Assembly: GCA_002347655.1 (NCBI GenBank)
Contig: DDWR01000020.1
Coordinates: forward strand, 76,155-140,154
Length of the DNA: 64,000 bases
Reading direction: 5' to 3'
From: Verrucomicrobia bacterium UBA2281
GTDB taxonomy: Bacteria > Verrucomicrobiota > Kiritimatiellia > CAIQIC01 > Lenti-01
Shown: positions 1-64,000 of the stretch, one piece after another
How positions within the stretch are numbered: the stretch's first letter is position 1
How the letters are laid out: every line of letters starts with the position of its first letter
Program-made: the position numbers and the translations under genes
Notes under the pieces: model-generated
Told to the model about the DNA's origin: nothing
The model's database searches: none
What the model saw: only the letters and a program-made list of their open reading frames with translations

Positions 1-1
1 C

Positions 2-382
2 CCGGACGGATTCGGCGAGCTGGCGGACATCTCGTGCGGGGACGCCTGGCACGTCCGCGCCGGGCGGCCGGACTTCGCGGAACGGCCCGGGCGCAGTTTG
101 GCGTTTGTCCGCAGCGCGCGGGGCCGGGAACTGTTCGCCGCGGCGCGCGCGGCCGGCTACCTGGTGGCGGAGCCTTTTCCCGCGGAGGATTTGCCGGCCA
201 TCCAGCGTTCCCAGGTCCAGCGCAAGATCTACGCCGGCGTGCGGCTGGCCGCCTTGAAGCTGCTGGGCGACCGCTTGCTGGATTTTTCCGGATTCTGCCT
301 GCTGGCCAACCTCCGTCAGGCCCGGTTCAGCGACGCCATCCGGAATTTCTGGGGCACCCTCCGGCGGAGGAGCGCGGCATGA
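2..382 (+). CDS. 5'-truncated CDS; C-terminal part of a coenzyme F420 hydrogenase/dehydrogenase beta-subunit-like protein of the kind usually partnered with polysaccharide pyruvyl transferases
   Basis: Frame-2 ORF running in from the window edge (..[33 protein letters not shown]..). It ends with TGA at 380-382, overlapping the next ATG (ATGA). Family assignment by sequence recollection only. Confidence 0.4.
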
Positions 383-1635
383 GCTCCGCCACGTCCAAGA
401 CGAACCGCCGCCAGCTCGTGCTGCTGTCCGGCCCGCTCTACTCCTCCAACATGGGGTGCAACGCGCTGACCTACGGCGCGCTGGCCGTTCTGGACGACGT
501 GGCCCGGCGGCTGGGTTTGGTCTTCGGCTACAGCCTGCTGGACAATCCCGTGGACGGGGCGGTGCCGCCGGAATTGGCGGACCGTTCCATCGCGCTGGTC
601 GACCAGGTGCCGGATTTCGGCCCGAAGAGCCTGCTGCGGACGTTCGTCCGCCGCGACGGGGCGGCGCTGCGACGCCGGCATCGCGCGCTGCGGTCGGCCG
701 ACCTGTTTCTGGACAACGGCTGGGGCGACAGTTTCAGCGACATCTACGGGCGGTCCCGCTTCGAATCGGTTTTCCGCCATGGCCGCTATGCGCGCTCGCT
801 CGGCAAGCCCTTGATTCTCCTGCCGCAGACGATTGGCCCGTTCCGGGCTCCGGCGGTTCGATCGCGGGCCCGCGATATGCTCGCCTATGCCTGCGCGGTC
901 TATGCCCGCGATCCGCTGAGCGCGGCGTGCGCGCGGGAACTCGTGCCGGGATTGGACGTCCGCGAATCCGTCGATCTGGCGCTGTTCATGCCCTACGCGC
1001 CGGCGCCGCCGTCCGGCGGCGGGCCCCTGCGGATCGGCGTGAATCCGTCGGGACTGCTCTGGCACGGCGGCTATTCGAAGAACAACCAGTTCGGCCTGAA
1101 GGAAGATTACCGGGACGTTTTGCGCGGCGTCCTCCGGCATTTGCTGGCGCAACCGGGCATCCAGGTGGAGTTGATCGGCCACGACGTCCGCGGGCCCAGC
1201 GCGGGAAACAGTTTCGAGGACTACCACGTGTGCAAGCTGCTGCAGCGGGAATTTCCGGCCTGCCGCGTGGGCCCGTTCTTCTATGGCCCGCTGGAAGCGA
1301 AGTCCCATATTTCCGGGCTGGACGTTTTCATCGGTTCGCGGATGCACGCCTGCATTGCCGCCTATTCCGCCGGCGTTCCGACGTTTCCGCTGGGCTACAG
1401 CCGGAAATTCGCGGGATTGTTCGCGGAGAAGCTGGGGTATGGCCGCGGCGCCGATCTGGCGGCGCACGGCTTGGCGGAAGTCCAGGAACGCCTCGCCGCC
1501 TGCTTGGCCGAACTGCCGGCGATCCGGGCGGAATTTCCGGAGCGGCGGCGGCGGATCGAAAGCGAACGGGCCGCGCTGGTCGCCGATCTGGCGGACCGCT
1601 TGGCCGGGCCACTGAACGCAAGGAGCGGCGCATGA
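379..1635 (+). CDS. polysaccharide pyruvyl transferase (CsaB/WcaK-like)
   Basis: ATG at 379 ([34 protein letters not shown]..), glycine-rich N-terminus and the typical PS_pyruv_trans length. It lies downstream of an F420H2-DH-like gene. The upstream part of track ORF 34..1635 is treated as non-coding read-through. Confidence 0.75.
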
Positions 1636-2270
1636 TGGGCGAGTGGAAAAAACGCTGGCGGCTGCAAGCGTTCCGCCGGCGCTGGCGGCGGCTGAATCCC
1701 CACAACCGCACCGAAGCCGGCACCGTCTTCGATCCGGCCAAGGTCGCGGTCGGCAACTTCACCTACGGGCGGCTCAACGTCGTGGATTCGCACTACGCGA
1801 ACGAACGGCTGGAAATCGGCCATTTCTGCTCGATCGCGGGGGACGTCCGGTTTTTCCTGGCCGGCAACCATTTCGTCGAGCGGCCGACGACGTTTCCGGT
1901 GCGCGGCTGGCTCACCGGCCAGCGGGGCGGGGATGGCTATTCGAAGGGGCCGATCGTCGTGGGTTCCGACGTATGGATCGGCCATGGCGCGCTGATCCTG
2001 TCGGGCGTGACGATCGGCCAGGGGGCGGTCGTCGGCGCGGGCAGCGTCGTGGCCAAGGACGTGCCCCCCTATGCGATCGTGGCGGGCAACCGCGCCGAGA
2101 TCGTCAAATTCCGCTTTCCGGATGAACTGGTGGCGGAATTGCTGAAGCTGGACTTTTCCCGATGGACGCGGGCGACGTGCGCCCGCGACGTGGACCTGCT
2201 GACGCGGCCCTGCGACCCGGAGAGCCTGCGGAAGCTGCGCGCGGCGACGAACCCGACGGCGGCGGAGTGA
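1632..2270 (+). CDS. hexapeptide-repeat (LbH) O-acetyltransferase, Vat/LacA/NodL-like
   Basis: ATG 1632 overlaps the upstream stop (ATGA). Left-handed beta-helix hexapeptide repeats ([14 protein letters not shown].., [49 protein letters not shown]). Confidence 0.7.
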
Positions 2271-2271
2271 G

Positions 2272-3639
2272 ATGGGCGACGGACTCGAATCCTTACCCGA
2301 CGGACCGGACAATCCGGTGCTGGAAACGGAGCCCGCGGCGGAACCGACGCCCGCCGCGCCGCCGCCGCGCCGCAAGCGTTCGCTGGTCGCACTCGTGAGC
2401 CACCTCGTGGGGGGCAACATGGCCTCCATGGTCCTGCGCATGGTTGCCGGAGTGCTCCAGGGGCGGTTGGTGGCACCGGCCACGCTGGGGCTGTTCACCG
2501 GCATCGGCTTGTCGTTGCGCTATGCGCCGTTTCTGCAATTGGGGATTCTGGATGGCCTGTACCGCGAATTGCCGTACCACATCGGGCGGGGCGACCGGCC
2601 GCGGGCGGAAGCGCTCGCGTCGGCCGCGCAGGCCTGGGCGCTGGCCATCGGCGGCATCTACGCCTTGGTGCTGGTGGCGATCGGGGCGTGGAGCTTGGCG
2701 CGCGGCCAGACCTGGATGGCGGCGGGATGGTTCACCAACGCCGTGCTGGCGGTGGTGTTCTACTATAAAACCTACTATCTCCAGTTGACCTATCGGACGG
2801 CGCACGACTTTTCCCGGCTGGCGCTGGTGAACGTGGCCGAGAGCGTCGGCAGCCTGCTGCTGCTGGCTTTGGTGGCTTGGCTGAACTTCTACGGCCTCTG
2901 CCTGCGGGCCGTGCTGGCCGGGGCGGTGGGAACCGCGTTGCTGTTCGCGTGGCGGCCGCTCCGCGTGCGCCCGGCCTGGAATTTCGCCCACTTGAAGCAT
3001 CTGCTGAAAATCGGTTTGCCGATTTTCAGCGTGGGCCAGCTGTACGCGTGGTGGTCCGTGCTGAATTCCACCTTGGTCCTGAAATTCGCCGGCGTGGAAG
3101 GCATGGGACTCTATGCGATGGTCATGATGGCGAACACGGCCATCGAATTCATTCCGTCCGCGGTCAACCAGGTGGTCCATCCCCGCATGGCCGAGCGCTA
3201 CGGCCAAGCGCATCGCGTGGGCGATCTGCTGCGGATTTCCTGGAAACCGATGCTGCTGACGGCGGTGGGGCTGGTGCCCGTCGTCGCGGTGGCGTGGTGG
3301 CTCGTGCCGCCCGTCGTCCGCTTCCTCATTCCCGCCTACGCGGCGGCGATCCCCGCCATGCGCTGGGGCTTGCTGCTGCCTTTGGCCAACAGCTTTTATC
3401 CCATGGCGGGCATTTTCCAGATCGTGCGGCGGCAGGATCTCTACGGGATCGCGCTGGGCCTTTCGATGGCCGTCTACGTGGCCGTCCAGCTGTGGCTGAT
3501 CCGGGACGGCGTGACGTTGTCGGCGTTCCCGCAGGCCATGCTGGTGGGCCGCGCCTGGTTTGCCGTCCTGTGCACCCTGTTCGCGCTGGCGCTGCGCCGC
3601 CGGGAAGGCGCGGCGGCCGCGCCGGGAGGCGCCGCATGA
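2272..3639 (+). CDS. polysaccharide flippase, MOP superfamily (Wzx/RfbX-like)
   Basis: 455-aa protein, highly hydrophobic with about 12 predicted TM segments, in the typical position within a polysaccharide locus. Confidence 0.75.
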   Translation: MGDGLESLPDGPDNPVLETEPAAEPTPAAPPPRRKRSLVALVSHLVGGNMASMVLRMVAGVLQGRLVAPATLGLFTGIGLSLRYAPFLQLGILDGLYRELPYHIGRGDRPRAEALASAAQAWALAIGGIYALVLVAIGAWSLARGQTWMAAGWFTNAVLAVVFYYKTYYLQLTYRTAHDFSRLALVNVAESVGSLLLLALVAWLNFYGLCLRAVLAGAVGTALLFAWRPLRVRPAWNFAHLKHLLKIGLPIFSVGQLYAWWSVLNSTLVLKFAGVEGMGLYAMVMMANTAIEFIPSAVNQVVHPRMAERYGQAHRVGDLLRISWKPMLLTAVGLVPVVAVAWWLVPPVVRFLIPAYAAAIPAMRWGLLLPLANSFYPMAGIFQIVRRQDLYGIALGLSMAVYVAVQLWLIRDGVTLSAFPQAMLVGRAWFAVLCTLFALALRRREGAAAAPGGAA

Positions 3640-4595
3640 CCGGCGCCGCGACAGAATCTTTCCCGCGGGTGGGGATCGTGGTCCTGAACTACCGGAACTG
3701 GGCGGACACCGCGGCTTGCCTGCGGTCGTTGGCGGCGGCGACGTACCCCCGGACCTTCGTCGTGGTGGTCGACAACGATTCGGGGAACGATTCGCTGGCG
3801 CGGATCCGGGCGGACGTGGAAGCACGCGGCGTTGCCTGCGCGGCCGTGGCGGAGTCCGACCTCGGAAACGCCGGCGCCTTTCCGGAACCGGTCCTGCTGG
3901 TCCAGGCGGCCGCCAACCGCGGTTATGCCGCCGGCAACAACCTGGGGATCCGCGCCGCGCTGGCGCGGAACTGCGAGTACGTGCTTGTTCTCAACAACGA
4001 CACCGAGGTCGAGCCGGGATTTCTCGAGCCGCTCGTGGCCTATGCCGAAGCGCATCCGCACCTCGGGGCGGTGGGGCCGAAAGTCGTGGATCCGAAGGGC
4101 CGGGTCGAACCGACCTGCGCGCGTCGCCGGCCCGAGCTCCTCTATTATTTCTTTGGCGACGGGGTGCTGCGGCGGTGGTTTCCCCGCAATCGCTGGCGGC
4201 GCCGCCATTTCTACGAAGGCGAATACGCCTACGACGCGCCCCGGCAGGTGGACGTCTTGTCCGGCTCCTGCATGCTGGTCAAGAAGGCGGTGTTCGCCCA
4301 GGTCGGCCTGCTGGACGAGAACACGTTTCTCTATCTGGAAGAATTCATCTTGCACGAGAAGATGCGGGCGGCGGGATGGGGGCAGGCCATCGTGCCGGCC
4401 AGCGTCGTCGTCCACAAAGGGGGGCGATCGGCGGGGCAAGCCGTGCCCGAACGCATCCGGCAGGCCAAACGGGAGAGCCGGCGGTATTATTTGACGCGCT
4501 ACCGGCGCTACGGAAAATTCCTCGTTTGGGTCATCGAACTGGCCCGGAACCGTCCGCCTGCGTTCGGGCGGCGTGCGCGGAAGGCGGGGCCATGA
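3636..4595 (+). CDS. glycosyltransferase family 2
   Basis: ATGA overlap at 3636. GT-A signature (VVLNYRNWADTAACLRSL..VVVDNDSGNDS..RGYAAGNN..). Confidence 0.75.
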   Translation: MTGAATESFPRVGIVVLNYRNWADTAACLRSLAAATYPRTFVVVVDNDSGNDSLARIRADVEARGVACAAVAESDLGNAGAFPEPVLLVQAAANRGYAAGNNLGIRAALARNCEYVLVLNNDTEVEPGFLEPLVAYAEAHPHLGAVGPKVVDPKGRVEPTCARRRPELLYYFFGDGVLRRWFPRNRWRRRHFYEGEYAYDAPRQVDVLSGSCMLVKKAVFAQVGLLDENTFLYLEEFILHEKMRAAGWGQAIVPASVVVHKGGRSAGQAVPERIRQAKRESRRYYLTRYRRYGKFLVWVIELARNRPPAFGRRARKAGP

Positions 4596-5890
4596 GATCG
4601 CGCCTGAACCGGAGCGAGCCGGCCCGGCTGGAGCGGAAATGGACCCGCCTGGCGGTCGTATGGGCGTTGTACTATTTCCTGGCTTGGACGCTGGGACAGG
4701 ATCCCCGGTTCACGCGGCAAATCATTTGGTTCGGGGCGGGGCTGGTGGGCGTGTTTACCGTGCCGCTTTTCGCCCGGCACGTCCGATTTCGCGATCTGCC
4801 CCGGGAAGGCGTTTTGCTGGGCTTGTTCGTGCTGTGGGGGCTGACGGGGCTCTTCGTGGCCACGGATCTGACGCTGTTCAGCCGCTGTCTGAAGTTGACG
4901 GCCGAACTGGCCCTGATCGTGATCGCGGTATCGATCATCCTGAAAAATTCCGGCGCAGGCCACTGGTTCTTCCTGGCCTATCTGGGGGTGGCCGCGGTGC
5001 GCGTTTTCTATGGGGCGGAGCCGGTCAGCATGGAGCGGATCACCGACACGGAAATCGTGTCGCGCATCGACAATGCGAATACGATCGGCTTCCTGTGCGC
5101 GCTCGGCGTGCTGGGGGTCTTTGCGCTGTGGGGGGAAAAAAGCGCGCTCTGGTGGCGGGCCGGACTGGTTGCCGGCGGCGGATTGGCGCTGTACGGAGTG
5201 GTGCTGTCGGCGTCGCGCGGCGCGTTTGCCACGCTGATCGCCATCGCGCTGCTCTGGCCCGCCATGTGCCTGGTGGGGGCGTCGAAGTTCAAGCTCAAGG
5301 CCTTGATTGCGGCGCTCGCGACGTTGGTTGTGGCCTTCTACGTCTATCGGTTCGTCGTGCAGGAAACCTACATGGGGGTGCGCTTTATCAGTGGCACGCA
5401 ACTGGAGGACGGCAGCAGCCAGACGCGGCTACAGCTCTTTCTCATCGGCCTGAAGCTGTTCGCCGAAAATCCGCTGTTCGGGTGTGGGCTGGGGCAGTTC
5501 GGGGTCGCCTCGGGCACGGGATTCTATGCGCACAACGAGGTGGCGGAAATCGCCAGCACGACCGGGCTGCCCGGCCTGCTGCTGTATTATTCCGTGTACT
5601 GGGGCGCTTGGCGGCGGCTGAGCTGGAGCCTGCGGTATCTGCCGGATCCGCTGACGCGCTACCGCATCAACGTCGCGCGGATGGCCTTACTGGTCCTGCT
5701 GATTTCCGGGGCGTTGACCCGGCCCAATTTCTTCGCCCAAAACACGATGTTTCTGCTGGGTATTTCCGTGGGCATGGCGCATTGGGCCGAGCGCTTGGCC
5801 AAGCAAGCCCGTCGGTCTGCGGTCTGGCCGCCTGCCGGTGTGGCCGGTTTCGCCGGTTTTCCTCCCTCACCCCATGGTGCGTTCCCATGA
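4592..5890 (+). CDS. O-antigen ligase/polymerase-like membrane protein (Wzy-type)
   Basis: ATGA overlap at 4592. Multi-TM protein with a large periplasmic loop (..GAFATLIAIALLW.. ..HNEVAEIASTTGLPGLLLY..), characteristic of the Wzy_C/O-antigen ligase family. Confidence 0.65.
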   Translation: MRSRLNRSEPARLERKWTRLAVVWALYYFLAWTLGQDPRFTRQIIWFGAGLVGVFTVPLFARHVRFRDLPREGVLLGLFVLWGLTGLFVATDLTLFSRCLKLTAELALIVIAVSIILKNSGAGHWFFLAYLGVAAVRVFYGAEPVSMERITDTEIVSRIDNANTIGFLCALGVLGVFALWGEKSALWWRAGLVAGGGLALYGVVLSASRGAFATLIAIALLWPAMCLVGASKFKLKALIAALATLVVAFYVYRFVVQETYMGVRFISGTQLEDGSSQTRLQLFLIGLKLFAENPLFGCGLGQFGVASGTGFYAHNEVAEIASTTGLPGLLLYYSVYWGAWRRLSWSLRYLPDPLTRYRINVARMALLVLLISGALTRPNFFAQNTMFLLGISVGMAHWAERLAKQARRSAVWPPAGVAGFAGFPPSPHGAFP

Positions 5891-7938
5891 AACCATCCAC
5901 CCGAACCTTCGTGAAAATCGCCAGAAACCTGGTCCCGGCGGATGCGCGCGTGGCGGGGCGCCGCTGGCTGGCGGCGCGCGCTCAGCACGCCCGGCAGGCG
6001 GCCGCCCGTCGCCAGTTGGCCCAGGCGGCCCGCGCGGTGTCGGCGGAATGTCTGGCGGACGTCCGCACGGCGGAAGACTGGCACCGGCGGCGGTCGGATA
6101 TCCGCCGCCAGTTGCGGACCATGCTGGGCCTCGAGCCGTTGCCCGACCGGACTCCGTTGGCGCCCGAAGCCCGGGGCGCGCTGGATCGTCCCGGGTACCG
6201 CATCGAAAAATGGGTGCTCCAGCCCATGCCCGGCATGCATGCCACCGCCAATTTTTATCTTCCGGTCGCCGCGCGCGGCCCGGTGCCCTGCATTCTCTAT
6301 TTGTGCGGCCATCGCGCGCACCCCTGCGGCGCAAAGACGCAGTATCAGGACCGTTTCCTCTGGTATCCGGCCCATGGCTTCGCCTGTTTGGTCTTGGATT
6401 CGCTGAACTGCGGCGAAGTCCCCGGGTTGCACCACGGAACGCAAAACCTGAACCGCCCGGATTGGCTGTCGCTTGGCTATACCCCGGCGGGCGTGGAGGT
6501 TTGGAGCGCCATGCGGGCGCTGGACTACTTGGAAACCCGGCCGGAAGTGGATGGCCGCCGGATCGGCGCCACCGGAATTTCGGGCGGCGGCGTGATGACG
6601 ACGTTCCTGGCGGCGCTCGACGAGCGCATCCAGGCGGCGGCGCCGTCCTGCTCGGCCTATACCGTCGGCGACCAGGCGACGCACGCCCGGTTCGCCTGGC
6701 AATGCGATTGCACGTTCTACCCCAACTGGCATCGCTTGGATTATCCGGCCGTGGCCGCGCTGGTCGCGCCGCGCCCGCTGCTGCTCACCAACGGCCGCAA
6801 GGATCGCATTTTTCCGCCGGCGGGCGCCCGCGAAGTCGGGCGCCGGGCCCGGTGGATCTACGAGTTGCTCGGCGCCGGCGATCGCATCCGCTCCGTCGAA
6901 TCCAACGCGGGCCACGATGATCCGCCGCTGTTCCTTCGGGAGTCGCGCCGGTGGATGTGCCGCTGGCTTCATCCGGAGCCGGCGACGCTTCTTTCCGCCG
7001 TGGCGGACGCGGTTCCGGCCCCCGCGCCGGCGGGTACGCTGGCTTGTTTCAGTTCGCCGCCGCGCACGTCGGCGAATTACGACGTCCACGAGCGGTTCAT
7101 CCCGGCGGCGAAGCCGGCCGCGCCCGCGTCTGCCGGCGATGTCGGTCGTCTGGCCGATGAATTGCGCCGGCGCTTGCGGGACTCCGTCTTTTCTTGGTTC
7201 CCGCACCGGCCGGCCGCCGTACCGGCCCGCCGGGTCGGTGGTTCCACCGGCCGCGCCGACCATTTTGCGTCTGCCGGCGAATGGCTGCTGGAAACCGAGC
7301 CCGGGATCCAGGTCCGCGCGTTCCGCTACGATCCAACGGGACCGGCCAGCGCGCCGCCGCTGGTCGTCGTCCGGCGCCTCGGCGACCGCCTTGGCGTGCT
7401 CGACGACGAATGGCTGCCGCTGTTGGGAACCCGGACGGTCATCGCGGTCCATCCGCGGTTTTCCGAATGCCTGCCCTCGGCCACCGCCGCGATGGAATTG
7501 GAACGCCTGGCCGCATTGAGCGGTCGGACGCTGGCCGCGCTCCAGATCTGGGACGTGTTGCGCACCGTGGAGTGGCTGGGGACGGGCGGGGCGGCGCCGG
7601 ATTCGATCGTTCTCCATGGCTGCGGCGCGGCGGGCGTCGTCGCGCTGTATGCCGCCCTGTTTTCGCCGGCGGTGGGCGAACTCGTCCTGCGCGATCCGCC
7701 GGCGTCGCATCGTTCCGGCCCGGCCTTGCTGGGCGTGTTGCGGACGGCGGACGTTCCCGACGTGGCGGCGGCCTTGGCGCCGCGGACGCTCACGTGGCTG
7801 TCCGATCCGCCGCCCGCGTTTGACGGAACCCGGCAAGCCTATCGCCGGTGCGGCGCGGAGGGCCGGTTCCGCCGCGCGTCTTCGCTGGCCGGGGCCCTGC
7901 TGGATCCGGCCCCGGCCGTTTCGGGAGATCGACGATGA
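5887..7938 (+). CDS. two-domain alpha/beta-hydrolase; N-terminal acetyl-xylan-esterase (AXE1)-like domain with GxSxG (GISGGG), plus a second alpha/beta-fold domain
   Basis: ATGA overlap at 5887 (MKPSTRTF..). AXE1-like motifs (YLCGHRAHPCG.., GATGISGGGVMT). The second half contains ..VLHGCGAAGVV.. (GxCxG). Confidence 0.6.
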   Translation: MKPSTRTFVKIARNLVPADARVAGRRWLAARAQHARQAAARRQLAQAARAVSAECLADVRTAEDWHRRRSDIRRQLRTMLGLEPLPDRTPLAPEARGALDRPGYRIEKWVLQPMPGMHATANFYLPVAARGPVPCILYLCGHRAHPCGAKTQYQDRFLWYPAHGFACLVLDSLNCGEVPGLHHGTQNLNRPDWLSLGYTPAGVEVWSAMRALDYLETRPEVDGRRIGATGISGGGVMTTFLAALDERIQAAAPSCSAYTVGDQATHARFAWQCDCTFYPNWHRLDYPAVAALVAPRPLLLTNGRKDRIFPPAGAREVGRRARWIYELLGAGDRIRSVESNAGHDDPPLFLRESRRWMCRWLHPEPATLLSAVADAVPAPAPAGTLACFSSPPRTSANYDVHERFIPAAKPAAPASAGDVGRLADELRRRLRDSVFSWFPHRPAAVPARRVGGSTGRADHFASAGEWLLETEPGIQVRAFRYDPTGPASAPPLVVVRRLGDRLGVLDDEWLPLLGTRTVIAVHPRFSECLPSATAAMELERLAALSGRTLAALQIWDVLRTVEWLGTGGAAPDSIVLHGCGAAGVVALYAALFSPAVGELVLRDPPASHRSGPALLGVLRTADVPDVAAALAPRTLTWLSDPPPAFDGTRQAYRRCGAEGRFRRASSLAGALLDPAPAVSGDRR

Positions 7939-8831
7939 GCCGGGCGCTGACCGAACGGGAATACGTCGAGCAGAACCCGCAGCTGTTCCGGCGCCTGCAT
8001 TTCCACGACGGCGTCTGGTGGGACCAGGTTTATCCCGGCTACGCCCGTCCGGCCTTCAAGTTCCGGACTTTGGTCCCGGGGGCTGCCCGCCCCGCGCGTG
8101 CGCAGGCCCTCTTCGGCTACAGCCACTTCGTGCCGGAAACGGGCATGGGCAATGCCGCGGTTTCCTACATGGTTCTCGAAGGCGACGATCTGCGCGATTT
8201 CGGGATGCCGCGCTTGGATTCCAAGAAACGGAACCAGGTTCGGAAGGGGCAGAAGTGCTGCGAAGTGCGGACCATTTCGGATTTGGAAGGGTGCCTGGAA
8301 GATGCGCGGGAGGTCTGCGTCAGCCATTCGTTGCGCGGGGCCTCGTCCCGGAAAGCCTACCACGTATCCCACACCTTCTTCATCGATCAGGCGGACACGT
8401 GGCGCGCGCAGATGCGCCGCGATTTCGCCGGCGGCGGCCGCCAATGGTTCGGGGCGTGGCATGCGGGACGCCTGATCGCCTATCTGGTCACGCTCCAGGT
8501 GGAAAGCGTCCTGTTGGTCGAAAAGATGAAGCTGCACTCGGATTACCTGTCGCTTTGCCCCTCCGACGCGCTCTATTTCCACGTGCTTTCGCAGTTCGCG
8601 CAGGATCCTTCCTGTCTTCGGATCTTCAACTCCTCGCCCCAACGTCCCGGACTGGACCGGTTCAAGGAGCAATTCCTGTTCAAGGCGACGCCGGTTCCCC
8701 TTTACGTGTCGAATCCCGTCTCGTATCGGTTCGCCCTGCGGGCCCTGGCGCTGCGGAACAAATGGGTGGAAATCCGCCGGTCCCGGCGGGAGCGGGGCGC
8801 GGATGCGGACCGGGGGGAGGCCGAATCGTGA
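7935..8831 (+). CDS. FemAB/BioF2-like GNAT-fold acyl/aminoacyl-transferase (paralogue 1)
   Basis: ATGA overlap at 7935. Clear paralogy to CDS 14986..15864 (WFGAWHAGRLIAYLV..KMKLHSDYL..SDALYFHV vs HWAVYCEGRMVGFAQ..LIKLHPDFL..SYALFYRM). Family call from recollection. Confidence 0.4.
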   Translation: MSRALTEREYVEQNPQLFRRLHFHDGVWWDQVYPGYARPAFKFRTLVPGAARPARAQALFGYSHFVPETGMGNAAVSYMVLEGDDLRDFGMPRLDSKKRNQVRKGQKCCEVRTISDLEGCLEDAREVCVSHSLRGASSRKAYHVSHTFFIDQADTWRAQMRRDFAGGGRQWFGAWHAGRLIAYLVTLQVESVLLVEKMKLHSDYLSLCPSDALYFHVLSQFAQDPSCLRIFNSSPQRPGLDRFKEQFLFKATPVPLYVSNPVSYRFALRALALRNKWVEIRRSRRERGADADRGEAES

Positions 8832-9979
8832 ACGGCGCAGTGAACAGCGGCGCGACGGCGGTGGTGTGCGGCAACCATATCAACGCCCACACGCTCGTCC
8901 GCAACCTGGAGCGGATCGGGTGGGACGGGCGCATCGTCCTGCTGCGGCACGAGTCGGAAGGGGCGGGGCTGGCCGTCTGCCTGAACCCGCAAGTGGAGCA
9001 TTGGGCCCTCGCCGTCGCGCGGTTGGACGACGTGCCGGCGCTGATCGCGGAGCGCTACGGCGCCGCCGGCGAGGTCGCGGTCCTGTTCACCGACGAGCGC
9101 TACCATCCGGCCTTCGCTGCCTGGAAACGAGCGCATCCGGTGTCGCCGCTGCGGTTCCAGCTGGGGGCCGAAAAACATCTGGACGCCGTGCTGGACCGCT
9201 ACGAGTTCTGCCGATTCGTCCGCGACCGCGGCCTGGCCTCCGCGCCCCGCACGCTGCGCGGCGACGAAGATCCGTTCGCGGCGTTCGGCGCCGCGTTCAT
9301 CGTGCGGCCGCGCCTGTCCTGGTTCGGGGTCGCGCAGCGCGAACGGGTGCGCCTCGTCCGCGGGCGGGAGGAATTCCGGGCGGCGCTGGCGTCCTACGCC
9401 GCGCGCGGCCTGGCGCCGGCGGATTTGAGCTTCCAGGAACTGCTGAGCATCCGCAACCGCGACAACGTGTCCATCAGCGGTTGGTACGGGCCGTCCGCGC
9501 GGCATCTCTATTGCTCCCGCAAGGTGCTGCAATATCCGCCGAAGACGGGCGGGGGCGACGTCGTCGAGCTGCTGGCGCCGCCGCCGGGCATCCAAGAGCA
9601 GGCGGAAGGCCTGCTGGCCGCGTTGGAATACGAAGGCCCGTTCGAGATGGAGTTCGTCTACGACGAGACGGCCGCCGAGTTCAAGGTTACCGAAATCAAT
9701 CCGCGCTTTTGGCTGCAGCAAGGCCTGATCGAAGCGGTTTCGGGCCGCGCGCTGCTGAACGCCTGCCTGGGCCGGCCGCCGTTGCCGACGACGGCGGCAG
9801 AGCGCAACCTGCGCTACTGGGTCAATCCGCTGTACGTGGCGTTTCGGGCATTCCGCGGCGATCCCCGCGGCCTGTTCTACTGGAGTTCGTCGCGCGCCTG
9901 GGTGCCGTTTACGATGCGCGAAGCCGCCCGCTATGCGGGCCGGCGGGCGCGCGGGCAAATCCGGGCCGCGCAAGGATAG
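8828..9979 (+). CDS. ATP-grasp domain protein (carboxylate-amine ligase type)
   Basis: GTG at 8828 overlaps the upstream TGA. ATP-grasp C-terminal motifs (..EYEGPFEMEFVYDETAAEFKVTEINPRFW..). Confidence 0.65.
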   Translation: MNGAVNSGATAVVCGNHINAHTLVRNLERIGWDGRIVLLRHESEGAGLAVCLNPQVEHWALAVARLDDVPALIAERYGAAGEVAVLFTDERYHPAFAAWKRAHPVSPLRFQLGAEKHLDAVLDRYEFCRFVRDRGLASAPRTLRGDEDPFAAFGAAFIVRPRLSWFGVAQRERVRLVRGREEFRAALASYAARGLAPADLSFQELLSIRNRDNVSISGWYGPSARHLYCSRKVLQYPPKTGGGDVVELLAPPPGIQEQAEGLLAALEYEGPFEMEFVYDETAAEFKVTEINPRFWLQQGLIEAVSGRALLNACLGRPPLPTTAAERNLRYWVNPLYVAFRAFRGDPRGLFYWSSSRAWVPFTMREAARYAGRRARGQIRAAQG

Positions 9980-9989
9980 GCGGACAACG

Positions 9990-12206
9990 ATGGCGACGGA
10001 AACGCACAGAATGGAAATCCGCGAGCGGTTGTGCGGGGACCGCGTCGCCCGCGGTGCCGCGGAAGCGGCGCTGACCGCGCTCGGTTGGCTCCGGCCGGGC
10101 GGTGAGGTCCGCGCCGAGATCCGCCGGCGCATCGCGCAGGACGTCTACGGTTGCCGGGCAGACGAGGTGTTTCTCTACAAGAGCGGACGCGCGGCGTTGC
10201 GCGGTCTCCTGGAAGGTCTCCAGTCCGCGGACCCTGCGCGGCGCACGGCCTTCGTGCCGGACTACGTGTGCAACGTGGTCGGAGCCGCCTGCCGGGCCGC
10301 GGGCTTCGCCGTGGCGGAATATGCCACCGACGAACGATGCCTTCCGGATTGGCGGGCGCTGGAGGAACGCGTTCAGGGAGAAACGGCTCCGGTCGTGGTG
10401 CTGTGTTCCTTGTTCGGTTCCGTGCCGGCGGCGGCGCCGGAAGCCGAGGCGCTGGAACGGACGAATCCCCGCATGTTCTTCGTTGCCGACGAATGCCAGA
10501 ACCTCGTCAACGCTTCCCCGGTCAAACCCCGGGCCAACCGGGCCGTGGTGTTCAGCTTCAACGACAAGACCTGCCCGGGCGTCATGGGGGGCGGGGTGGT
10601 TTGCTTGAGCGATTCCGGCGAGGCGCCGGTTTTCGCGCGCGCCCCGTTCAAGCGCCGGGCGATTGGCTCCGTCGCGCTGGCGTACCGCTGGATGTCCGGC
10701 GGCCTGCGCGCCGTTGGCCATGGCCTCCGCTTGGCGCTGGGCCGCTCGGGCGCCTATGCCGCGGCGGAAGCGCCGGAATTTTCGACCTGTCTTGCGCCGC
10801 ATTACGATCTGGTGCCGGAGCCGATCTATCGGCTGTCGGCCGCCCGCGCGTGGATCAGCTTGCGCCATCTGGACGAATACCGCCGGCTGCGGCTCGAAAA
10901 CGCGCAGGCGCTGCAAGCCGGCCTCGCGGTGGAGGCGGCCGTGGCGCAAGCCGGAGCGCCTTATCTGCCCGTGGCGGCCGCGCCGGTGGCTGGGCGCTAT
11001 CCCGCGCCCGTCAAGGCCGCCTACGGCCGCACGGCGCATGCCGCGATTCCCGGCCGGCCGCCGGCCGTGAAAGTCAACGTGCCGCACGTGCGCTATGAAG
11101 TCCGCCCGGCGGCGATCGCCCAGTTGACCAGCCGGCACGCGATCACGGACAACCGCATCCTGCACTGCATGGCCCGCACGGCCGCGGCGCACGGCTACCG
11201 CAGCCTGATCCTCGGTCCCGCCGATCGAGACGGCGCGGTCGGGACGGTCGCGCTGAAGGCGTGTCCCGTTCTGGAAGGCGGGCGGCGCCCGCCGCATCCG
11301 CGGGTTCTGGCCAGCCTGTTCGCCGGCGCGCTCCGCAGCGGCGTGCGCACCTTCCACGTCCACGATCCCGATTTTCTGCCCGTGGCGCTGTTGCTGAAGC
11401 TCTGCGGCCGCCGCATCGTCTACGACGTGCACGACGACTACCAGGCCAGTTTCCAGGATCGCTTCCGGAAGCGGCCGTGGGTCGGGCGCTGGTTCCCGGC
11501 GCTCTGGTGGGCGTTCGAAAAGGGCGCGGCGCGCGCGTTCGACGGCGTCGTGACCGCCGACCAGCACCTGGCGCGCAAATTCGACGGTTGCCGCCCCGTG
11601 ATCCTGCGGAATTATCCGCGGCTGGACTTTACGCCGCCGGCCTCGGCGGAGGGCGAGGAAACGATCAATCTCGTCTACGTCGGGGGCGTGAGCCGCGAAC
11701 GCGGCATCGGCATGGCCCTGGAAGCCCTGCGGCGGGTGCCGCGGCCCGAACTGCGCCTGCACGTGGTCGGCACGGGCCGGGAACCGGACCTGCTGGCGGA
11801 CTTGCAGGCGGAGCCGCGGGTCGTGCTTCACGGCCGCGTGGCCTGGACCGATCTGCGCCGGATCTACGTCAAGAGCCACGTCGGGCTCGCGCTCTACCAA
11901 CCCCGGGCCGGATTCGTGACGATCGACCACTCGGTCAAGATCGTGGAATACATGGCCGCCGGCCTGCCGATCCTGTGCGCCGATTTCCCGGGGCTGAAGA
12001 AGTTCGTCGAAGAATCCGGCTGCGGCTGGACGGTGGCGCCCGACGATCCGGACGCCATTGCCGCCAAGCTGCGGGAGTTGATCGACCATCCGGAAATCCG
12101 TCGTCGCATGGGCGCGACCGGCCGGCGTCTGTTTGAAACGGACTTCAATTGGGAACTTCACGAGCGGGAGCTTGTGGATCTGTATGAAAGGGTTTGCGGC
12201 GCATGA
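9990..12206 (+). CDS. fusion protein: N-terminal DegT/DnrJ/EryC1-like (PLP aminotransferase fold, putative Lys in FSFNDKT) plus C-terminal GT4 glycosyltransferase
   Basis: 738-aa ORF (MATETHRMEIRE..). N-terminal half resembles sugar aminotransferases (..FVPDYVCNVVGAACRAAGF.., ..FFVADECQNL.., ..VFSFNDKTCPGVMGGGVV..). C-terminal 330 aa is GT4 (..INLVYVGGVSRERGI.., ..EYMAAGLPILCADFPGLKKFVEE..). Confidence 0.6.
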   Translation: MATETHRMEIRERLCGDRVARGAAEAALTALGWLRPGGEVRAEIRRRIAQDVYGCRADEVFLYKSGRAALRGLLEGLQSADPARRTAFVPDYVCNVVGAACRAAGFAVAEYATDERCLPDWRALEERVQGETAPVVVLCSLFGSVPAAAPEAEALERTNPRMFFVADECQNLVNASPVKPRANRAVVFSFNDKTCPGVMGGGVVCLSDSGEAPVFARAPFKRRAIGSVALAYRWMSGGLRAVGHGLRLALGRSGAYAAAEAPEFSTCLAPHYDLVPEPIYRLSAARAWISLRHLDEYRRLRLENAQALQAGLAVEAAVAQAGAPYLPVAAAPVAGRYPAPVKAAYGRTAHAAIPGRPPAVKVNVPHVRYEVRPAAIAQLTSRHAITDNRILHCMARTAAAHGYRSLILGPADRDGAVGTVALKACPVLEGGRRPPHPRVLASLFAGALRSGVRTFHVHDPDFLPVALLLKLCGRRIVYDVHDDYQASFQDRFRKRPWVGRWFPALWWAFEKGAARAFDGVVTADQHLARKFDGCRPVILRNYPRLDFTPPASAEGEETINLVYVGGVSRERGIGMALEALRRVPRPELRLHVVGTGREPDLLADLQAEPRVVLHGRVAWTDLRRIYVKSHVGLALYQPRAGFVTIDHSVKIVEYMAAGLPILCADFPGLKKFVEESGCGWTVAPDDPDAIAAKLRELIDHPEIRRRMGATGRRLFETDFNWELHERELVDLYERVCGA

Positions 12207-13396
12207 GCGACGGCGCATTTTCCCGGATTTCCCATTTGGCGGTGGTCGCCGGCAACTATCCGTCGCCCGCGCGGCCGCTGCACGGGACGTTCGTGCGGGA
12301 ATTCGCCCATGCCGTGGCGCGCCAAGGCGTCCGCTGCACGGTGATCCAGCCCATCGCCATCCATCATGCCTGGAGCGAGGAAGGCCATGACTTCCGGAGC
12401 GGCGAAGAGGCCGGTGGAGGCCAGACGGTCGAGGTGTTCCGACCGCGGTTCCTCTCGCTCTCCGCGCGGGAGGCATTTGCTCGCCTGGGGCCGTTGAGTC
12501 CCTCGCGGTTTACGCTGGGACGCTTCCGCGCGGCGGTTGAACGGGTCCTGCGCGAACAGGACCTGCGTCCGGATGCGTTGTACGGGCATTTTCTTTATCT
12601 GGCTGGCGCGGGCGCCGTGCTGGCCGGCGGTCGGTTAGACATCCCGGCGTTCCCGTGCGTAGGCGAAGGGGAGTTGTGGACCGTGCGCCAGTTCGGTCGG
12701 GACCACGCGCGCCGCACGTTGGCGGCGGCCACCGGTTTTCTGGCCAATTCCTCCGCGCTCCGGCGGACGTTGGTCCAGGACTTGGGCATTCCGCCGGAAA
12801 ACATCGGCGTTTTTCCCAACGGCACCAATCTGGCCGCTTTCCGGCCGCAGGACCGGATGGCTGCCCGCGCGCGGTTTGGCCTCCCGAAAGATCGCTTTCT
12901 CGTGGCGGCGGCCGGGAATTTCCTCTGGAAAAAGGGCATTGTCCGGGTGGGGCAAGCCATCGCGGGCCTCGCAGGGGTTTCCGGAGTGTTCGCGGGCGCG
13001 GGCCCGGTGCCTCCGGACTCGTCCAACGTGGCGTTGTGCCGCCGCGTGCCCCACGACGAGATGCCCGCGCTGCTGTCCGCTTGCGACGTCTTCGTGTTGC
13101 CGACCTTGATCGAAGGTTCCTGCAACGCCTTGGTCGAGGCCATGGCCTGTGGATTGCCGATCGTCAGTTCCGTCGGCGAGTTCAACGACGACGTGCTGGA
13201 CGAAGAAATGTCCATCCGCGTCGATCCGCTGGACGTGGCGGCCATCCGGGCGGCCATCGTCCGCCTGCGCGACGACGCGGCGCTGCGTGACCGCATGGCC
13301 GCGGCCGCGCTCCGGCGTTCGGCGTCTTTCGACGCCGACGAACGGGCCCGGCGCATGCTGGCGTTCATGGCGGCTCGGATCGGGGAACGCACATGA
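12203..13396 (+). CDS. glycosyltransferase family 4
   Basis: ATG overlapping the upstream TGA (ATGA at 12203-12206). The track's TTG at 12194 is an alternative start. GT4 E-x7-E region (..CDVFVLPTLIEGSCNALVEAMACGLPIVSS..). The displayed sequence line 12181 appears shifted by one base relative to the ORF track, so I followed the track frames. Confidence 0.75.
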   Translation: MSDGAFSRISHLAVVAGNYPSPARPLHGTFVREFAHAVARQGVRCTVIQPIAIHHAWSEEGHDFRSGEEAGGGQTVEVFRPRFLSLSAREAFARLGPLSPSRFTLGRFRAAVERVLREQDLRPDALYGHFLYLAGAGAVLAGGRLDIPAFPCVGEGELWTVRQFGRDHARRTLAAATGFLANSSALRRTLVQDLGIPPENIGVFPNGTNLAAFRPQDRMAARARFGLPKDRFLVAAAGNFLWKKGIVRVGQAIAGLAGVSGVFAGAGPVPPDSSNVALCRRVPHDEMPALLSACDVFVLPTLIEGSCNALVEAMACGLPIVSSVGEFNDDVLDEEMSIRVDPLDVAAIRAAIVRLRDDAALRDRMAAAALRRSASFDADERARRMLAFMAARIGERT

Positions 13397-14427
13397 GGAA
13401 TCCGGCCTCCATCTCGACCCAGGAACTGCTGGACTCCAACTCGCTGGCGCGAGGCTTGGCGATGCTGGCCGTGGTGGTCTGCCATCTGCCGTTTGCGCAT
13501 GCGTTCTGGAAGCCGCTGGCGACGTTCGCCAGCGCGGGCAAGCTGGCGGTCTCCGTATTTCTTTTTTCCTCGGGACTCGTGCTGCAATGGCAAGCCAACC
13601 GCGCCGCCGCTCCCGTGCCGCTCGGGATCTGGGCGAAAAAGCGGTTCTGGCGGATCTATCCCGTTTATTGGTTCGGATTGGCGCTGGCGCTGCTGGGCGC
13701 GTGGGCCTTCCGCGGCAAGACCTACGACGCGGCGACGCTGGCCGCCAACGGGCTGGGCATTCCGCTGCTGCTGGGCCGGAAGGTCGTTTCCGCGGGCTAC
13801 ACGGTGCCGTTTTGGTTCATTTCCATATTGTTGTTCTGCTATCTGCTGTTTCCGGCCGTGCGCCGCGTCCAACGCAAGAGCTGGCTGGTCTTGGGCGCGT
13901 TCGGGGTATCGGCCGTGCTGTTGCGCACGGGTGCCGTCATGGAGGCGGCGGCGCTGGCGTTGCCGTCCTTTTTCCTGGGACAGGCGTGCGCGGATCGCTG
14001 GTCGCGCCGGGCGGAGCAGCCTTGCCGGGTGGGGTTCCACGCGGCGCTGTTCGTGCCGTTGCTGCTGGGGTTGGCCGCCGTCTTCAAGGGACCGCGCTTT
14101 TTCCACGTCGATCCGCGTTGGGCCTACTGGCTCGACCTGGCCGGTTGCGCGGGCCTGACGTTCGCGTCTTGGCCGGCGCTGGTGTTGGTGGCGGGTCTGC
14201 AAAAGGCCTTGGCGGCGGCGGCTCCGCGGATCCTGGCCGGCCTGCGGTGGTTTGCCGGTTTGTCCTTCGCCGTGTACGTCGTGCATGAACCGCTGCTGGT
14301 CGTGCTCGAACGGACCTCCGCGGCGGGCCGGCCCTGGTTCGGCTTGGCGGCCTACGCGGCGGTGGTATTGGCCGCGGCGCGGGGCGTGGATGCGTTGGAC
14401 CGGGCGTTACGCGGGAGGGCGGCATGA
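13393..14427 (+). CDS. acyltransferase family 3 (membrane O-acyltransferase, OatA/WecH-like)
   Basis: ATGA overlap at 13393. About 10 TM segments and an N-terminal conserved His region (..AVVVCHLPFAHAF..), typical of Acyl_transf_3. Confidence 0.7.
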   Translation: MRNPASISTQELLDSNSLARGLAMLAVVVCHLPFAHAFWKPLATFASAGKLAVSVFLFSSGLVLQWQANRAAAPVPLGIWAKKRFWRIYPVYWFGLALALLGAWAFRGKTYDAATLAANGLGIPLLLGRKVVSAGYTVPFWFISILLFCYLLFPAVRRVQRKSWLVLGAFGVSAVLLRTGAVMEAAALALPSFFLGQACADRWSRRAEQPCRVGFHAALFVPLLLGLAAVFKGPRFFHVDPRWAYWLDLAGCAGLTFASWPALVLVAGLQKALAAAAPRILAGLRWFAGLSFAVYVVHEPLLVVLERTSAAGRPWFGLAAYAAVVLAAARGVDALDRALRGRAA

Positions 14428-14975
14428 GCCGATGGGGATCGCTGCTCCGCCGCGGCTGGCACGAACGCCGGCGGCTGTGTTTCTACGGGCGCGAGCCCGT
14501 TCCCGAAACGGCGCCGGACGACCGGATCGCGGTTTATCGGAGCTGGGCGGACGTGCCCGCCGCGTTTCGGCGCGTCGTCGCGCCGGCACCGTTGCTGAGC
14601 GCGCCGGTTTGGCGCTTGCGGCGCGGCCGGGCCCAGTTGCTGTGCCTGTCCGTGGATGGGCGCACGCTGGCCGCTTACGGATGGCTTCAGGATTGGCGGT
14701 CGTTCCGCCGCCGGTTCGGCGCGCTGGCGCCGGATGGAACCATGCTGGGACCCTATTGGACGGCTCCGGCGGAGCGCGGCCGGGGACTGTATGGTCGGTT
14801 GCTGGCGCGCAGCCTCGCGTTGTGCCCCCCGAACCGGCCCGCGCTGATCTATGCCGCGCCCGAAAACGCCGCCTCGCGGCGCGGCATCGTCAAAGCCGGC
14901 TTCCGCCCGCTGGGCGAATGGGAATGGCATTGCTGGCTGGGCGTTTTCAGCCGATTCCGGCGGATTCCGGCCTGA
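14424..14975 (+). CDS. GNAT-family N-acetyltransferase (putative)
   Basis: ATGA overlap at 14424. C-terminal GNAT-like motif (..ERGRGLYGRLLARSLAL..IYAAPENAASRRGIVKAGFRPLGEW). Confidence 0.45.
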   Translation: MSRWGSLLRRGWHERRRLCFYGREPVPETAPDDRIAVYRSWADVPAAFRRVVAPAPLLSAPVWRLRRGRAQLLCLSVDGRTLAAYGWLQDWRSFRRRFGALAPDGTMLGPYWTAPAERGRGLYGRLLARSLALCPPNRPALIYAAPENAASRRGIVKAGFRPLGEWEWHCWLGVFSRFRRIPA

Positions 14976-14985
14976 GGTCGAACCG

Positions 14986-15864
14986 ATGAGCTACGTCGAG
15001 CGATATGCGGAGATGTTCCGCGCGAAGAAGCGCCCGTTCGCGGAAGCGGGCGGGCAGCTGTTCGTGCGCAAGGCACGCTGGATCGCGCCGGCCGGCCCCG
15101 CCGCGCAGGCGTACCGGCTGGAAGCGGCGGAGTGCCGCGAACTGCTGCGCCGCTTGGGCGGATGGTGGGTCATGTGGACGGACGGGTTCGGACCGCACGC
15201 GGCGGATTCGGAGTGGCATGCCGTGATCTGCCGCCGGCACGTGCCCGTGGAAGAAGTGGCGTCCGGCAACGTGCGCAGCAAGCTGCGCCGCGGCCTGAAA
15301 AACTGCGAAGCGCGGCGCGTCGATGCGCGGGAAATCGCCCGAAACGGCCACGAAACCTATTGCGCCGCGTTCGGCGAATACGGCCGGGCCGCGGCGGACT
15401 TGCCGTCGCAGGAGGCGTTTGCGCAACGCGTCCTGACCGACGAGCCCTTCGGCGACGTCCGCCACCACTGGGCGGTCTATTGCGAGGGCCGGATGGTGGG
15501 CTTCGCCCAGAATCTCCTGTACGGCAAGCAGGAGGTCGACTACACGCTGATCAAATTGCATCCGGACTTCCTCAATCGCTATTCCTCCTATGCGTTGTTC
15601 TACCGCATGAACGAGTTCTATCTCGCCCAGGAAGGATTCCAGTACGTGAACGACGGATTCCGGTCGATTTCGCACGCCACGGGCATCCAGGATTTCCTCG
15701 TGAAGGAATTCGGCTTCGAGCGGGAACCGACGGGCCTGCACGTGCATTATCGGCCGCCGTTGGGGGCGGCGCTGGGGCTCTCGCGTCCGTTCGGCGCACT
15801 GGCGCGGCGGGCATGTCCGCCCCTTGCGCCGTTGTTCGAACTGGAGCGCTTGCGCCGGAAGTGA
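14986..15864 (+). CDS. FemAB/BioF2-like GNAT-fold acyl/aminoacyl-transferase (paralogue 2)
   Basis: ATG 14986 (MSYVERYAEMF..). Paralogous to 7935..8831 (alignment given there). Confidence 0.4.
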   Translation: MSYVERYAEMFRAKKRPFAEAGGQLFVRKARWIAPAGPAAQAYRLEAAECRELLRRLGGWWVMWTDGFGPHAADSEWHAVICRRHVPVEEVASGNVRSKLRRGLKNCEARRVDAREIARNGHETYCAAFGEYGRAAADLPSQEAFAQRVLTDEPFGDVRHHWAVYCEGRMVGFAQNLLYGKQEVDYTLIKLHPDFLNRYSSYALFYRMNEFYLAQEGFQYVNDGFRSISHATGIQDFLVKEFGFEREPTGLHVHYRPPLGAALGLSRPFGALARRACPPLAPLFELERLRRK

Positions 15865-15867
15865 TGC

Positions 15868-16800
15868 ATGGCCACCTCCGTCCAGCAGTGGCCTGAAGGC
15901 CGCCCGTTCGCGCTGTTCCTGTCGCACGACGTGGACCAGATCCACGACCGCGAGCTGTTCCGCGTGCTGGCCGATCTCAACCACGTTCGCCGCATCTGGA
16001 CGCAGGGGGAGAAGGGAAACGCCGCGCTGGCGCTGCGCCGCGTGGCGCGCGCGCTCATCGCGCCCAAGCCGGCGGAAAAGGATTTCGGCACGATTCTGGA
16101 AATCGAAGCCCGGCACGGTTTCCGCTCCACCTTTTTCGTCCTGCACGATCCCTATTGGAGTCGGCATGGGCCGCGGTATCGGTTGTCCTGTCCGGAAATC
16201 CGGCGCATCGCGGATCTGGTCCGCGGCGCCGGCGGCGAGATCGGCCTGCATGGCGGCTACCTGCGCTTCAACCAGGCGGATGGCTACCGGGAAAGCCGCG
16301 CGGCCTTGCGCGACGCGCTGGGCGTGGACGCCGTCGGCATCCGGAACCATTTCCTGCGCTTTTCGGGCGCGGACACCTGGGCGGCGCAGGAAGCCGCCGG
16401 GTTCCGCTACGACACCACCTTTGGATTCGCCGACCGCCTCGGGCCGCGAGATGACCGTCTCGCGCCGTTCGTACCGGAAGGGCGGACGATTCTCGAACTG
16501 CCCTTGACCGTCATGGACGTGACCTTGTTCCGGAATCTCGGCATGGCGGGCGAGGCGGCCTTGGAGGCCGCCTGGCGGGCGATCGAACCAGTGGCGCAGG
16601 CCGGCGGCCTGGTGACGCTGCTTTGGCACAACAACTACTTCAACGAGCCCGAATATCGCGATTGGCAATGGACCTACGAACAATTGCTGGAACGCTTGGC
16701 TGCCTTGAACCCCTGGTGCGCGACCGGTGCGGAAATCGAACGCCATTGGCGCGCAAACGCCAAAAATAGCGCTTTGGCGGGGCCGGAGACGGCGGTATGA
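15868..16800 (+). CDS. polysaccharide deacetylase, CE4/NodB-homology family
   Basis: ..FALFLSHDVDQIHD.. (Asp-Asp metal motif region), ..FRSTFFVLHD.., ..IGLHGGY.. (His motifs), about 310 aa. Confidence 0.7.
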   Translation: MATSVQQWPEGRPFALFLSHDVDQIHDRELFRVLADLNHVRRIWTQGEKGNAALALRRVARALIAPKPAEKDFGTILEIEARHGFRSTFFVLHDPYWSRHGPRYRLSCPEIRRIADLVRGAGGEIGLHGGYLRFNQADGYRESRAALRDALGVDAVGIRNHFLRFSGADTWAAQEAAGFRYDTTFGFADRLGPRDDRLAPFVPEGRTILELPLTVMDVTLFRNLGMAGEAALEAAWRAIEPVAQAGGLVTLLWHNNYFNEPEYRDWQWTYEQLLERLAALNPWCATGAEIERHWRANAKNSALAGPETAV

Positions 16801-18641
16801 TGCACCCCATGGGCAACTGGATCGCCGCCATCTTGTTGGGAAGCGCTGCCGGCATTTTCCTGCTGAGCAAGTGCCTGTTTCTTGCGGCCTTTCGGCTTGG
16901 GTTTGCGATGGTGCTGGCCAATCTCGTCTATGAGGTGGCCGAACGCAAGGCGAGGCTCGGGCGCACGACGCTGGATGCCATCGCCTGGGTCGCGCTGGTC
17001 GCCGGGTTCGGCCTGTGGGGCGGGGGCTGGGCGGCGGCGGCCGCCGCCGTGTTGCTGGGCCTGGCTTGGATCGGCTATCTGTTCGTGGATGCGGAATGGA
17101 AGGCCGCCCGTCTGGCGCGGCAAAGCACGGAAACGGCTGGGCGCGTGCCGCTGCCCATTCCGCGCCTGGTCGTTTGCATTCGCGGGCCGGTGTTGGAGCG
17201 CGGCCGCGCGGAAGACGATCTCGGCGACTGGCCGGAACGGTGGGAGGATCGGTTTGAAATCGTCGTCCTGAATCCCAGTCCGATGCCGGCCCAATTGCCG
17301 GTCGAAGTCCACGTCGTTTCTTCCACCGTGCAACTGGAGGTGTCGGGAACGGTAGGGGGCGAATTGCCGCCGCCGGCATCCGGCGAAATCGTATCCATGA
17401 AGTTCGGCCTGCGCGCGGCCGGCAGCGGGCCGGGCGGCGAAGTCCGCGTGCACGTCCAGCACGGCGATTTCCATTATCGTCGGACCCTGCGCGTGCGCTC
17501 GATCGTGCCGCGCAGCCAGATCGCCGTGAAGCGGGCGGACGTCCGCCGCTGGAAGGGCGGTGCGCGCGGGGCGTTCGTCTGGCGCGGCGATCAGGATCTC
17601 TACGATCCGGCCACGTTCCAGTCGGCGGACGGCCTGCGCCACGTCTTGGGCCTGGCCCGGCGGTTCCGCATGCCCAACAGCCTGATGCTGTCCGCGCGCC
17701 TGAGCCTGGTGCCGGAAGAACACAAGGCGTTTTGCGAACGCTTTGGCTGGGACCGCAAAACGGGCGAAATCCAGGCCTTCATCCGGTTTCTGCGCGAGGA
17801 AGTGGACAAATCCCCGGAGCAGGAATGGCCGGTCGCGACGGTCAAGCCGTACGCCGCGGAGATTGGCAACCACTTCTATCTGCACTACGGCACGCATGCC
17901 GCGGCCGCCGAGGGCAACGGCTGGAAGAGCCATGCCGGCATCGGGGCCGGTCATTATTCCTGGTTCAGCCGCAATCCGATGGATTCCTTCCTCGAGCAGC
18001 GCGACAACGCCGTGAAAGGCAGCCAGGTTCTGAAGGATGCGCTCGGCGCGGCACCCGCCAGTTTCACGATCCCGAGCGACGTGTTCGACGGCGACACCGC
18101 CCGGGCCATGGAAGCGGCCGGCCTGGAAGTCGGGTCCGAAACCGATACGCCGAAGTGGGAAAAACTGCTGCATTTGGCCCCTCCGCACCATCCCGCCGGC
18201 TGCGAGCGGTTCGTGGAACTGCCGCGCATGCATCCGCGCGATCCCGAGAACGCCGGCCAGGTGGCGATGTTGAAATACTGGGTCGGCGCCGCGCGCCGCT
18301 CGGGACGGGCGCTGGTGTTTTTGGCCCACCACCATTTGATGCGCTACCGGGGCTGCGAAAGCGCGGCGTTGGTCGAAACCTTCCTGCACCACGTGCTGGC
18401 GAACCAGCAGGGCGACCTGTACGTCGGCACGCTGACGGCCGTGGGTCGCTACTGGCGCGACGTGCTCAGCCCGCGCACCCGTTGCGTCAAGGCGACGGCG
18501 ACGGGCAACCGCGTTTCCCTTGCGAACGCCGCTCCGCGCGCGTTCGCGGCCTTGCCGCTGGAAATCGATCTCGGCGGCGGCAAACGCCACCTGCGGCTGG
18601 TGGACGTCGGCGCCAAGGCAACTGTGGATCTAGACGTATAA
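16797..18641 (+). CDS. membrane-anchored deacetylase-like protein (two N-terminal TM helices, beta-rich middle domain, C-terminal NodB/glycoside-hydrolase-deacetylase-like domain); paralogue A
   Basis: ATGA overlap at 16797. 614 aa. His-rich motifs (..GNHFYLHYGTH.., ..LAHHHLMRYRG..). About 35-40% identity by eye to CDS 21549..23330 over the full length. Confidence 0.5.
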   Translation: MMHPMGNWIAAILLGSAAGIFLLSKCLFLAAFRLGFAMVLANLVYEVAERKARLGRTTLDAIAWVALVAGFGLWGGGWAAAAAAVLLGLAWIGYLFVDAEWKAARLARQSTETAGRVPLPIPRLVVCIRGPVLERGRAEDDLGDWPERWEDRFEIVVLNPSPMPAQLPVEVHVVSSTVQLEVSGTVGGELPPPASGEIVSMKFGLRAAGSGPGGEVRVHVQHGDFHYRRTLRVRSIVPRSQIAVKRADVRRWKGGARGAFVWRGDQDLYDPATFQSADGLRHVLGLARRFRMPNSLMLSARLSLVPEEHKAFCERFGWDRKTGEIQAFIRFLREEVDKSPEQEWPVATVKPYAAEIGNHFYLHYGTHAAAAEGNGWKSHAGIGAGHYSWFSRNPMDSFLEQRDNAVKGSQVLKDALGAAPASFTIPSDVFDGDTARAMEAAGLEVGSETDTPKWEKLLHLAPPHHPAGCERFVELPRMHPRDPENAGQVAMLKYWVGAARRSGRALVFLAHHHLMRYRGCESAALVETFLHHVLANQQGDLYVGTLTAVGRYWRDVLSPRTRCVKATATGNRVSLANAAPRAFAALPLEIDLGGGKRHLRLVDVGAKATVDLDV

Positions 18642-18678
18642 TGTCGAATGTCGAACTCCGAATATTGAATGTCGAAGG
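18640..18678. repeat. upstream arm of an inverted repeat: AATGTCGAA x2 plus a TGTCGAA partial, AT-rich
   Basis: taATGTCGAAtgtcgaactccgaatattgAATGTCGAAgg, read directly. Its reverse complement TTCGACATT recurs twice downstream of the enclosed gene (19073-19102). Confidence 0.7.
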
Positions 18679-18692
18679 CAGGACGACGTAGG

Positions 18693-19061
18693 ATGCCGGC
18701 GCAAAAATATGATTTAGAAGATCGGCTGGTGGATTACGCTTCTTTGGTCGTTGAACTGACGGAGGCGTTGCCCAGCACGCGCGCCGGCAATCATTTTGCC
18801 GGGCAATTGTTGCGGTCCGGCACGGCGGCGGCGCCGAATTACGGCGAGGCGCAGGCGGCGGAATCCAGGCGCGACTTTGTCCACAAACTGGGCATCTGCT
18901 TGAAAGAATTGCGCGAATCGCGGATTTGGTTGCGTATCGTTCAGCGGCGGACACTGCTCAAGGCCTCCGTCGTGGAACCCGTTTCGCGAGAAACCGAGGA
19001 GCTGATTCGAATCTTCAAGACCAGCATCGCCACCGCCAAACGCAACGAGGCCAAACATTGA
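18693..19061 (+). CDS. four-helix-bundle protein (TIGR02436 / 23S-rRNA-intervening-sequence-protein family)
   Basis: 122-aa protein (MPAQKYDLEDRLVDYASLVVELTEALPS..AGQLLRSGTAAAPNYGEAQAAESRRDFVHKLGICLKELRESRIWLRI..), matching the canonical family pattern. AGGA about 10 nt upstream of the start. Confidence 0.7.
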   Translation: MPAQKYDLEDRLVDYASLVVELTEALPSTRAGNHFAGQLLRSGTAAAPNYGEAQAAESRRDFVHKLGICLKELRESRIWLRIVQRRTLLKASVVEPVSRETEELIRIFKTSIATAKRNEAKH

Positions 19062-19069
19062 GGCCGGAT

Positions 19070-19102
19070 CCCTTCGACATTCGATGTTCATAATTCGACA
19101 TT
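19070..19102. repeat. downstream arm of the inverted repeat: TTCGACATT x2 plus CGATGTT
   Basis: cccTTCGACATTcgatgttcataaTTCGACATTaag, read directly. It ends 4 nt before the next gene's ATG (19107). Confidence 0.7.
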
Positions 19103-19106
19103 AAGT

Positions 19107-20297
19107 ATGAAAACCGAAAATCATCCTCCTGTTTTGCTGCTCGGCGCGGACGAAAACGAAAGCCTGCCGATCTTGGCGAATTTGCATCGGCATGGCGTGC
19201 CGATCGCGGCGGCCGCGCCCCGGCGGCTCAGCATGGGCCTCTTTTCGCGCTATCCGTCCCGCAAACTGATTTCGCCCGACCCCAACGCCGCGCCGGAGAA
19301 GTTCGTCGACTGGGTGGAGCAAACCGTGAAGGGCGGGGAATACCCCGTGACGATGGTGTGCGGCGAAACCGCGACTTGGCTGATGGCGCAGGCGCGCGAG
19401 CGGCTGGCGCCGCACACGCGGCTGCCGCTGGTGGACGTGTCCAAGTTCTATCTGTGCCGCGACAAGTCGAAGACGATGAAAGAGGCGGCGCGGCTGGGGA
19501 TTCCCACGCCGAAGACCTGGTATCCAGACGACGTGGGCATCGCGGCGGTGGCGGCGGAAATCCCGGCCTATCCCGTGGTGCTCAAGCCGTGCATCAGCAA
19601 CGGCGCGCGGGGCATCCGCTATCCGAAGGACGCGGAAGAGCTGAAAACCATGTATGCCGCGACGCGCGCGGAATACCAAGCGTGCATCGTGCAGGAATTC
19701 GTGCCGCATTCGGGCATGCAGTACAAAGCGGAGGTCATCCTCGACGCGTCCGGGAAGTCGGTCTGCGGCGGCGTCTACGACAAGCCGCGGTTCTATCCGC
19801 CCACCGGCGGCTCCAGCACGCTCAATTCGACGGTGGACCGGCCGGACATCCTCGACTATGCCACCCGGTTCCTGCAGGGCATCGGCTGGTACGGGATGGG
19901 GGATTGCGATTTCATCGAGGACCCGCGCGACAACGTGCCGAAGCTGATGGAAGTGAATCCGCGCTTCACGCGCAGCATCAAGATCCTGGTCGAGGCCGGA
20001 TTGGAATATCCGTATCTGCTCTATCGGCTGGCGCTGGGGTTGCCCATCGAGCCGCAGTTCGCCTACAAGAAGGGCCTGTACCTGCGCTATTTCCTGAGCG
20101 ATTGCGTGTGGTTCCTGCGTTCCAAGAACCGCTTCAAGGCCAAACCGAGCTTCTTCTGGTTCTTCGGGCGGAACCTGCGCGACGAGATTTTCTCGTGGGC
20201 GGATCCGCTGCCGACCGTCGCGTTCGTCGTCGTGTTCTTCTCGCGGTTGCTGAACGCGAAGTCCCGCCAGGCCATGCTGCGGACCAAGACCAAGTGA
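19107..20297 (+). CDS. ATP-grasp domain protein (second copy; carboxylate-amine ligase type)
   Basis: ..YPVVLKPCISNGARGIRY.., ..EVILDASGKSVCGGVYDKPRFYPPTGGSSTLNS.., ..LMEVNPRFTRSIKI.. (ATP-grasp signature regions). Confidence 0.65.
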   Translation: MKTENHPPVLLLGADENESLPILANLHRHGVPIAAAAPRRLSMGLFSRYPSRKLISPDPNAAPEKFVDWVEQTVKGGEYPVTMVCGETATWLMAQARERLAPHTRLPLVDVSKFYLCRDKSKTMKEAARLGIPTPKTWYPDDVGIAAVAAEIPAYPVVLKPCISNGARGIRYPKDAEELKTMYAATRAEYQACIVQEFVPHSGMQYKAEVILDASGKSVCGGVYDKPRFYPPTGGSSTLNSTVDRPDILDYATRFLQGIGWYGMGDCDFIEDPRDNVPKLMEVNPRFTRSIKILVEAGLEYPYLLYRLALGLPIEPQFAYKKGLYLRYFLSDCVWFLRSKNRFKAKPSFFWFFGRNLRDEIFSWADPLPTVAFVVVFFSRLLNAKSRQAMLRTKTK

Positions 20298-20301
20298 CGG
20301 A

Positions 20302-21552
20302 ATGCGCATCCTCTACGTCCATCAGTTTTTCGCGGGGCCCGATGCGCCGGGACCGGCCCAACCGCGGGCGCTGGTCCGGCGGCTGGCCGAGCGCGGCCAT
20401 GCGGTGGACGTGGTGGCGTGCGACCTCAACGCCTACAACGAGCAGGCCGAGCCCGCAGAGGCCTATGAAGTTCCCGGCGGTGGTTCGGTGCGCGTGCATC
20501 GCCTGCCGGTGCCGCGCGGCCTGCGCGCCAGCCTGGCAAACCGCCTGAAGACCTATGGGCGCTTCGCCTGGGCGGCCTATCGCTTCGGGAAACGCCTGCC
20601 GAAACCCGACGCCGTCATGGCCAGCATCCAGCCGCTGTTCGGCGGGTTCGCCGCCTATCGGCTCGCGCGGCGCTGGCAGCGGCCGTTCCTGTTGGAGATC
20701 CGCGACCTGTGGCCGGATGCGCTCGTGGTGAAGAAGGCCATCGCCCAGTGGCAGGCCGCGCCGCTGGAAGCGTTGGCCCGCGCGATGTATTTCGGCGCGG
20801 ACCGCGTGGTGTGCCTGACGCCCGGCCTCAAGCAGGAAATCCTGCGCAAAGGCGTGCCGGCCGTCCGCGTGGATCTGTTCCCGAACGGCTTCGAGGAATC
20901 GTTCTTCCGGCTGGAGCCCGGCACGCGCGAAAAGATGCGCGCGGAACTGGGGTGGGGCGCGGCCTTCGTGGCGGTCTACACGGGCACGCACACGGAAGTG
21001 ACCGCCGTCGAAACGATCGTGCGCGCGGCGGAAACGCTGAAGGCGCGGCGCGATATCCGCCTCGATCTGTTCGGCACGGGCCAGACCAAGCCCAAGGCGA
21101 TCGCGCTGGCCAGGGAACTCGGCCTGGACAACGTTCATTTCCACGATCCGGTACCGAAATCGAAAGTGCCCGCCATCCTGGCGGCGGCGGATGCCGGGCT
21201 GATGACGCTGTTCCGCAGCCCGCTGATCCACATCTATTTCGAAAACAAGTTCATCGACTACATGGGTTCGCGGCTGCCGATCCTGGCCGCGATGGAAGGC
21301 GTCCAGGCCGATTTGATCCGGCGTTGCGGCGCGGGCCAGGTCGTGCCCGCCTTCGACCACGAGGGCCTCGCGCGGGCGATCGCGGACGCGGCGGATCATC
21401 CCGAAAAACGCCGGGAGATGGGTGAAGCCGGCCAGCGGTTCGTCGCGGCCCAACTCGCGCAGCGCACGATCCTGGACCGCTATGCCGAGACGCTCGAAGC
21501 GCTGGCGCGCGGCGAAGTCGACGGTCTGCCGACGTGGAATCCATTCCTATGA
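20302..21552 (+). CDS. glycosyltransferase family 4
   Basis: MRILYVHQFFAGPDAPGP.. N-terminus, typical of GT4. C-terminal ..FENKFIDYMGSRLPILAAMEG.. region. Confidence 0.75.
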   Translation: MRILYVHQFFAGPDAPGPAQPRALVRRLAERGHAVDVVACDLNAYNEQAEPAEAYEVPGGGSVRVHRLPVPRGLRASLANRLKTYGRFAWAAYRFGKRLPKPDAVMASIQPLFGGFAAYRLARRWQRPFLLEIRDLWPDALVVKKAIAQWQAAPLEALARAMYFGADRVVCLTPGLKQEILRKGVPAVRVDLFPNGFEESFFRLEPGTREKMRAELGWGAAFVAVYTGTHTEVTAVETIVRAAETLKARRDIRLDLFGTGQTKPKAIALARELGLDNVHFHDPVPKSKVPAILAAADAGLMTLFRSPLIHIYFENKFIDYMGSRLPILAAMEGVQADLIRRCGAGQVVPAFDHEGLARAIADAADHPEKRREMGEAGQRFVAAQLAQRTILDRYAETLEALARGEVDGLPTWNPFL

Positions 21553-23330
21553 ATCAGGGACTGGTGGCGGTGGGCGGGACGTTGGCGGCGGCGGTGGCGG
21601 TGCCGCGTTTGCTGTTTCTGGCGCCGTTCCGCGTGGGCTGGGCGATGTATTTGGCCAACGTGGCGTGGGAATTGCTCCCTAAAAAACTGGGTGTGGGGCG
21701 TTTCCGGCTGGAAGCCGTCGCGGGGGCGGCGGGACTGGCCTTGCTGGCCATCGGCGGGGCGCCGTGGAGCGTCGTGGCGCTGGTCGGCGGACTGCTGCTC
21801 GCGCTGGAAATCGGCAATCACCGCTGGGAGAAAAGGCTGGTTGCCGGTCCGGTTCCCACCGGCGCGATCCTGGCGCTGGAAGCGCCGTTCGTGGCGCGCC
21901 GGCCTGAATATTCGCTGGGCGTGCGCTGGACGGGCGTGCCGTTCGACTTGGAGTTGGTCGCCGTCAATCCGGGGCCGGCAACCGCGACGTTGCGCGTGCG
22001 CCTGGACGCGCCGGCGGAATGGCTGGGCGGTTCCACTTCGGAGCAGACGCTCCGGATCGATCCGGCGGGAGGCGTGGCGCGCGCGACATGGACCTTGCGG
22101 CCGCAGTCGCGCCAAGGCGGCGGAGCGCTGGAAATCGTCGCGGAAGAAAACGGCCGGGCTCGGCGCATTCGCATCGAGCACGACGGGTGTGTGCCGGCGG
22201 CGGAAGCCCGGCCGGTGCGGGCCGAGATTTCGCGCTATCCGGGCGGCCGGCGCAGCGCGTTCGTCTGGCGCGGCGACATGGATCTCTACGATCGGCGCAC
22301 GTTCCAGTCGATCGCCGGGCTGGAAACGACGCTGGGCTTGTCGGCGCGGTATGCGTTTCCGCAGACGATGTGCCTGTCCACGCGGCTGTCGTTCGACGAG
22401 GCCGCGGCGCGCGAGTGGGCGGAGCACGTGGGAGCGGAACCCGGCGCGGCCGAAATTCCTCGGTTCATCCAATGGCTGCGCGAAAAGGTGGAGCTGCGCC
22501 ATGCCGCCGCCTTTCCGGCGAAGGGGACGGGCAAGCCGTTTCTGTTGGAACTGGGCAACCACGGCCATCTGCACTACGACACCGCCGCGGCGGCGGCGCC
22601 CGAGAACGGCTGGAAATCCCATGCCAAGATGGGGGCGGGGCGGTATCCGTGGATGGGCGCCGACGCCTCGTCGTTCGGCGAGCAGCGCGACAATATCCTG
22701 GAGGCGGCGCGGTGGTTCCTCAAACTGCTGGGATACGTTCCGCGGTCGTGGGCCAAACCGGGCCGTTGCAACGACGCGGACACGGCGCGCGCGGCGGCGG
22801 CGGCCGGGTGCGACGTGCTCAGCGGTTCCGACATCCGCGCGCGCGACAACGTCTTGTTCCAGCCGCCGCCGCACCATCCGGGCGGAACGGACGCGGTGGA
22901 ACTAACCTCGCGTTATCCGCCCGATCCCCAGCACGTGCACCATTTCGCGATGCTGCGGTTCTGGTTGCATCGCTCCTGTCGTTTGGGGCGGCCGATGGTC
23001 TTCATGTGCCATCAGCACATGCGCCAGTGGGAAGGGCCGGCCTGCGGGCGTTTTACGGAGCACCTGCTGCGGCGCGCACTGGCGGATTGCCACGGCGAAT
23101 TTGCCATCGACACGCTGTTCGGGGTCGGCAAGTATTGGCGCGAGGTGTTGAGCCCGCAAACGCGCCGCGTGGCGGTCGCGCTGGACGGCGCGCGCCTCCG
23201 GATCGAAAACCGCAGCGACGCGGATTTCGCGCAGGTGCCGGTGGATCTGGACCTGGCGGACGGCGGCCGGACCACGGTGCTGGTTTCGGTGGGCGCCGGG
23301 CGAACGGTCGAGTTGAAGTTGCAGGAGTAG
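21549..23330 (+). CDS. membrane-anchored deacetylase-like protein; paralogue B of 16797..18641
   Basis: ATG 21549 overlaps the upstream TGA (ATGA); the track ORF starts at 21534. Shared blocks with paralogue A (..RRSAFVWRGDMDLYD.., ..GNHGHLHYDT.., ..GWKSHAKMGAG.., ..PPHHPGG.., ..GKYWREVLSPQTRRV..). Confidence 0.5.
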   Translation: MNQGLVAVGGTLAAAVAVPRLLFLAPFRVGWAMYLANVAWELLPKKLGVGRFRLEAVAGAAGLALLAIGGAPWSVVALVGGLLLALEIGNHRWEKRLVAGPVPTGAILALEAPFVARRPEYSLGVRWTGVPFDLELVAVNPGPATATLRVRLDAPAEWLGGSTSEQTLRIDPAGGVARATWTLRPQSRQGGGALEIVAEENGRARRIRIEHDGCVPAAEARPVRAEISRYPGGRRSAFVWRGDMDLYDRRTFQSIAGLETTLGLSARYAFPQTMCLSTRLSFDEAAAREWAEHVGAEPGAAEIPRFIQWLREKVELRHAAAFPAKGTGKPFLLELGNHGHLHYDTAAAAAPENGWKSHAKMGAGRYPWMGADASSFGEQRDNILEAARWFLKLLGYVPRSWAKPGRCNDADTARAAAAAGCDVLSGSDIRARDNVLFQPPPHHPGGTDAVELTSRYPPDPQHVHHFAMLRFWLHRSCRLGRPMVFMCHQHMRQWEGPACGRFTEHLLRRALADCHGEFAIDTLFGVGKYWREVLSPQTRRVAVALDGARLRIENRSDADFAQVPVDLDLADGGRTTVLVSVGAGRTVELKLQE

Positions 23331-23334
23331 GCCG

Positions 23335-24180
23335 ATGCCGTTGGTTTGCACAGTGGACGTCGAGGACTGGGCGCAGTCCACCCTCGACACGGAAATGCCG
23401 ATTTCGGATCGCGCGGGCCCCAACATGGAACGCGTGCTCGACGTGCTGGCCGAGGAAAACGTCAAAGCCACCTGTTTCGTGCTGGGCAAGTTCGCGGAGA
23501 AATTCCCGGCTTGCGTGCGGCGGATCGCGGCGGAAGGCCACGAGGTGGCTTCGCACGGCTACGGGCACGTGGACGTGTTCCGACTGACGCCGACGCAGTT
23601 CCGGGAAGACCTGCGGCGCTCCAAACAGCAGCTGGAAAACCTGACGGGCGCGGCGGTGAAGGGTTATCGCGCGCCGGACTTTTCGATCGTGAAGGAATCG
23701 CTGTGGGCGTTCGACGTGCTGGCGGAGGAGGGGTTCGCCTACGACGCGAGCATCAATCCGGCGGTGCTGGCGCGGTTCGGCGTGTCTGATTTTCCTGCCC
23801 AGCCCGTGCGGTTGGCGCTGGCGGGCGGCCTGAGCCTGATGGAATTGCCGGTGGCGACGCTGCCGGTGCTGGGACGGAAATTCCCCGTGGCGGGCGGGGG
23901 CTACCATCGGTTGCTGCCGTTCCCGGCCATCCGCTGGGTGGTTGAGCGGGCGGTGCTGGCGGGCGAGGTCTTCATGGCCTACTGCCATCCGTACGAATTC
24001 GATCCGGACGAGTTCGCCCATCTGGGCTATCCGTTGCCGCTGAAAACCCGCTTGCACCAGGGATTGGGACGGCGCGGATTCGAAGGCAAGTTCCGGCGGA
24101 TGCTGCGGGAATTCGAAACCCAGATGGCAATCCAGATCGCGGAACGGCCGGATTGGCCGGCGCACGCGATGGGGGGCTGA
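23335..24180 (+). CDS. polysaccharide deacetylase (CE4), of the subfamily usually found in exosortase/PEP-CTERM-type EPS loci
   Basis: MPLVCTVDVEDWAQS.., ..TCFVLGKFAEKFP..IAAEGHEVASHGYGH.. (NodB motifs). Subfamily assignment is recollection-based inference. Confidence 0.7.
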   Translation: MPLVCTVDVEDWAQSTLDTEMPISDRAGPNMERVLDVLAEENVKATCFVLGKFAEKFPACVRRIAAEGHEVASHGYGHVDVFRLTPTQFREDLRRSKQQLENLTGAAVKGYRAPDFSIVKESLWAFDVLAEEGFAYDASINPAVLARFGVSDFPAQPVRLALAGGLSLMELPVATLPVLGRKFPVAGGGYHRLLPFPAIRWVVERAVLAGEVFMAYCHPYEFDPDEFAHLGYPLPLKTRLHQGLGRRGFEGKFRRMLREFETQMAIQIAERPDWPAHAMGG

Positions 24181-24187
24181 GCGGACC

Positions 24188-24874
24188 ATGCGGAGCAGCT
24201 GGGCCATCCCGAAACGACTGTTCGATTTTGCCGCCGCGCTGGCGGGATTGGTCGTGCTGTCGCCGCTCATGCTGGTCTTGGCGGTTCTGGTGCGGGCGAC
24301 GTCGCCCGGTCCGGCGCTGTTCATCCAGGAACGGGTGGGGCGGCATGGCCGGGGCTTCCGCTGCGCGAAATTCCGGACCATGGGCACGGGGGCGCAGGCG
24401 CAAGGCACCGTCACGACGGCGGCGGACGCGCGGGTGACGCCGCTGGGCCGCTGGCTGCGCCGGTGGAAGCTGGACGAGCTGCCGCAGCTCGGGAACGTGC
24501 TGGCCGGCCGGATGTCGTTCGTGGGGCCGCGGCCCGACGTGCCGGGCTACGCGGACCGGTTGCAGGGCGACGACCGCCGGATTCTCGAACTGCGTCCCGG
24601 CATCACGGGGCCGGCCACGCTGCTGTTCCGCGACGAAGAGCGCCTGCTGGCCTTGGCGAAAAATCCGCAGGCTTTCAACGACGCGGTGGTCTATCCCGAA
24701 AAGGTGCGCCTGAACCGCGAGTATCTGGAGACCGGCAGTTTCTGGCGCGACCTGGGCTACGTCTTCGCGACGGTCTGGCCCGGGCTGACGCGGCGGCTGG
24801 GTTGGGATTTGCGGCTGGGGCTGCGCTACGGCGAATTTTCCGCTCGCATGGAACGGGAAGCCGTGCGCTACTAG
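24188..24874 (+). CDS. undecaprenyl-phosphate sugar phosphotransferase (small monotopic PGT, PglC/WecP-like 'bacterial sugar transferase')
   Basis: 228 aa with a single N-terminal TM (..FAAALAGLVVLSPLMLVLAVLV..). ..RFRCAKFRTM.. and ..DELPQLGNVLAGRMSFVGPRP.. are hallmark PF02397 motifs. Confidence 0.75.
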   Translation: MRSSWAIPKRLFDFAAALAGLVVLSPLMLVLAVLVRATSPGPALFIQERVGRHGRGFRCAKFRTMGTGAQAQGTVTTAADARVTPLGRWLRRWKLDELPQLGNVLAGRMSFVGPRPDVPGYADRLQGDDRRILELRPGITGPATLLFRDEERLLALAKNPQAFNDAVVYPEKVRLNREYLETGSFWRDLGYVFATVWPGLTRRLGWDLRLGLRYGEFSARMEREAVRY

Positions 24875-24895
24875 AAGGCGTCAGAAGGATATTCC

Positions 24896-26038
24896 ATGAG
24901 TCCGAACCCGAGATTGTTCCTGTCGCCGCCGCACATGGGCGGGCGCGAGCCCGAATTCGTGCAACAAGCCTTCGCGTCGAACTACATCGCGCCGTTGGGG
25001 CCGATGGTGGACGCTTTCGAGCGGGAATTCGGGGCCTACGTCGGCCTTCCGCATTGCCTGGCGCTGGCCAGCGGCACGGCGGCGACGCATCTGGCGCTGC
25101 GGCATCTCGGCGTGAAGCCCGGCGACGTGATCTTGGCCTCGACCCTGACGTTCATCGGCAGCGTGACGCCCGCGACGTTCGAGCGCGCGAACTTGGCCTT
25201 CATCGACTGCGACGAAGCGAGCTGGAACATGGATCCGGCCTTGCTGGAGCAGGCACTGGAAGACGGCGCAAAGCGCGGCCAGTTGCCCAAGGCGGTGATT
25301 CCGACCGATTTGTACGGCCTGCCGTGCGATCTGCCCCGGATCAAGGCCATTTGCGATGGCCACGGCGTGCCGGTGATCTGCGATTCCGCGGAATCCGTCG
25401 GCGCGCGCTACGGCGACCGCCATGCCGGGGCCGATGCGTGGGCAGCGACCTATTCGTTCAACGGCAACAAGATCATCACGACGTCGGGCGGGGGCATGCT
25501 GGCTTCGCGCGACAAGGACTTGATCGACCACGCCCGCAAGCTGTCGCAACAGGCGCGCGAGGCGACGCCGTGGTACGAGCACGTGGAGATCGGGTTCAAC
25601 TACCGGATGAGCAACGTGCTGGCCGGCATCGGACGCGGCCAGCTCGAGGTGCTGGACGACCGCGTGCGCCGCCGCCGGGAGATTTTTGAGGGCTATCGGG
25701 CGCGGCTGGGCGATGTGCCGGGGATTTCCTTCATGCCCGAGCCGGCCGGCTGGCGGAGCAACCGCTGGTTGACGGTGATCCAGATCGATCCGGCGGCATT
25801 CGGGACCGATACCCGCGCGGTGCGGGAAGCGCTGGAAGCCGAAAACGTCGAAGCCCGCCCGGTCTGGAAGCCGATGCATCTGCAACCGGTGTTCCAAGGG
25901 GCCCAGTTGTGGAAAACGGGGCCCGCCGCGGTCAGCGAACGCCTGTTCGCGCGCGGACTCTGCCTGCCTTCGGGCACGGCCATGACGGAGGGCGATCTGG
26001 ACCGCGTTTGCGGGATCGTTCGGCGACTCCATGCCTGA
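24896..26038 (+). CDS. DegT/DnrJ/EryC1/StrS-family sugar aminotransferase (PglE-like, PLP-dependent)
   Basis: ..LSPPHMGGREPEFVQQAF.., ..LALASGTAATHLAL.., ..DSAESVGARY.., ..ATYSFNGNKIITTSGGGML.. (PLP-Lys region), 380 aa. Confidence 0.8.
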   Translation: MSPNPRLFLSPPHMGGREPEFVQQAFASNYIAPLGPMVDAFEREFGAYVGLPHCLALASGTAATHLALRHLGVKPGDVILASTLTFIGSVTPATFERANLAFIDCDEASWNMDPALLEQALEDGAKRGQLPKAVIPTDLYGLPCDLPRIKAICDGHGVPVICDSAESVGARYGDRHAGADAWAATYSFNGNKIITTSGGGMLASRDKDLIDHARKLSQQAREATPWYEHVEIGFNYRMSNVLAGIGRGQLEVLDDRVRRRREIFEGYRARLGDVPGISFMPEPAGWRSNRWLTVIQIDPAAFGTDTRAVREALEAENVEARPVWKPMHLQPVFQGAQLWKTGPAAVSERLFARGLCLPSGTAMTEGDLDRVCGIVRRLHA

Positions 26039-26100
26039 ATCGACAGCCGGATTGACGGCTGCCGGACAAGCGGGTAGCTTGTTGCCGGACAGATACGGAC

Positions 26101-26391
26101 ATGCAGACGCGCGAAAACATCTTGGCGGCATTGCGGGAGCTCAAACCCGCGCTGGCGATGCGCTACAAGCTGCGCTCCATGGCTTTGTTCGGCTCGTATG
26201 CCCGCGGCGACCAGACGCCGGACAGCGACGTGGACGTTCTGGTCGATTTTGATCCTGCCATCGGCCTCGATTTCGTCGATTTGGCGGAGGCCATCGAGCG
26301 TCGGCTGGGGGTCAAAACGGACGTGGTTCCGGCGGATGGAGTCAAACCGCGTTACCGAGCCGTCATCCAAAAAGATCTGGTACATGTCTGA
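26101..26391 (+). CDS. mntA: nucleotidyltransferase-fold antitoxin MntA (of the HepT/MntA pair)
   Basis: 96 aa with a GS-x9-DxD motif (..LFGSYARGDQTPDSDVDVLVDF..). It overlaps the downstream HepT-like gene by 8 nt. Confidence 0.7.
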   Translation: MQTRENILAALRELKPALAMRYKLRSMALFGSYARGDQTPDSDVDVLVDFDPAIGLDFVDLAEAIERRLGVKTDVVPADGVKPRYRAVIQKDLVHV

Positions 26392-26713
26392 GCGCTCGGC
26401 TGAAATTCTGTTGGACGATATCCGCGAGGCGCTCGCGAAAATCGCCACCTATGTGCAAGGTTTGGATGAGGCTGCCTTTGCTGGCAATGGCATGGTCGTG
26501 GATGCCGTCTTGCGCAACATCTCCGTGATTGGGGAGGCCGCATCCAAGTTGCCGGACGAATTCACTCGCGCCCATCCCGAGATCGAGTGGCGCAAGATCG
26601 TCGGAATGCGCAATCGCCTGATCCACGGCTATTTTGGCGTTAGCCTGCCGTTGGTTTGGCAAACCATCCACGGTCACTTGCCCGAATTTAGGGACAAGCT
26701 GGACAAGCTGTGA
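26384..26713 (+). CDS. hepT: HepT-like toxin (DUF86, RNase of a type II/VII toxin-antitoxin pair)
   Basis: R-x4-HxY motif (..GMRNRLIHGYFGV..), 109 aa, directly coupled to mntA. Confidence 0.75.
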   Translation: MSERSAEILLDDIREALAKIATYVQGLDEAAFAGNGMVVDAVLRNISVIGEAASKLPDEFTRAHPEIEWRKIVGMRNRLIHGYFGVSLPLVWQTIHGHLPEFRDKLDKL

Positions 26714-27108
26714 TCCGGTTGACTTCGGTTTCCCTTGTTGTTCGGCGCTGGATTTGCGCAATCCATCTGGCCCTGATCGCCGTTCTCTCGTTGGCGCCGG
26801 CGTGGTTGTTTCCACCGTCGCCGCCCGGGCTGCCGGGCATCGACAAGGCCGTGCACGTGGGGCTGTACGGGATTCTGGGCGCGTTGTTGCGATGGGCGGC
26901 CGGACCGTGGGCCGCGACGCGCGCGGCGCTGGCGTTGCCGGCAGCGGGGGCGTTGTATGGGCTTCTGTTGGAACTGCTGCAGCCTTGGCTCGGTGGAGCG
27001 GGGCGGGCATTCAGCTGGGCGGATGCGGCGGCAAATCTGGCCGGGATCGTCCTGTTCTGGGTGGTTGCCGGCCGATTTCTGGGGCGGGAAAATTCATCTT
27101 TTCGATGA
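26710..27108 (+). CDS. VanZ-family membrane protein
   Basis: GTG 26710 overlaps the hepT TGA. Four predicted TM segments (..WICAIHLALIAVLSLAP.., ..DKAVHVGLYGILGALL.., ..AGIVLFWVVAG..). Confidence 0.55.
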   Translation: MIRLTSVSLVVRRWICAIHLALIAVLSLAPAWLFPPSPPGLPGIDKAVHVGLYGILGALLRWAAGPWAATRAALALPAAGALYGLLLELLQPWLGGAGRAFSWADAAANLAGIVLFWVVAGRFLGRENSSFR

Positions 27109-27184
27109 TTTTCTGCGTTCCTTTCGGTCGCGTTGGCGATATACTCCATTGAAATGGCCTTTACAGCGTAAAGGGCCGGATGCC

Positions 27185-29086
27185 ATGATCCATCAATTCA
27201 AGAACCGGAATTTCTACGTCATCCTGGCCGGGGACCTGCTGCTGTTCGCCGCCTCGTTGATCTTGGCCTACGGTCTGCGGTTCTCCCTGGACATTCCGGA
27301 AAAGGACTGGAGCCGCATCCTGTTCCTGTTGCCGTTTTTGCTGCCGGTGAAGACCGTTGTTTTCATGTTGATGGGCGTCTACCGGGGGATGTGGCGCTAT
27401 ACCAGCGTCCCGGACGCCCTCCGACTGGTCAAGGCGTCGGTGCTGGCCACCTTGACCGTGATGACGGCCCTGACGCTGACGCAGCAATTCTACGGCTATT
27501 CCCGCTCCGTGTTCGTGGCGGATTGCATTTTCACGATCTTTTTCTGCGGCGGGTTCCGCTTGGCCATCCGGATCCTGGGCACGAACAAGCGGGCCATGCT
27601 CAAGTTCTGGGACCGGGAGCCGGAGGACAGCCTGCCGGTCCGGCACGTGCGGCTGCTGATCATCGGCGCGGGGGATGCGGCGGCCAGCATCATCCGGGAA
27701 ATCCAGGGCAATCCGCGTTCGTCCTACGACGTGGTGGCCTGCATCGACGACGACCACCACAAGTACGGCCAAACCCTGCTCGAAGTGCCGGTGCGCGGGC
27801 CGATCGACAAGCTGTTGTATTTCGTGAACCGCTTCCAGGCCGACGAAATCCTGATCGCGATGCCGTCGGTGGTGGGCGAGGAAATGCGCCGGATCGTCGG
27901 CGCCTGCAAGGCGGCCGGTTTGCCGTTCAAGACCTTGCCGTCGCTGGGGGCGCTGGTGGACGGCAAAGTGACGGTAAACGACGTCCGCGAAGTGAAGTAC
28001 GAGGACATCCTTGGCCGCCCGCCGGTCCAGATGGACTACGCCGGCATCGGCCAGTATCTCACGGGCAAAACCGTGGCCGTGACCGGGGCCGGCGGCTCCA
28101 TCGGTTCGGAACTGTGCCGGCAGATCCTGCGCTTCAAGCCGGCGGCGCTGGTGCTGATCGAGGCCAACGAATTCAACCTCTACCGGATCGAGCGGGAATT
28201 GCTGGCCGACCGCCACGCAGGCGTGCTGCGCGTCGTGATGGGCCGGGTGCAGGACCGCGCGCTGATGGCGAACGTCTTCGACAAGTACCGGCCGCACGCC
28301 GTGTTCCACGCCGCCGCCTGCAAGCACGTGCCGATGGTGGAAACCAATCCCTGGGAGGGCATCCTCAACAACACGGTCGGCAGCCAGACGCTGATGGACG
28401 TGGCGGAGGAGTACGGCGTCGAGCGGTTCGTGCTGGTGTCGACGGACAAGGCGGTGCGGCCGACGAACGTGATGGGCGCGAGCAAGCGCGCGGCCGAGAT
28501 CGCGCTGCAGGCCCGCGCGCCGGGCAAAACCCGTTTCATGGCGGTGCGGTTCGGCAACGTGCTGGGGTCTTCGGGTTCGGTGATTCCGCTGTTCCGGAAG
28601 CAGATCCAGGCCGGCGGGCCGGTGACGGTGACGCATCCGGAGATGACCCGCTACTTCATGATGATTCCCGAGGCCTGCCAATTGATCCTGCAGGCGGGCG
28701 CAATGGGCGCCGGCGGCGAAATCTTCATTTTGGAGATGGGCACGCCGGTCAAGATCGCCGACATGGCCCGCGACATGATCCGGCTGTCCGGCAAGGTGCC
28801 CGACCAGGACGTCCAGATCGTCTACACGGGCCTGCGTCCGGGCGAAAAGCTCTACGAAGAGTTGATCACGCAGGGCGAAGGCATCGTGGCGACCGCGCAC
28901 GAGAAGATCATGGTGCTCAAGCGGGACGGCCAAGGTGCCGTTGCCGCCGATGCGGACCGGAACGTCCGCGCGCAGATCGACCGTTTGGCGGCGGCGGCGG
29001 CCACCTTCGAGCCGGAACGGATCAAGGCCGCGCTCAAGGAAATCGCGCCCGAATACGCGCCGGCCAATCATTCCGCGCCGGCATGA
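27185..29086 (+). CDS. membrane-bound UDP-N-acetylglucosamine 4,6-dehydratase (PglF/CapD/WbpM-like polysaccharide biosynthesis protein)
   Basis: N-terminal 4 TM segments, then Rossmann GxGxxG (..LLIIGAGDAAAS.. and ..VAVTGAGGSIGSEL..), ..VFHAAACKHVPMVE.., ..VSTDKAVRPTNVMGASKRAAE... 633 aa from ATG 27185. The track ORF extends upstream in-frame to 26957, but that extension overlaps vanZ. Confidence 0.8.
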   Translation: MIHQFKNRNFYVILAGDLLLFAASLILAYGLRFSLDIPEKDWSRILFLLPFLLPVKTVVFMLMGVYRGMWRYTSVPDALRLVKASVLATLTVMTALTLTQQFYGYSRSVFVADCIFTIFFCGGFRLAIRILGTNKRAMLKFWDREPEDSLPVRHVRLLIIGAGDAAASIIREIQGNPRSSYDVVACIDDDHHKYGQTLLEVPVRGPIDKLLYFVNRFQADEILIAMPSVVGEEMRRIVGACKAAGLPFKTLPSLGALVDGKVTVNDVREVKYEDILGRPPVQMDYAGIGQYLTGKTVAVTGAGGSIGSELCRQILRFKPAALVLIEANEFNLYRIERELLADRHAGVLRVVMGRVQDRALMANVFDKYRPHAVFHAAACKHVPMVETNPWEGILNNTVGSQTLMDVAEEYGVERFVLVSTDKAVRPTNVMGASKRAAEIALQARAPGKTRFMAVRFGNVLGSSGSVIPLFRKQIQAGGPVTVTHPEMTRYFMMIPEACQLILQAGAMGAGGEIFILEMGTPVKIADMARDMIRLSGKVPDQDVQIVYTGLRPGEKLYEELITQGEGIVATAHEKIMVLKRDGQGAVAADADRNVRAQIDRLAAAAATFEPERIKAALKEIAPEYAPANHSAPA

Positions 29087-30507
29087 CGCCCGGGAGTTCC
29101 ACGCCGGTTTTCTGGTGCCGGAAGGCGTCGGTATCCGCCTGTCGCGAGGGCGACAACCTCATCCTGTTCGATCCCGACCGCGCCCGCGAAAAAGTCGTCA
29201 ACCGCGCCGGCACCGCCGTCTGGGAAGCCATGGACGGTGCAGCGCGGACGGAGGATCTCGCGGCGGCGCTGGCTCGGCGCTATGAAACCGCGCCGGCGGA
29301 CGATGTCCGCGCCGACGCCCGCGCGTTCGCGGAAGAACTGCTCCGCGACGGATTCGCCGCGGCCGCGCCCGCGCCGCGGCCGGTGCCGCTGCCGGCGGAG
29401 GACTATTCCTGGCTGCGCGAGGCGCCGCGCGCGCTGGATCTCTCCTTGACCGGCCGCTGCAACCTGCGGTGCGCCTATTGCTTCTATGCGGACGAAATGG
29501 TCGGGCGGCGGGATCTGCCGGCGAAACGCTGGCTGGATTTCTTCGCGGAATTGAAACGCCTTGCGGTGCGCAGCCTGACGCTGAGCGGCGGCGAGCTTTT
29601 CATGCGGCCGGATTTGTGGGAACTGCTCGACGGAATCGTCGCGGCGCGCATGCGCTTTTCGATCCTGACCAACGGGACGCTGCTGACGGAAGACGTTCTC
29701 GCGCAACTGGGGCAGGCGCACCGGCGGCGGCGGCTGGACGTGGTCCAGGTGTCGATCGACGGCTCGCGGGCGGAGATCCACGATGCGTCGCGCGGCCAGG
29801 GCAGTTTCGAGAAGGCGCTCCGCGGGCTGCGGCTTTTGAAGGCGGCGGGCATTCCGGCGACGGCCCGCGTGACGGTCAACCGGCACAACGCCGGCGATCT
29901 GGAGAATACGGCGCGGTTGCTGCTGGACGAGATCGGCCTGGCGCGGGTCGGCACGAACGACGCGATGCCGATGGGCACCGGCTGCGCGCGGCGGGAAGAC
30001 ATCGTGCTGTTGCCTGCGCAGCGCCCCGAAGCAATGCGCACGCTGGTCCGGCTCGAGAAACAATATCCCGGCCGCATCACGGCCACGGCCGGTTCGCTGG
30101 CGCTGTGGCACATGTTCCGCGAGATGGAGGAGGCGCGGGCCACGGGACAGAAGACCCGGCGCTGGAGAATGGGTTGCCTGTCGTCCTGCGGGTGCATGTT
30201 CGCGAAGCTGGCGGTGCACCACGACGGCATGATCGTGCCGTGCAACATGCTGGCGGCAGCTGCGCTGGGCTCCATCGGCGAGACGCCGATCCGCTCCATC
30301 TGGCAGGACCATCCGCTGCTGAAGGAAATGCGCGGGCGGGGGCAGATCCCGATGGCCCGGGTGCCGGGCTGCGCGGATTGCGAATGGGCGCCGTATTGCA
30401 GCGGGGGGTGCCCGGCGGCGGAATACACCCGGACGGGCGAAATGAACGTGGCGAATCCGGAGTGCTGCTACCGGCGGTTCCTTGAAGAGTGTGGGGAATT
30501 GCCGTGA
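29083..30507 (+). CDS. radical SAM/SPASM-domain peptide-modifying enzyme with fused N-terminal PqqD-like RRE (RiPP recognition element)
   Basis: ATGA overlap at 29083. N-terminal 90 aa is PqqD-like (..LILFDPDRAREKVVNRAGTAVWEAMDGAARTEDLAAAL..). CxxxCxxC (LTGRCNLRCAYCF). C-terminal SPASM Cys cluster (..CLSSCGCMF..C..CADCEWAPYCSGGC..). Confidence 0.8.
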   Translation: MTPGSSTPVFWCRKASVSACREGDNLILFDPDRAREKVVNRAGTAVWEAMDGAARTEDLAAALARRYETAPADDVRADARAFAEELLRDGFAAAAPAPRPVPLPAEDYSWLREAPRALDLSLTGRCNLRCAYCFYADEMVGRRDLPAKRWLDFFAELKRLAVRSLTLSGGELFMRPDLWELLDGIVAARMRFSILTNGTLLTEDVLAQLGQAHRRRRLDVVQVSIDGSRAEIHDASRGQGSFEKALRGLRLLKAAGIPATARVTVNRHNAGDLENTARLLLDEIGLARVGTNDAMPMGTGCARREDIVLLPAQRPEAMRTLVRLEKQYPGRITATAGSLALWHMFREMEEARATGQKTRRWRMGCLSSCGCMFAKLAVHHDGMIVPCNMLAAAALGSIGETPIRSIWQDHPLLKEMRGRGQIPMARVPGCADCEWAPYCSGGCPAAEYTRTGEMNVANPECCYRRFLEECGELP

Positions 30508-30523
30508 GAGGGAGGGGGGGCAT

Positions 30524-30561
30524 CGAGGTCCGAGGTCGGAGGTCCGAGGTCGGAGGTCCGG
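30524..30561. repeat. tandem heptanucleotide array (SGAGGTC) x5 copies; upstream inverted partner of the array at 31001-31084
   Basis: cgaggtc cgaggtc ggaggtc cgaggtc ggaggtc cgg, read directly. It is the reverse complement of the GACCTCS units downstream of the enclosed gene. Confidence 0.8.
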
Positions 30562-30618
30562 AAGGCAGGGACAAGAGATGCGAGATCCGAAGCCCGCGGG
30601 CAATGAAAAGGAGCGCAA

Positions 30619-31002
30619 GTGAAAATATTTTCGGCGAAGGATTTGGATGCCTATCGGCTGGCGTATTCGCTGGCGATGGAAATTTTCCGGCTGAGCAAAA
30701 AGTGGCCGGCCGAGGAAAAATATTCGCTGACAGATCAAGTGCGCCGCAGTTCGCGTTCGGTGTGTGCCAACATGAGAGAGGCGTGGGCCAAACGAAGATA
30801 TGAAGCCCATTTCATGAGCAAACTGACGGATTGCGACGGCGAAAACAGCGAAACGGACACTTGGCTGGATTTCGCCCGCGATGGCGGATATTTGCCGTCC
30901 GCCGATCATAAACGCCTGACAGCCGACTGCAAACGGGTCGGGGCAATGCTGGGAGGCATGTTGAGAAACCCGGCCCCGTTTTTGAAGGGTGACCCTCCGT
31001 GA
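30619..31002 (+). CDS. four-helix-bundle protein (TIGR02436 / 23S-rRNA-IVS-protein family), second copy
   Basis: GTG start preceded by AAAAGGAG. MKIFSAKDLDAYRLAYSLAMEIFRLSKKWPAEEKYSLTDQVRRSSRSVCANMREAWAKRRYEAHFMSKL.. is a textbook match to the family consensus. Confidence 0.75.
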   Translation: MKIFSAKDLDAYRLAYSLAMEIFRLSKKWPAEEKYSLTDQVRRSSRSVCANMREAWAKRRYEAHFMSKLTDCDGENSETDTWLDFARDGGYLPSADHKRLTADCKRVGAMLGGMLRNPAPFLKGDPP

Positions 31003-31631
31003 CCTCGGACCTCCGACCTCGGACCTCGGACCTCCGACCTCGGACCTCGGACCTCCGACCTCGGACCTCGGACCTCGGACTTCGTTTCGCGCTCCGCGCG
31101 GACGTCGCCATCGAAGATTTCGGCGAGCGGGCGCTGGTGCTGCGATGCGACGCGCTGGAGCTGCGCGAAGTCAACGCCGGCGGCCGGAAGATCCTGGAAC
31201 GGGTTGACGGCAACCGGACGGTGAAGGATATTGCCGGCGATGCGGGAATGGCGGTCGACGTCGTCCGCGACGCGTTGCTGGAGATGGAACGCCAGGGGTT
31301 GGTCCGGCGCGTCGTGGAATTGAGAAAGGAAAGGTTCGGAAATATGAGCGAGGCCCAATATCTGGCCGACCCCGACGTGTCCTTCCGTCCGGAAGACGAC
31401 GACGGAGGCATTCTCTACAACGCGGAAACCGACGTGCTGGAAGTGATCAATCCGACGGCCGCCGAGATCTGGAAGTTCCTCGCGGCGCCGCGCACGCCGG
31501 CCGACGTGGTCGCGCATCTGCTCGGCGTCTGCGACGGCGCGTCCCGGGACCAGGTCGAGCGGGACGTGGAGGCGTTTCTGGAGTCCATGCGGAGCAAGGG
31601 CTTCGTCGGCGTGGTCGCGGAGCCGGCATGA
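30999..31631 (+). CDS. tandem PqqD-like (RRE) domain protein; N-terminal 28 aa encoded by the heptanucleotide repeat. May alternatively be expressed as a separate PqqD unit from the internal ATG at 31344.
   Basis: Single ORF with no in-frame stop. GTG 30999 overlaps the upstream TGA (GTGA). Two PqqD-like halves (..ALVLRCDALELREVNAGGRKILERVDGNRTVKDIAGDAGMAVDVVRDALLEMERQGLV.. and MSEAQYL..GGILYNAETDVLEVINPTAAEIWKFLAAPRTPADVVAHLL..RDVEAFLESMRSKGFV). AGGAAAGG lies 9 nt before the internal ATG 31344. Start choice uncertain. Confidence 0.5.
   Translation: MTSDLRPRTSDLRPRTSDLRPRTSDLGLRFALRADVAIEDFGERALVLRCDALELREVNAGGRKILERVDGNRTVKDIAGDAGMAVDVVRDALLEMERQGLVRRVVELRKERFGNMSEAQYLADPDVSFRPEDDDGGILYNAETDVLEVINPTAAEIWKFLAAPRTPADVVAHLLGVCDGASRDQVERDVEAFLESMRSKGFVGVVAEPA
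31001..31084. repeat. tandem heptanucleotide array (GACCTCS) x12 copies (84 nt), inverted relative to 30524-30561
   Basis: gacctcg gacctcc gacctcg gacctcg gacctcc ... gacttcg, read directly. It is in frame with the ORF 30999..31631 and encodes (TSDLRPR)x4. Confidence 0.85.
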
Positions 31632-32827
31632 CGGATCCGCGCGACTCCTGCGACGGACTGGCCGACCGGCCCGCGGCCGGGCCGGTGGTCGCCATGTCGC
31701 CGGACGTCCCGGCCTTGCGGACGTTCTATCTCTACCTGTCCGCCGGCTGCAACCTGCATTGCCGGCATTGCTGGATCACGCCGACGTTCGTGCATGGGAA
31801 ACCGGTCCCGGCCGAATGCCTGGATTTCGGCTTGTTGAGAAGCGCGGTGGCGGAAGCCAAGCCGCTGGGACTGGCGGCCGCCAAATTGACGGGCGGCGAG
31901 CCGACCCTGCATCCGGAATTCCGGCAGATCGTCGATTTCCTGACGGCGGAGGGCCTGGAACTGTCCATGGAAACCAACGCCACGCTGATCGACCGCGAGT
32001 TGGCGGTGCATCTGGTTTCCAAGACGAACCTGAGGCGGGTCGCCGTGAGTTTGGACAGTTCCGTTCCGGAAGCGCACGACCGTTTCCGGGGGGTAAAGGG
32101 GGCCTTTGCCGCCGCGGTGGCGGGCATCGGGCATTTCGTGGCGGCCGGAATGCGCCCGCAGCTCATCATGTCGGTTTATCGCGGCAATCTGGACCAGATC
32201 GAAGGCTTGATCGAACTGGCGATCCGGCTGGGCGCGGGCGCGGTGAAGTTCAATCCGGTGACGCAGTCGGGCCGCGGCGCGGACCTGCACCGGCAAGGGC
32301 AGGGGCTGGATTTCGACGAGTGGCTGGCGCTGATCCATCGCATCAAAGGGCCGCTTCAAGACCGCTATCCCGCGATGCATCTGGGGGCGATGGTGCCGCC
32401 GGCGATGTCGAGCGCAAAAGAACTCCTGCGCTACGGCGCGGAGGGCGCGGGCTGCCACGTGCGCCACATTCTCGGGATCCTCGGCACGGGCGAAATGGCC
32501 TTGTGCGGCATCGGGCGGAATATTCCCGAGCTTTGCTTCGGCCAATTGGGGAAAGACTCCCTGCGGGAAGTCTGGCTGAACCATCCGACGCTGGTGCAGA
32601 TGCGCAAGGACCTGGAAGGACCTTATCCGGGTATCTGCGGCGATTGCCTGCATGCGGGCCGTTGCATGACCCATTGCCTGGCCCAGAATTTCGAGGCCAA
32701 CGGCAAGCTGGTCTCGCCGTCGCCGCTGTGCGCGGAGGCGGTGCGGCGCGGGGTGTTTCCGCAGAGCCGAAGAAAAACGTGGACAGGGATCAGGGAACAG
32801 GGGACAGGGGACAGCAGAAGACAATGA
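31628..32827 (+). CDS. radical SAM/SPASM-domain protein (second peptide-maturase-type enzyme)
   Basis: ATGA overlap at 31628. CxxxCxxC (..LSAGCNLHCRHCWI..). SPASM-type Cys cluster (..CHVRHIL..LCGIGRN..CGDCLHAGRCMTHC..). 399 aa. Confidence 0.8.
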   Translation: MTDPRDSCDGLADRPAAGPVVAMSPDVPALRTFYLYLSAGCNLHCRHCWITPTFVHGKPVPAECLDFGLLRSAVAEAKPLGLAAAKLTGGEPTLHPEFRQIVDFLTAEGLELSMETNATLIDRELAVHLVSKTNLRRVAVSLDSSVPEAHDRFRGVKGAFAAAVAGIGHFVAAGMRPQLIMSVYRGNLDQIEGLIELAIRLGAGAVKFNPVTQSGRGADLHRQGQGLDFDEWLALIHRIKGPLQDRYPAMHLGAMVPPAMSSAKELLRYGAEGAGCHVRHILGILGTGEMALCGIGRNIPELCFGQLGKDSLREVWLNHPTLVQMRKDLEGPYPGICGDCLHAGRCMTHCLAQNFEANGKLVSPSPLCAEAVRRGVFPQSRRKTWTGIREQGTGDSRRQ

Positions 32828-32857
32828 CACTATTTCCGACAATCTCGGGGCTTTAAA

Positions 32858-33460
32858 GTGTCACCGGTTTCCTGTCACCTGTCTCCTGGGCTCGGTCTTT
32901 TCCTCCACGCTTCCGCAGTGGCGTTGCCGGAGGGGGCGGTGCTGTTTCTCGGCCATTCCACGGCCGGAAAAAGCACGCTGGCGCGGAAAATGGGCGAACA
33001 GGTGCCGGTGCTGGCCGACGATTCCGTGTATGCCGCGCGGGATGCGGAGGGGCTCTGGCGGGTGGTCGACGGGGGCTTTCGCTTTGACCAGGGCTGGGGC
33101 ATGGCCGAATGGATGACCGATGTCCGGCGGCACTTCCAGGAGGGGCGCGGGGTCCCTGTGCGGAAGTGCTTTCGCATCCATCAAGCGCCCGCGGTGCGGA
33201 TCGAGCCGATGCCGCCGGTGCAACTGGGGAAGCACCTGATGGACGCCGCGATGGAAATCGACGTGCAACGGAAATTCGGCAGAATAGCCGCGGATCGACC
33301 GTCGGAACGCAATGTCTGGCAGGAAGTTGTGCAACAAAGGCGGCTTTGGTTCCGGCTGACCGCGGAATTGGCCCGCAGCTGCCCGGGAGGGCACCTTTGG
33401 TTCGCCAAAGAGACGCCGGCAAGTGAAGTGTTGGCGGCGGTCGCCCAGACGCAAGGTTGA
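32858..33460 (+). CDS. HprK-related P-loop kinase (HPr kinase C-terminal-domain-like)
   Basis: Walker A GHSTAGKST (..AVLFLGHSTAGKSTLARKMGE..), about 200 aa, which is the size of the HprK C-domain. GTG start 31 nt after the rSAM stop. Confidence 0.55.
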   Translation: MSPVSCHLSPGLGLFLHASAVALPEGAVLFLGHSTAGKSTLARKMGEQVPVLADDSVYAARDAEGLWRVVDGGFRFDQGWGMAEWMTDVRRHFQEGRGVPVRKCFRIHQAPAVRIEPMPPVQLGKHLMDAAMEIDVQRKFGRIAADRPSERNVWQEVVQQRRLWFRLTAELARSCPGGHLWFAKETPASEVLAAVAQTQG

Positions 33461-33816
33461 GGCGGTTTTTCCAAAAAATCGCAACAAATGACCTGTTCGG
33501 GGCTGAAAACGGCTCCATTCGGCTCTGAAAAGCTCTCCAACGGCGGAAATTTCATCGAAAACGGATCAATTTTCGTTCTGCGCGCCCAAAATTAGCGGAA
33601 AGAGCCCTCTTGCGCGCCTCTGTTAAGCTGAAATTGCAGAAAACTCCTTAAAAATCGCCCTAAAACGGCCCAAAGGGCCCGAAGTCTTAATCAAAACCAC
33701 ACACGAATATAATCTATATTTAATTGTGCATGATTTGCGCACATTCCTGTGGGAGAATATGATGTCGTTATCAATTGAAGAGAGTTTCGCCGTCTGCAAC
33801 AGGTTGCGCGGAAAGA
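33461..33816 (+). promoter_or_regulatory. unusually AT-rich 350-bp intergenic region; putative promoter/regulatory region of the giant gene
   Basis: Abrupt drop in GC (ttccaaaaaatcgcaacaaatg.., ..aatataatctatatttaattgtgcatgatttgcgcaca..). Contains direct repeats gctgaaaacggctcc / ctctgaaaagctctcc and an imperfect palindrome tgtgcatgatttgcgcaca just upstream of the start. Confidence 0.3.
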
Positions 33817-36800
33817 ATGAGAAAACGGTCCACATTTCGGATTGGGCGGTGTTCGTGGTGTGCGATGGCCGCGGCACTGGTTCTGGCTGGACCCGTGTGG
33901 GGTGGGAACCCGGACGGGGATCTGCGCGTCGAGATCATCACGGCCTACAATCTGGTGGTGGATTCCAACGCGGAGTCGCCCTCGACCTACGCGCCGAAAT
34001 CGGCCTACATCGGGGCGAAGTTCTGCAACGACGGCGCCAACGCGCTGACGAACGTCTGGGCGTACATCGGCGATCTGGACGCCGGGACGCCGGGGACCTA
34101 TCCGAGCCGGGCGCACCCGCCGCTGGTCGGTCCGCTGCCGGGCGGGGAATTCGCGCTGGTCCACGAGGGCGGCACGATGGGGGCGAACGACGCGACGCGC
34201 TACGTCGGCACCATCGAGCCGGGCGAATGCGTCACGGTCTATTGGCTCGTCAGCTATCCGCAGCTGGATGAAAACGGCGACGCGGTCTGGGGGCCCAGCA
34301 TCAAGCCCGACGACGACCTGTGGCTGGAGTACGACGTCTGGGCCACGGCCCGGGACGGCGGCGCCTATCTGCAGGCCGACGACTCGCGCACGCTGACCTG
34401 CCGCAACGAAATTTCCGCCATGGCCAACAAGATCTGGCCCAACGGCGCCAACAAGGTGCCCCAGGAATACAAGGATTTGCTGCAGCAGTACGCGCCGCTC
34501 TGGACGAACACGTCGGCCGTCGCCGAACCCGGCGCGATCCTGCGCACGGAAGGCATCTGGTACGATCTGGGCAACGTTGGCGACGGGTTCGACAACGACG
34601 GCGACCTGGTGCCGGACCGCAACGCGTGGCTCCAGCCCGTCGGCGATCCGGATCTGTTTGATCCGTCCTGCTTCCGGCTGGTGCGCACCTACGCGATGGT
34701 GATCGTGAAGCTCAACGACGGGACCGAGCAGGTCATCGTCGTGGAGGACCAGCTCTACTTCACCCAGATCCCCGCGAACAACCGCGGGGCGGTGGGCTAC
34801 GTGATGTACGAGTTCATTGCCATCGGGTCGGGCTGCGTCAGCACCCTGACGCCGTACCAGGAAGTGGCCTCGGGCTTCGACAACGAGAAGTTCAACGGCG
34901 ACTACGGCGCGCCGGGGCAGACCCTGACCGGCGGCACGTCGCTGCTGGCCATCGCGAAAACGGCGGACCCGACCCTGACGCGGCCGGGAAGCAACGTCGC
35001 CTATACGGTCACCTATACGAATTCGGGCCCGGATCCCTCCGGCCGGCCGGACATCGGCTTGCCGGTGGTGATCCAGGATGCCATCCCCACGGGCACGGTC
35101 TACGTGGCGGGCAGCGCGACGGCCGCCAACGTCCTGCCACAAGGCGTAGGCAGCTACACGGTCTATTTCTCGACGAACCACGGCCTGACCTGGTCCCTGA
35201 CGGAGCCGGCGATCGCCACCAACGTGACGGACGTGCAGTGGTGGCTGAGCGATCCGTTGCCGCCCGGCGGAACCGGCACCGTGAAGTTCTCCGTCACGGT
35301 CAAGAATCCCTGGCCTTACCCGAGCCCGGTCGTGCCGAACACCTCGGGACTGAGCTTCGGCAACACGACGCCGTTCCTGTGGGCGCACGCGCAGACGCTG
35401 CTGCTGGGCAACAACGCGCTGGGCGACACGGTCTGGCGCGACGACGGCGAAGGCGGCGGTCTGCTCGGCAACCAGCTTCAGGACGGCGGTGAAACCGGCA
35501 TCACCGGCGTGACGGTGCGCCTGTATTACGATCTGGACGGCGACGGCGGAGCCGACTATCTGTTCGCGACCACGAACACCGGCGCGAGCGGTTACTACAC
35601 CTTCACCAACCTGCCCGACGGCCATTTCGTCGTGGTCGTGGACGCCGCGGATCCGGACGTGCCGTTCGGCTACACGCCGACCACGCCGACGGCCTTTCCC
35701 ATTGCGCTCGATCCCGCGCGCACCAACGTCAATCCCGTCGTGGACTGGACCTCCGACTTCGGCTTCGCGCCGGCCCTGACGCTGGTGAAGACGTGGACCA
35801 GCACCAACGCCGTCCGCGAAGGCCAGTTGATCGGCTACAATCTGACGGTCTCCAACAGCCTGCCGGGCGACGGCACCGGTTCAGGTTCGCCGGCGACTTA
35901 TTTCGCCTGGGCGTCCACCGGTGGCGCCAACTATAAAAACACCGAATGGGTGGACTACTGGAACGCCTACACTCCCCCGGGGCCGGACGGCGTGTACTGT
36001 TCCAACCAGTTCGCGGGCCCGACGACGGTGCTCTCGCTCACCAACTTTACCGTCGGCGCGCAATTGGGGGAGGCGACCACCGTCTCGCTCGTGATTCCGA
36101 TCTTGATGGTTCCGCCCATCGGCGGCGACGACACGGTGACCATCGACGTCCGAACCAAGTCGCCCTCCGAGTCGCGCTTCACCGAGACGTATCTGGCGAC
36201 CAACCTCGTCAACGGCGTCTGGACGATTCCCATGACGGGCATTTACGATTGGGCCTGGGCGGACTTCGACACGAACGCCGTGGTGACGCTGACGGCCAAG
36301 AAGAACGCCGGCGGCACGGCCGGCGGCTGGATCCTGGTGGACGCGGTCGGGTTCAAGATCGAAAGCGACCAGACCGTCGGCGTGGCCGGCGGCACCACGA
36401 CGCTGGATCCGGTGCCCCTCGTGGACCGCTACGATCCGGCCCGCCTGCAGTTCGTGAGCGCCCAGCCGCCGGAGTCGCGCGTGGTCTCCAACGGCACCGG
36501 CACGATCTACTGGGACAACGTGGGGCCGATCTATCCCGGCGGCACCTCGACGGTGGCGGTGACGTTCAAGCTGCTCGAGCCGCCCAACAACACCAACGCC
36601 GTCGTCACGAATACCACCTGGGTCACCAACGCCTACTTCCAGGGCGGCGCGCAAGCCAACAACGCCACGAGCAGCGTGGTCGTCACGCAGTTTCCGGCCG
36701 CGACCGTCGGCGACTACGTCTGGCGCGACCTGGACGGCGACGGCATCCAGGACGCGGGCGAACCGGGCGTGCCCAACGTGGCCGTGTCCATCACGCCGCC

Positions 36801-39800
36801 GGCCGGCATCGACCTGGGGAACGGCCTTGGCGCGGCCATCACCAACTGGACGGACGAAAACGGCTACTACCTGTTCGAGTCGATCCCGACGACCGGGATC
36901 TACACGGTGCGGGTGGTGACGGCGACCCTGCCGGGCGGGACGGGCGTCAATACCTTCGACGAGGACGGCGTGCTGAACAGCCAGACCGCCGTCTACCTGG
37001 ACATCTACGCCAACGGCACGAACAACCTGCATCTGACGACCGATTTCGGCTACACCCTGCCCAGCACGATCGAAGGCACCATCTGGCACGATTATGATCG
37101 GGGGCAGGAAGCCTATCGCGAAGCCGGCGAGGACTGGATGACCAACGTGACGGTCTATCTGTGCGCCAGCCCGTCGCCCTGCGGCCCGGACGCGTCCATC
37201 GCCACCAACGTCACGACCACCAACGGCTATTTCCAGTTCACCGGCAACTTCATCGGCACCTACACCGTCTACGTTGCGACCAATTCCGGCATGCTCAGCA
37301 ACGGCTCGTGGAAGATCTCGTTCGACACGGACGGCACCAACACGCCGAATGTTGCCGCGGTGACGGTTCCGCTCGGCGGGACGGGGCGGGCGGACTTCAG
37401 CTACTTCCGCACCGGACCCTACCGGATCGGCGACACGGTGTTCTACGACTGGAACAGCGACGGCGTGCAGAACGTCGAATCCGAGGGCGGCATCTCCAAC
37501 GTCACGGTCTATCTCTACGAAGACGCCAACGGCAACGGCGTGGTGGACGCGGCGACCGACGCCTTCGTCGCCTCGACGGTCACCGCCACCAACGGCTACT
37601 ACCTGTTCACCAACCTGTTCGCGACGAACACCTACCTGGTGATCGTCGATCGGCAGGACCCCGACCTGCCGGCGAACTACATCGTGACCGCGGACCCCGA
37701 CGCCGTGAAGGACGCGCGCAGCGTCGTGACGATCGTCAACGCCGACGATTTCGACCAGGATTTCGGGTTCTGGCCCTACGGAAACGGCGCGATCGGCGAC
37801 ACGGTGTGGAAGGACGTGAACGCCGACGGGATCCAGCTGGGCTATCAGGAGCCGGGCATCGCCGGCGTGCGGGTCACGCTCTACTACGAAGCCAACGGAA
37901 CCTGGTGGCCGCTGCGGAGCATGGACACCGACGCCAACGGCATGTATCTCTTCGACTCCCTGCCGGACGGAAACTACCGGGTGGCGGTGGACGATGCGGA
38001 CGCCGACCTGCCGGTCGATGCCTTGGGCAACGCCTATTATCCGAGCACCCCCGTCTTCCACGACGCGACGATCAGCGGCGGCAACGTCTACCTGGACGCC
38101 GATTTCGGCTTCGCGCCCTACGGCGCGATCGGCGACACGGTCTTCTGGGACCTCAACCGCAACGGCGACCAGGACTTCAACGACCCCGGCGTGGCCGGCG
38201 TGGACGTTTACCTGTATGCCGACGCCAACGGCAACGGCATCTACGATGCGGGCGAAACGCTGGTGGCCACCGAAACCACCGACGCGACCGGGTTCTACGT
38301 GTTCTCCGGCCTGCTGCCGGACCGCTACGTCGTCGTGGTCGAAACGGCCAGCGGCCCGCTGGCCGGCACGGACCCGACCGCCGATCCGCAGTCGGACGGC
38401 CTGGCCTGCGACGATCCGCTCAACGTCGTGCCCTGCGACGACCAGTGCGGCTGGACGCTCGCGCCCGCGCAGATCTTCATGGGCGCGGACTTCGGCTATG
38501 CGCCGCGGGGCGTCATCGGCGACACGCTCTGGATCGATACCAACGGCAACGGCGTGCGCGACGAAAACGAACTCGGTATTCCGTACGTCGACGTGATCCT
38601 GTATTCCAACGGGGTGGCGATCGCCACAAACGCGACGGATGCCGACGGCTACTATGGCTTCAGCGGCCTGGTGGACTTCGCCAACTACGGCGTGCGGGTA
38701 GCGACCAACGACGTCGATTTCCCGGCCGGCCTGACGAACACCTGGACGGCGGACGGCACCTTCGACAACTACGCGACCAACATCGTGATGTCCGGCGGCG
38801 CCGTGACCTCGATCGGCGGCTATCCTTGCACGGACTGCGACCTGAACGTCGATTTCGGCTACCGCTACGCCGGCAACAACAGCCTGAGCGGCACGATCGG
38901 CCTCGACGCGCCGCCCTACGACGGCCTGATGAACGGCCTGAATCCGTCCGGTCCCGGCGCGGGCGAATCGCCCTATGCCGGCGTGCCGGTGACGCTCTAT
39001 CTCTGGAACGACGACGGCGACGGCATCCTCGAGGCCGGCGAAACCGTGCAGATCGGCACGAAGACCACCGATGCCAACGGGGATTACGCTTTCACGGGAT
39101 TGCCGAACGGCGACGGCAACGACAAGTACGTCGTGGCCAGCCCCGCGCCGGAAAGCTATCTGACGCTCACCACCACCAACGGCTCCATCGCCGGCGTGGC
39201 GGTGTTTTCGACGACCAATCTCCAGGGGTACGCCGTTTCCGCCCGGCTGGCGGTCGACGTCGCGGCGAACGTCACGAACATGGACTTTGCCTACGCCTCC
39301 CAGAAGGCCTACGACTACGGGGACCTGCCGGAGAGCTACAAGACGTTGCTGTCCGATGGCGCTCGGCACGTCGTGCCGCCGACGCCGAATCTCTATCTGG
39401 GCGCCGGCGTGGATACCGAACAGAACGGCGCACCTTCCACGGGCGCCGATGGCGACGATCTGGCCGGGACGGACGACGAGGACGGCGTGGTCCAGATCGT
39501 TTCGTCCACGTGGCGGACCGGCACGGCCGGCGGTTCCGTCGAAGTGACGGTGGGCGCGGGCAGCGGCTGGTTGCTGGGCTATATCGATTTCAACGGCGAC
39601 GGCGATTTCGTGGACGCCGGCGAAATGGTCTGCAACTTGGCGGTTTCGAACGCCGGCGGCAACGGGGTAGGAGTCTACACCAACGCGTTCACCGTGCCCG
39701 CCGGCACGTTCTCCGCGACCAGTTCCACGCCGCTCTACGCGCGCTTCCGGATTGTTCCGTCCCGGCCGCTGTTCCCCGAACTGGCCTATGCCGGCACGGC

Positions 39801-42800
39801 CGAAAACGGCGAAGTGGAGGATTATCTCTGGCATCTGGCCGGCCTGGGCGACTACGTCTGGTACGACGTGGACGGCGACGGCGTGCAGGACGCCGGCGAG
39901 CCGCCGATCGTCGGCGTGCGCGTGTTTGCCGACCTCAACGACGACGGCGTCTGGCAGACCACCGAACCTTCGGCGACAACCGATTCCAACGGGCTGTACG
40001 GCATCGGCGGACTGGTGCCGGGAACCTATTCCGTGCGGGTGGACACGAGCACGCTGCCGGCGGGCGTCACGCCGACCTACGACCTCGACGGCATCGGCAC
40101 GCCCCACCAAGCTTCGGCCGAAATCACGGCGCTCGACCAGTTCGTTGCCACCGTCGATTTCGGCTATGCTCCGCCGGTGAACATCGGCGATCGGGTGTGG
40201 TTCGACGCCAACCGCGACGGCATCCAGAACGCCAGCGAAACCAACGGGCTTTACGAAATCCCCGTCGCGTTGCTGGACACCAACGGGAACGTCGTGGCCG
40301 AAACGGCCACCGATTCTGAGGGCAACTACCTGTTCGCGAACATGCCGACCGGCACCTATCTGGTCCGGTTCGACCTGTCCGTCTTCACCACGAACGAAAT
40401 GCTCAGCCCGTCCAAGGTCGGCAGCGACGACGCCATCGACAACGATTGGGTTTCCGGCAACGCCAGCGACTACGCCTGGACGGCGCCGTTCTCCGTTTCG
40501 GGGGGCGAGGACTACCTGGACGTGGATCTCGGCGTGGCCACTCGTTCGCCGACGCGCGCCGAACTGGCCGAGGTCTGGGGCGAATGGGTGGAAAATGAAG
40601 GACGCGTGGTTTGGCGCACCGATGCGGAATACAGCACGGCCGGATTCTTCGTCTATCGCGTCGATCCGGAAACCGGCGCGGAATCGCGGTTGAACGAGCG
40701 ATTGGCGCTTTCCGCGTTCAACGAAGGCGGCGCGACCTACGCGCTGGCCGATCCCGCGGCGCGCGCCGGCGAGGAACGGACCTATCGCCTGGAAGAAGTC
40801 GAATTGTCCGGCGAACGCCGCGACCTGGGCACGCGCGAAATTCGTTTTGCAGAACCGGCTGAACCCACCGCGGTTTCCCGCTCGGCGCTGGCGGCGCCAC
40901 CCGCGAAAAAATCCGTTCGCCCCAAGGGCCTGGCGGGTCCGTCCGCGGTGCTGAAGGTTCACGTGGGCCGGGAGGGCCTCTATGGCTTGGGTTGGTCGGC
41001 CATCGCGGACGGCATGGGACTCGCGCCGGCGGACGTGCAGGCGCTGGCCGAAGCGGGTTCGCTGAAGATCGCGCGCCAAGGCGAACCCGTGCCGACGCTC
41101 GTCGATGCGGCGCGCGAACGGCTGCTCTTCCATGCGCGGCCACCGGTGCGCACCTGGTACGCGCACGACGACGTCTATCTGGTATCGGTCGGTGACGGGC
41201 TGCCGATGGTGCGGCGCGATCCAGGCGCGGTGGCCGGAACGACGGCCTTTCCGACGACGCTCCGCTTCGAAGAAAACAGATTCCTGTTCAGCATGAACCG
41301 CATGCCCGCCGATTTCTACTTCTGGATTCCGGTCATGAGCGGCTACGGGGAGCTGTCGGTGACCAACGTGCCGCTGGATCTGGGCGGCTATGCGGGCGGC
41401 GACGTGGCGCTGACCGTGCGCCTGATGGGCTGGTCCAGCTCGACCAATCATCCCGACCATCTGGCGCGGTTCGCCTTCAACGGCGTCGAACTGGGCGAGA
41501 TGTCCTTCGACGGGCAGGAGGTGGCCGAGGCCCATTTGGCGGTGCCGGCGTCCATCGTGTCGAACGGCGTCAATACCTTTGCGATCGAAGGGGTGCTGCA
41601 AGCCGGCCGCAGCGACAGCTTCTTCGTGGTGGATTGGGTGGATGCCTCGTTTGTCCGGACGCTGGCGCCCGAAACGATTCCCGCCGCGTTCGGCGCGAAC
41701 GGAGCCGCCGCGGTTTCCGCGCAGGCCTTCGCCGAACCGATCGCCGTGGCCGTGGACGAGATGGGCAACCCGACCTGGATTGCCGCCGAAAACGGGGAAT
41801 TGCCGACCAAAGCGTGGGCCGTCGCCTCGCCGACCGAACGGTATGCGGTCGTCGCGGCCGACGCGCTGCCGATGCTGGCGCCCGAGCCGGCCGCGGCGGA
41901 CGCCTGGTTCCTCTCGGCCGAAAACCAAATCGATTACCTGGTGATTGCCTCCCGCGACTTGGCCGCGGCGGCGCAGGAACTCGTGGATTATCGCGCGGGG
42001 CAGGGGCTGCGCGCCGGCTTGGCGACGTTCGAAGACGCCTGCGATTTGCTGACGGGCGGCGTGCGGACGCCGGAGGCCGTTCCGGCTCTGCTGAAGCGTG
42101 CCGCGGCGACCTGGGCGGTCGCGCCGCGGATGGTCGTGCTGGCCGGCAGCGGGCACTACGACTACCTGGGCATCAACTATGCCGAACCCAACCATCTGCC
42201 GCCGCTGCTGGTCCAGATGCCGGCCGGCGTGTGCGCTTCGGACGGCTTGCTGGCCGATACGGGCGGCGACGAACTGCCGGATCTCGCGATCGGGCGGTTG
42301 CCCGCGCTGACCGCCGCGGAACTGACCGCCATGATTGCGAAGATCAAGGCCTACGAAGCGGGCTTCGGCTCCGCATGGCAGAACCAACTCGTGCTGGCGG
42401 CGGACAACGCCGACGCGGCGGGTCCGTTCCTGGCGGCGAACCAGCGGTTGGCGGATTTGGTGGAAACGCCCTATGCGGTGGCCGAACGGATCGAACTGGA
42501 TTCGATGGCATTCGGCTTGGCGCGCACGAATCTCTTGCGCTGGTTCAACGTCGGCGCGGGCTTCATCAACTACGTCGGCCATGGCGACATCAAGAATCTC
42601 GCGTCGGAAAAGTGGCTGAAGGATACCGACGTGGCGGCGATGGTGAACACCTCCCGGCCGCCGGTGGTGGCCACGCTGACCTGCCTGGCGGCGCGGTACG
42701 AAGTGCCCGCCGTGCATAGCCTCGGCGAGCGCCTGCTGCGGCAAGCCGGCGGCGGCGCCGTCGCGGTGCTGGGTCCCTCCGGCCTTTCGCAGAACGCCCC

Positions 42801-44436
42801 GGCGACGGAACTGGGCGAGGCTTTCTACCGGGCGGTCCTGCAGGACGGCGCGGGCGAGCTGGGGCCGGCGTTCCTGAAAGCCCGCCGTTCCCTGCCGGCC
42901 ACGCTGTTCACGAAGGACACGATCGCGGTCTACAATCTGCTCGGCGATCCGGCGCTGAAGATCGCGGGCAACGACCCGGCGGACGAACCCGTTGCGCCGG
43001 CGCAGGTCATCCTCGCGGGGCTTGCGCAGACCTTCGACGGCACGCCGCGCGCCGCCGCCGCGACCACGGTTCCGGCGGGCCTCGCCGTCCGCATTTCCTA
43101 CGCCGGACAGTTGTCGGCGCCGACCGCGGCCGGCACCTATGCCGTGTGCGCGGCCGTGGCCACCGTGGGCTACGAAGGCTTCGCCACCGGCACCCTGACG
43201 GTGGCCCGGGCGCCGGCCGCCGTGACGCTCTCCGGACTGGAACAGGTTTACGACGGTACGCCGCGCGCCGCCGCCGCGACCACGGTGCCGGCCGGATTGG
43301 GGCTTGAATGGACCTATGCCGGCGATCCGAAGCCGCCGGTCGCGGCCGGAACGCATGAAGTCGTCGCGACGGTGGCGGACGCCAACTACTCCGGCGCGGC
43401 AACCGGCACGCTGGTGGTGGCCCAGGCGCCGGCCGCGGTGACGCTCGCGGACTTGGAACAGGTCTACGACGGTACGCCGCGCGCCGCCGCCGCGACCACG
43501 GTTCCGGCCGGCCTAACGGTCGCGTGGACCTATGACGGCGATCCGGAACCGCCGGTCGCGGCCGGCACCTATGAAGTCGTCGCGACCGTGGCCGAGGCCA
43601 ACTATTCCGGCGCGGTCACGGGACTCCTGACGCTGGCCCGGAAACCGGCCGGCATCGTGCTGGGCAACTTGCAGCAAACCTGCGACGGCACGCCGCGGCA
43701 CGCGACCGCGACTACCGACCCGGCCCACTTGGCCGTGGACTTCACCTACGACGGTCGGCCGCTGGCCCCGACGACAGCCGGCAGCTATGCCGTCGTTGCC
43801 GCGATCGGCGATGCGAACCATGCCGGCGGCGCCACGGGCACGCTCGTGGTTGCGCGCGGCGTCGCGGAAGTCGCGCTCCGCGACCTCGCGCACGTGTACG
43901 ACGGGGCGCCCAAATGCGCGGCGGCGACGACTCGGCCGGCCGGCCTGCCGGTGCGGGTGACCTACGATGGATGGGACGCTCCGCCGTCGGCCGCCGGCAC
44001 CTACGAAGTCGTCGCCACCGTCGTGGATGAAAATTTCACGGGTTCCGCCACGGGCACGCTGGCCATCTTGGAGATCGTCGATCCGTTCGAGCGCTGGCTG
44101 GAAACCCAAAGCCTGGATCCGCTGGACGTCCGCATGGCCTGGGACGAGGATGGCGACGGCGATGGGCAAACCACCTGGGAAGAATATTTGGCCGATACCG
44201 ATCCGGCGGATTCCGAAGTTCTCTTCGCGGTCGAGGGGTACTATGCCGAAGACACCAAGGCGATCCACCTGACGTTCCCGGCCAGTCCAAACCGCTACTA
44301 CCAACTCGAGTATTCGACCAACCTGTTTGCCCCCACCCGGGTCCTCGATCTGGGGTGGGGCACCACCGGCTATTTTGCCACGAACGCTCCCGGCCAATGG
44401 TTTGGAACGATCCGGGTCCGGATGGATCCACCTTAG
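33817..44436 (+). CDS. giant secreted multidomain surface protein (about 3,540 aa): signal peptide, DUF11 domain, about 20 SdrD-B-like Ca-binding beta-sandwich repeats, GEVED domain, peptidase-C25 (gingipain)-like domain, six MBG repeats, conserved C-terminal module
   Basis: ATG 33817 (MRKRSTFRIGRCSWCAMAAALVLAGPVWG, signal-like); the track starts at TTG 33775. Repeated GDTVW(R/K)D.N.(N/D)G.QD..E.G..GV.V.LY....G......T.TD..G.Y.F..L..G.Y.V units. ENGEVEDY. HG/Cys motifs of C25 (..INYVGHGDIKNL.., ..ATLTCLAARYE..). (YDGTPR..AAGTYEVVATV..NY.G.ATGTL)x6. Confidence 0.8.
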   Translation: MRKRSTFRIGRCSWCAMAAALVLAGPVWGGNPDGDLRVEIITAYNLVVDSNAESPSTYAPKSAYIGAKFCNDGANALTNVWAYIGDLDAGTPGTYPSRAHPPLVGPLPGGEFALVHEGGTMGANDATRYVGTIEPGECVTVYWLVSYPQLDENGDAVWGPSIKPDDDLWLEYDVWATARDGGAYLQADDSRTLTCRNEISAMANKIWPNGANKVPQEYKDLLQQYAPLWTNTSAVAEPGAILRTEGIWYDLGNVGDGFDNDGDLVPDRNAWLQPVGDPDLFDPSCFRLVRTYAMVIVKLNDGTEQVIVVEDQLYFTQIPANNRGAVGYVMYEFIAIGSGCVSTLTPYQEVASGFDNEKFNGDYGAPGQTLTGGTSLLAIAKTADPTLTRPGSNVAYTVTYTNSGPDPSGRPDIGLPVVIQDAIPTGTVYVAGSATAANVLPQGVGSYTVYFSTNHGLTWSLTEPAIATNVTDVQWWLSDPLPPGGTGTVKFSVTVKNPWPYPSPVVPNTSGLSFGNTTPFLWAHAQTLLLGNNALGDTVWRDDGEGGGLLGNQLQDGGETGITGVTVRLYYDLDGDGGADYLFATTNTGASGYYTFTNLPDGHFVVVVDAADPDVPFGYTPTTPTAFPIALDPARTNVNPVVDWTSDFGFAPALTLVKTWTSTNAVREGQLIGYNLTVSNSLPGDGTGSGSPATYFAWASTGGANYKNTEWVDYWNAYTPPGPDGVYCSNQFAGPTTVLSLTNFTVGAQLGEATTVSLVIPILMVPPIGGDDTVTIDVRTKSPSESRFTETYLATNLVNGVWTIPMTGIYDWAWADFDTNAVVTLTAKKNAGGTAGGWILVDAVGFKIESDQTVGVAGGTTTLDPVPLVDRYDPARLQFVSAQPPESRVVSNGTGTIYWDNVGPIYPGGTSTVAVTFKLLEPPNNTNAVVTNTTWVTNAYFQGGAQANNATSSVVVTQFPAATVGDYVWRDLDGDGIQDAGEPGVPNVAVSITPPAGIDLGNGLGAAITNWTDENGYYLFESIPTTGIYTVRVVTATLPGGTGVNTFDEDGVLNSQTAVYLDIYANGTNNLHLTTDFGYTLPSTIEGTIWHDYDRGQEAYREAGEDWMTNVTVYLCASPSPCGPDASIATNVTTTNGYFQFTGNFIGTYTVYVATNSGMLSNGSWKISFDTDGTNTPNVAAVTVPLGGTGRADFSYFRTGPYRIGDTVFYDWNSDGVQNVESEGGISNVTVYLYEDANGNGVVDAATDAFVASTVTATNGYYLFTNLFATNTYLVIVDRQDPDLPANYIVTADPDAVKDARSVVTIVNADDFDQDFGFWPYGNGAIGDTVWKDVNADGIQLGYQEPGIAGVRVTLYYEANGTWWPLRSMDTDANGMYLFDSLPDGNYRVAVDDADADLPVDALGNAYYPSTPVFHDATISGGNVYLDADFGFAPYGAIGDTVFWDLNRNGDQDFNDPGVAGVDVYLYADANGNGIYDAGETLVATETTDATGFYVFSGLLPDRYVVVVETASGPLAGTDPTADPQSDGLACDDPLNVVPCDDQCGWTLAPAQIFMGADFGYAPRGVIGDTLWIDTNGNGVRDENELGIPYVDVILYSNGVAIATNATDADGYYGFSGLVDFANYGVRVATNDVDFPAGLTNTWTADGTFDNYATNIVMSGGAVTSIGGYPCTDCDLNVDFGYRYAGNNSLSGTIGLDAPPYDGLMNGLNPSGPGAGESPYAGVPVTLYLWNDDGDGILEAGETVQIGTKTTDANGDYAFTGLPNGDGNDKYVVASPAPESYLTLTTTNGSIAGVAVFSTTNLQGYAVSARLAVDVAANVTNMDFAYASQKAYDYGDLPESYKTLLSDGARHVVPPTPNLYLGAGVDTEQNGAPSTGADGDDLAGTDDEDGVVQIVSSTWRTGTAGGSVEVTVGAGSGWLLGYIDFNGDGDFVDAGEMVCNLAVSNAGGNGVGVYTNAFTVPAGTFSATSSTPLYARFRIVPSRPLFPELAYAGTAENGEVEDYLWHLAGLGDYVWYDVDGDGVQDAGEPPIVGVRVFADLNDDGVWQTTEPSATTDSNGLYGIGGLVPGTYSVRVDTSTLPAGVTPTYDLDGIGTPHQASAEITALDQFVATVDFGYAPPVNIGDRVWFDANRDGIQNASETNGLYEIPVALLDTNGNVVAETATDSEGNYLFANMPTGTYLVRFDLSVFTTNEMLSPSKVGSDDAIDNDWVSGNASDYAWTAPFSVSGGEDYLDVDLGVATRSPTRAELAEVWGEWVENEGRVVWRTDAEYSTAGFFVYRVDPETGAESRLNERLALSAFNEGGATYALADPAARAGEERTYRLEEVELSGERRDLGTREIRFAEPAEPTAVSRSALAAPPAKKSVRPKGLAGPSAVLKVHVGREGLYGLGWSAIADGMGLAPADVQALAEAGSLKIARQGEPVPTLVDAARERLLFHARPPVRTWYAHDDVYLVSVGDGLPMVRRDPGAVAGTTAFPTTLRFEENRFLFSMNRMPADFYFWIPVMSGYGELSVTNVPLDLGGYAGGDVALTVRLMGWSSSTNHPDHLARFAFNGVELGEMSFDGQEVAEAHLAVPASIVSNGVNTFAIEGVLQAGRSDSFFVVDWVDASFVRTLAPETIPAAFGANGAAAVSAQAFAEPIAVAVDEMGNPTWIAAENGELPTKAWAVASPTERYAVVAADALPMLAPEPAAADAWFLSAENQIDYLVIASRDLAAAAQELVDYRAGQGLRAGLATFEDACDLLTGGVRTPEAVPALLKRAAATWAVAPRMVVLAGSGHYDYLGINYAEPNHLPPLLVQMPAGVCASDGLLADTGGDELPDLAIGRLPALTAAELTAMIAKIKAYEAGFGSAWQNQLVLAADNADAAGPFLAANQRLADLVETPYAVAERIELDSMAFGLARTNLLRWFNVGAGFINYVGHGDIKNLASEKWLKDTDVAAMVNTSRPPVVATLTCLAARYEVPAVHSLGERLLRQAGGGAVAVLGPSGLSQNAPATELGEAFYRAVLQDGAGELGPAFLKARRSLPATLFTKDTIAVYNLLGDPALKIAGNDPADEPVAPAQVILAGLAQTFDGTPRAAAATTVPAGLAVRISYAGQLSAPTAAGTYAVCAAVATVGYEGFATGTLTVARAPAAVTLSGLEQVYDGTPRAAAATTVPAGLGLEWTYAGDPKPPVAAGTHEVVATVADANYSGAATGTLVVAQAPAAVTLADLEQVYDGTPRAAAATTVPAGLTVAWTYDGDPEPPVAAGTYEVVATVAEANYSGAVTGLLTLARKPAGIVLGNLQQTCDGTPRHATATTDPAHLAVDFTYDGRPLAPTTAGSYAVVAAIGDANHAGGATGTLVVARGVAEVALRDLAHVYDGAPKCAAATTRPAGLPVRVTYDGWDAPPSAAGTYEVVATVVDENFTGSATGTLAILEIVDPFERWLETQSLDPLDVRMAWDEDGDGDGQTTWEEYLADTDPADSEVLFAVEGYYAEDTKAIHLTFPASPNRYYQLEYSTNLFAPTRVLDLGWGTTGYFATNAPGQWFGTIRVRMDPP

Positions 44437-44491
44437 GATTGCGCCGGCGAGGGAACCTGCTAGGATAACGCCAGAACCGAAGGAGTTTCCG

Positions 44492-44899
44492 ATGTCCGAA
44501 AACAAGCGGCTGAAATACGAAAAACCGATGAGCATCGACTTGGGCCGGGTGGCGCCGATCTTGGGCGACACCTGCAGCGTCGGCAACGGCGCCGCGGATT
44601 GTCCCGCCGGCATGAACAACGCGACGGTGGCGGTGTGCGATCCTTCGGGGTCCGGCGCCGACAACGATTGCCGCACCGGATCGAACGCCGGTACGTTCTG
44701 CTGGCCGACCGGTTCCGGGGCCGTGGTGTATTGTTTGGCGGGTTCCGGGTTCGGGGCGAGTTCGCGGAGCATGCCCGAGCCGACTTCCTCCGGCTATGAT
44801 TCGCCCGACAGCGGCGGGAGCGACCCCTATTCTACGACGTTGCCCGGCAGCGAACCTTCCTCGCCGGACAGCGGTGGAGATCGCTCTTCGGGGCTGTAG
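44492..44899 (+). CDS. candidate RiPP precursor: small Cys-rich peptide with a leader-like N-terminus (KYEKPMSIDLG) and a Ser/Pro/Gly-rich C-terminal tail
   Basis: AAGGAG 7 nt upstream of ATG 44492. 135 aa with no Sec-type hydrophobic signal. Six Cys at about 10-12-residue spacing, each in a Gly/Ser-rich context (CSVGNGAADCPAGMNNATVAVCDPSGSGADNDCRTGSNAGTFCWPTGSGAVVYC). Tail is ..SSGYDSPDSGGSDPYSTTLPGSEPSSPDSGG.. Confidence 0.5.
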   Translation: MSENKRLKYEKPMSIDLGRVAPILGDTCSVGNGAADCPAGMNNATVAVCDPSGSGADNDCRTGSNAGTFCWPTGSGAVVYCLAGSGFGASSRSMPEPTSSGYDSPDSGGSDPYSTTLPGSEPSSPDSGGDRSSGL

Positions 44900-44954
44900 G
44901 CATTTGCGCCGGCGCGCGAGCGATGGGCGCTGGACCAGGATCGGGAGCGCGGCC

Positions 44955-45575
44955 ATGGATCCGAAACGGAATCCACCGGATGAGCCCCTCCGCCGTCGCC
45001 TGTCCCGAATCTCGGCCCCTTGCCGCGGCCACAGCATGCGCGGAACCTTGGCGGAAGGGGACGGCGTGCAGATCGCTTCCGTTCCCTATGATTTGCTCCG
45101 CCGGGGCGACGTGGTGGCCTACCGTTCCGGCGATCAGTTGGTCTTGCATCGGATCGTCGGTCGCCGGGGCGGGTATTGGCGTACGCAAGGCGACGGCAAC
45201 TGGCGGCAGGACGCCGCTCCGCTTGCGCCGGAACGGTTCATCGGAGTCGTGACCGCGCGCGAACGGAACGGTACGACGTCGGTCGTGACGGGCGGCGCCG
45301 CCGGCGCCCGGCGGGCGGCCGGGCTGCATGTCTGGGCCTTCGTGCGCTGGTCGGCATTGACGACGTTCGCGCCGCTGTATCGCCTGCTCCGCGCCAGCCG
45401 AGCGGTTGCGCTGGTCTGGCGACCCCGAATTTTGGCCGTGCGTTTCGCCGCGCCCGGGGGGGCGGTCACCAAGTTCGTCCATCGCGGGCGCTCCGTGGCC
45501 CAATGGGTTCCGCAGGCCGATCGCTGGACGTGCCGGAAGCCCTACGATCTGTTGCTGTCGCGGCCGGGCCGATGA
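44955..45575 (+). CDS. S24/S26-family serine peptidase (signal-peptidase-I-like; possible leader peptidase)
   Basis: ..CRGHSMRGTLAEGDGV.. (Ser nucleophile box), ..RRGDVVAY.., ..LHRIVGRRGG.., ..TQGDGNW.. No obvious N-terminal TM anchor. Start choice (ATG 44955) uncertain; the in-frame ORF opens at 44796. Confidence 0.5.
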   Translation: MDPKRNPPDEPLRRRLSRISAPCRGHSMRGTLAEGDGVQIASVPYDLLRRGDVVAYRSGDQLVLHRIVGRRGGYWRTQGDGNWRQDAAPLAPERFIGVVTARERNGTTSVVTGGAAGARRAAGLHVWAFVRWSALTTFAPLYRLLRASRAVALVWRPRILAVRFAAPGGAVTKFVHRGRSVAQWVPQADRWTCRKPYDLLLSRPGR

Positions 45576-46810
45576 GCCCGGCCCTTCCGCCCGCCGGGCC
45601 GTCCGGCGCTGAAATGAACCTGCTGTGCGCCTGCGCGAGTCCGGCCTATGCCGCGCAAACGGCGGAGTTCTTTGACCGCGGCGGCTCGGTTTCCTGGCCC
45701 CGGTTCGTGGCCTTGGCGACCAACCACCACTTGCTGCCGCTGGTCCACCGCGCGCTCAAAGCCGTTCCGGAACGCGTGCCGGCCCAGTGGTTGGCCCGGT
45801 TGCGGGAATCGCAGACCGCCATCGCGGCCCATAACCTCCGGGCGTGCGCCACGTTGCGGCGGCTGCAGAAACGGTTGGAAGCGGATGGAAACCGGCTGGT
45901 CCCCGTCAAGGGGCCGGCCTTGGCGCTGCTGGCCTTTGGCGACGTCGCGCTGCGCCAGTTCGAGGATCTGGATCTGATCGTGCGCCGGGCCGAGCTGCTG
46001 CGGGTCGTCGCCATCCTCGAACAGGAAGGTTTCCGTCTGCGGGAACTGGCCGCCGGCGTCGATCGCGCCCGCTATCTGGAAACGCTGCAAAACTGGTCGC
46101 TGGAAAAGCCGGGCTTTCCCCCGCTCGATCTCAAGCCGGTGCTCATTTCCCATGCGCTGTGCGGGCCGGCTTCCGCCGATTTCATGGCGGCCGCTTGCCG
46201 CCAAATTCCAAACGCCGCGTTTCCTGGCCTGTCGGCTCCCGGTCCGGCCGAGATGCTGCTGGCGGTCTGCCTCGATGGGGCCAACGAAATGTGGATCAAG
46301 CTTTCGGCGGTGGCCGACGTCGGGGCGTTGATCGCGAAGCATGCGGACGTGGACTGGGCGCGGTATTTGGCCGAAGCCAAACGCCTAGGGCACCGGCGCA
46401 GCCTGCTGGTCGGGGCGGCCCTTGCCGAAGACCTGCTGGGCGCGGTTCTGCCGGCGGCCTTTCGTGAAGGCCTTCGCAACGACCCGGCGGCCCGGCGATT
46501 GGCGGAGCAGGTGGCCGCCCGCCTGCGGTCCGCGGCGCCCCGGCAGAACCTTGCTTTTCGCCAGAGCGTGTTTGCGCTTCGGACGCGGGAACGGTTCCGC
46601 GATCGGTGGCGGTTCCTCCGGCGGCTGCTGTTCGTGCCGGGCGCCTATGAATTCACCCGTTGGCCTTGGCCGCGCGCGCTGCAGCCGCTGTATTCGCTGG
46701 TCCGGCCGCTTCGATTGGCCTGGACCGTCGCGGTGCGCGGGGGCCGGGCCGATCGATTGACGGTTTTGCCGGCGCATGCGAAATTGGCGCCCGGCGGAAG
46801 CAACCCATGA
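45572..46810 (+). CDS. nucleotidyltransferase-family protein (NTP_transf_5 / PF14907-like, the kind associated with lasso-peptide and HprK-related peptide-modification loci)
   Basis: ATGA overlap at 45572. ..LVPVKGPALALLAFGDVALRQFEDLDLIV.. (nucleotidyltransferase core). 412 aa. Confidence 0.55.
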   Translation: MSPALPPAGPSGAEMNLLCACASPAYAAQTAEFFDRGGSVSWPRFVALATNHHLLPLVHRALKAVPERVPAQWLARLRESQTAIAAHNLRACATLRRLQKRLEADGNRLVPVKGPALALLAFGDVALRQFEDLDLIVRRAELLRVVAILEQEGFRLRELAAGVDRARYLETLQNWSLEKPGFPPLDLKPVLISHALCGPASADFMAAACRQIPNAAFPGLSAPGPAEMLLAVCLDGANEMWIKLSAVADVGALIAKHADVDWARYLAEAKRLGHRRSLLVGAALAEDLLGAVLPAAFREGLRNDPAARRLAEQVAARLRSAAPRQNLAFRQSVFALRTRERFRDRWRFLRRLLFVPGAYEFTRWPWPRALQPLYSLVRPLRLAWTVAVRGGRADRLTVLPAHAKLAPGGSNP

Positions 46811-48606
46811 ATACGGCGAAGAAACGATGGCACCATCTGGCCCAGGCAACCGGACTGGTCTGGCGCAGCGCGCGCCCGTGGACGCTCTTGCAAGGAGGGG
46901 TGGTCGTGGCGCAGGGCTTGTTGCCCGTGGCCTCGCTCTATTTGATCCGCCAGGTCGTCGATGCCGTTGGCCGGTTTCTCGCCCAGGCGCCCGGCGACAA
47001 GGATCCCGGGCCGTTGCTGGCGTTGTTGCCGTGGGTGGGCGGGGTGGTGGTGGTCGGCTGGATCCTGCGGGCCGGTTCGGGGATCGTCGCCGAAGCGCAG
47101 GCCGAAGCCGTCGCCGACCACGTGCAGGGTGCCCTGCAGAAGAAATCCGCCGAAATCGATCTGGCCTACCACGAAACGGCGGCCTGGCACGACCAGATGC
47201 GCTTGGCGCAGTCCGAAGCCATGACGCGCCCCGTCGGCATCGTGCGCAATCTGACGCAACTGGGCAGCGGGGTGCTGGTTTTGGGATCGGTCGTCGGCGT
47301 TTTGGGGCTGTCGCAGGGATTCCTGCTGCCGGTGCTCTTGGCGGCAGCGCTGCCGGGCGCCGGGGCCCGGATCTGGAATTCGCGCCGTTGGCATGCCTGG
47401 CGGGTGGCGCATAGCCCGGCGGAACGGCAAGCCGGCTATCTGCACTTGCTGCTGACGTCGTTTCCGTTCGCGAAAGAGATCCGCCTGCTGGGAACCGCCG
47501 GCGAATGGCGTCGCCGGTTCGGCGCGGTCCGCGCCGAACTCCGCCGGAGCCGCCTGGCTTTCGGCCGCCGCCGCGCGGCCATCGAGATCGCCGCGGACGG
47601 GGTCTCGGCGGTCGCCATCTTGGGCGGTTTGGGACTGATCTATCTGCGGATTTCGGGGAATGCGATGACCTTGGGCGATCTGGCGATGCTGTACGGCGGG
47701 TTCCAGAAAGGCAAATCCGCCTTCGCGGGCGTGCTGGGCAGCCTGGCGGCGTTGTATGAGGACGCCTTGTTCATCGGCCACTTCTACGATTTCCTGAACT
47801 TGCCGCATCAGGTCCGTTCACCGGCCGAGCCAAAACCCGTGCCCCGCCGGATCGTGCAAGGTTTCCGGCTGGAGCACGTTTCGTTCCGGTATCCGGGGTG
47901 CGATCGCGATGCGCTGCAAGACGTCACGGCCGAGATCCGCGTGGGCGAACAAGTGGCGCTGGTGGGGGAAAACGGTTCGGGCAAAACGACGCTGGTGAAA
48001 CTGCTGTGCCGCCTGTACGACCCGACCGCGGGCCGGATCCTGCTGGACGGCGTGGATCTGCGCGAGTTCGCGCTGGAGGATTTGCGCACCGCGTTCAGCG
48101 TTCTGTTCCAGGATTTCGGCCGCTACCAGATGACGGCCGAGGAAAACGTGCGCTGGGGGGACGTCGCGGTGCCGGCGGGCGATCCGCGGATCGCGGAGGC
48201 CGTGCGCCGGGGCGGCGCCGAGGCGGTCGTCGCGCAGCTGCCCCAAGGCCTGCAAACCCAGCTGGGGCGTTTGTTCAAGGGCGGCCTGGAGCTCAGCGAG
48301 GGCCAATGGCAGCGGCTGGCCCTGGCCCGCGCATTCCTCCGCGCCGCGCCGATCCTGATGTTGGACGAACCGACCAGTTCCCTCGACGCCAAGGCGGAGC
48401 GGGAATTGCTGGCAACGGTGCTGGCCGGCAGCCAGGGCAAGACCACGGTCATCGTGAGCCATCGGCTCTCGACCGTCCAAGCGGCCAGCCGGATCCTGGT
48501 CTTGGCCGACGGGCGCCTGGCGGAGACCGGTACCCATGCGGAACTGTTGCGGGCCGGCGGGGCCTATCCGGCGCTGTTTGCCCTGCACGCGCCGGATTCG
48601 GCCTAG
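46807..48606 (+). CDS. ABC exporter, fused permease plus ATPase (type I exporter, RiPP/lipid-exporter-like)
   Basis: ATGA overlap at 46807. 6-TM N-terminal domain, Walker A (GENGSGKTT), signature (LSEGQWQRLALARA), Walker B (ILMLDEPTSSLD), H-loop (VIVSHRL). Confidence 0.8.
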   Translation: MNTAKKRWHHLAQATGLVWRSARPWTLLQGGVVVAQGLLPVASLYLIRQVVDAVGRFLAQAPGDKDPGPLLALLPWVGGVVVVGWILRAGSGIVAEAQAEAVADHVQGALQKKSAEIDLAYHETAAWHDQMRLAQSEAMTRPVGIVRNLTQLGSGVLVLGSVVGVLGLSQGFLLPVLLAAALPGAGARIWNSRRWHAWRVAHSPAERQAGYLHLLLTSFPFAKEIRLLGTAGEWRRRFGAVRAELRRSRLAFGRRRAAIEIAADGVSAVAILGGLGLIYLRISGNAMTLGDLAMLYGGFQKGKSAFAGVLGSLAALYEDALFIGHFYDFLNLPHQVRSPAEPKPVPRRIVQGFRLEHVSFRYPGCDRDALQDVTAEIRVGEQVALVGENGSGKTTLVKLLCRLYDPTAGRILLDGVDLREFALEDLRTAFSVLFQDFGRYQMTAEENVRWGDVAVPAGDPRIAEAVRRGGAEAVVAQLPQGLQTQLGRLFKGGLELSEGQWQRLALARAFLRAAPILMLDEPTSSLDAKAERELLATVLAGSQGKTTVIVSHRLSTVQAASRILVLADGRLAETGTHAELLRAGGAYPALFALHAPDSA

Positions 48607-48678
48607 TTGCCTGCACGTAATTCCATTTTAACAGGAGCATCGTTGACATTTAAGCCGGACAGATGTCAGATAACCCAT

Positions 48679-50010
48679 ATGCGCAATTGGATCCAGACCC
48701 TGCGCTTCCGGGGGGCGTTTTGTGCCGGTTGCTTGGCGGTTTCGGCCTGGGCCGGCCCAGGCAACGGCATCAACGTCGCGTCCTGGGTGTTGAGTCCTTA
48801 TTTGGAATTGAATCTGACCGACGATTCGAACGTCTACAAGGACGGCACGAACGTGATCTCCGACGTGTTCTTCGAGCCGGAGCTGGGCTTGCGCTTCAGC
48901 TCCTCCTCGGAAACCAATACCTTCCTGATCAAGGGCAACCTGTTTTTGTCGGACCGGACCTACGACACCGAAAGCAACCGCGATTTCATGACTTATGGGG
49001 ATCACTTGACCCTGCAACTGGGCAACGGCCGCAAATCCCTGCTCGAAGTGATCCAGAGCTACCGCTTTTTGGACGACAACGACCGGCATGCGTCGGACAT
49101 CGAATCGTCGCGCCTCTCCGGCGAGATGGTGGAAGACAGCAACGCGCTGGATCTGGAGCGCGAACTGCACCAGTTGGGCGGTCTCCTGTCGCGGCGCATG
49201 TCCGACAAGCTGCAGCTGGCGTTGTCCTATCGCTATTCCGGCGTCCATTATCCGAACGAAACCCACGACCGCCTGCGCCGCAAGCAGGAAGAATACGTGC
49301 CGGAAGGCCTGGATCTGGACGGGCACATCTGGCAGTTGGAGGGCGCGCTGGGGCTGACGGACAAGACCGACGCCCTGCTGACGCTGCGCCAAGGCTTGCA
49401 ATACCAGGAGAAAACGGACGATCCGGCCGAGCTGACGACGATCCGGCTGGGCTTGCAGACGCAAGGGGCCCAGAAGCTGGTCTATCACGTCGGCGCGGGA
49501 TTGGAATACTATGCCCGGCCCTCCCAGACGCGGTTCGCCGATGCGGACGTCGACGAAAACGACGTCCAGATCGACGAAGAAGGCGTGCAGAGCGACAACG
49601 ACCAGATCTACTTCAGTTTCAATGCCGCGGCGGATTGGTTCATCACGGAAAAGCTGACCTTCCGCATCGGCGGCTACAACGGCACGGAGTTCTCGTCGTT
49701 CTACTCGCGCAACGGCATGGAATACGTCAGCGCCTGGGCCGGCCTGGGGTACCGCTGGAAACCGAGCTGGATTTTCTCCATGCGCGGGATCTATCGCCAC
49801 GACGACTATCTGGATCCGGTCACGCACGAAGGGGTGACGAAGGACCGCAAAGACGTGCGCGTCGAAGGTCACGGGCGCATCGATTACATCGCGCCGGGCA
49901 ACTTCCTGCGGGTCTATTTCGAGGCGGTCTACGACGAGGTGGATTCCAACTTCGATTTCGTGGACTACGTCGATCGGCGCCTCATCCTGGGCGCCATCAT
50001 CCAGTACTAG
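48679..50010 (+). CDS. outer-membrane beta-barrel protein (putative porin/export channel)
   Basis: Signal-peptide-like N-terminus (MRNWIQTLRFRGAFCAGCLAVSAWA). Alternating amphipathic beta-strands. C-terminal aromatic residue (..LILGAIIQY), typical of OMP barrels. Confidence 0.5.
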   Translation: MRNWIQTLRFRGAFCAGCLAVSAWAGPGNGINVASWVLSPYLELNLTDDSNVYKDGTNVISDVFFEPELGLRFSSSSETNTFLIKGNLFLSDRTYDTESNRDFMTYGDHLTLQLGNGRKSLLEVIQSYRFLDDNDRHASDIESSRLSGEMVEDSNALDLERELHQLGGLLSRRMSDKLQLALSYRYSGVHYPNETHDRLRRKQEEYVPEGLDLDGHIWQLEGALGLTDKTDALLTLRQGLQYQEKTDDPAELTTIRLGLQTQGAQKLVYHVGAGLEYYARPSQTRFADADVDENDVQIDEEGVQSDNDQIYFSFNAAADWFITEKLTFRIGGYNGTEFSSFYSRNGMEYVSAWAGLGYRWKPSWIFSMRGIYRHDDYLDPVTHEGVTKDRKDVRVEGHGRIDYIAPGNFLRVYFEAVYDEVDSNFDFVDYVDRRLILGAIIQY

Positions 50011-50023
50011 GAGGGCGGGCGGC

Positions 50024-50584
50024 ATGAGCGCGAAATTCGTTAAATGGGTGGCGCTGGCGGTGTGCGCGGCGGGTCTGGATGCGCAGGCGGCGTTCGATCC
50101 GCCCACGCGGGCGGAACTCAAGGCCGCGGCCGAAGACCTCTCGAAAGTGGTCGAACTGCTGCAAGACGCCTCGATCGACCAGGCGGCGGAAGTCGCCCGG
50201 GACGTCGTGATCGAGATCGTCAAGTTGGGCCTCGATCAAGCCGAACGCGACAGCCGGGCATCGTCCCTCGTCGGCTATCTGTTCATGACCTTTCCGGAAA
50301 GCGACTGGACGGACCTGGCGATCGTGTTCGGCCGCATGGTGGCGGCCAGTCCGACGGCCAGCATGGATCCCTCGTTGTTGTCGGCGCTCCAGCGGGCGAT
50401 CATCGAAGTGTGCGGGGTGGGGGTCGCCAGCGAGTTCGGCAACGCCTACAATCTGGCCATGCTGACCGTGGCCGGTGCGCCCGGCGGCGGCAAGAACGTG
50501 CCGCCCCAGCCGCCGCCGCCGCCGGTGGCGTTGCCGTTGCGGCCGCCCATCGCCACCCCTTACGAAGCCCAGCGCCTGCGCTGA
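50024..50584 (+). CDS. hypothetical secreted protein with Pro-rich C-terminus
   Basis: Signal peptide (MSAKFVKWVALAVCAAGLDAQAA) and ..PPQPPPPPVALPLRPP.. I recognise no family. Confidence 0.4.
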   Translation: MSAKFVKWVALAVCAAGLDAQAAFDPPTRAELKAAAEDLSKVVELLQDASIDQAAEVARDVVIEIVKLGLDQAERDSRASSLVGYLFMTFPESDWTDLAIVFGRMVAASPTASMDPSLLSALQRAIIEVCGVGVASEFGNAYNLAMLTVAGAPGGGKNVPPQPPPPPVALPLRPPIATPYEAQRLR

Positions 50585-50663
50585 GGATCGGGGCCGGCTG
50601 GGCCGGGGGAGGGGGGCCGGAGGGGGCGTTGTGGACGGGCGGTGCCGTCTTCGGAGAGGGTGG

Positions 50664-50736
50664 TGGCGGGAACCGGGGTCGAACCGGTGACCTAAGGCTT
50701 ATGAGTCCTCCGCTCTGCCAACTGAGCTATCCCGCC
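50664..50736 (-). tRNA. tRNA-Met (anticodon CAU; elongator type, though tRNA-Ile2/lysidine cannot be excluded)
   Basis: The reverse complement reads GGCGGGATAGCTCAGTTGGCAGAGCGGAGGACTCATAAGCCTTTAGGTCACCGGTTCGACCCCGGTTCCCGCCA. Canonical D-loop (AGCTCAGTTGG), T-loop (GGTTCGA), 7-bp acceptor stem, CCA end. Confidence 0.8.
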
Positions 50737-50817
50737 AATTTCAAATCGCGCGGGGAATCTACGGAAAGGCGGGGGGCTTGTCAAACCCGATGATGGGCAA
50801 CCCGCCGCCAGCGCGCA

Positions 50818-52233
50818 TCAATTGATCGGAGCGGCCCGGGGGGCGTTGGGTTCGGCCAACTGGATGGAGGTGCCGTCCGCGCCGATGGCCTGCCATACGA
50901 TTTTTTCGCCGGCCGTCTGGGGGAACGAATCCTCGAATTCGTTGTTGGTGAGTTGCACGGCGATATTGTCGCTCAGGTCGAACGCCATGATTTCGGCGTC
51001 CCAATTGTCCACGTAGCTCATCCAGGTGATCAGGCCGTCGCGGATCTGGGGAGCCATGTCGTCCCACGTGTTGCTGGTCAGCTTGATGGCGCGGCGACCG
51101 TTGAAATAGTAGATTTCCAGATCGGTGTCGTCGTACCCTTGCCAGACCACTTTGTCGTTCCAGATGGCGGGGGCGGCGTTGTCCTGGGTGCCTTCGCTGA
51201 TCTTGCGGATGGCGCCGTCGACCAGATAGAAAATCTCGGCGTTGACGGTCGGATGGGCGACCCAGGCCACGCGACCGTTCCAGACGACGGGGGCGATGTC
51301 GTCGAACTGGTTGTTGGTGATCTGTTCGAGCTGGTCGAGGTCGAACCGGTAGCGGAAGATTTCGTAGTCGTTTCCGTCCCAGCCTTGGAAAACCAATTCG
51401 TTGCCGTGGATGTTGGGATTGAGGGCGTAGTAATAATTGGTGGTGATCTGGATGAGGTTGGTGGTGCCGGGGCGCCAGACCAGCATTTCATATCCATACG
51501 GCCAGCCGCGGGCGCATTGGAACGCGATGCCGGCGCTGGACATGGCGGGGGCGCAGAAATGGCGGGTGCCGGGCGTGATGCGTTCGATCCCGTTGCCGGG
51601 ACGATAGATGGCGATGTCGCCGGCCTTGCCGGAGCCCCGCCAGGTTTGGTACGGGGCGAATTCCTGCGTCTCGGCGGTTGCGGCCGTCGGGGCGGATTCA
51701 GGGGGCGGCCCGTTGGTGTCGGCCGCTTCCACGGCGGAGATCGGCGCCGGCAGGGGCGGATCGAACAGCGTCGGGTAGTCGGCCTCCATTTGCCGCATTT
51801 CCTCGGTCTTGGGGGGGAGGCTCAGCGTGAAGGGGTAGCCGCCGGCCGCCGATTCCTTGTACCAAGCGAGGAACAAGACGGCATCGCCGGAGGCAATGGG
51901 CTGCTGGCTGCGCCCGGCGATGTCGGGCTGGTCTTTGGTCACGTTGCGGACCTGTCCGTTTTGCCAGACGAAGATATCCGAGCGGCTGGTGTTCGGCGGG
52001 CTTCTCAGAACGTCGGGCCGGGTGGCCAAGGAAGATTCCCCTTCATGCAGGGAATAGCCTTGCCAGGCGATCAAGCCGGTTTCGCTGAGGGTCGGCGTGC
52101 GGACGTTGCTTTTCGGTTCGGAAAGCTGCTGGACGGTGAACTCGCGCGCGCCGGCGGCGGCGGCGAACAGCATCAGGCCCAGCCAGGCAACAGCGGTTGG
52201 GCGGCAAGCGGTGGACAGGCGGAGAAACGTCAT
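50818..52233 (-). CDS. secreted beta-propeller repeat protein (TolB/PD40-like repeats, putative)
   Basis: Start at the reverse-complemented ATG at 52233 (MTFLRLSTACRPTAVAWLGLMLFAAAAGA, signal peptide). About six repeats of the pattern ..W.G..I.W......D.EI.. (e.g. ITNNQFDDIAPVVWNGRVAWVAH, KLTSNTWDDMAPQIRDGLITWMSY). The track ORF extends further upstream in-frame (to 53493), but that extension is non-coding-looking. Confidence 0.45.
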   Translation of the reverse strand: MTFLRLSTACRPTAVAWLGLMLFAAAAGAREFTVQQLSEPKSNVRTPTLSETGLIAWQGYSLHEGESSLATRPDVLRSPPNTSRSDIFVWQNGQVRNVTKDQPDIAGRSQQPIASGDAVLFLAWYKESAAGGYPFTLSLPPKTEEMRQMEADYPTLFDPPLPAPISAVEAADTNGPPPESAPTAATAETQEFAPYQTWRGSGKAGDIAIYRPGNGIERITPGTRHFCAPAMSSAGIAFQCARGWPYGYEMLVWRPGTTNLIQITTNYYYALNPNIHGNELVFQGWDGNDYEIFRYRFDLDQLEQITNNQFDDIAPVVWNGRVAWVAHPTVNAEIFYLVDGAIRKISEGTQDNAAPAIWNDKVVWQGYDDTDLEIYYFNGRRAIKLTSNTWDDMAPQIRDGLITWMSYVDNWDAEIMAFDLSDNIAVQLTNNEFEDSFPQTAGEKIVWQAIGADGTSIQLAEPNAPRAAPIN

Positions 52234-52238
52234 GCAGG

Positions 52239-53525
52239 TCAAATGCTTTGCGGAGAGGTGGCGGCGGGCGCGGGAGCGGTCGAGTCGAGGCGGGCTTTTT
52301 CGGCGTCGGCTTTGGCGGCGGCCAAGGCCGCGGCTTTTTCGGCGCGGAGGCGTTCCCGCTCGGCGGCGGCGGCCAGGGAGCCCGGCGTGGGAATGCCATC
52401 GTCGCCCAAGGGCCATTCCGGTCCCCAGCGATGTTCCGGACTCCAGTAGCCGCCGGTGGGATTGTCCTTTTCGCGGTAGGCGAATTCCCACGGCAGGTCG
52501 CCGGAGAGCAGAAAAGCCTTTTGCGCGGCCAGATCGCGGCCGGCGCGTTCGACGGTCTTGAGGATCGCGTTGTTCTTGACCCGGTCGTAGTCGGTGCGGG
52601 CGACGACCAGCACCTGGTCCTGAAGCAGTTGGAGCCGGTTGATCAACTCGCCGTATTCCACGGCCCACCAGACGTCGTTCATCGGTCCCCAGGGCATCTG
52701 CTTGACGTAGCCCGAGAACTTGTCGTGCAAGGTGATCGTGGCCAAGGTGCGCATGTCCTTGACGAGGGTGTGGACCTGGTAGGCGGACGAAACGGAGGGG
52801 CTGACGAGCATCAGTTCGGTCTTGCCGTTGTCGCCGGACATTTCGCCTTTGAGAATGACGGTCTGGAGGCTGTTGCGGACGTTGGGGGGGGCGAGATCCT
52901 TGGGGTCGGGGAAGACGATCGCGTAATGGAGGGGGGCTTCGACGATGCGCTGGGCCAAGGGCAGGATGCGCCCGTTGAGCAGATCGTACAGCAAGGCCAT
53001 GTGGGCCTCCGCCTTGTCCTGTTCGCAGAAGACGATGATGTCGCGTCCGAACAGGTTCATGATGGAGTTGCCCGTCATCCAGAGGTCTTTGTCGAGCTCT
53101 TGGCGGAAATAGCCCGTGGAGTGGAACCCGAGGCGTTTGCTTTTGGGGTCCGGGAAGCCGCCGATGGCGTAGATGGCGGCGTCCATGACCGTGTTGGCTT
53201 CGTCTTTGCGGTAGGTCACGACCATGACCGACACGTTGCCGAGCTTGAGGTTGGCGTCGGTGGCCATGCCGAGATCGACGACGGTTTTGAGGCGTTCGAC
53301 CAGCTCGGGGTTGTCGCCGAAGAGGGAGAGGAGGTAGTTGTCGGACAAAACGTCGTCGGCGGGAACGCCTTCGATCGTTTCCCCGGATTCGAGCAGATAG
53401 CGCAGATGCTGGAAGCCGCCAAAGGCGGTTTGATAGACGCCCCACGCCCGCCAAGCCAGCACGGCGCCCACGCCCAAGGCGCCGACGAGGCAAAACGCTA
53501 AACTTCGCAAGATTATTTTCCGCAT
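52239..53525 (-). CDS. hypothetical membrane-anchored protein (N-terminal TM/signal anchor), co-operonic with the propeller protein
   Basis: ATG (reverse complement) at 53525 (MRKIILRSLAFCLVGALGVGAVLAW..). 5-nt spacing to the downstream gene. No family recognised. Confidence 0.4.
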   Translation of the reverse strand: MRKIILRSLAFCLVGALGVGAVLAWRAWGVYQTAFGGFQHLRYLLESGETIEGVPADDVLSDNYLLSLFGDNPELVERLKTVVDLGMATDANLKLGNVSVMVVTYRKDEANTVMDAAIYAIGGFPDPKSKRLGFHSTGYFRQELDKDLWMTGNSIMNLFGRDIIVFCEQDKAEAHMALLYDLLNGRILPLAQRIVEAPLHYAIVFPDPKDLAPPNVRNSLQTVILKGEMSGDNGKTELMLVSPSVSSAYQVHTLVKDMRTLATITLHDKFSGYVKQMPWGPMNDVWWAVEYGELINRLQLLQDQVLVVARTDYDRVKNNAILKTVERAGRDLAAQKAFLLSGDLPWEFAYREKDNPTGGYWSPEHRWGPEWPLGDDGIPTPGSLAAAAERERLRAEKAAALAAAKADAEKARLDSTAPAPAATSPQSI

Positions 53526-53766
53526 GGCGAACCCATCCTTTCCGGATGTTCCCAAATCAATATAGGCGACCGGCGGGTTTCGCACAAGGCAAAAGATCGG
53601 GATCGCGCTCGGCGAACCGCCCAAAAAAATCGGCCCGGTGAAGCGTTTTTGCGTTGAGCTTTCATTCCGTTGCCGTTACCTTGTTAACAGAATTGGCCAG
53701 TGCTTTGTGGTCTGGCGGTTGGCTTGGGAATCGGCGAGGCGGAAAATCCGCTCCGGGAGTGCGCAA

Positions 53767-56700
53767 ATGAAGTCTGGGAATGTCGTGCGGCGGGGATGTC
53801 AACGGGTGCTGGTCGGACTGTGTCTGGCGGGGTGGCTCGTGCCGGGCTCCGTGCGGGGCGAAGCGATGTTGCAGTTCTTCAACGCGAGTTGGAACGAAAT
53901 CGCCGACAAGGTGCCCGAACTGGCGGAAGCGGGCTATTCGTCGCTCTGGCTGCCGCCGCCGGCCAAGGCCAACGGCGGCTATTCGGTGGGCTACGACCTG
54001 TTCGATCCGTTCGACCTGGGCAACAAGAACCAGCGCGGCACGATCGCCACGCGTTACGGCACCAAGGCGGATCTGCACAACCTGATCGAGCTGTGCCACC
54101 GCTTCGGCATCCGGATCTACTTCGACAACATCATGAACCACCGCGCCTACGACGTGCCGGGCTACAACGAAACCACGCCGATCGACGTCTTCCCCGGGAT
54201 GGTGGCCGAGGATTTCCACCTGCGCACCACCTCCGACGGCTTCTACCGCAAATGGGACAACACCCGCGACTGGCAGGACGCCTGGCAGGTGATGCATCTG
54301 GGGCTGTCGGACCTGCTGGACATCGCCCACGAGACGCCCAACCAGAATTTCGGCCCCACCGAAGGCAGTTGGCACGAGAAACCCTCCATCGTGCGCCATC
54401 CGCAGAACCCGGAATACTACGATTGGCACCCCACGCTGGGCTGGGTCGGCTTCAACAGCACGTCGATCACCGAATCGGTCATCGCCGCGAATCCCGATTT
54501 CTTCAAGGAAGACGTCGGCGCCTACCTGTGCCGCAACGCGCGCTGGATGCTGGAGACCACGAAAGCCGACGGGTTCCGCCTCGACGCCGTCAAGCACGTG
54601 CCGGACTACTTCTTCGGGGCGTTCGGGGACGACGCCAGCGACGCCGGCTATCTGGGCCAGATCCAGTGGCAGTTCAACATGACCCATGGCTACAGCGATT
54701 GGAGCAACCACCGCGACAGCAACTTCAGCACGGAAATCCCGCGCGACGACGCGCTGCTCTTCGGCGAACATCTCGGCCAGCCGCCCGGCTACGGCGGCTA
54801 TATCTCCGCCGGGATGCGGCTGGTGGACAACGATCTGCGCAACCAGCTCAACTGGCGCTTCAGCGCGGGCGATCTGTGGGGCTACGACAACGCCGGCGCG
54901 GGCGGCTTCGATTCCGCCGTGGGCGTGATGCATGCCCAGAGCCACGACAACGACTACGTGGACCGCAAGGAACTCCAGCACGCCTACTACTTCCTGCGCG
55001 GCGGGCTTGGCCTGCTCTACACCGACGGCAACCGCCACGCGGAAACCCTCTCCGGCAGCGGCGGCGCTTTCCCGCGCTGGGCCAGCACCGCGTTCCTCGG
55101 CCAGTGGGGCCAGCCCCAAATCCCCGAACTCCTGAAGATCCACGAGAACGGCGCGCGCTACACCCATCACGGCATGGGCACGCACTGGGACGGCGCGGTC
55201 ATCGCCTGGGAGCGCGGCGGGACCTTCCCCTGGAACACCTTCCTGACGGTGTTCAATTCGAAGTGGGCGGATTGGCGCTCCATTCCGACCCAGGGCACGT
55301 TCCCGGACGGCGCCTACCTCTACAACTACGTCCGCGCCTACCAGTGCTACTATACCGGCAGCGGGCCGGCCGCCGACTACGTCTACGCCAGCGATCTGTA
55401 CAACGTCAACCAGCCCCCCAACAGCTATTCGGTCTGGGGCTACAAGAATCCCGACCCGAGCGGCCTCTGGTCCGGCGACGCGATTTCGATCACCGACGAC
55501 GGCCAGCTGGCCGAAACCATCTCCGTGGACCGCCGGGACGGGCCCGACGGCGACGCGGAGTTCAACCCCTACAACTATTCCAACCGCGGCTTTCCCGACG
55601 GCGCCACGCCGACGCCCTACAGCTATCGCCAGTCCATCCCGCGCATTACCAAGGGCACCAACGTCGTCTTCACGGCCCGCGTGGACGGCTCGGCCGACAA
55701 CGTCCTGATGCGCCTCGACGGCGGCATGGACCTGAACGGGGCCACCCACGCGCTGGGCGACCTGCGCGACAACCCGCCGGCGCTGAGCCACGACATGTAT
55801 TTAGGCTTCGAAGGCGTCGATTTCGTCCAGCGCATCTGGCCGGAAAAATTCGCGGCGACGGATTCCGCGCGCGCCAAGATCGCCTCGCCGGGCGCGGAGA
55901 CCTACGTCGCCACGCTCAACACCGCCTTCACCACGAACCTCTCGACGGGCAGCAACGACTGGGACGGCACCTACACGGTGTCCTGGATCTGGCACGATCC
56001 CAACGGCACCCAGGACGGCGATCGCGCGGGCAACGCGCAGTTCTGGCCGCCGGTCACCAATGCGGGCGGCTCCACGATCTACGTCGGCGTCAAGACCCCG
56101 AAGGTCGCCGGCAACCGCGTCCACCTCTATTACACCACCAACGGCACGGCTTGGCCCGAGGGCGCCGGCGGCAAGGGCGCCAATGCCGATACCCGCGTGG
56201 TCGAAGGGGCCTGGGTGGGCGACGGCAGCGATTCGTCCGATTGGTGGGAACTCCAAGTCCCCGCCATGCCCGCCGGGACGGTCTTCCGCTACAAGATCGG
56301 TTCGGCGCGCCAACAGGGCTACGACGGCAACGGGTGGGACGTCGTCTGGCCGGGCAGCGCCGCCGAGGTCGCCCGGAAGGTCCAGATGCTGGGCGAGTGG
56401 GAAACGGACGCCCAGAACCTGAAGACCAAATCCTACCACCGGCACAACAACTACAACAGCTGGACGACCAACGGGCTTCCGGACGGCTTCCACCTGCTGA
56501 CGGCGCGGGCGTTCCTGGACCGCGACGATGGCGCCCCGGTCTTCAACACCTTCCGCCAGACGTTCTACCTGGACACGGAAACCCCGCAGGGCTACGTGCA
56601 GTATCCGGCGGCCGACGGCGAGACCTACTACGGCAGCGAGTACGGCTTCATCGTGCGCACCGATCCGACCGCGCGCGAGGTGTGGTATCATATCGACGAC

Positions 56701-59700
56701 AGCAACGCCGACAACGATGGCCCCGGCAACGGCATGGTGTCCGGCAAGGTCGTCTGGGCGCAGGCCTCGACCGTGGGGGCGTGGACCGAGGACATGGCCG
56801 AGGATACGGCCTTCCCGAAGATCTGGCGCTTCAACTACGACCGCATCCCGGCCACGGGCACCGCCACGATCCGCGTCCGCCTGCGCGAATGGTCCAGTTC
56901 CGCCACCAACGCCTGGTCGGCCACCAACCCGACGAACGACAACGCTGCGGCCGGCCACTTCACGCAACTGGAGCGCACCCTGATCACCCGCGGCCCGGCG
57001 GAAGAATTTTTCTACGACTGGCCCGAGACGGACGGCGCGATGGTGGAGGCCGGCTGGCAACTGCGCATCCACTACACCGCCAGCATGGCCGCCGGCCTTT
57101 CGGACCAGGAAATCTACGACCGCATCAAGGTCTACGTGAACGCGTCCGCCAACGGCTCGACCAACCGCGGCGAACTGGTGGATGCCGCCGGGTTGAACTT
57201 CACGCACCAGTGGAACTGGGGCGCGGCCGGCGAAGGCCTCAACGTCCTGGGCTTCGACATGCCCAACGTCTACAACGGCCAGGACGGGTGGCTCTACGGC
57301 GTGCGCGTCGAGTTCACCAACAGCAACGGCTACGGCGTTTTCGACAAGGCCGCCGTGCGCCTCGTGCAGCACCGCGGGCCCCTGCTGCCCACGCTGATCA
57401 TCACCACGCCGCCCGAAACCGACAGCGACGGCGCGAAATACGTCATCCGGATGGAAGACGTGCCGGCCAGCGTGCTGGCCACCAATCCGGCCCTGCGGCA
57501 AACGCCCATCGTGGTGCTGACCGACGCCAACGCCACCAATCTGGCCATCCAGTTCAACAGCCCGACGGACTACGTGGGCGCGGTGGTCCTCGACAACGTC
57601 GTCACCAACGGGGACAGCCTGACCTGGACCCACGTCTGGACCGTCACCAACGCCGGCGCCTACCGCTTCACGGCCACCGTCTGGGCCGATACCAACGGCA
57701 CCGAACTGAGTTCCGCCGTCAACTCGGCCACGCGCAACGCCACCGTCCAGTTCCGCGAACTCGTCGCCACGACCAACGCGGCCGATGCGGATTGGGACGA
57801 CGACGGCATCCTCAACACCAACGAGGTTTCCGCCTGCCCGCTGCCGGACAGCGCCGCCGAATACTGGACGCAGACCGAAGTCTTCAACTACTTCGCCCGC
57901 GGCAAGTCCATGGAGAACAGCCCCGACACCGACGGCGACGGCCTGCCCGACGGCCTCGAACTGGGTTACCGTGGGCCCGCCGCCGGCACCGACGAGGCCA
58001 CCGACACCGACGGCGACGGCTACCCGAACTTCCGGCCCGACCTCGATCCGCCGTTCTACAACACCTTGGACAATCTCGGCACCGTGAAGGGCATCGACGG
58101 CGCCGGCACCGGCGCCAGCCGCACCAAGCTCGCGCAAGGCACGACCACCGATCCGACGAATCCCGACACCGACTACGACGGGCTGCCCGACGGCGTCGAG
58201 GACGCCAACCGCAACGGGTGGGTCGACGGCGACGGCGCCAGCCTGCCGACCAATTGGAGCCCGTTCCTCGAGCGCAACTGGCCCGACGGCCTCATCAACA
58301 GCGGCGAGACCTGGCTGGAAACCTCCCCGAACCTCGCCGACAGCGACCGCGACGGCCTCAGCGACGGCTACGGCGAGGACAAGGACTTCAACGGCCGCAT
58401 CGCCGGCGACGTCAACGACAACCGGATCTGGGACGCCGGCGAAACCTGGACGGAAACCGATCCGCTGAATCCCGATACCGACGGCGACGGCCTGCCCGAC
58501 GGCTGGGAAGTCCGCTACGGCCTCGACCCCCTCGACGCCACGGGCCTCAACGGGGCCGACGGCAACCCCGACGGCGACACCTATCTCGACGTGGAAAGCG
58601 TCGAACAGCCCTACGTCAACCTGCTCGAATACCAGAACGGCACCAACCCCCGCGAAGCGGACTCCCTCGAGAATCCCGGCGGCGAAGGCTCCATCGTCGT
58701 CGGCCAGGGCGCGATTCTCGGCACGGTCAACGACGTCGACTACTACCGCGAATTCATGGATTGGACCTTGGCCGACCTGCTCGCGCTGGACAACTACAAC
58801 CAGGGCGGCAATTCCGCCGACATCTACCGCCGCGGCGACGGATTCGACAGCTCCCGCGACATGGTGGCGTTCTATTTCCGCGACGGCGGCGCGACCGGCG
58901 CCGGCGGCGACGGCAAGCTCTACTTCCGCGTGGACTTCGACGACCTGAAGGCCAATGCCGAGCAAAGCGCGCTCAACGTCTACGTCGCCATCAACTTCGG
59001 CACCTACGGGGAAGGCGGCGAGGTCAACCTGCCCGACCAGGTCAACGCCGGCAGCCTGATGCAGTGGAACGCCTGCGTCGGCGTGTACGACGGCGGCAGC
59101 GGCGTGCTCTACGTGGACGGCAACAAGAACAACAACACGACCGACATCGGCGGCGATCTCGCCGCCGCCGGCGTGGCCGCCGTCCCGGGCGGGATCGTGG
59201 GCACCTATTTCGACTCCACCCTCGACGCCGTGGCGTGGAGCATCGACCGCGCCGCCCTGGTGGCCGCGGGGTGGGGCGGCGATCCGGACACCCTCCTGTT
59301 CCAGGTCTACACCACCAGCGACTTCACCGGCGACGACGGCGGCAGCGGCGACAAGGGCGGCCTCAACGACTTCACCGACACCATCGGCGACGACTGGCTG
59401 TGCTCCGACTACTACCAGGACTACAACTACGTCGCCGCCAACGGCTACTACCGGTACTGCATCGGCCGCACCGCCGGCGGCTACGTGTTCAACAACGTCG
59501 GCCAGCACGCCAAGGTGGCCTTGCTCGCGCACGGCAACCAGGCCGTCGAGCCCGGCGCGACCATCCAGAACATCGTGGACAACGGCAGCGGCGCGGGCTA
59601 CCAGCGCCCCGTCAAGATCCACAACATCTATTCCAACGCGGCGCTCAACCTGCACATCACGCCGACGCTGGCCATGTCCCTGGAATGGGCCAAGGTCGGC

Positions 59701-62226
59701 ACCTCCAACACGTGGTATTCCGGGCCGGGGCTCAACGAGCAGATCCGCGCCGGCGTGGCGGCGGGCACCTTCCGCCTGCTCGGCAGCACCTTCTCCGACC
59801 ATATCCTCCCGTACTTCGACGCGGCCTACAACCGCGCCAACGTGGAACTCGCCGCCGACGTCCTCAACGACGTCTACGGCGGGTCGCCCGCCAGCGGCGT
59901 GGTCTCCACCAACGTGTTCTGGATTCCCGAGCGCGTCGCCGACGTCGAGACCCTCAAGCAGGTCAAGACCAACCTGGGCTTCCGCGCCACCATCCTCGAC
60001 CAGACGCCCCATCTGCTGGAGTGGTACGGCCGCGAGGAAGCCCTCGGCAACAACGCCTACAAGATCAACCGCCTGTGGCTCGAGCATGCCGGCGGCCCTT
60101 GGCCGTCCGTCGATGCCTTCGTCATCGCCACCGCCGCCAACAACTACCGCTACGTGAACACCGACGGCGGCTTGCCGACGGAACTGCGCCAGCTCTTCAA
60201 CCGGCGCGCGCGCTCCGGCGCCGACCAGATCTCCACCATCTTCTACATGTGGGAAGACCTCTCCGCCAACGCCAACGCCGACGCCTACGACGCCAACCTG
60301 CGCTGGATGGCCAACCATCCCTGGATCCAGGTCGTCGCCCTCGACGATGCCCTCGACGGCGAAACCGTCGAACGCAACCTGACCGCCGCCGCCGGCCCGC
60401 AGGCCCAGGACTGGGTGCACCACGCTTCCAACCAGGACTACGACAACTGGTTCTTCGGCTCCGGCCGCCACGAAGGCCTCGCGCCGAAGCTGTTCGAGGT
60501 GCGCCTCGGCACCAATCTGCCCTCCGGCACGCCGTACGGCTCCATGACCAACGGCATCCTCTCCAACGCGTGGAAGACCGTGCGCGGGCTCACCAACGCG
60601 ACCGTCCGGCGTCTCGCCCAGCAGGCGCTCTTCGCCTCCACGTTCGAAACCGCCTTCCACAACGAGAGCAACGGCGACCTGACCCGCTGGAGCTTCGGCG
60701 AATACGCCGCGCCCGCCACGGACTGGCAAGGCCTGCAGGGCTTCGCCTGGAAGGCGCAGGGCCAGACCCGCATGGCCGCGCTCTACGGCGCCGTGGACGA
60801 CTGGGCCAACCGCACGCTTTCTTCCGTCGAGGTGGTTTCCGCCGACGTCGATCTCGACGGCGAGAACGAATATGTCCTGCGCAACGACGCGGTCATGGCT
60901 CTCTTCGAACGCAGCGGCGGCCGGATGGTCGGCGCCTGGCACAAGAACGGCACCAACGTCGTCCAGATGATCGGCAACTTCGTCTCCATGCCCGATTCCG
61001 GCACCGAAGACGAAGGCACCGACAACGTCAGCGGCGGCGGGACGGGGGCCTACCGCACCTCCGCCCTCAAGGATTGGTGGAACGGCTCCGCCAACCGCGT
61101 CAACGATCTCTACGCCTTCTCCGCCGGCGCCAACTCCGTCACCTTCTCCAACGCGGGCATCGTCAAGACCGTCGCGCTGGCCAATGCCGCCACCAACGTC
61201 TTCGCGGTGAACTACGCCATGCCCGGCCAGACGCTCTACGTCCGCAACGGCCTCTCGCCCGATCTCGACGCCCTGCTGCGCACCGGCCAGCGCAACCTGG
61301 CCGAGGAAGCCACCGGCTCTTCCGCGCTGGCGGTGTCCGCCATCCGGCCCGCCGACGGCCTCGCCAGCACCGTCAAGCTCGCCGTCGCCACCGGCGCCAT
61401 CAATACGGCCGCCACGGACATGTCCAACACCTGGAACACCGTCAACCTGCGCAACCAGGCCCAGACCCGGCAGGTGGAACTCGTCGGCACCAACGCGCTG
61501 GCCTTCACTCTCGAACTGGCGTCTTCCGCGACCGGCGCCGACGAACCGCCGGTCCTCGAGTTCACGCCGTCCGGCCCGTACGTGATGCCCGTGGGCGCGA
61601 CCTCGTCCTTCACCGTCGCGGCCATCGACTACGACAGCCCCGCCACCACGCTGACGGCTTCCAATCTGCCGGTCGGCGGCTCCAAGCTGGCCGCGTTCGA
61701 CGCCAACACCGGCGCGTTCTCCTGGCACGTGACCGCCCTCGGCCAGGGCGGCCGCACCAACGACCAGGTCTACACCAACACGGTCTTCACCGCCTTCGAC
61801 GGCACCAGTTCCACCGCCGCCACGGTCGTCATCACGGTTCCGTGGGACGCCGACGCCGACGGCATGCCCGACGACTGGGAACTGCTCAAGTTCGGCACCG
61901 TCACCAATGCCGCCGCCGGCGATTGGGACGGCGACGGCTTCCCCAACTACAGCGAATGGGTCGCCAACACCGATCCCGACGCTCCCGGCAGCTACGTCGG
62001 CTGGGAAAACCGGATGGTGCTTTCGCCCAACTCCGTCGCGCTGACCTTCCAGTCCATCGTCGGCCGCACCTACAAGATCGAAGGCCTCGACGAACTGTTG
62101 CCCGGCACCAACTGGCAGCAATTGGACATCGTCGTCAGCACCAACGACCCGATGACCTGGGTGGACACCAACGCCTGGCCGGACGTCCGCAACTACCGCA
62201 TCAAGATCCCGCTGGCCCAGCCCTGA
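53767..62226 (+). CDS. giant secreted protein (about 2,820 aa): signal peptide, N-terminal GH13 alpha-amylase-family catalytic domain, long beta-rich region, thrombospondin-type-3-like Ca-binding repeats, and the same C-terminal module as the first giant protein
   Basis: ATG 53767 (MKSGNVVRRGCQRVLVGLCLAGWLVPGSVRG). GH13 regions (GYSSLWLPPP, FDPFDLG, GTKADLHNLIELCHRFGIRIYFDNIMNHR, GFRLDAVKH). Repeated DTDGDGLPDG / NPDTDYDGLPDG / DSDRDGLSDG motifs. C-terminal module is alignable with 44080-44436. Confidence 0.8.
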   Translation: MKSGNVVRRGCQRVLVGLCLAGWLVPGSVRGEAMLQFFNASWNEIADKVPELAEAGYSSLWLPPPAKANGGYSVGYDLFDPFDLGNKNQRGTIATRYGTKADLHNLIELCHRFGIRIYFDNIMNHRAYDVPGYNETTPIDVFPGMVAEDFHLRTTSDGFYRKWDNTRDWQDAWQVMHLGLSDLLDIAHETPNQNFGPTEGSWHEKPSIVRHPQNPEYYDWHPTLGWVGFNSTSITESVIAANPDFFKEDVGAYLCRNARWMLETTKADGFRLDAVKHVPDYFFGAFGDDASDAGYLGQIQWQFNMTHGYSDWSNHRDSNFSTEIPRDDALLFGEHLGQPPGYGGYISAGMRLVDNDLRNQLNWRFSAGDLWGYDNAGAGGFDSAVGVMHAQSHDNDYVDRKELQHAYYFLRGGLGLLYTDGNRHAETLSGSGGAFPRWASTAFLGQWGQPQIPELLKIHENGARYTHHGMGTHWDGAVIAWERGGTFPWNTFLTVFNSKWADWRSIPTQGTFPDGAYLYNYVRAYQCYYTGSGPAADYVYASDLYNVNQPPNSYSVWGYKNPDPSGLWSGDAISITDDGQLAETISVDRRDGPDGDAEFNPYNYSNRGFPDGATPTPYSYRQSIPRITKGTNVVFTARVDGSADNVLMRLDGGMDLNGATHALGDLRDNPPALSHDMYLGFEGVDFVQRIWPEKFAATDSARAKIASPGAETYVATLNTAFTTNLSTGSNDWDGTYTVSWIWHDPNGTQDGDRAGNAQFWPPVTNAGGSTIYVGVKTPKVAGNRVHLYYTTNGTAWPEGAGGKGANADTRVVEGAWVGDGSDSSDWWELQVPAMPAGTVFRYKIGSARQQGYDGNGWDVVWPGSAAEVARKVQMLGEWETDAQNLKTKSYHRHNNYNSWTTNGLPDGFHLLTARAFLDRDDGAPVFNTFRQTFYLDTETPQGYVQYPAADGETYYGSEYGFIVRTDPTAREVWYHIDDSNADNDGPGNGMVSGKVVWAQASTVGAWTEDMAEDTAFPKIWRFNYDRIPATGTATIRVRLREWSSSATNAWSATNPTNDNAAAGHFTQLERTLITRGPAEEFFYDWPETDGAMVEAGWQLRIHYTASMAAGLSDQEIYDRIKVYVNASANGSTNRGELVDAAGLNFTHQWNWGAAGEGLNVLGFDMPNVYNGQDGWLYGVRVEFTNSNGYGVFDKAAVRLVQHRGPLLPTLIITTPPETDSDGAKYVIRMEDVPASVLATNPALRQTPIVVLTDANATNLAIQFNSPTDYVGAVVLDNVVTNGDSLTWTHVWTVTNAGAYRFTATVWADTNGTELSSAVNSATRNATVQFRELVATTNAADADWDDDGILNTNEVSACPLPDSAAEYWTQTEVFNYFARGKSMENSPDTDGDGLPDGLELGYRGPAAGTDEATDTDGDGYPNFRPDLDPPFYNTLDNLGTVKGIDGAGTGASRTKLAQGTTTDPTNPDTDYDGLPDGVEDANRNGWVDGDGASLPTNWSPFLERNWPDGLINSGETWLETSPNLADSDRDGLSDGYGEDKDFNGRIAGDVNDNRIWDAGETWTETDPLNPDTDGDGLPDGWEVRYGLDPLDATGLNGADGNPDGDTYLDVESVEQPYVNLLEYQNGTNPREADSLENPGGEGSIVVGQGAILGTVNDVDYYREFMDWTLADLLALDNYNQGGNSADIYRRGDGFDSSRDMVAFYFRDGGATGAGGDGKLYFRVDFDDLKANAEQSALNVYVAINFGTYGEGGEVNLPDQVNAGSLMQWNACVGVYDGGSGVLYVDGNKNNNTTDIGGDLAAAGVAAVPGGIVGTYFDSTLDAVAWSIDRAALVAAGWGGDPDTLLFQVYTTSDFTGDDGGSGDKGGLNDFTDTIGDDWLCSDYYQDYNYVAANGYYRYCIGRTAGGYVFNNVGQHAKVALLAHGNQAVEPGATIQNIVDNGSGAGYQRPVKIHNIYSNAALNLHITPTLAMSLEWAKVGTSNTWYSGPGLNEQIRAGVAAGTFRLLGSTFSDHILPYFDAAYNRANVELAADVLNDVYGGSPASGVVSTNVFWIPERVADVETLKQVKTNLGFRATILDQTPHLLEWYGREEALGNNAYKINRLWLEHAGGPWPSVDAFVIATAANNYRYVNTDGGLPTELRQLFNRRARSGADQISTIFYMWEDLSANANADAYDANLRWMANHPWIQVVALDDALDGETVERNLTAAAGPQAQDWVHHASNQDYDNWFFGSGRHEGLAPKLFEVRLGTNLPSGTPYGSMTNGILSNAWKTVRGLTNATVRRLAQQALFASTFETAFHNESNGDLTRWSFGEYAAPATDWQGLQGFAWKAQGQTRMAALYGAVDDWANRTLSSVEVVSADVDLDGENEYVLRNDAVMALFERSGGRMVGAWHKNGTNVVQMIGNFVSMPDSGTEDEGTDNVSGGGTGAYRTSALKDWWNGSANRVNDLYAFSAGANSVTFSNAGIVKTVALANAATNVFAVNYAMPGQTLYVRNGLSPDLDALLRTGQRNLAEEATGSSALAVSAIRPADGLASTVKLAVATGAINTAATDMSNTWNTVNLRNQAQTRQVELVGTNALAFTLELASSATGADEPPVLEFTPSGPYVMPVGATSSFTVAAIDYDSPATTLTASNLPVGGSKLAAFDANTGAFSWHVTALGQGGRTNDQVYTNTVFTAFDGTSSTAATVVITVPWDADADGMPDDWELLKFGTVTNAAAGDWDGDGFPNYSEWVANTDPDAPGSYVGWENRMVLSPNSVALTFQSIVGRTYKIEGLDELLPGTNWQQLDIVVSTNDPMTWVDTNAWPDVRNYRIKIPLAQP

Positions 62227-62299
62227 TCCGGTCCGCGCCCGCCGGCGGCCGGGGCCCGGCTGCCCGGCCTGCCGCTCCGCCCATGGACGGGCGCGCTGG

Positions 62300-62335
62300 C
62301 CCGGCGCGCCGGGATTCCGTTTCATTCCGCTCTTG
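62300..62335 (+). terminator. possible intrinsic terminator after the giant gene: GC palindrome CCCGGCGCGCCGGG followed by a T-rich stretch (attccgtttcattcc)
   Basis: Perfect 14-nt GC palindrome read directly. The T-tract is interrupted, so the call is weak. Confidence 0.25.
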
Positions 62336-62364
62336 CGCCGGGCAGGGGCGGGGCGTATGTTGGT

Positions 62365-62376
62365 GAACGGAAGTTC
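62365..62376 (+). promoter_or_regulatory. putative LexA operator (SOS box of the GAAC-N4-GTTC type) immediately upstream of umuD
   Basis: ggtGAACggaaGTTCagtcATG; perfect dyad 4 nt before the umuD start codon. Confidence 0.4.
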
Positions 62377-62380
62377 AGTC

Positions 62381-62833
62381 ATGCCCCGCGCCGCTCCATG
62401 CCGTTTGCCCGCCGGAAGCGTCCGTCCCGTGGCCGTCGGGTCGCCGCCGCTCTTGCTGCGCCGCTATGCCTCGCGCATCGCGGCGGGCTTCCCGTCGCCG
62501 GCGGACGACCATCTGGAAAGCCCTCTGGACCTGAACGCGCATCTGGTGGCGCATCCCGCCGCGACGTTCGTGGTCAAGGTGCAGGGCGACTCGATGTCCG
62601 GCGCGGGCATCCGCGACGGCGACCTGCTGGTGGTCGATCGCGCGCGCGAGGCGAAGTCCGGCGCCATCGTCGTGGCCGTGGTGGACGGCGCGCTGACGGT
62701 CAAGCGCCTGCGCGTCGGCCGCGACGGCGTGCGGCTGGAGCCGGAGAATCCGGCCTACCGGCCCATCCGGGTGCGCGAAGGCGAAGAACTGGTGATCTGG
62801 GGCGTCGTGGCGCATGCCATCCGCTCCTATTGA
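62381..62833 (+). CDS. umuD: translesion DNA polymerase V accessory subunit UmuD (S24 LexA-like autopeptidase)
   Basis: ..[65 protein letters not shown].. aligns with the E. coli UmuD Ser/Lys dyad region. The track ORF starts at 62333; I chose ATG 62381 after the LexA-like box. Confidence 0.75.
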
Positions 62834-62849
62834 AACGGGGCGGAGCGCC

Positions 62850-64000
62850 ATGTTCGCGCTGGTGGATTGCAACAACTTCTACGCCTCGTGCGAGCGCGTG
62901 TTCCGGCCCGCGCTGGAAGGCCGGCCCATCGTCGTGCTGTCGAACAACGACGGTTGCGTCGTCGCCCGCAGCGCCGAAGCCAAGGCGCAGGGCATTCCGA
63001 TGGCCAAGCCGTGGTTCCAGCTCGAGCGCGGCCTGCGCGGTCCGCCCGTCGCCGTCTTTTCCTCCAACTACGCGCTCTACGGCGACCTGTCCCGGCGCGT
63101 CATGCAGGTCCTCGCGGACTTCTGCCCGCGGCTGGAAATCTATTCCATCGACGAGTGCTTTCTGGATTTGTCCGGCGTGGCCGGCGACCGCACGGCGCTG
63201 GGGCTGGACATGGCGCGCCGCGTGAAGCGCTGGACGGGCATTCCGGTTTCCGTGGGCATCGCCCCCACGAAGACGCTGGCGAAGGTCGCGAACCGCCTGG
63301 CCAAGCGCGGCCAGAGCCCGGCGGGACCGGTGCTGGATTGGGCGCGCCTGCCGGATCCGCGCGCGACGCTGGCCGCGCTGGCGCCGGAAGACGTCTGGGG
63401 CATCTCTTCGCGCCTGGGCGAGCGGGTGCGGCGCCTGGGCCTCGCCAGCGCGCTCGCGCTGGCCGAAGCCGATCCCCGCGTCCTGCGGCGGGCGGGCGGG
63501 GTGGTGCTGGAGCGCCTCGGCCGCGAACTGGGCGGCACCGCCTGTCTCGCGCTGGAAGACGTGGCGCCGCCGCGGAAGCAAATCATGGTCTCGCGCACGT
63601 TCGGCGCGCGCCTCGCGCGCGCGGAAGACGTGCAAGCCGCCGTCGCGGCGTTCGCCGCGCGCGCCGGCGAAAAACTCCGCCGCCAGCACCGGCGCACGGC
63701 GGCCGTGACGACGTTCCTGCAGACCGATCCCTTCGATCGCGAAGGCCCGCGCTACTTCAACGGGGCGACGGTCGCGATGGAACGCCCCACGGCCGATTCC
63801 GGCAAACTCGTGCGCGCCGCGCAGCAGGGGCTCGCGCGCATCTTCCGGCCGGGCCTGGCCTACCGCAAGGCGGGCGTGCTGCTGCCGGATCTCGAACCCG
63901 CCGGCATCGAACAGGGCCTGCTGTTTTCGGCGGAGCCCGCCGACGACGCGCGCACCGCGCGGCGGATGGCATGCCTCGACCGCCTCAACCAGGCGCCCGC
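62850..64000 (+). CDS. umuC: 3'-truncated CDS; Y-family DNA polymerase UmuC (Pol V catalytic subunit)
   Basis: Translating from ATG 62850 gives [51 protein letters not shown].., the canonical UmuC/DinB N-terminus. It runs off the window end, so it is not in the ORF track. Confidence 0.8.

What the first reader, a model, noticed from the sequence alone, without database searches (positions are those of the whole stretch)
7935..20297. Two ATP-grasp ligases plus two paralogous FemAB-like GNAT-fold transferases embedded in the glycan operon
ATP-grasp enzymes (8828-9979, 19107-20297) and FemAB/BioF2-like transferases (7935-8831, 14986-15864) are not core glycan-assembly enzymes. In polysaccharide loci they attach amino acids or small acids to amino or uronic sugars.

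Also present are a pyruvyl transferase, hexapeptide and GNAT acetyltransferases, acyltransferase-3, four deacetylase-type proteins and an esterase. Together these predict an unusually heavily decorated, amino-acid-bearing and partly N-deacetylated repeat unit.
Basis: inference. Interest (0 to 1): 0.55.

Follow-up and report, generated by a model that had tools for sequence, protein, structure and literature searches.

The report
Sugar-decorating ligases in a glycan operon
Four genes inside a long polysaccharide-synthesis operon of an uncultured Kiritimatiellia/Verrucomicrobia-type bacterium encode two ATP-driven ligases and two tRNA-type amino-acid transferases; they most likely attach amino acids or small acids to the sugars, which is unannotated but fairly ordinary glycan tailoring.

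Summary
All four ORFs are real, coding, at the stated coordinates, and translationally coupled in one + strand glycan operon.

- **19107-20297:** an ATP-grasp enzyme by Pfam, above the curated cut-offs.
- **8828-9979:** below every HMM threshold, but a confident AlphaFold model (pLDDT 93) is a full ATP-grasp fold.
- **14986-15864:** no HMM hit, but its model (pLDDT 94) best matches FemX, MprF, Sba18 and ATE1, all aminoacyl-tRNA-dependent tandem-GNAT transferases.
- **7935-8831:** a remote homologue of 14986-15864 (hhalign 98.7%, about 20% identity), so "paralogous" holds only distantly.

None of the four is a housekeeping enzyme.

Comparative genomics refines the function:
- The first ATP-grasp is linked by gene fusions to both domains of the next gene, a DegT-like domain plus a GT4 glycosyltransferase. 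Its wider family sits beside VimE-like deacetylases in most of 65 genomes.
- The second ATP-grasp occupies a syntenic slot after a deacetylase pair. Relatives fill that slot with a FemAB-like protein or an ordinary GNAT.

Best reading: variable cassettes that expose a sugar amine and then re-acylate it, so deacetylation probably feeds re-acylation. Substrates are unknown. These are new members of known enzyme kinds, of moderate interest.

The parts
4592..5890 (+). Wzy_C-family membrane protein (polymerase or ligase). It always precedes the hydrolase and Fem-like pair.
   Evidence: Pfam Wzy_C 61.6 bits. Weak TfpM and PEP_O_lig_1 hits. Conserved order Wzy_C, then hydrolase, then Fem-like.
5887..7938 (+). 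683-aa protein with an N-terminal alpha/beta hydrolase (esterase-like) domain and a C-terminal half of unknown function. It is the constant upstream neighbour of 7935-8831.
   Evidence: Abhydrolase_7, GCE_fung and AXE1 hits on residues 62-320. It co-occurs with the 7935-8831 family in every locus that has either one: L001-L005, L007, L011, L029.
7935..8831 (+). Fem/MprF-like tandem-GNAT transferase, family 1 (298 aa, no TM segment).
   Evidence: PF13480 17.3 bits, below the cut-off. 12 of 28 family members hit PF13480. hhalign to the 14986-15864 family: 98.7%, E=4e-16. In L002-L005 the next gene is a second paralogue of this family.
8828..9979 (+). Divergent ATP-grasp ligase (383 aa).
   Evidence: AF2 pLDDT 93.2. 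Foldseek hits are all ATP-grasp. E275, E289, N291 and R293 are invariant in the family. The canonical Lys of the K-P motif is Arg160. Fusions to GT4 (L013, L024, P0253, P0259) and to the DegT-like domain (P0334, P0336).
9990..12206 (+). Two-domain protein: an N-terminal domain of about 370 aa that is DegT-like and putatively PLP-binding, plus a C-terminal GT4 glycosyltransferase. Functional partner of 8828-9979.
   Evidence: GT1/GT4 Pfam hits on residues 552-722. The N-domain has invariant SGRxAL, DxCQ and SFNDK motifs. The only four PDB hits are DegT-family enzymes, but at E 0.5-0.95. Fusion network.
14424..14975 (+). Small putative GNAT acetyltransferase. It is found together with 14986-15864.
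   Evidence: Three GNAT Pfams at E about 0.05. An RGRGLYG motif is visible in the sequence. Present with 14986-15864 in L010 and absent with it in L001/L007.
14986..15864 (+). Fem/MprF-like tandem-GNAT transferase, family 2 (292 aa). It is an accessory gene.
   Evidence: AF2 pLDDT 93.7. Foldseek top 26 hits are MprF, FemX, Sba18/Sbb17, A-PGS, FemA and ATE1. 9 of 30 family members hit PF13480. Absent from the 79-88% identical relative L001/L007.
15868..16800 (+). CE4-type deacetylase related to the catalytic domain of VimE.
   Evidence: NF053580 VimE 69.7 bits, E=1.7e-19, covering model positions 226-429 only. TIGR03006 E=4.5e-5. Conserved with the next gene in all related loci.
16797..18641 (+). 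614-aa membrane-anchored protein, paralogue of 21549-23330, with CE4-like motifs only.
   Evidence: 2-3 N-terminal hydrophobic helices. Invariant RGDxD, NHxxLHY, HHP and HxH motifs. No Pfam, PDB or hhalign support.
19107..20297 (+). Canonical ATP-grasp ligase (396 aa) in the variable slot between the deacetylase pair and the next GT4.
   Evidence: Pfam hits above cut-off. VVLKP, QEF and EVNPRF motifs are visible in the sequence. Best PDB hit is 2pn1, an uncharacterised ATP-grasp, E=3e-8. The same slot holds a FemAB-like protein in L008/L011 and a GNAT in L006/L014.
20302..21552 (+). GT4 glycosyltransferase that closes the variable slot.
   Evidence: Glyco_trans_4_4 and Glycos_transf_1 hits. 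Conserved after the slot in L001, L006, L008, L010, L011, L013 and L014.
21549..23330 (+). 593-aa paralogue of 16797-18641.
   Evidence: A tblastn query with this protein matches the L001 orthologue of 16797-18641 at 36% identity over its full length. Polysacc_deac_1 only at E=0.17.
23335..24180 (+). CE4 polysaccharide deacetylase of the XrtA-associated type.
   Evidence: Polysacc_deac_1 83 bits and DUF3473 91 bits. TIGR03006 239.1 bits against a cut-off of 276.2.

Best explanation
The four genes encode tailoring enzymes of a Wzx/Wzy-type operon that builds an acidic amino-sugar polysaccharide. The operon has Wza/Wzc export genes and a UDP-GlcNAc 6-dehydrogenase just upstream of the window. 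The host is an uncultured Kiritimatiellia/Verrucomicrobia-type bacterium.

The enzymes form amide (or possibly ester) bonds by two different chemistries:
- The two ATP-grasp enzymes activate a carboxylate as an acyl phosphate.
- The two Fem/MprF-like tandem-GNAT enzymes most likely transfer an aminoacyl group from aminoacyl-tRNA.

They work in cassettes in which a neighbouring enzyme first provides a free sugar amine.

1. **8828-9979 with 9990-12206.** Together these form a unit of DegT-like domain, ATP-grasp and GT4. An amine is made, the ATP-grasp N-acylates it, and the GT4 domain adds or extends the modified sugar.
2. **19107-20297.** This enzyme re-acylates an amine unmasked by the VimE-like CE4 deacetylase 15868-16800, perhaps helped by 16797-18641.
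3. **14986-15864 with 14424-14975.** The Fem-like enzyme adds an amino acid. The small GNAT beside it may then N-acetylate that amino acid.
4. **7935-8831.** This enzyme acts with the esterase-like 5887-7938 next to a Wzy_C protein.

Shown here: gene reality, folds, homology, synteny and fusions. Inferred: every substrate, the acyl donors, and the direction of the chemistry.
For: **Folds and classes.**

**Not housekeeping.**; the neighbourhoods are all glycan loci.

**Substrate supply.** Directly upstream on the source contig lie a TviB-type UDP-GlcNAc C6-dehydrogenase (606 bits, above the 592 cut-off), a GFO/WbpB-like oxidoreductase and an LbH acetyltransferase. Inside the window are a DegT aminotransferase, a PglF-like dehydratase and a PglC-like initiating transferase.

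**Fusions that tie 8828-9979 to 9990-12206.**
- Two Ectothiorhodospira isolate genomes and P0253/P0259 encode ATP-grasp fused to GT4. The Ectothiorhodospira fusion is 61% identical to 8828-9979 and 55% identical to residues 361-735 of 9990-12206.
- P0334 and P0336 encode the N-domain of 9990-12206 fused to the ATP-grasp (HMM E=1e-27 and 5e-20).

**Association with deacetylases.**
- Of 65 genome loci carrying a relative of 8828-9979, 25 have a VimE-like CE4 gene directly adjacent. A further 22 have one within 8 kb.
- The Methylobacillus neighbour scores 174 bits on the VimE model.
- In four of these loci an AsnB/WbpS-like amidotransferase directly follows the VimE-like gene. No Fem-like gene is detectable in these loci. 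The ATP-grasp therefore sits where VimA would.

**Slot swapping.**
- Between the deacetylase pair and the next GT4, the window, L001/L007, L010, L013 and L028 carry the ATP-grasp. L008/L011 carry a bona fide Acetyltransf_6/FemAB protein (63 bits). L006/L014 carry an Acetyltransf_9/1 GNAT.
- After 7935-8831, other loci carry a second Fem-like paralogue where the window carries the ATP-grasp.

**Precedents.** VimE and VimA place Ser or Gly on the C2 amine of a di-N-acetyl uronic acid (PMC7468200). Cj1438C, an ATP-grasp fused to a GT, amidates GlcA before the next glycosyl transfer (PMC11800379; PMC11800397).
Against: - No biochemical data exist for any of these families. All homologues are annotated "hypothetical".
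- Three of the four proteins fail the curated HMM cut-offs.
- 8828-9979 has Arg in place of the canonical ATP-binding Lys and lacks a glycine-rich loop. ATP use is assumed, not shown.
- The fold of 7935-8831 was not modelled. It rests on homology to the 14986-15864 family.
- The DegT-like assignment of the N-domain of 9990-12206 is not statistically significant: PDB E 0.5-0.95 and hhalign probability 3%.
- In the window itself the VimE-like gene lies 6 kb from 8828-9979, not beside it.
- The screen for Fem-like genes in distant loci used home-made profiles and could miss canonical VimA.
- Tandem-GNAT folds also include acyl-CoA users such as VipF, Eis and MAB_4324, which appear lower.
Confidence: 0.6

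Rival explanations
1. The ATP-grasp enzymes, especially 8828-9979, are uronic-acid amidoligases of the Cj1438C type. They would activate the C6 carboxylate of the HexNAc-uronic acid in the growing chain and couple it to a small amine. That amine would be made by the PLP-like N-domain of 9990-12206, and the GT4 domain would extend the chain only after amidation.
For: - The triad of PLP enzyme, ATP-grasp and GT, including the fusions, mirrors Cj1436/Cj1437 plus Cj1438 (GT2 fused to ATP-grasp) in C. jejuni HS:2.
- A UDP-GlcNAc 6-dehydrogenase lies upstream.
Against: - This reading does not explain why relatives of 8828-9979 sit next to CE4 deacetylases in 47 of 65 loci.
- Some of those loci also carry a WbpS-like amidotransferase, which already serves the carboxylate.
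- Neither ATP-grasp hits the TupA-like ATP-grasp Pfam to which Cj1438C belongs.
- 19107-20297 swaps with N-acyltransferases (GNAT, FemAB-like), not with amidotransferases.
Confidence: 0.22
2. The two Fem-like proteins are acyl-CoA-dependent tandem-GNAT N- or O-acyltransferases, or non-catalytic CelD-like proteins. They would not be aminoacyl-tRNA-dependent transferases, and no amino acid would be attached by them.
For: - PF13480 is a generic GNAT family.
- Acyl-CoA-using tandem GNATs (VipF, Eis2, MAB_4324, the clavulanate tandem GNAT) also appear among the Foldseek hits, at E 1e-6 to 1e-5.
- Neither window protein hits TIGR03019 or FemAB.
Against: - The 26 best structural matches are all aminoacyl-tRNA-dependent enzymes, at E 1e-9 to 8e-7.
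- 7 of 44 proteins in a mixed set (members of both families plus four Fem-like neighbours from L002/L004) weakly hit TIGR03019, the family of VimA (PMC7468200).
- The pairing with a VimE-like deacetylase and with a small GNAT fits aminoacylation followed by N-acetylation.
Confidence: 0.15
3. 7935-8831 and 5887-7938 form an MprF-like writer and eraser pair. The Fem-like enzyme would O-aminoacylate a hydroxyl of a lipid or glycan, and the alpha/beta hydrolase would remove the ester. This would tune surface charge rather than build the repeat unit.
For: - MprF and A-PGS domains are among the best structural matches of the sister family.
- The hydrolase and the Fem-like gene are strictly co-inherited.
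- Aminoacyl-PG synthases are often paired with aminoacyl-PG hydrolases (my own knowledge, not tested here).
Against: - 7935-8831 has no membrane or flippase domain.
- The pair is always embedded between a Wzy_C gene and glycosyltransferases in glycan operons.
- The structure of 7935-8831 itself was not modelled.
Confidence: 0.1

Closest known systems
Wbp/Vim pathway of Porphyromonas gingivalis and Tannerella forsythia: VimE (CE4 deacetylase) plus VimA (TIGR03019-like Fem-type transferase), optionally with the WbpS amidotransferase (PMC7468200)
   Same: - A CE4 deacetylase related to VimE is present (15868-16800, E=1.7e-19).
- Fem-like tandem-GNAT enzymes lie in the same operon.
- A HexNAc-uronic acid pathway lies upstream (UDP-GlcNAc 6-dehydrogenase, WbpB-like and WbpD-like genes).
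- The logic is the same: remove an N-acetyl group, then install another acyl or aminoacyl group.
   Different: - 15868-16800 lacks the N-terminal half of VimE and scores 70 bits against a cut-off of 440.
- The Fem-like proteins do not reach TIGR03019.
- In the syntenic slot the acylating enzyme here is an ATP-grasp ligase, not a VimA.
- No T9SS or exosortase cargo link was found.
Cj1438 of Campylobacter jejuni HS:2: a GT2 fused to a TupA-like ATP-grasp amidoligase, fed by the PLP enzymes Cj1436 and Cj1437 (PMC11800379, PMC11800397)
   Same: - An ATP-grasp is physically coupled to a glycosyltransferase, fused in Ectothiorhodospira, P0253 and P0259, and adjacent here.
- It is also coupled to a PLP-like domain, fused in P0334 and P0336.
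- It sits in a capsule or EPS locus that makes a uronic acid.
   Different: - It is a different ATP-grasp family, with no ATPgrasp_TupA hit.
- The glycosyltransferase is GT4, not GT2.
- The PLP-like domain is fused to the GT.
- The family is associated with CE4 deacetylases, which Cj1438 is not known to be.
FemX, FemA, MprF and Sba18-type aminoacyl-tRNA-dependent transferases (tandem-GNAT fold)
   Same: The predicted fold of 14986-15864 matches them best (Foldseek E 1e-9 to 8e-7, TM about 0.5-0.57). The size is the same, at about 290-335 aa.
   Different: - Sequence identity is 11-17%.
- There is no Pfam FemAB or DUF2156 hit.
- The context is a polysaccharide operon, not peptidoglycan, lipid or antibiotic biosynthesis.
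- tRNA dependence is untested.
PRK12767/PRK06849-type "carbamoyl-phosphate-synthase-like" ATP-grasp proteins (PDB 2pn1), uncharacterised
   Same: 19107-20297 is closest to these: 74 and 62 bits on the NCBIfam models, and 2pn1 at E=3e-8.
   Different: The scores are far below the models' cut-offs (218 and 406 bits). No function is known for that group either.

Membership tests
ATP-grasp superfamily (19107-20297) | Pfam ATP-grasp domain above the gathering score | tested here: met
   CPSase_L_D2 40.8 bits (cut-off 19.8), ATP-grasp_3 34.4 (23.2), ATPgrasp_Ter 29.3 (29.1).
ATP-grasp superfamily (19107-20297) | ATP-binding Lys (K-P motif), hinge Q-E, and Mg ligands E-x-N followed by Arg | tested here: met
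   VVLKP (K160), IVQEFV and MEVNPRF are read directly from the sequence.
ATP-grasp superfamily (8828-9979) | HMM match above the curated cut-off | tested here: not met
   CPSase_L_D2 16.5 bits against 19.8, covering residues 255-310 only. PDB profile hits reach only E of 6e-4 or weaker and only the C-terminal part.
ATP-grasp superfamily (8828-9979) | Three-domain ATP-grasp fold | tested here: met
   AF2 pLDDT 93.2. The 50 Foldseek hits listed (235 reach E<=0.001) are all ATP-grasp enzymes, aligned over 312-363 columns, with TM about 0.47-0.60.
ATP-grasp superfamily (8828-9979) | Catalytic and nucleotide-binding residues | tested here: inconclusive
   E275, E289, N291, R293, Q203 and E204 are invariant or nearly so. 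However, the K-P lysine is Arg160 and there is no glycine-rich loop.
TupA-like ATP-grasp amidoligases (Cj1438C type) | Match to the TupA-like ATP-grasp Pfam family | tested here: not met
   No such family appeared among the Pfam hits at E<=0.01 for either ATP-grasp.
Housekeeping ATP-grasp enzymes (Ddl, PurK, AccC, CarB, RimK) | NCBIfam equivalog score above the cut-off | tested here: not met
   For 19107-20297 the Ddl, Van, AccC and RimK models score 17-34 bits against cut-offs of 143-1027. For 8828-9979 the only hit is urea carboxylase at 17 bits against 1304.
Acetyltransf_6 / FemAB (Pfam PF13480, PF02388) | HMM match above the gathering score | tested here: not met
   7935-8831 scores 17.3 bits against 22. 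14986-15864 has no hit even at E<=10. At family level, 12 of 28 and 9 of 30 members hit PF13480 at E<=0.1.
Fem/MprF/ATE1-type tandem-GNAT aminoacyl-tRNA transferases | Tandem-GNAT fold most similar to the solved members | tested here: met
   For 14986-15864: pLDDT 93.7, with the top 26 Foldseek hits being MprF, FemX, Sba18/Sbb17, A-PGS, FemA and ATE1. For 7935-8831 this holds only through hhalign at 98.7% to that family.
Fem/MprF/ATE1-type tandem-GNAT aminoacyl-tRNA transferases | Use of aminoacyl-tRNA as the donor | not testable with these tools
   This needs an enzyme assay.
VimA / TIGR03019 pepcterm_femAB | NCBIfam match | tested here: not met
   Neither window protein hits at E<=0.01. 7 of 44 proteins in a mixed set (members of both families plus four Fem-like neighbours from L002/L004) hit weakly, best 1e-5.
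VimE (NF053580) | Full-length match above the 440-bit cut-off | tested here: not met
   15868-16800 scores 69.7 bits and covers model positions 226-429 only. It is related in the catalytic domain but is not an equivalog.
XrtA/PEP-CTERM EPS system | TIGR03006 deacetylase above cut-off, plus PEP-CTERM proteins | tested here: not met
   23335-24180 scores 239.1 bits against 276.2. No ORF in the window has a credible PEP-CTERM tail. An exosortase gene was not specifically searched for.

The most novel reading that the evidence does not exclude
ATP-grasp ligases of the 8828-9979 type may be tRNA-independent, ATP-driven replacements for VimA. Paired with a VimE-like deacetylase or a DegT-like aminotransferase domain, they would install a non-acetyl N-acyl or N-aminoacyl group on a (uronic) amino sugar just before glycosyl transfer. 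In that case bacteria from at least ten phyla would use three interchangeable enzyme classes (ATP-grasp, Fem-like, GNAT) in one syntenic slot to diversify the same sugar position. The resulting free-amine-bearing sugar could also serve, as in P. gingivalis, as an attachment point for surface proteins.
Probability: 0.3. Interest if true: 0.6.

Novelty: new member of a known kind. Interest (0 to 1): 0.38.

Why it matters
Amino-acid and other non-acetyl N-acyl or amide substituents are common in bacterial surface glycans. They determine charge, antigenicity and phage or host recognition. The enzymes that install them are mostly unassigned.

Three of the four proteins here are invisible to Pfam and NCBIfam and are annotated "hypothetical" everywhere. 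Placing them by structure and synteny has three uses:
- **Annotation handles.** It covers three uncharacterised families: 61 and 163 word-index hits at E<=0.001 for the two Fem-like families, and 129-595 50%-identity clusters for the 8828-9979 type.
- **A testable rule.** An amine-exposing enzyme is followed by an interchangeable amide-forming enzyme.
- **Cultured organisms for testing.** Ectothiorhodospira shaposhnikovii DSM 243 and Thiocapsa rosea carry the relevant homologues.

It is not a new kind of system.

Tried and rejected
- **Apparent ATP-grasp/CE4 fusion in L071.** This is a frameshift artefact. The ATP-grasp profile is split over two reading frames. The long ORFs in L061, L067 and L048 are out of frame with the ATP-grasp match, by my own arithmetic from the coordinates.
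- **PDB sequence and profile searches.** Searches for the 7935-8831 family, the 14986-15864 family, 15868-16800 and the 16797-18641 family found nothing meaningful.
- **CE4 status of 16797-18641.** hhalign of this family against the CE4 deacetylase 23335-24180 gave probability 0.5%. The "four deacetylases" claim could therefore not be confirmed for two of the four.
- **DegT-like N-domain.** hhalign of the N-domain of 9990-12206 against the DegT aminotransferase 24896-26038 aligned the PLP-lysine motif, but at probability 3%.
- **PEP-CTERM link.** No sorting tails were found on the giant proteins or on any other ORF in the window. The exosortase and protein-anchoring idea therefore has no support here.
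- **Literature.** Searches for an ATP-grasp in E. coli K40 serine addition and in Acinetobacter K loci found nothing usable. The Lipocone preprint was irrelevant.
- **Caps reached.** The third Foldseek job went unused for lack of a model.

Full report
**1. What is in the sequence**

The window has about 67% G+C, so raw ORF lists are useless. A third-position GC frame plot shows one unbroken series of + strand genes from position 1 to about 33,500. Start codons mostly overlap the preceding stop. The four ORFs of the finding are real genes at exactly the stated coordinates. 7935-8831 starts at an ATG that overlaps the upstream stop. 8828-9979 starts at a GTG that overlaps the stop of 7935-8831. 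14986-15864 and 19107-20297 have homologues of the same lengths.

Pfam and NCBIfam identify the surrounding genes:
- pyruvyl transferase, hexapeptide acetyltransferase, Wzx-type flippase and GT2;
- a Wzy_C protein and a 683-aa protein with an esterase-like alpha/beta hydrolase domain;
- several GT4 enzymes and an Acyl_transf_3 protein;
- CE4 deacetylases, a PglC-like initiating transferase, a DegT aminotransferase and a PglF-like dehydratase.

An identical copy of the left part of the window is on record in a JGI metagenome contig. Upstream of the window that contig carries:
- Wza-like and Wzc-like export genes and a second Wzy_C gene;
- a TviB-type UDP-GlcNAc C6-dehydrogenase (606 bits, above its 592-bit cut-off);
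- a WbpB-like oxidoreductase and an LbH acetyltransferase.

The operon therefore makes an acidic, amino-sugar-rich polysaccharide. The closest genomes are uncultured Verrucomicrobia and Kiritimatiellia MAGs.

**2.

19107-20297 is an ordinary ATP-grasp protein by Pfam, with three families above their cut-offs. It has the canonical K-P, Q-E and E-x-N-P-R motifs. Its nearest relatives are uncharacterised "carbamoyl-phosphate-synthase-like" ATP-grasps: the PRK12767 and PRK06849 models, well below their cut-offs, and PDB 2pn1.

8828-9979 fails all HMM thresholds. A 30-sequence alignment gave an AlphaFold model with pLDDT 93.2. All of the 50 Foldseek hits listed are ATP-grasp enzymes aligned over almost the full length: biotin carboxylases, PurK, PurT, the L-amino-acid ligase RizA and PylC. 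The Mg-ligand and catalytic motif (E275, E289, N291, R293) is invariant in the family. The usual ATP-binding lysine is an arginine, and there is no glycine-rich loop.

14986-15864 has no HMM hit at all. Its model (pLDDT 93.7) is a tandem-GNAT fold. Its 26 best structural matches are all aminoacyl-tRNA-dependent transferases: the MprF/A-PGS soluble domain, FemX, FemA, Sba18/Sbb17 and ATE1. Acyl-CoA-using tandem GNATs come only after those.

7935-8831 has a sub-threshold Acetyltransf_6 hit. 12 of 28 members of its family hit that model, and 9 of 30 members of the 14986-15864 family do too. The two families are homologous by profile-profile comparison: 98.7% probability, E=4e-16, 234 columns, 20% identity.

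The classes are therefore confirmed. "Paralogous" means only remote homology, and the two ATP-grasps are barely similar.

**3. Context of each gene in relatives**

*7935-8831.* The family is small: 61 clusters, all annotated "hypothetical". It is always preceded by the 683-aa hydrolase-like gene and a Wzy_C gene. In L002-L005 the gene after it is a second paralogue of the same family. In the window, L001/L007 and L011 that position is taken by the ATP-grasp 8828-9979.

*8828-9979.* The family comprises 129 50%-identity clusters at E<=1e-30 and 595 at E<=1e-10, out of 1.84 billion representatives. A scan of one genome per species found 65 loci, ranging from Kiritimatiellia, Verrucomicrobiota and Planctomycetota to Proteobacteria, Firmicutes, Cyanobacteria, Bacteroidota and Acidobacteria. 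Three regularities emerged:
- Closer relatives are followed by glycosyltransferases homologous to 9990-12206 and 12203-13396.
- Gene fusions link the ATP-grasp to both halves of 9990-12206. In Ectothiorhodospira lacustris and E. shaposhnikovii, two independent isolate assemblies, and in P0253 and P0259, the ATP-grasp is fused in frame to the GT4 part. In P0334 and P0336 the N-terminal domain of 9990-12206 is fused to the ATP-grasp (HMM E=1e-27 and 5e-20).
- 25 of the 65 loci have a CE4 gene related to 15868-16800 immediately adjacent, and 22 more have one within 8 kb. The Methylobacillus neighbour matches the VimE model over nearly its full length (174 bits, E=4e-51). In four of these loci an AsnB/WbpS-like amidotransferase directly follows the VimE-like gene. 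No Fem-like gene was detectable in these loci with my profiles.

The N-terminal domain of 9990-12206 carries invariant SGRxAL, DxCQ and SFNDK motifs. Its only four PDB matches are DegT-family sugar aminotransferases or dehydratases. Their E-values of 0.5-0.95 are not significant, so this is a lead rather than a result.

*14986-15864.* With the small weak GNAT 14424-14975, this is an accessory pair. Both genes are present in L010 and both are absent from L001/L007. In L001 a hexapeptide-like ORF occupies the position, and in L004 and L006 a methyltransferase does.

*19107-20297.* This gene lies in a slot between the conserved pair 15868-16800/16797-18641 and the GT4 20302-21552. The content of that slot differs between loci:

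| Loci | Gene in the slot |
|---|---|
| window, L001/L007, L010, L013 | ATP-grasp of the 19107-20297 type (in L028 the homologue lies after a 21549-23330-like gene, in a rearranged order) |
| L008, L011 | Acetyltransf_6/FemAB protein (63 bits, above its cut-off) |
| L006 (Thiocapsa), L014 | Acetyltransf_9/1 GNAT |

**4. How it most likely works**

Three classes of amide-forming enzyme alternate in one syntenic position directly after a deacetylase. The classes are ATP-grasp, Fem-like and acyl-CoA GNAT. The simplest reading is a conserved deacetylation followed by a variable re-N-acylation.

The same logic unifies the contexts of the 8828-9979 family. Its neighbour is always an enzyme that would expose a sugar amine, either a VimE-like deacetylase or a DegT-like domain. 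It is also fused or adjacent to the glycosyltransferase that would use the modified sugar.

The published Wbp/Vim pathway works this way, with VimE and the Fem-like VimA placing Ser or Gly on the C2 amine of a di-N-acetyl-glucuronic acid (PMC7468200). ATP-grasp chemistry, in which an acyl phosphate is attacked by an amine, suits the same step. RizA and PylC, among the best structural matches, do exactly this with amino-acid carboxylates.

I therefore favour N-acylation of a sugar amine for both ATP-grasps. I favour aminoacyl-tRNA-dependent aminoacylation for the two Fem-like enzymes, with 14424-14975 possibly N-acetylating the added amino acid.

The main rival is Cj1438C-type amidation of the uronic carboxylate, with an amine made by the PLP-like domain. 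It is backed by the striking parallel of PLP enzymes, ATP-grasp and fused GT in C. jejuni. It does not explain the link to deacetylases, the co-occurrence with WbpS-like genes, or the swap with N-acyltransferases.

For 7935-8831, the strict pairing with an esterase-like hydrolase keeps open an MprF-like O-aminoacylation and hydrolysis cycle.

All substrates, donors and products are inferred.

**5. Comparison with known systems, and novelty**

The proteins work like known glycan-tailoring amide ligases and Fem-type transferases. They are not members of the curated families. They fail Acetyltransf_6/FemAB, TIGR03019, the TupA-like ATP-grasp Pfam, VimE (70 bits against 440) and, narrowly, TIGR03006 (239 against 276). 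No PEP-CTERM proteins are encoded in the window.

These are new, unannotated families within known superfamilies, doing a known kind of job. The slot-swapping and the fusion network of DegT-like domain, ATP-grasp and GT4 are modest new observations that make the function testable in cultured bacteria. A specialist would not be much surprised, so interest is moderate to low.

**6. Verdict**

- Observation: confirmed.
- Interpretation: partly supported. The classes and the general role are right. The paralogy is overstated. One ATP-grasp is core to the locus type rather than accessory. Deacetylation probably feeds re-acylation. Only two of the four "deacetylases" are confirmed.

Noticed in passing
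window 9990-11100 (N-terminal domain of the 738-aa GT4 protein): A domain of about 370 aa with no Pfam hit carries invariant SGRxAL, DxCQ and SFNDK motifs typical of DegT-type PLP enzymes. Its only PDB matches are four DegT-family enzymes, at E 0.5-0.95. In P0334 and P0336 the same domain is fused to an ATP-grasp of the 8828-9979 type.
   Followed up: partly
L013 9998-12328 and L024 9998-12328 (Ectothiorhodospira lacustris and E. shaposhnikovii): A single in-frame ORF of about 778 aa fuses a homologue of 8828-9979 (61% identity) to the GT4 part of 9990-12206 (55% identity). P0253 and P0259 have the same architecture.
   Followed up: yes
window 16797-18641 and 21549-23330: These are two paralogous proteins of about 600 aa (about 36% identity via the L001 orthologue). 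Each has 2-3 N-terminal transmembrane helices, a beta-rich middle region and invariant RGDxD, NHxxLHY, HHP and HxH motifs reminiscent of CE4 deacetylases. No HMM, hhalign or PDB match supports that assignment. They are conserved next to the VimE-like gene across phyla.
   Followed up: partly
window 18669-19061; also L072 7752-8105: A 23S-rRNA-intervening-sequence-family gene (PF05635) sits inside the glycan operon in a lower-GC stretch. It is absent at this position in the close relative L001/L007. A second copy lies between the WbpB-like and LbH genes upstream of the window.
   Followed up: no
window 26198-26713: A HepT-like ribonuclease toxin gene (PF01934, 96 bits) lies between the DegT aminotransferase and the PglF-like dehydratase. 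The region from about 26,000 to 27,000 has lower GC and a weak coding signal. The partner antitoxin was not looked for.
   Followed up: no
window 29083-32827: Two radical-SAM/SPASM proteins and two PqqD-like domains (one fused, one free-standing) lie directly downstream of the sugar genes on the same strand. The layout resembles a RiPP maturase set. No precursor peptide was searched for.
   Followed up: no
window 33763-44436 and 53566-62226: There are two giant ORFs. One is about 3,550 aa, with 10 SdrD_B repeats, 5 MBG_3 domains and a gingipain-type Peptidase_C25 domain. The other is about 2,880 aa, with an alpha-amylase catalytic domain and a TSP3 repeat. GC3 is 0.87-0.91. Neither has a PEP-CTERM tail. 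Their C-terminal 40 residues look loosely alike.
   Followed up: partly
window 4592-5890 and L072 1657-3159: The full locus encodes two Wzy_C-family proteins. One is presumably the polymerase. The other may be a ligase or O-oligosaccharyltransferase, given weak TfpM and PEP_O_lig_1 hits for 4592-5890.
   Followed up: no
L049, L053, L059, L065 (about 10-13 kb in each locus): These loci show a three-gene string of ATP-grasp, VimE-like deacetylase and AsnB/WbpS-like amidotransferase. No Fem-like gene is detectable within 10 kb. It resembles a Wbp/Vim pathway with an ATP-grasp in place of VimA.
   Followed up: partly
window 62156-64000: A Peptidase_S24 gene (UmuD/LexA-like) overlaps the start of an IMS-family (UmuC/DinB-like) polymerase gene. 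It is a umuDC-type pair at the right edge of the window.
   Followed up: no

Follow-up and report, generated by a model that had tools for sequence, protein, structure and literature searches.

A four-helix-bundle gene between inverted heptamer arrays: a probable IVS-type cassette at a stop/start junction of a polysaccharide operon

A polysaccharide operon in the window, by which is meant the whole 64,000-nucleotide stretch of DNA that was analysed, carries between two of its genes a 465 bp cassette (cassette 1, 18639-19103) in which the gene for a four-helix-bundle (4HB) protein is enclosed by two inverted arrays of heptamers. The protein belongs to the family of the 23S rRNA intervening sequence (IVS) proteins, the arms are conserved together with the gene in homologous cassettes, and relatives with the same operon have an empty junction at this place. 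The explanation which we favour, and which we regard as likely, is that cassette 1 is an IVS-type and probably mobile cassette, co-transcribed with the operon, whose arms would loop out the gene.

Cassette 1 and two further modules of the window

The left arm of cassette 1 consists of five tandem heptamers followed by GAAGG (TAATGTC GAATGTC GAACTCC GAATATT GAATGTC GAAGG) and the right arm reads CCTTC GACATTC GATGTTC ATAATTC GACATTA. Over 32 nt, 18647-18678 against 19071-19102, the two form an inverted repeat of 84% complementarity, and at 18640-18676 Tandem Repeats Finder counted 5.3 copies of a period-7 unit. The first heptamer includes the TAA stop codon (18639-18641) that closes the upstream host gene, and between the end of the right arm, at 19102/19103, and the ATG of the ATP-grasp gene at 19107 there are 3 nt. 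The remaining coordinates are given in Table 1.

An earlier note on this DNA had described a 122-aa TIGR02436 gene flanked by inverted AT-rich arms in a polysaccharide operon, and gene, arms and operon were found as it said, with a GC content of 0.50-0.54 in the flanks against 0.66-0.73 around them. The arms had been described there as two to three copies per side of a 9-mer, AATGTCGAA. Five exact copies occur in the whole 64 kb window, all within the interval that had been noted, three on the left (+ strand, 18640, 18647 and 18668) and two on the right (- strand, 19073 and 19094), where shuffles gave a mean of 0.34 and none of 100 reached five. The true unit, however, is the heptamer, and the 9-mer takes in one of them and two bases of the following one. 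Copies with one mismatch are not enriched in the 64 kb window (8 found, 9.7 expected), and the exact copies alone are informative. The closeness of the right arm to the next ATG also held, with the start of the left arm corrected to 18639 so as to include the TAA stop. As to the neighbours that had been named, ATP-grasp was supported by Pfam and the label 'deacetylase' remains unverified, since the upstream 614-aa gene matched no Pfam or NCBIfam family.

Cassette 1 is not an artefact; its 4HB protein and context were recovered on 12 contigs from several JGI and Logan samples, with the same neighbour genes at all six of the places listed. It does not lie in a 23S rRNA gene (helix 25 or 45), both flanks being protein-coding, and a search of the window with Rfam gave only a tRNA at 50664-50736, no rRNA and, for the cassette, no RNA family match at gathering score.

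Table 1. Positions of the features of cassette 1, cassette 2 and module 3 in the window
Feature	Position	Strand	Description or basis
Upstream host gene	16797..18641	+	614 aa; ORF list
Cassette 1 left arm	18639..18678	+	sequence, period 7, inverted repeat, match to family consensus
4HB gene 1 (122 aa)	18693..19061	+	PF05635 / TIGR02436
Cassette 1 right arm	19071..19103	+	inverted complement of left arm
Downstream host gene, ATP-grasp, 396 aa	19107..20297	+	Pfam PF02786, PF02655
Cassette 2 (4HB gene, GAGGTCC-type heptamers)	30524-31084	+	same layout as cassette 1, different heptamers
Cassette 2 left arm	30524..30565	+	C GAGGTCC GAGGTCG GAGGTCC GAGGTCG GAGGTCC GGAAGG
4HB gene 2 (127 aa)	30619..31002	+	PF05635 E=2.4e-29
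Cassette 2 right arm	30994..31084	+	about 12 heptamers, GACCTCG / GACCTCC
Module 3, geneless hairpin, GGACAGG-type	32781..32889	+	between ScmF and ScmC
Module 3 right arm	32858-32889	+	sequence

The module recurs in the window. The second cassette that had been pointed out at 30.5-31.1 kb has the same layout, its left arm again being five heptamers and GAAGG, but its arms are of quite different sequence, and a third, geneless module was found beyond it. The TGA stop of 4HB gene 2 overlaps a GTG (30999) which opens an ORF, 30999-31631, reading via the right array into a ScmD-like (PqqD-family) gene; translated, the array is an N-terminal extension (TSDLRPR)x3 of the ScmD-like protein. In module 3 the left arm is GGACAGG GATCAGG GAACAGG GGACAGG GGACAGC AGAAG, the loop holds a 10-codon mini-ORF at 32824-32856 (ATGA...TAAaGTG), and, if the insertion reading is right, ScmF and ScmC gain arm-encoded ends. 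In the RNA fold predicted for cassette 1 the arms pair and the minimum-free-energy structure closes a long-range stem (z = -2.95), and the folds predicted for cassette 2 (z = -6.56) and module 3 (z = -4.74) close one as well. Terminal inverted repeats enclosing an element with an ORF, as expected of an IVS, are thus present in cassette 1, and terminal inverted repeats forming an enclosing stem also in cassette 2 and module 3.

Both 4HB proteins are members by curated cut-off of PF05635 / TIGR02436 (23S rRNA-intervening sequence protein; four helix bundle protein), a family for which at least 7968 relatives were found. The product of gene 1, 4HB-1, scored 51.4 bits against PF05635 (E=1.4e-13, cut-off 33.8) and 75.5 bits against TIGR02436 (E=3.4e-21, cut-off 24); 4HB-2 scored 102.1 and 96 bits. 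The two genes showed no BLASTP similarity to each other, and on sequence grounds gene 2 is a very distant 4HB paralog of gene 1. Judged by a dN/dS of 0.08-0.20 among orthologs, gene 1 is under purifying selection. PADLOC assigned neither protein to an anti-phage defence family and PHROGs gave only 'Avd of DGR', for 4HB-2. To our knowledge the function of the family is not known, and since the 1990s it has been known only as an ORF in 23S rRNA intervening sequences.

Homologous cassettes, empty junctions and geneless hairpins

Seventy-one homologous cassettes, 69 from metagenome loci and the two of the window, were compared. The flanks formed an inverted repeat above every shuffle in 60 of the 71 and the arms had period 7 in about 61, lag 7 scoring best in 61 of the upstream arms and 60 of the downstream ones; median inverted-repeat scores were 44 for the two flanks of one locus, 24 for flanks of different loci and 15 for shuffles. 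Flanks not conserved with the gene would have refuted the reading of the earlier note, and this was not the case. The left arm of cassette 1 fits the family consensus T GAATATC GAATATC GAACAAG GAATNTC GAATGNC GAAG. As far as sequence comparison can tell, the arms are under constraint: the GAA skeleton is about 75% conserved between cassette 1 and its ortholog L087 (30/40 positions, an in-register hand count) with synonymous sites saturated (dS 1.2-1.7).

The two arms also co-vary, 83.4% of cells being paired against 75.6% in shuffles (0/500 reached the observed value) and 26 pairs being changed on both sides against 14.6 expected; slid controls gave 29-47% paired. This covariation could descend from the founders of element subfamilies. 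No excess of G.U on the sense strand was seen in these arms, where 117 G.T stood against 113 A.C beside 313 other mismatches and 2426 Watson-Crick pairs. Without wobble asymmetry there is no RNA-strand-specific signature, and the data agree just as well with a hairpin of DNA or with simple descent from terminal repeats that were once perfect. The asymmetry of G.U and A.C, tried as a test for selection on the sense RNA, thus cannot tell an RNA hairpin from a DNA one.

At each of the three window sites, relatives that share the operon have the stop and start codons in an unbroken junction (TGAacATG, GTGA, TGATG), so that the comparison of synteny which had been suggested came out in favour of insertion. 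At site 1 the cassette is carried by orthologs L093, L090 and L087, and the site is empty in L094 (TGAacGTG), L095 (TGAacATG) and L096 (overlapping GTGA); in orthologs without the cassette the upstream gene ends in TGA, 2 nt before the next start codon. Sites 2 and 3 are empty in L338, whose ScmF is 90% identical and whose site 2 reads gccGTGAacgcggatctcggacttcgc, and in L339 and L340. In a further relative, L341, site 2 holds a 36-aa 4HB remnant with GGAGACA-type arms and site 3 a geneless hairpin with GAGGTCC-type arms, the reverse of the arm types in the window. Judged against these relatives, the window modules are insertions at translationally coupled junctions. Elsewhere the cassettes are strongly biased toward co-orientation with neighbour genes, and the left arm begins no more than 6 nt from the upstream stop codon in 17 of the 29 metagenome cases that are co-oriented. 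The earlier suggestion that the module targets junctions within operons is thereby borne out, and its description as IVS-like agrees with the protein family and with the tandem heptamers beside the RNase III-cut stem of the Coxiella IVS (PMC4990558).

The suggestion that the module is possibly mobile also gains support, from presence and absence, from the patchiness of site 1, where cassette-present and empty states occur in both clades of the host-gene tree, and from the swapped arm types of L341. Transposition itself was not shown, and the mobility of the cassette is inferred from distribution only. The cassette at site 1 has been stable over a divergence with saturated dS, and the patchy pattern could therefore be several precise losses rather than two gains. 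Two further candidates were rejected. The 4HB proteins of cassette 1 and L087 are 77% identical and the host proteins 50%, but this incongruence is no evidence of transfer because the dS of the 4HB gene (1.7) is as saturated as that of the host (1.25) and its lower dN/dS explains the gap. Derivation of the heptamers from the target, suggested by the empty site 2 reading ggatCTCGGACTTCG, close to an array unit, cannot be a general rule because the same junctions hold other arm types in another organism; microhomology at site 2 remains possible.

A genome scan with a 24-nt arm consensus, for which by our own estimate about one chance match at most is expected in 596 Gb, matched at least 120 genome stretches belonging to Verrucomicrobiota, Kiritimatiellia, Lentisphaerae, Planctomycetota, Bacteroidota, Desulfobacterota, Armatimonadota, Nitrospirota, Calditrichota and other groups, and single MAGs held several copies. 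An inverted partner was found for 55 of 103 arm loci, with a median loop of 37 nt, and a 4HB gene lay nearby, within the stretch fetched, in only 4 of 120. Arm loci are mostly geneless hairpins, some with 4HB remnants, as in the loop of L261, and solo left arms lie between genes in many genomes. A loose 15-base arm pattern gave single, apparently chance matches on viral contigs, none of which fits the stricter 24-nt pattern.

Proposed mechanism and competing explanations

In the explanation that we favour, cassette 1 was inserted exactly in the 2-nt spacer between the upstream stop codon and the next start codon, its left arm now providing the stop codon and its right arm ending just short of the downstream ATG. 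Each arm is made up of about five heptamers in tandem, (GAANNNN)5-GAAGG to the left of the gene and the complement to its right; two further members, with other arm subfamilies, occupy two other coupled junctions of the window, and the geneless hairpins of this cross-phylum family are, on this explanation, internal-deletion derivatives, MITE-like in character. A promoter/terminator scan found no promoter or terminator of its own in cassette 1, the one promoter-like match covering the right arm and the beginning of the gene after it, and from this we infer that the cassette would be transcribed within the operon mRNA. The arms would then pair into a stem of about 32-40 bp, the formation of which in vivo is likewise an inference, so that the 4HB frame would be looped out and the host stop and start codons rejoined. 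Since the stem would bring stop and start together, translationally coupled junctions would tolerate the insertion. Cleavage of the stem by RNase III is proposed on the model of the rRNA IVS; there are no transcript or cleavage data for the locus and this step too is only inferred.

Another explanation, compatible with this one as an addition to it, is that of a domesticated regulatory module, maintained by the host and not, or no longer, mobile. A pentameric 4HB protein that recognises nucleic acid by sequence would bind its own arm and also, in trans, the many arms that are geneless or solo, each subunit taking one GAA-N4 heptamer, and would control the stem, translation coupling or mRNA stability at the junctions. 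The model is TRAP, a ring protein wrapping spaced triplets. The PDB relatives of the window proteins, 2RLD (E=3.8e-14 with 4HB-1) and 2GSC, have five chains each, and the Xanthomonas protein has been cited as a homopentameric toroid (PMC4990558). Five heptamers followed by GAAGG are found in three unrelated arm subfamilies within the window. Across loci AA at heptamer positions 2-3 is nearly invariant and the two arms of one locus match only moderately, the in-register identity of AT-type arms being 0.62 when they share a locus and 0.555 when they come from different loci. Most of the conservation of AT-type arms is therefore the motif itself, which points to a sequence-specific reader rather than to pairing alone. 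Selection on the protein, an arm skeleton conserved past synonymous saturation, the solo arms and the missing wobble asymmetry fit this explanation as well. However, the five-unit number is not fixed (12 units in the right array of cassette 2, more than 10 at site 2 of L341), most arm loci have no 4HB gene in the stretch fetched, and Coxiella probably does not produce the protein (PMC4990558). The occurrence of identical 24-mers across many phyla, together with patchiness among close relatives, favours spread over an old host regulon, and binding is inferred without binding data. That a pentameric 4HB ring binds the five-heptamer array is our leading guess; a regulatory module of this kind is possible, though we would not expect it to be the answer.

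A DNA-level selfish repeat would need no role for RNA. The element, a MITE or a palindrome, would carry the ORF as a passenger, its arms being TIRs for a transposase encoded elsewhere, or hairpin-forming ssDNA, and its location at junctions would merely be where insertions survive. The absence of a sense-strand G.U excess agrees with such an element, as do the presence/absence polymorphism, several copies per MAG, a distribution across phyla and more geneless derivatives than gene-bearing copies. Of the traits expected of a MITE, terminal inverted repeats without an internal transposase are present, and so are dispersed copies that orthologous sites may have or lack (three modules in the window, all three sites empty in relatives, the arm pattern in at least 120 genome stretches). 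No related autonomous element encoding a transposase was found at the 120 arm loci. When the neighbouring ORFs within 2.5 kb of these loci were clustered, no recurrent family emerged except generic or housekeeping ones and the 4HB gene, which is the only element-specific gene near them, and no transposase, integrase or reverse transcriptase recurs there or in the gene tables around the window cassettes. Nor was a target-site duplication established at cassette 1 or its orthologs. The ends of cassette 1 can be read as ATGTCGAA...TTCGACAT between two TA, but TA is palindromic and could equally extend the repeat; L090 and L087 have no clean duplication and empty sites read TGAac(A/G)TG. The strong preference for co-orientation and for beginning at the stop codon upstream, the linking of reading frames through the inserts (by GTGA from 4HB-2 to the ScmD-like ORF, by ATGA...TAAaGTG in module 3), the purifying selection on the supposed passenger and the demonstrable processing of the homologous rRNA IVS as RNA all count against a purely selfish repeat, which we hold to be improbable.

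A remnant or accessory gene of a DGR, with the 4HB protein as Avd (accessory variability determinant), can be dismissed as extremely improbable, for 4HB-2 matches bAvd PF22296 (35.9 bits, cut-off 40), DivGenRetAVD NF033474 (27.9 bits, cut-off 80) and the PHROG 'Avd protein of DGR' only weakly and, where a cut-off exists, below it, 4HB-1 has no Avd match, neither a reverse transcriptase (in the gene tables around cassette 1 and the Scm cluster of cassette 2) nor a template/variable repeat pair was seen, and inverted heptamer-array flanks are not DGR features.

Returning to the IVS-type cassette, a wider reading may be offered tentatively. The 4HB 'IVS proteins' may mark an unrecognised, cross-phylum class of mobile hairpins with ordered heptamer-array arms, which would home to coupled stop/start junctions and leave geneless MITE-like hairpins, the 23S rRNA IVS being the special case that was noticed first. 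The pentameric ring would be the factor of the element, binding (GAANNNN)5 with one heptamer per subunit and controlling pairing, processing or propagation. If the reading given here is right, inverted five-heptamer arrays, usually starting at a stop codon, are a general anatomy that can be searched for in any genome, and rRNA is one landing site of a broader element. Such elements would be a source of operon hairpins which remodel the termini of host proteins and may punctuate polycistronic mRNAs with RNase III sites, and start and stop codons beside heptamer arrays would be easily mis-called in annotation. Binding of (GAANNNN)5 by a pentamer is also predicted, the protein being the closest relative of the DGR accessory protein Avd.

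Comparison with known systems

A literature search for four-helix-bundle or S23p proteins with heptamers or inverted repeats outside rRNA gave only the Coxiella IVS paper, and a hairpin family with a 4HB gene was found described only inside ribosomal RNA genes. Other systems share single traits with the window cassettes. Integron cassettes are also promoterless ORFs with an imperfect inverted repeat, co-oriented in a transcribed array, but attC stands on one side only, IntI and attI are needed and there is no heptamer periodicity; no integrase is present in the gene tables around the window elements. The DGR protein Avd is a pentamer which binds nucleic acid and its reverse transcriptase. It is a homologous small four-helix-bundle protein, whereas the window has sub-cut-off scores, no reverse transcriptase or template/variable repeats that could be seen, and another genomic anatomy.

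Heptamer repeats known as STRR occur in heterocystous cyanobacteria. Like these, the intergenic TAACTGA arrays of Beggiatoaceae, Cyanobacteria and Bacteroidetes (PMC4679880) have period 7, lie near start codons, are patchy across phyla and are suspected of a post-transcriptional role. They are direct repeats of one unit with only one inverted set reported, whereas the window arrays are inverted pairs of ordered, non-identical units, and no link to 4HB proteins is made; 'four helix', 'S23' and 'IVS' do not occur in PMC4679880.

The prokaryotic MITEs Correia/NEMIS of Neisseria and ERIC of enterobacteria are short, have terminal inverted repeats and many copies and lack an internal transposase (PMC10969869). 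They too lie beside or between genes and in mRNAs, where the terminal repeats of Correia elements are cut by RNase III and the ERIC hairpin modulates RNase E (PMC10969869). The window family differs in its heptamer arms, in a full-length form which codes for a protein (4HB, not a transposase), in being cross-phylum and at stop/start junctions, and in that no TA target duplication, as is typical of Correia, can be demonstrated.

The closest likeness is with the IVS of 23S rRNA. In Coxiella burnetii this contains an S23p / PF05635 ORF, and IVSs of Leptospira, Xanthomonas and Brucella are also cited; the Coxiella IVS has a 28-bp terminal stem, in which RNase III cuts have been mapped, and GACAGAT x3 before the S23p ORF (PMC4990558). 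Cleavage by RNase III is thus established in Coxiella and only inferred for the window cassette. In both cases the protein is of the same family, the ORF lies in the loop of a stem of terminal inverted repeats, tandem heptamers adjoin its start (GGACAGG in module 3 may be compared with GACAGAT), the ORF follows the sense of a host transcript, which for the window is inferred, and lacks a promoter of its own, and the element has been proposed to be selfish or mobile. The site differs, being a protein-gene junction of an mRNA operon in the window and helix 25 or 45 in 23S rRNA. The window arms are long ordered arrays of five heptamers on both sides, and the window gene is under purifying selection, by the dN/dS values above, whereas that of Coxiella is decaying and probably untranslated (PMC4990558).

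Anatomy of the inserts

The 9-mer AATGTCGAA occurs five times in the window, always within cassette 1, with three copies on the + strand and two on the - strand, as the earlier note had read them (inverted, two to three on each side of the gene). Shuffled sequences gave a mean of 0.34 copies and none of 100 shuffles reached five. Tandem Repeats Finder reported a period of 7 with 5.3 copies, and the arms, i.e. the inverted heptamer arrays, form a 32-nt inverted repeat that is 84% complementary. The DNA is locally AT-rich as described, the GC content being 0.50-0.54 at the flanks of the cassette and 0.66-0.73 around it. The 122-aa gene between the arms, 4HB-1 (4HB, four-helix bundle), was confirmed as a member of TIGR02436 (E=3.4e-21) and also matched PF05635 (E=1.4e-13); its nearest solved relative is 2RLD. 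The same protein in the same context is present on 12 contigs from several samples, thus cassette 1 is not an assembly artefact. The gene 3' of the cassette does encode the ATP-grasp enzyme named in the earlier note. However, the 614-aa gene 5' of it, named there as a deacetylase, gave no family match and so this label remains unverified. The TAA stop of the 614-aa gene is supplied by the left arm of the cassette.

Features of the window, with the arms written in heptamer units
Feature	Position	Description
Cassette 1, left side	18640-19102 region	as read after the 614-aa ORF: gacgtaTAATGTC GAATGTC GAACTCC GAATATT GAATGTC GAAGGcaggacgacgtagg then ATG
Cassette 1, right side		122 codons, TGA, ggccggatc, CCTTC GACATTC GATGTTC ATAATTC GACATTA, agt, ATG of next gene
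Nucleotidyltransferase/HepT-like pair	~26100-26715 (17409-18021 in locus L001)	PF01909/PF18765 + PF01934
Cassette 2	30524-31084	second PF05635 gene (E=2.4e-29)
Cassette 2, left arm		C GAGGTCC GAGGTCG GAGGTCC GAGGTCG GAGGTCC GGAAGG
Cassette 2, right arm		~12 copies of GACCTCG
ScmD-like ORF	30999-31631	PqqD family
Module 3	32781-32889	plan as in the cassettes, without gene: GGACAGG GATCAGG GAACAGG GGACAGG GGACAGC AGAAG, 37-nt loop, complementary array
Mini-ORF of module 3	32824-32856	MTLFPTISGL, 10 codons
3553-codon ORF	33775-44436	3' of Scm cluster
216-nt tandem repeat	43186-43712	2.1-2.4 copies, 79-83% matches
tRNA gene	50664-50736 (-)	sole Rfam match in the window

The module was suggested to be recurrent, and cassette 2 and the geneless module 3 have the same plan with other sequences; the left arms of all three inserts consist of five heptamers followed by GAAG(G). 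RNA structure prediction, as had been proposed, closed a long-range stem in cassette 1 (z = -2.95), cassette 2 (z = -6.56) and module 3 (z = -4.74). The cassettes match no Rfam family, and a family-profile search of the window found no 4HB gene beyond 4HB-1 and its counterpart in cassette 2, 4HB-2. No BLASTP similarity was detected between these two proteins, hence the two cassettes are members of distant subfamilies and not recent copies of one another. The polysaccharide operon holding cassette 1 contains another small insert, a nucleotidyltransferase/HepT-like pair typical of toxin-antitoxin systems, and a 216-nt tandem repeat lies inside the 3553-codon ORF.

Host reading frames continue through the inserts. 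The stop codon of 4HB-2 overlaps a GTG (ccGTGAcc) which is the sole possible start of the ScmD-like ORF, and this ORF translates the right array of cassette 2 as (TSDLRPR)x3 before its conserved N-terminus DLGLRFALR. The N-terminal extension, repeat DNA translated within a host protein, is absent from relatives. In module 3, ScmF reads through the left arm as far as the TGA of an ATGA and ScmC starts at TAAaGTG and runs through the right arm, the arms encoding the termini of both proteins. The mini-ORF between ATGA and TAAaGTG is possibly a fused relic of a 4HB gene. A scan for promoters and terminators found none inside cassette 1. Together with the stitched frames, this indicates that the inserts act as part of the operon's transcript and translational-coupling chain, co-transcription being inferred.

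Arms and selection across homologous cassettes

Eighty metagenome loci encoding relatives 53-63% identical to 4HB-1 were fetched; both flanks were available in 69, giving 71 cassettes for arm statistics when the two window cassettes were included. The earlier note had made its reading depend on the flanks being conserved with the gene, and they are: the inverted repeat between upstream and downstream flanks exceeded every shuffle in 60 of the 71, with a median score of 44 for flanks of one locus, 24 for flanks of different loci and 15 for shuffles. A lag of 7 gave the best self-similarity in 61 arms upstream and 60 downstream. The consensus left arm reads T GAATATC GAATATC GAACAAG GAATNTC GAATGNC GAAG(G), the right arm is complementary to it, and AA at heptamer positions 2-3 is nearly invariant across loci. 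The arms of cassette 1 are an ordinary member of this AT-type family; at other loci an identical plan is built from GAGCGTT, GATTGTC or GAACCTT units.

In 23 anchored cassettes 83.4% of cells were paired as against 75.6% when partners were shuffled among loci (0/500 shuffles reached the observed value) and 29-47% in slid-register controls, and 26 double-sided pair changes were seen where 14.6 were expected. Part of this covariation may have been inherited from subfamily founders. The arm mismatches showed no sense-strand wobble excess (117 G.T versus 113 A.C). The sequence comparison thus indicates that pairing is maintained but not in which strand or molecule, RNA or DNA. Some arms are elaborated further. 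A Saprospiraceae MAG (L258, 4500-4750) shows tandem amplification of an arm: its single left arm is opposite a right-arm unit of 33 nt, ccttggacattccttgttggatattggatattc, repeated four times in tandem. In two loci (L049, 2734-3545, and L058) the 4HB gene lies between two complete hairpins built of heptamers, (CAACGCT)n-loop-(GAGCGTT)n, with further arrays upstream, i.e. nested or serial elements.

Among orthologs dN/dS was 0.08-0.20 for 4HB-1 and 0.15-0.40 for the host gene. Between cassette 1 and its counterpart in locus L087 synonymous sites are saturated (dS 1.7 for the 4HB gene and 1.25 for the host gene), and despite this ~75% of the arms is shared (30/40 positions in our in-register count, every GAA included), from which the arm skeleton is inferred to be under constraint. 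The higher identity of the 4HB protein than of the host protein was considered as evidence of transfer and rejected because dS is saturated in both genes and the 4HB dN/dS is lower.

Occupied junctions, empty junctions and geneless relatives

The proposed targeting of intergenic junctions was supported by the suggested synteny comparison, which showed filled and empty states among relatives at the three junctions (sites 1, 2 and 3, holding cassette 1, cassette 2 and module 3). Site 1 is filled at the orthologous position in L093, L090-92 and L087-89, with 4HB proteins 91, 80 and 77% identical. It is empty in L094 (gtgTGAacGTG) and L095 (gtgTGAacATG), whose host proteins share 74 and 70% identity, and in a Kiritimatiellia MAG (L096) with an overlapping GTGA. 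Both states are present in both major clades of the host-protein tree, a pattern that calls for two gains at one junction or, alternatively, for precise loss on three to four occasions. Sites 2 and 3 belong to a SynChlorMet (Scm) radical-SAM cluster. Neither is occupied in L338 (gccGTGAacg and gccTGATGgac; ScmF 90% identical), L339 or L340. In L341, site 2 has GGAGACA/GGGGACA arms enclosing a 36-aa N-terminal 4HB remnant, and at site 3 GAGGTCC arms form a hairpin without a gene, the reverse of the arm types in the window; the simplest reading is that two subfamilies colonised these junctions independently.

Elsewhere in the metagenomes, neighbours were co-oriented with the cassette in 29/40 upstream and 29/41 downstream calls. 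Of 29 co-oriented cases, 17 had an arm beginning no more than 6 nt from the stop codon upstream, and the consensus end TGAATATC provides a TGA by itself. We are confident that cassette 1 was inserted at a coupled junction and is a member of a dispersed family.

Three further observations concern junctions. The empty site 2 of L338 (2930-2960, against window 31060-31100) reads ggatCTCGGACTTCG, which encodes the conserved host motif DLGLR and agrees with the array unit CCTCGGA/GACCTCG at 7/8 positions, possibly a microhomology between element end and target. A cassette junction between two beta-ketoacyl-synthase-like genes, ...YTYGGQTAAVVLK* / cassette / MAERVVITGMGIV..., is shared by L007, L009, L012, L016, L030, L031, L035, L037, L039 and others; it represents a hot spot or else a second insertion site that has persisted for long. 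In Thiocapsa rosea (GCA_003634315.1; L097, 4840-5160) a 320-nt spacer occupies the homologous gammaproteobacterial junction, after a 612-aa gene, with at least four copies of a different repeat family, gcggcttcagccgccaag hairpins.

Genomes were scanned with the 24-nt arm pattern AATRTCSAATRTCSAACAAGGAAT, which by our estimate should match no more than about once by chance in 596 Gb. Of the 80 4HB loci it matched 24, whereas it matched no chance locus. In genomes it hit at least 120 stretches, individual MAGs carrying several copies. Hosts among the matches listed were MAGs of Verrucomicrobiota, Kiritimatiellia, Lentisphaerae, Planctomycetota, Bacteroidota, Desulfobacterota, Armatimonadota, Nitrospirota, Calditrichota, Marinimicrobia and Pseudomonadota. 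Just 4 of the at least 120 stretches, among the matches listed, have a 4HB gene; an inverted partner was found within 300 nt in 55 of 103 arm loci among these matches (median loop 37 nt), the others being solo arms. Arm-to-arm distance in the first set of 4HB loci was bimodal, ~410-480 nt or 34-48 nt. The loop of L261 encodes FDLEDRLI..., a 4HB N-terminus, fused to C-terminal remnants, and the remnant at site 2 of L341 is a 3' deletion. The gene-bearing and geneless forms are, as judged from these arrangements, full-length element and deletion derivatives. No transposase-like family recurred in the neighbourhoods of 120 arm loci among the matches listed.

Possible mechanism and comparison with known systems

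Cassette 1 is probably co-transcribed with its operon, with the arms paired in the transcript. By analogy with the rRNA intervening sequence (IVS), the chance that RNase III would cleave the stem appears about even, and it is conceivable, though somewhat doubtful, that the stem maintains functional coupling of the flanking cistrons. More speculative, and unlikely at present, is binding of the five-heptamer array by a pentameric 4HB protein, an idea suggested by the recurrence of five units, by a GAA that is invariant at a spacing of 7 nt, and by pairing being only weakly constrained at the variable positions.

The observation made in the earlier note was correct and its interpretation as an IVS-like module is supported: cassette 1 is an IVS-type element in an mRNA operon, with an anatomy newly defined here and a large geneless progeny. 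A large protein family of unknown function thereby becomes a testable system. Identity of the cassette genes with DGR (diversity-generating retroelement) Avd was rejected, scores being below cut-off and no reverse transcriptase present in the neighbouring gene tables, and a defence-family search with the cassette proteins gave no match. The literature searched, which left most subscription journals outside its scope, contained no description of 4HB cassettes outside rRNA, nor of their arm architecture, junction preference or geneless derivatives; earlier notice elsewhere is possible. Direct heptamer arrays of TAACTGA have been described, 4HB genes not being linked to them (PMC4679880), and Correia elements, which are miniature inverted-repeat transposable elements, are cleaved by RNase III within mRNAs (PMC10969869).

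The Coxiella 23S rRNA IVS, termed selfish by its authors, is 428 nt long with a 28-bp terminal stem, inside which RNase III cuts were mapped, and has tandem heptamers (GACAGAT x3 + GACAGAA) 5' of its S23p ORF; such heptamers were noted for Coxiella only, and a Xanthomonas homolog is cited as a homopentameric toroid (PMC4990558). All structural features of this IVS are common to the window cassettes, although RNase III cutting has not been shown in the latter. The Coxiella IVS is inserted in 23S rRNA whereas the window cassettes are inserted in mRNA operons.

Follow-up and report, generated by a model that had tools for sequence, protein, structure and literature searches.

A four-helix-bundle gene bracketed by inverted heptamer arrays in a SynChlorMet radical-SAM operon: a likely IVS-type cassette

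Results

Genes and heptamer arrays at the locus

The window (the whole stretch of DNA that was analysed, 64,000 nucleotides) carries a SynChlorMet operon in which a small four-helix-bundle (4HB) gene lies between the genes of an ScmE fusion protein and an ScmD-like protein, with an ScmF gene following (Table 1). The ATG of the ScmE fusion (29083) overlaps the stop of a CapD-like gene, its orthologues are 474 aa long, and its native stop is kept (TGA 30505-30507, within ccGTGA). On the other side, comparison with the empty sites of the related loci L084 and L081 places the restart of native ScmD-like sequence at about 31077 (ggacttcg...). The preliminary description had reported that arrays of a 7-nt repeat bracket a TIGR02436-type gene in inverted orientation, and Tandem Repeats Finder, pattern and HMM searches all bear this out. 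When one mismatch is allowed, GAGGTCSGAGGTC has 17 matches in the window; 15 lie inside the two arrays, on opposite strands, and shuffled sequences average 0.34 matches, with no more than 3 in any. Neither arm contains a stop codon in any frame, and the 5' arm is purine-rich. An inverted-repeat search matches the two arms to each other over 35-37 nt with 95-97% complementarity in several registers. Four period-7 arrays are detected in the window, all of them in three hairpin elements.

Table 1. Features of the operon junction and of the other heptamer elements in the window
Feature	Position	Strand	Details and basis
Second cassette, 5' arm	18640-18676	+	(AATGTCG) x5.3; upstream ORF stop (18639-18641) overlaps first unit
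Second cassette, cargo gene, 122-aa 4HB protein	18693-19061	+	TIGR02436 3.4e-21, 75.5 bits
Second cassette, 3' arm	19073-19102	+	TTCGACA TTCGATG TTCATAA TTCGACA TT, complementing AATGTCG; next ATG 19107
Upstream host gene, PqqD-domain/ScmE radical-SAM/SPASM fusion	29083-30507	+	PF05402 + PF04055 + PF13186; TIGR04250 401 bits (cut-off 400)
G-rich spacer gagggagggggggcat	30508-30523	+	Sequence (GAGGGAG GGGGGCA), compared with L001 and L085
5' arm	30524-30560	+	(SGAGGTC) x5.3, period 7 (consensus CGAGGTC); Tandem Repeats Finder, pattern search, inverted-repeat search
Cargo-gene leader	30561-30618	+	Shine-Dalgarno-like AAGGAG 30608-30613, 5 nt ahead of GTG
Cargo gene, 127-aa 4HB protein, GTG start	30619-31002	+	TIGR02436 / PF05635 ('23S rRNA IVS protein', S23p family)
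GTGA overlap	30999-31002	+	4HB stop TGA 31000-31002 / only in-frame ScmD-like start GTG 30999-31001
Downstream host gene, ScmD-like with PqqD domain	30999-31631	+	PF05402 1.1e-16; TIGR04248
3' arm	31001-31084	+	(GACCTCS) x12.0, period 7, complement of 5' arm; Tandem Repeats Finder GACCTCG, 90% matches, score 140
ScmF radical-SAM/SPASM gene	31628-32827	+	TIGR04251 9.2e-99, 331 bits, under curated cut-off 400
Cargo-less inverted heptamer hairpin	32783-32888	+	(GGGACAG) x4.6 at 32783-32814; (CTGTCNC) at 32859-32888

The arms had been expected to form a stem, and the predicted fold of the RNA from 30490 to 31110 agrees with this (-287 kcal/mol, z = -6.5). The prediction contains an uninterrupted, perfect helix of 29 bp (30523-30551 with 31043-31071) and about 61 arm-to-arm pairs in all, and a base of the 5' array pairs with the 3' array with a probability of 0.95. 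The antisense strand folds almost as stably (-268 kcal/mol vs -287 for the sense strand). The run of G ahead of the upstream array, also singled out in the preliminary description, is present but neither special nor conserved in full: the closest orthologue, L001, has a shorter GAGGGAG stretch and L085 has none. The spacer probably represents decayed outer repeat units. An rRNA context was considered and rejected: the flanking genes are ScmE and ScmD-like, Rfam returned neither rRNA nor any credible RNA family for 29000-34000 (the sole matches are far under the gathering scores), and a scan of 20 related loci placed none of them in an rRNA gene.

The cargo gene product matches PF05635 (2.4e-29, 102.1 bits; curated cut-off 33.8) and TIGR02436 (1.5e-27, 96 bits; curated cut-off 24), and its sequence relatives in the PDB, 2gsc (5.8e-10) and 2rld (1.4e-05), were each deposited with five chains. 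The gene is under strong purifying selection, with dN/dS of 0.058 against L001 and 0.077 against L085. In the predicted fold, its Shine-Dalgarno and start region has a mean pairing probability of just 0.45. A promoter scan found no promoter-like site in the 5' arm or the leader; its only two matches lie on the minus strand inside the 4HB ORF and on the plus strand inside ScmD, and we found no convincing signal for a promoter or terminator of the cassette's own. Phage origin and membership in a defence system were tried as identities for the 4HB gene and discarded, with no close relatives among 2.9 million viral contigs and no PADLOC match, respectively.

Other heptamer elements in the window

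Two elements that the preliminary description did not mention share the heptamer design: a second cassette at 18640-19102 and a hairpin at 32783-32888 that carries no gene of its own. The minimum-free-energy fold of the second cassette pairs both of its arms (z = -2.95). Its 122-aa 4HB protein gives no BLASTP alignment with the 127-aa protein, and tblastn with the first 4HB failed to recover its gene, to which the heptamer array led instead. The cargo-less hairpin is predicted to fold with -53.9 kcal/mol (z = -4.7). Its 5' arm supplies the final ScmF codons, and both the ScmF stop and the GTG start of an ScmC-like gene (32858) lie in or beside its loop. The same junction is variable in relatives: homologous hairpins are found in L085 and L086, a PDDEXK_3 cassette in L001, other array-like repeats in L081 and L082, and no hairpin in L084, L087 or L088.

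Recurrence of arrays around 4HB genes

Homologous loci from many phyla were compared in two independent sets, each of about 80, one drawn from genomes and one from metagenomes, about 160 loci in all. Period-7 arrays flank the gene in approximately 75-85% of the loci, purine-rich upstream and complementary downstream. The inverted-repeat score in the genome set exceeds the 99th percentile of controls in 57 of 76 loci (p = 4e-28). Seven is the dominant tandem period in the flanks, with upstream arrays in 46 of 78 loci vs 30 of 935 control windows; in these control windows, located away from the query genes, all other periods together account for only 7 of 935. In the metagenome set, arrays are present upstream in 66 of 76 cases and downstream in 60 of 76. 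Clear arrays are missing in about 20% of loci, and L014 and L172 have direct rather than inverted arrays. Plasmids of Nostoc and Leptolyngbya also carry 4HB genes between heptamer arrays. Of four cyanobacterial plasmid loci that we inspected, three have a purine-rich array upstream and its pyrimidine-rich complement downstream; the fourth, from Oscillatoria, has direct arrays. Of 159 loci, 151 have an intact 4HB ORF.

The loci lie in tightly packed operons, with a same-strand neighbour upstream in 67 of 70 loci and downstream in 56 of 69, at median gaps of 89 and 74 nt, and they are enriched in surface-polysaccharide operons. The two arms covary: within-locus similarity is 0.446 vs 0.205 for permuted partners, and none of 2000 permutations reaches the observed value. 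Mismatches between the arms, counted over the best ungapped alignment in each of 57 loci, carry no strand-specific RNA signal (G·U 100 vs A·C 81, p = 0.18). RNA duplex folding leaned to the sense strand (47 vs 28 loci, p = 0.009), a result on which we do not rely, as the method discriminates poorly in GC-rich sequence. Since G·U pairs are not in excess and the antisense fold is almost as stable, selection might instead work at the DNA level, or a copying process might keep the arms alike with no selection for RNA pairing. Very divergent 4HB genes have repeat units of their own (the window at 18640-19102, L042, L076), and unit specificity holds only at this distance. The idea that each 4HB subfamily has its own heptamer was rejected for close subfamilies, whose units form a YCAGRRR continuum and are sometimes mixed in one array.

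Filled, empty and replaced junctions in close relatives

By annotation, the nearest relatives of the host genes belong to Kiritimatiellia or Verrucomicrobiota. Among orthologous SynChlorMet operons of close relatives (88-92% protein identity), the ScmE/ScmD junction occurs in several states. It is empty in L081, L084, L087 and L088, where the two genes meet in a 4-nt stop/start overlap (the gene-finder start in L080/L081 gives a 19-nt overlap, with the GTGA present as well). The window, L001 and L085 have type-1 cassettes, with array copy numbers varying among the three, and L082 and L086 have type-2 cassettes. The ScmE/ScmF identity of the window with the empty L081 is 91%; the identity of its 4HB with that of L082 is only 57%. 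Because the junction is empty or filled by another 4HB cassette in close relatives, gain, loss or replacement must be recent. The proposal of a mobile IVS-like cassette that has invaded the operon is well supported by these junctions, by the recurrence of the gene with its inverted heptamer arrays in unrelated contexts across phyla, and by the heptamers reported for the stem of the Coxiella 23S rRNA IVS. The cassette contains no transposase, recombinase or reverse transcriptase that we could find, and no clear target-site duplication. CCGTGA is present at both of its ends (RTGA in L001 and L085), an agreement that the requirement for a stop/start overlap may explain alone.

Translation through the 3' array

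The 3' arm is not only a repeat. It is read as (TSDLRPR)n and forms an N-terminal extension of the ScmD-like protein, a coding property that the preliminary description did not include. Array-encoded N-termini are also found in homologues (e.g. MTSDLGPR..., SCPLSPDSC...). All five filled orthologous junctions combine the RTGA overlap with in-frame reading through the 3' array. It had been proposed that the cassette decouples the downstream genes. With the 4HB TGA overlapping the GTG at 30999 and the array read in frame at 5/5 filled junctions, the sequences suggest that this probably has the direction wrong, and that the cassette would maintain translational coupling. The JGI and NCBI gene calls cut the downstream gene to a 164-aa version, and one assembly ends within the 5' array.

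Comparison with known elements

Intervening sequences (IVSs) of 23S rRNA that contain an ORF (S23p / PF05635) occur in Leptospira, Coxiella burnetii, Xanthomonas and Brucella, at helix 25 or 45. Both the elements and the conserved ORF were already known in the early 1990s, and we know of no function or mode of spread for either. The cassette in the window resembles them in its PF05635 cargo family and in that a long terminal stem holds the gene in its loop. The stem of the Coxiella 23S IVS is 28 bp long (4 x 7) and consists of three to four tandem heptamers, GACAGAT, in strain-variable copy number, and RNase III cuts where the first heptamer repeat begins (PMC4990558). Tandem heptamers likewise make up the stem in the window, in 5.3 and 12 copies that vary in L001 and L085, and the core of the cassette (30524-31084, 561 nt, of which gene and leader take up about 440 nt) compares with 428 nt in Coxiella. 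By contrast, the cassette in the window sits in a protein-coding operon, its 3' arm doubles as coding sequence of the next host gene, and its ORF has a good Shine-Dalgarno sequence and is under strong purifying selection, whereas that of Coxiella is reportedly decaying and not translated. For the latter reason the rRNA precedent may not transfer.

The heptanucleotide STRR sequences are similarly old and, to our knowledge, unexplained and described from cyanobacteria only. They are tandem 7-bp intergenic units in gene clusters, e.g. between hupS and hupL, that form hairpins and have been proposed to affect transcript stability and translational coupling (PMC2670836). The arrays in the window are also hairpin-forming tandem 7-bp units, and the hairpin at 32783-32888 looks STRR-like; the host, however, is most likely a member of the Kiritimatiellia/PVC bacteria, and the units SGAGGTC, GGGACAG and AATGTCG are not the canonical STRR1-3. 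We found no paper that ties STRR to 4HB genes.

REP/REPIN-RAYT systems offer another likeness, a single small gene bracketed by an inverted short repeat that is also found elsewhere in the genome without the gene. REP sequences, however, are single palindromic units, and the arms in the window are tandem, microsatellite-like arrays. RAYT is an HUH transposase whose action on REP sequences has been demonstrated, while we know of no catalytic activity of the 4HB protein. The heptanucleotide contingency loci of Haemophilus share with the 3' array a translated tract whose unit is not a multiple of three, where slippage should frameshift; the tract in the window differs in forming one arm of a gene-carrying hairpin cassette. 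As for transposons and MITEs, the cassette does have inverted arms, and the CCGTGA at its two borders is ambiguous. Our search of the full-text literature returned no description of 4HB genes outside rRNA that are bracketed by heptamer arrays, although unsearchable journals might hold one; the heptamers were mentioned only in the Coxiella IVS paper.

Discussion

We interpret 30508-31084, with moderate confidence, as an IVS-type gene cassette that acts by the mechanism set out below and is inserted in a SynChlorMet radical-SAM operon. On this interpretation the cassette is a conserved, translated 4HB gene in the loop of a long hairpin with inverted 7-nt arrays as arms, and its insertion point is exactly the ccGTGA stop/start overlap between ScmE and the ScmD-like gene. 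The observations behind it are the architecture and its recurrence, the covariation of the arms, the sense orientation in packed operons, the polymorphism of the junction and the purifying selection on the 4HB gene. This selection and the enrichment in polysaccharide loci suggest that the 4HB protein is useful in some way; a 'selfish hitch-hiker' reading leaves both unexplained.

Transcription would reach the cassette by read-through from the operon's promoter. The two arms of the transcript would zip into a perfect duplex of at least 29 bp and be cut by RNase III, by extension from the Coxiella 23S IVS, and cleavage would free the 4HB message and join or insulate its flanks. RNase III needs approximately 20 bp of duplex; the predicted stem is longer and would make a textbook substrate, and a role as an RNase III processing site or attenuator is plausible by analogy. 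The host would tolerate the insertion since downstream expression would be rescued: a ribosome ending at the 4HB TGA may re-initiate at the overlapping GTG and continue in frame through the 3' array, which appears to have lost its usual TGA-containing unit (CCTCTGA to CCTCSGA) with a matching change in the 5' arm. The most plausible route of spread and exchange would have the arrays serve as portable homology arms, in recombination or template switching with arrays or array-like targets, the cargo-less hairpins being candidate recipient or remnant sites. Given that the array is coding, gain or loss of one or two of its 7-nt units by slippage would put ScmD out of frame, and the junction would become a potential on/off switch as a side effect.

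Such a switch could also be what the element serves. The cassette would then be a regulatory device of the host, in which slippage in the translated 3' array switches ScmD together with the coupled ScmF and ScmC, as in phase variation, or the stem tunes the stability or stoichiometry of the upstream and downstream message, and the 4HB protein is a co-opted RNA-binding partner. The near-perfect coding array of 12 units, each of a length not divisible by three, is consistent with this, as are the frame kept at every filled junction, the loss at the ScmE/ScmD junction of the TGA common to most other arrays, and the different array copy numbers in relatives. Phase variation is common in surface-polysaccharide operons, in which the loci are enriched, and the effects proposed for cyanobacterial STRR hairpins (PMC2670836) point the same way. 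We nevertheless consider such a device unlikely. It is dispensable, since close relatives manage with a simple 4-nt overlap in this operon and lack the cassette, and frame switching is not general: of 152 loci, 98 have a 3' region that closes all three frames, and the downstream ORF spans the array in just 10.

A second explanation assigns the arrays to the protein. A pentameric 4HB would bind its own heptamer arrays, as DNA or RNA, and drive their upkeep, expansion or dispersal, in the manner of RAYT and REP, with cargo-less hairpins as non-autonomous derivatives. The regular association of the gene with arrays (about 75-85%) fits this, and so do the very different units of very divergent 4HB genes (AATGTCG, CGAATTG and TTTCTAG vs YCAGRRR), the cargo-less hairpins with like units at neighbouring junctions, and the excess of period-7 arrays over those of other periods in the control windows too (30 vs 7 of 935). 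In the literature, the DGR homologue Avd is described as an accessory to the DGR reverse transcriptase in cDNA synthesis. Among close subfamilies, however, the unit is unspecific, with one 4HB type accompanied by AGAGGTC, AGGAGTC, ACAGGGG and GGCAGGG, sometimes in the same array; the 4HB protein matches no defence-system model in PADLOC, and we know of no nuclease or recombinase activity of the fold. We regard this explanation, too, as improbable.

A broader proposal would unite 4HB cassettes, 23S rRNA IVSs and cargo-less hairpins, including the cyanobacterial STRR, in one pan-bacterial family of mobile hairpins propagated through RNA. A stem-capped RNA freed by RNase III would be bound by an Avd-like 4HB pentamer, which would bring in a reverse transcriptase of the cell or a recombination activity, and the copy would be placed at array-like gene junctions or helix tips. 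We think this quite doubtful; if true, it would give the orphan IVS ORF and the STRR repeats a shared function.

Avd itself is a pentameric, nucleic-acid-binding four-helix bundle of the same superfamily as the 4HB protein, and the gene could in principle be the Avd accessory gene of a degenerate diversity-generating retroelement with unrelated repeats (PF22296, bAvd, 1.2e-08; NF033474, DGR Avd, 2.2e-06), but this is highly improbable and the identity was rejected, as both scores are under the cut-offs (35.9 vs 40 bits and 27.9 vs 80 bits), the gene lies directly between ScmE and ScmD and has neither a reverse transcriptase nor template or variable repeats (TR/VR) beside it, the viral contigs searched hold no close relatives, and the architecture is repeated in about 150 loci within ordinary operons.

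The window and the related loci indicate that the gene of the 'IVS protein' normally moves as a hairpin cassette with arms of heptamer arrays, and that its usual home is ordinary operons, surface-polysaccharide clusters above all. Experiments are made feasible by filled and empty sister loci and by named carriers such as Nostoc punctiforme PCC 73102, with NPUN_RS36250 on pNPUN02, and Tangfeifania diversioriginum DSM 27063, with L072, and the arrays affect both annotation and assembly. Cassettes of this kind are gained, lost and swapped at precise stop/start junctions among close relatives, and host genes can come to rely on them for a start codon and an N-terminus.

A hairpin cassette within the Scm operon

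The first cassette (30508–31084) is part of a SynChlorMet (Scm) radical-SAM cluster located where a polysaccharide-type gene cluster ends. This intervening-sequence (IVS)-type hairpin cassette with a four-helix-bundle (4HB) gene resides within an mRNA operon and provides the next gene with its start. Tandem Repeats Finder resolves two arrays of opposite orientation, and 15 of the 17 window matches to a double-unit pattern fall inside them, on opposite strands (shuffle mean 0.34). Inverted-repeat pairs of 35–37 nt with 95–97% complementarity occur in many registers. The enclosed ORF, with AAGGAG five bases 5′ of its start, scores far over the cut-offs of both PF05635 (2.4e-29) and TIGR02436 (1.5e-27). 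The repeat finder, the pattern search and the family profiles confirm the preliminary description of inverted 7-nt arrays around a TIGR02436-type gene. RNA folding likewise bears out the proposed hairpin: in the predicted fold of 30490–31110 (−287 kcal/mol, z = −6.5), bases of the 5′ array have a probability of 0.95 of pairing with the 3′ array, and 61 arm-to-arm pairs include an uninterrupted 29-bp helix between 30523–30551 and 31043–31071. A scan of this cassette for promoter- or terminator-like signals gave nothing that stood out. Within the polysaccharide cluster, just 5′ of the CapD-like gene, is an ORF for a HepT-like RNase toxin, residues 1–74 of which match no family.

Coordinates of the hairpin elements and neighbouring genes in the window
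Feature	Position	Description
Second cassette	18640–19102	4HB hairpin cassette
Second cassette, 5′ array	18640–18676	AATGTCG, 5.3 copies
Second cassette, cargo	18693–19061	122-aa 4HB, TIGR02436 3.4e-21
Second cassette, 3′ arm	19073–19102	complement of the AATGTCG array
DegT-type aminotransferase		precedes HepT-like ORF
HepT-like ORF	26198–26713	PF01934, 1.2e-27
CapD-like dehydratase	26957–29086	follows HepT-like ORF
PqqD–ScmE fusion	29083–30507	directly before first cassette
First cassette, 5′ array	30524–30560	CGAGGTC, period 7, 5.3 copies
First cassette, 4HB ORF	30619–31002	127 aa, GTG start, between the arrays
First cassette, 3′ array	31001–31084	GACCTCG, reverse complement of 5′ unit, 12.0 copies
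ScmD-like PqqD protein	30999–31631	starts inside first cassette
ScmF	31628–32827
Cargo-less hairpin	32783–32888	GGGACAG / CTGTCNC, arrays 44 nt apart
ScmC-like protein	32858–33460	followed by giant repeat protein

The four period-7 arrays detected across the window are all accounted for by three elements: two cassettes and a cargo-less hairpin. The AATGTCG array pointed to the second cassette, whose 4HB protein yields no BLASTP alignment with that of the first. This cassette makes up the entire gap between co-directional genes: its first unit overlaps the stop of the ORF upstream, and at 19107 an ATP-grasp gene begins. The cargo-less hairpin consists of inverted arrays of a third unit with no gene between them; the ScmF stop and ScmC start lie in or beside its loop, and each arm is partly coding.

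Gain, loss and replacement at Scm junctions

Homologues of the ScmD-like protein were followed back to their own contigs, across which the Scm operon is conserved and the ScmE/ScmD junction variable. The junction is empty in the related loci L080/L081, L084, L087 and L088, with stop and start overlapping as RTGA (in L080/L081 the called start lies 19 nt inside ScmE). It carries a type-1 cassette (GAGGTCS unit) in the window, L001 and L085, and a type-2 cassette (GGACAGG unit) in L082/L083 and L086; the L082 4HB is only 57% identical to that of the window. The window's ScmE and ScmF are 91% identical to those of empty L081, 90–92% to type-2 L082 and 88–89% to empty L084, and only 72–75% to those of L001 and L085, which carry type-1 cassettes with 4HB proteins 85% and 80% identical to the window's. 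The junction has therefore switched state recently, and more than once. The presence of empty, type-1 and type-2 states among orthologous operons supports the earlier suggestion of a mobile IVS-like cassette.

The native ScmE stop ccGTGA (30502–30507) is intact in the window, and the same hexamer closes the 4HB gene (30997–31002). Native sequence resumes at the final, degenerate unit (window GACCTCGGACTTCGtttcgcg, empty L084 GTGAacgcgGATCTCGGACTTCGctacgcg); judging from the empty site, the target was thus already similar to one or two repeat units. Empty L088 has GACCTCC at the resumption point, and in L082 the array substitutes for ~40 nt of native sequence on either side. The type-2 4HB gene of L086 is a probable pseudogene, since a nonsense codon at ~2800–2815 has TAA in place of the TAC of L082; neither its arrays nor the read-through start used by the downstream gene is damaged.

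The ScmF/ScmC junction is also polymorphic: it is plain in L084, L087 and L088, a hairpin occupies it in the window and homologous ones do so in L085 and L086, and L081 and L082 have array-like repeats of other kinds there. At this junction L001, a Verrucomicrobiota MAG, has a 132-aa PDDEXK_3/GxxExxY gene (5330–5790; TIGR04256, 4e-37) bracketed by a 25-nt inverted repeat (TCTGGAACTCAGGAAAGCATGAAGG / CCTTCATGACTTCCTGAGTTCCAGA). This may be a second small-gene family with a hairpin-cassette lifestyle.

The cassette probably supplies the downstream start

Public calls of the ScmD-like gene (P0121; L169 546–1040) give 164 aa from an internal GTG, window 31135–31631. The conserved N-terminal strand LRFALRADVAIEDFGERAL lies 5′ of that start. 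The sole in-frame start upstream is GTG 30999, inside the cassette, from which the 84-nt 3′ array is translated as VTSDLRPRTSDLRPR. The array must be stop-free for this read-through; the unit of the first cassette is CCTCSGA, not CCTCTGA, with a corresponding TCSGAGG in the 5′ arm. With a 7-nt unit, adding or removing one or two copies would shift the ScmD frame. N-termini encoded by an array, for instance MTSDLGPR... or ...SCPLSPDSC..., are seen in many ScmD-like homologues. An RNase III site or attenuator decoupling the downstream genes had also been proposed. Decoupling probably does not apply, since the cassette leaves translational coupling in place: GTG 30999 overlaps the 4HB stop, and the RTGA overlap with in-frame read-through recurs in 5/5 filled orthologous ScmE/ScmD junctions. 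Across the wider family, 96/152 loci have CTGA within the first unit as the 4HB stop, 98/152 close all three frames within 100 nt, and only 10/152 have a long read-through ORF.

Distribution and conservation

The 4HB family includes 6199 representatives of 50%-identity clusters (E ≤ 1e-3). We compared 79 loci from representative genomes, encoding 4HB proteins 61–89% identical, in Verrucomicrobiota, Kiritimatiellia, Planctomycetota, Desulfobacterota, Ignavibacteriota, Acidobacteriota, Bacteroidota and others. Visual and scripted inspection shows that the majority have upstream a purine-rich array of period 7 (units TCAGAGG, TCGGAGG, TCAGAAG and the like), with its complement downstream. For inverted repeats, 57/76 loci score above the 99th percentile of control window pairs (Mann–Whitney p = 4e-28), and 7 is the best tandem period in 46/78 upstream flanks, compared with 30/935 control windows. 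In a second set of 80 metagenome contigs with relatives of another 4HB subtype, arrays occur on 66/76 upstream and 60/76 downstream flanks. Highly divergent 4HB genes show the same build with other units (L042 CGAATTG, L076 TTTCTAG). Four cyanobacterial plasmid loci were inspected: in the two from Nostoc and the one from Leptolyngbya, purine-rich arrays precede the 4HB gene and their pyrimidine-rich complement follows it, with a unit length of 7–8 nt (by eye, period 8 in both Nostoc loci). The fourth, L172 (Oscillatoria nigro-viridis plasmid pOSC7112.02), has direct rather than inverted arrays around the 4HB gene, as does L014.

In 94 loci with both arrays, the 7-mer cosine similarity of the arms is 0.446 within a locus versus 0.205 for permuted partners, and 0/2000 permutations attained the observed value. 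The arms of one locus share repeat variants; complementarity is therefore kept while the unit drifts.

Neighbours lie on the same strand upstream in 67/70 loci and downstream in 56/69, at median gaps of 89 and 74 nt from the 4HB coding region, so that the arrays fill the intergenic space. The 123 neighbours are enriched in surface-polysaccharide functions (epimerase/dehydratase 14, Polysacc_synt_2 10, Bac_transf 6, NTP_transferase 5) and also include glycosyltransferases, ABC-2 transporters and Wzy_C. Arrays have been absorbed into host genes, as in a glycosyltransferase with array-encoded segments close to both ends (L041 4362–5739) and a protein with an array-encoded start, MASTDLRPPTSDLR (L048 3142–3180); arrays therefore repeatedly yield N- or C-terminal extensions. 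An identical 4HB protein is encoded in L169 (GCA_002412675.1, DHVN01000044.1), where the contig starts 83 nt upstream of the gene, inside the 5′ array. Homologues are often found on very short contigs, and heptamer arrays appear to break short-read assemblies.

The 4HB gene of the first cassette has a dN/dS of 0.058 against L001 and 0.077 against L085, median pN/pS is 0.245 over 290 random pairs, and the ORF is intact in 151/159 loci. On this sequence evidence the cargo is a working gene, its conservation being too strong for a pure passenger. Identification as a DGR Avd gene was rejected: scores fall under the Avd cut-offs, and DGR parts are absent next to the gene. The PDB holds two sequence relatives, 2gsc and 2rld, with five deposited chains each.

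Relation to known elements and interpretation

The 428-nt 23S IVS of Coxiella burnetii, with an S23p ORF inside, has 3–4 tandem heptamers GACAGAT ahead of the ORF in strain-dependent copy number, and a 28-bp stem that RNase III cuts where the first repeat begins (PMC4990558). Its build, a heptamer stem around an S23p/4HB ORF, is that of the first cassette; however, it occupies helix 45 of the 23S rRNA rather than an mRNA operon, and its ORF is decaying, whereas that of the first cassette is conserved. By analogy, the arms of the first cassette are a plausible RNase III site. G·U-compatible changes are not in excess among arm mismatches (100 vs 81), and the antisense strand folds nearly as well as the sense; arm complementarity could therefore be maintained in the DNA itself or through copying from one arm to the other. 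A simple model in which the protein binds its own repeat is weakened, as the unit is not specific among close 4HB subfamilies.

No recombinase, reverse transcriptase or clear target-site duplication was found. We favor a reading in which the arrays would act as portable homology arms, because the target is array-like and neighbouring junctions have cargo-less hairpins with the same types of unit. The cargo-less hairpin of the window fits the description of cyanobacterial STRRs, hairpin-capable 7-bp tandem repeats of unknown function between genes such as hupS/hupL (PMC2670836).

A figure legend of a large CRISPR-discovery study places '23S rRNA IVP' among proteins tied to CRISPR adaptation modules (PMC10910872); as repeat arrays flank 4HB genes, heptamer arrays miscalled as CRISPR might account for some of these associations. 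A full-text literature search, older subscription papers aside, found no paper linking heptamer arrays to non-rRNA 4HB genes. The hairpin-cassette architecture, apparently undescribed so far, is shared within a very large family.
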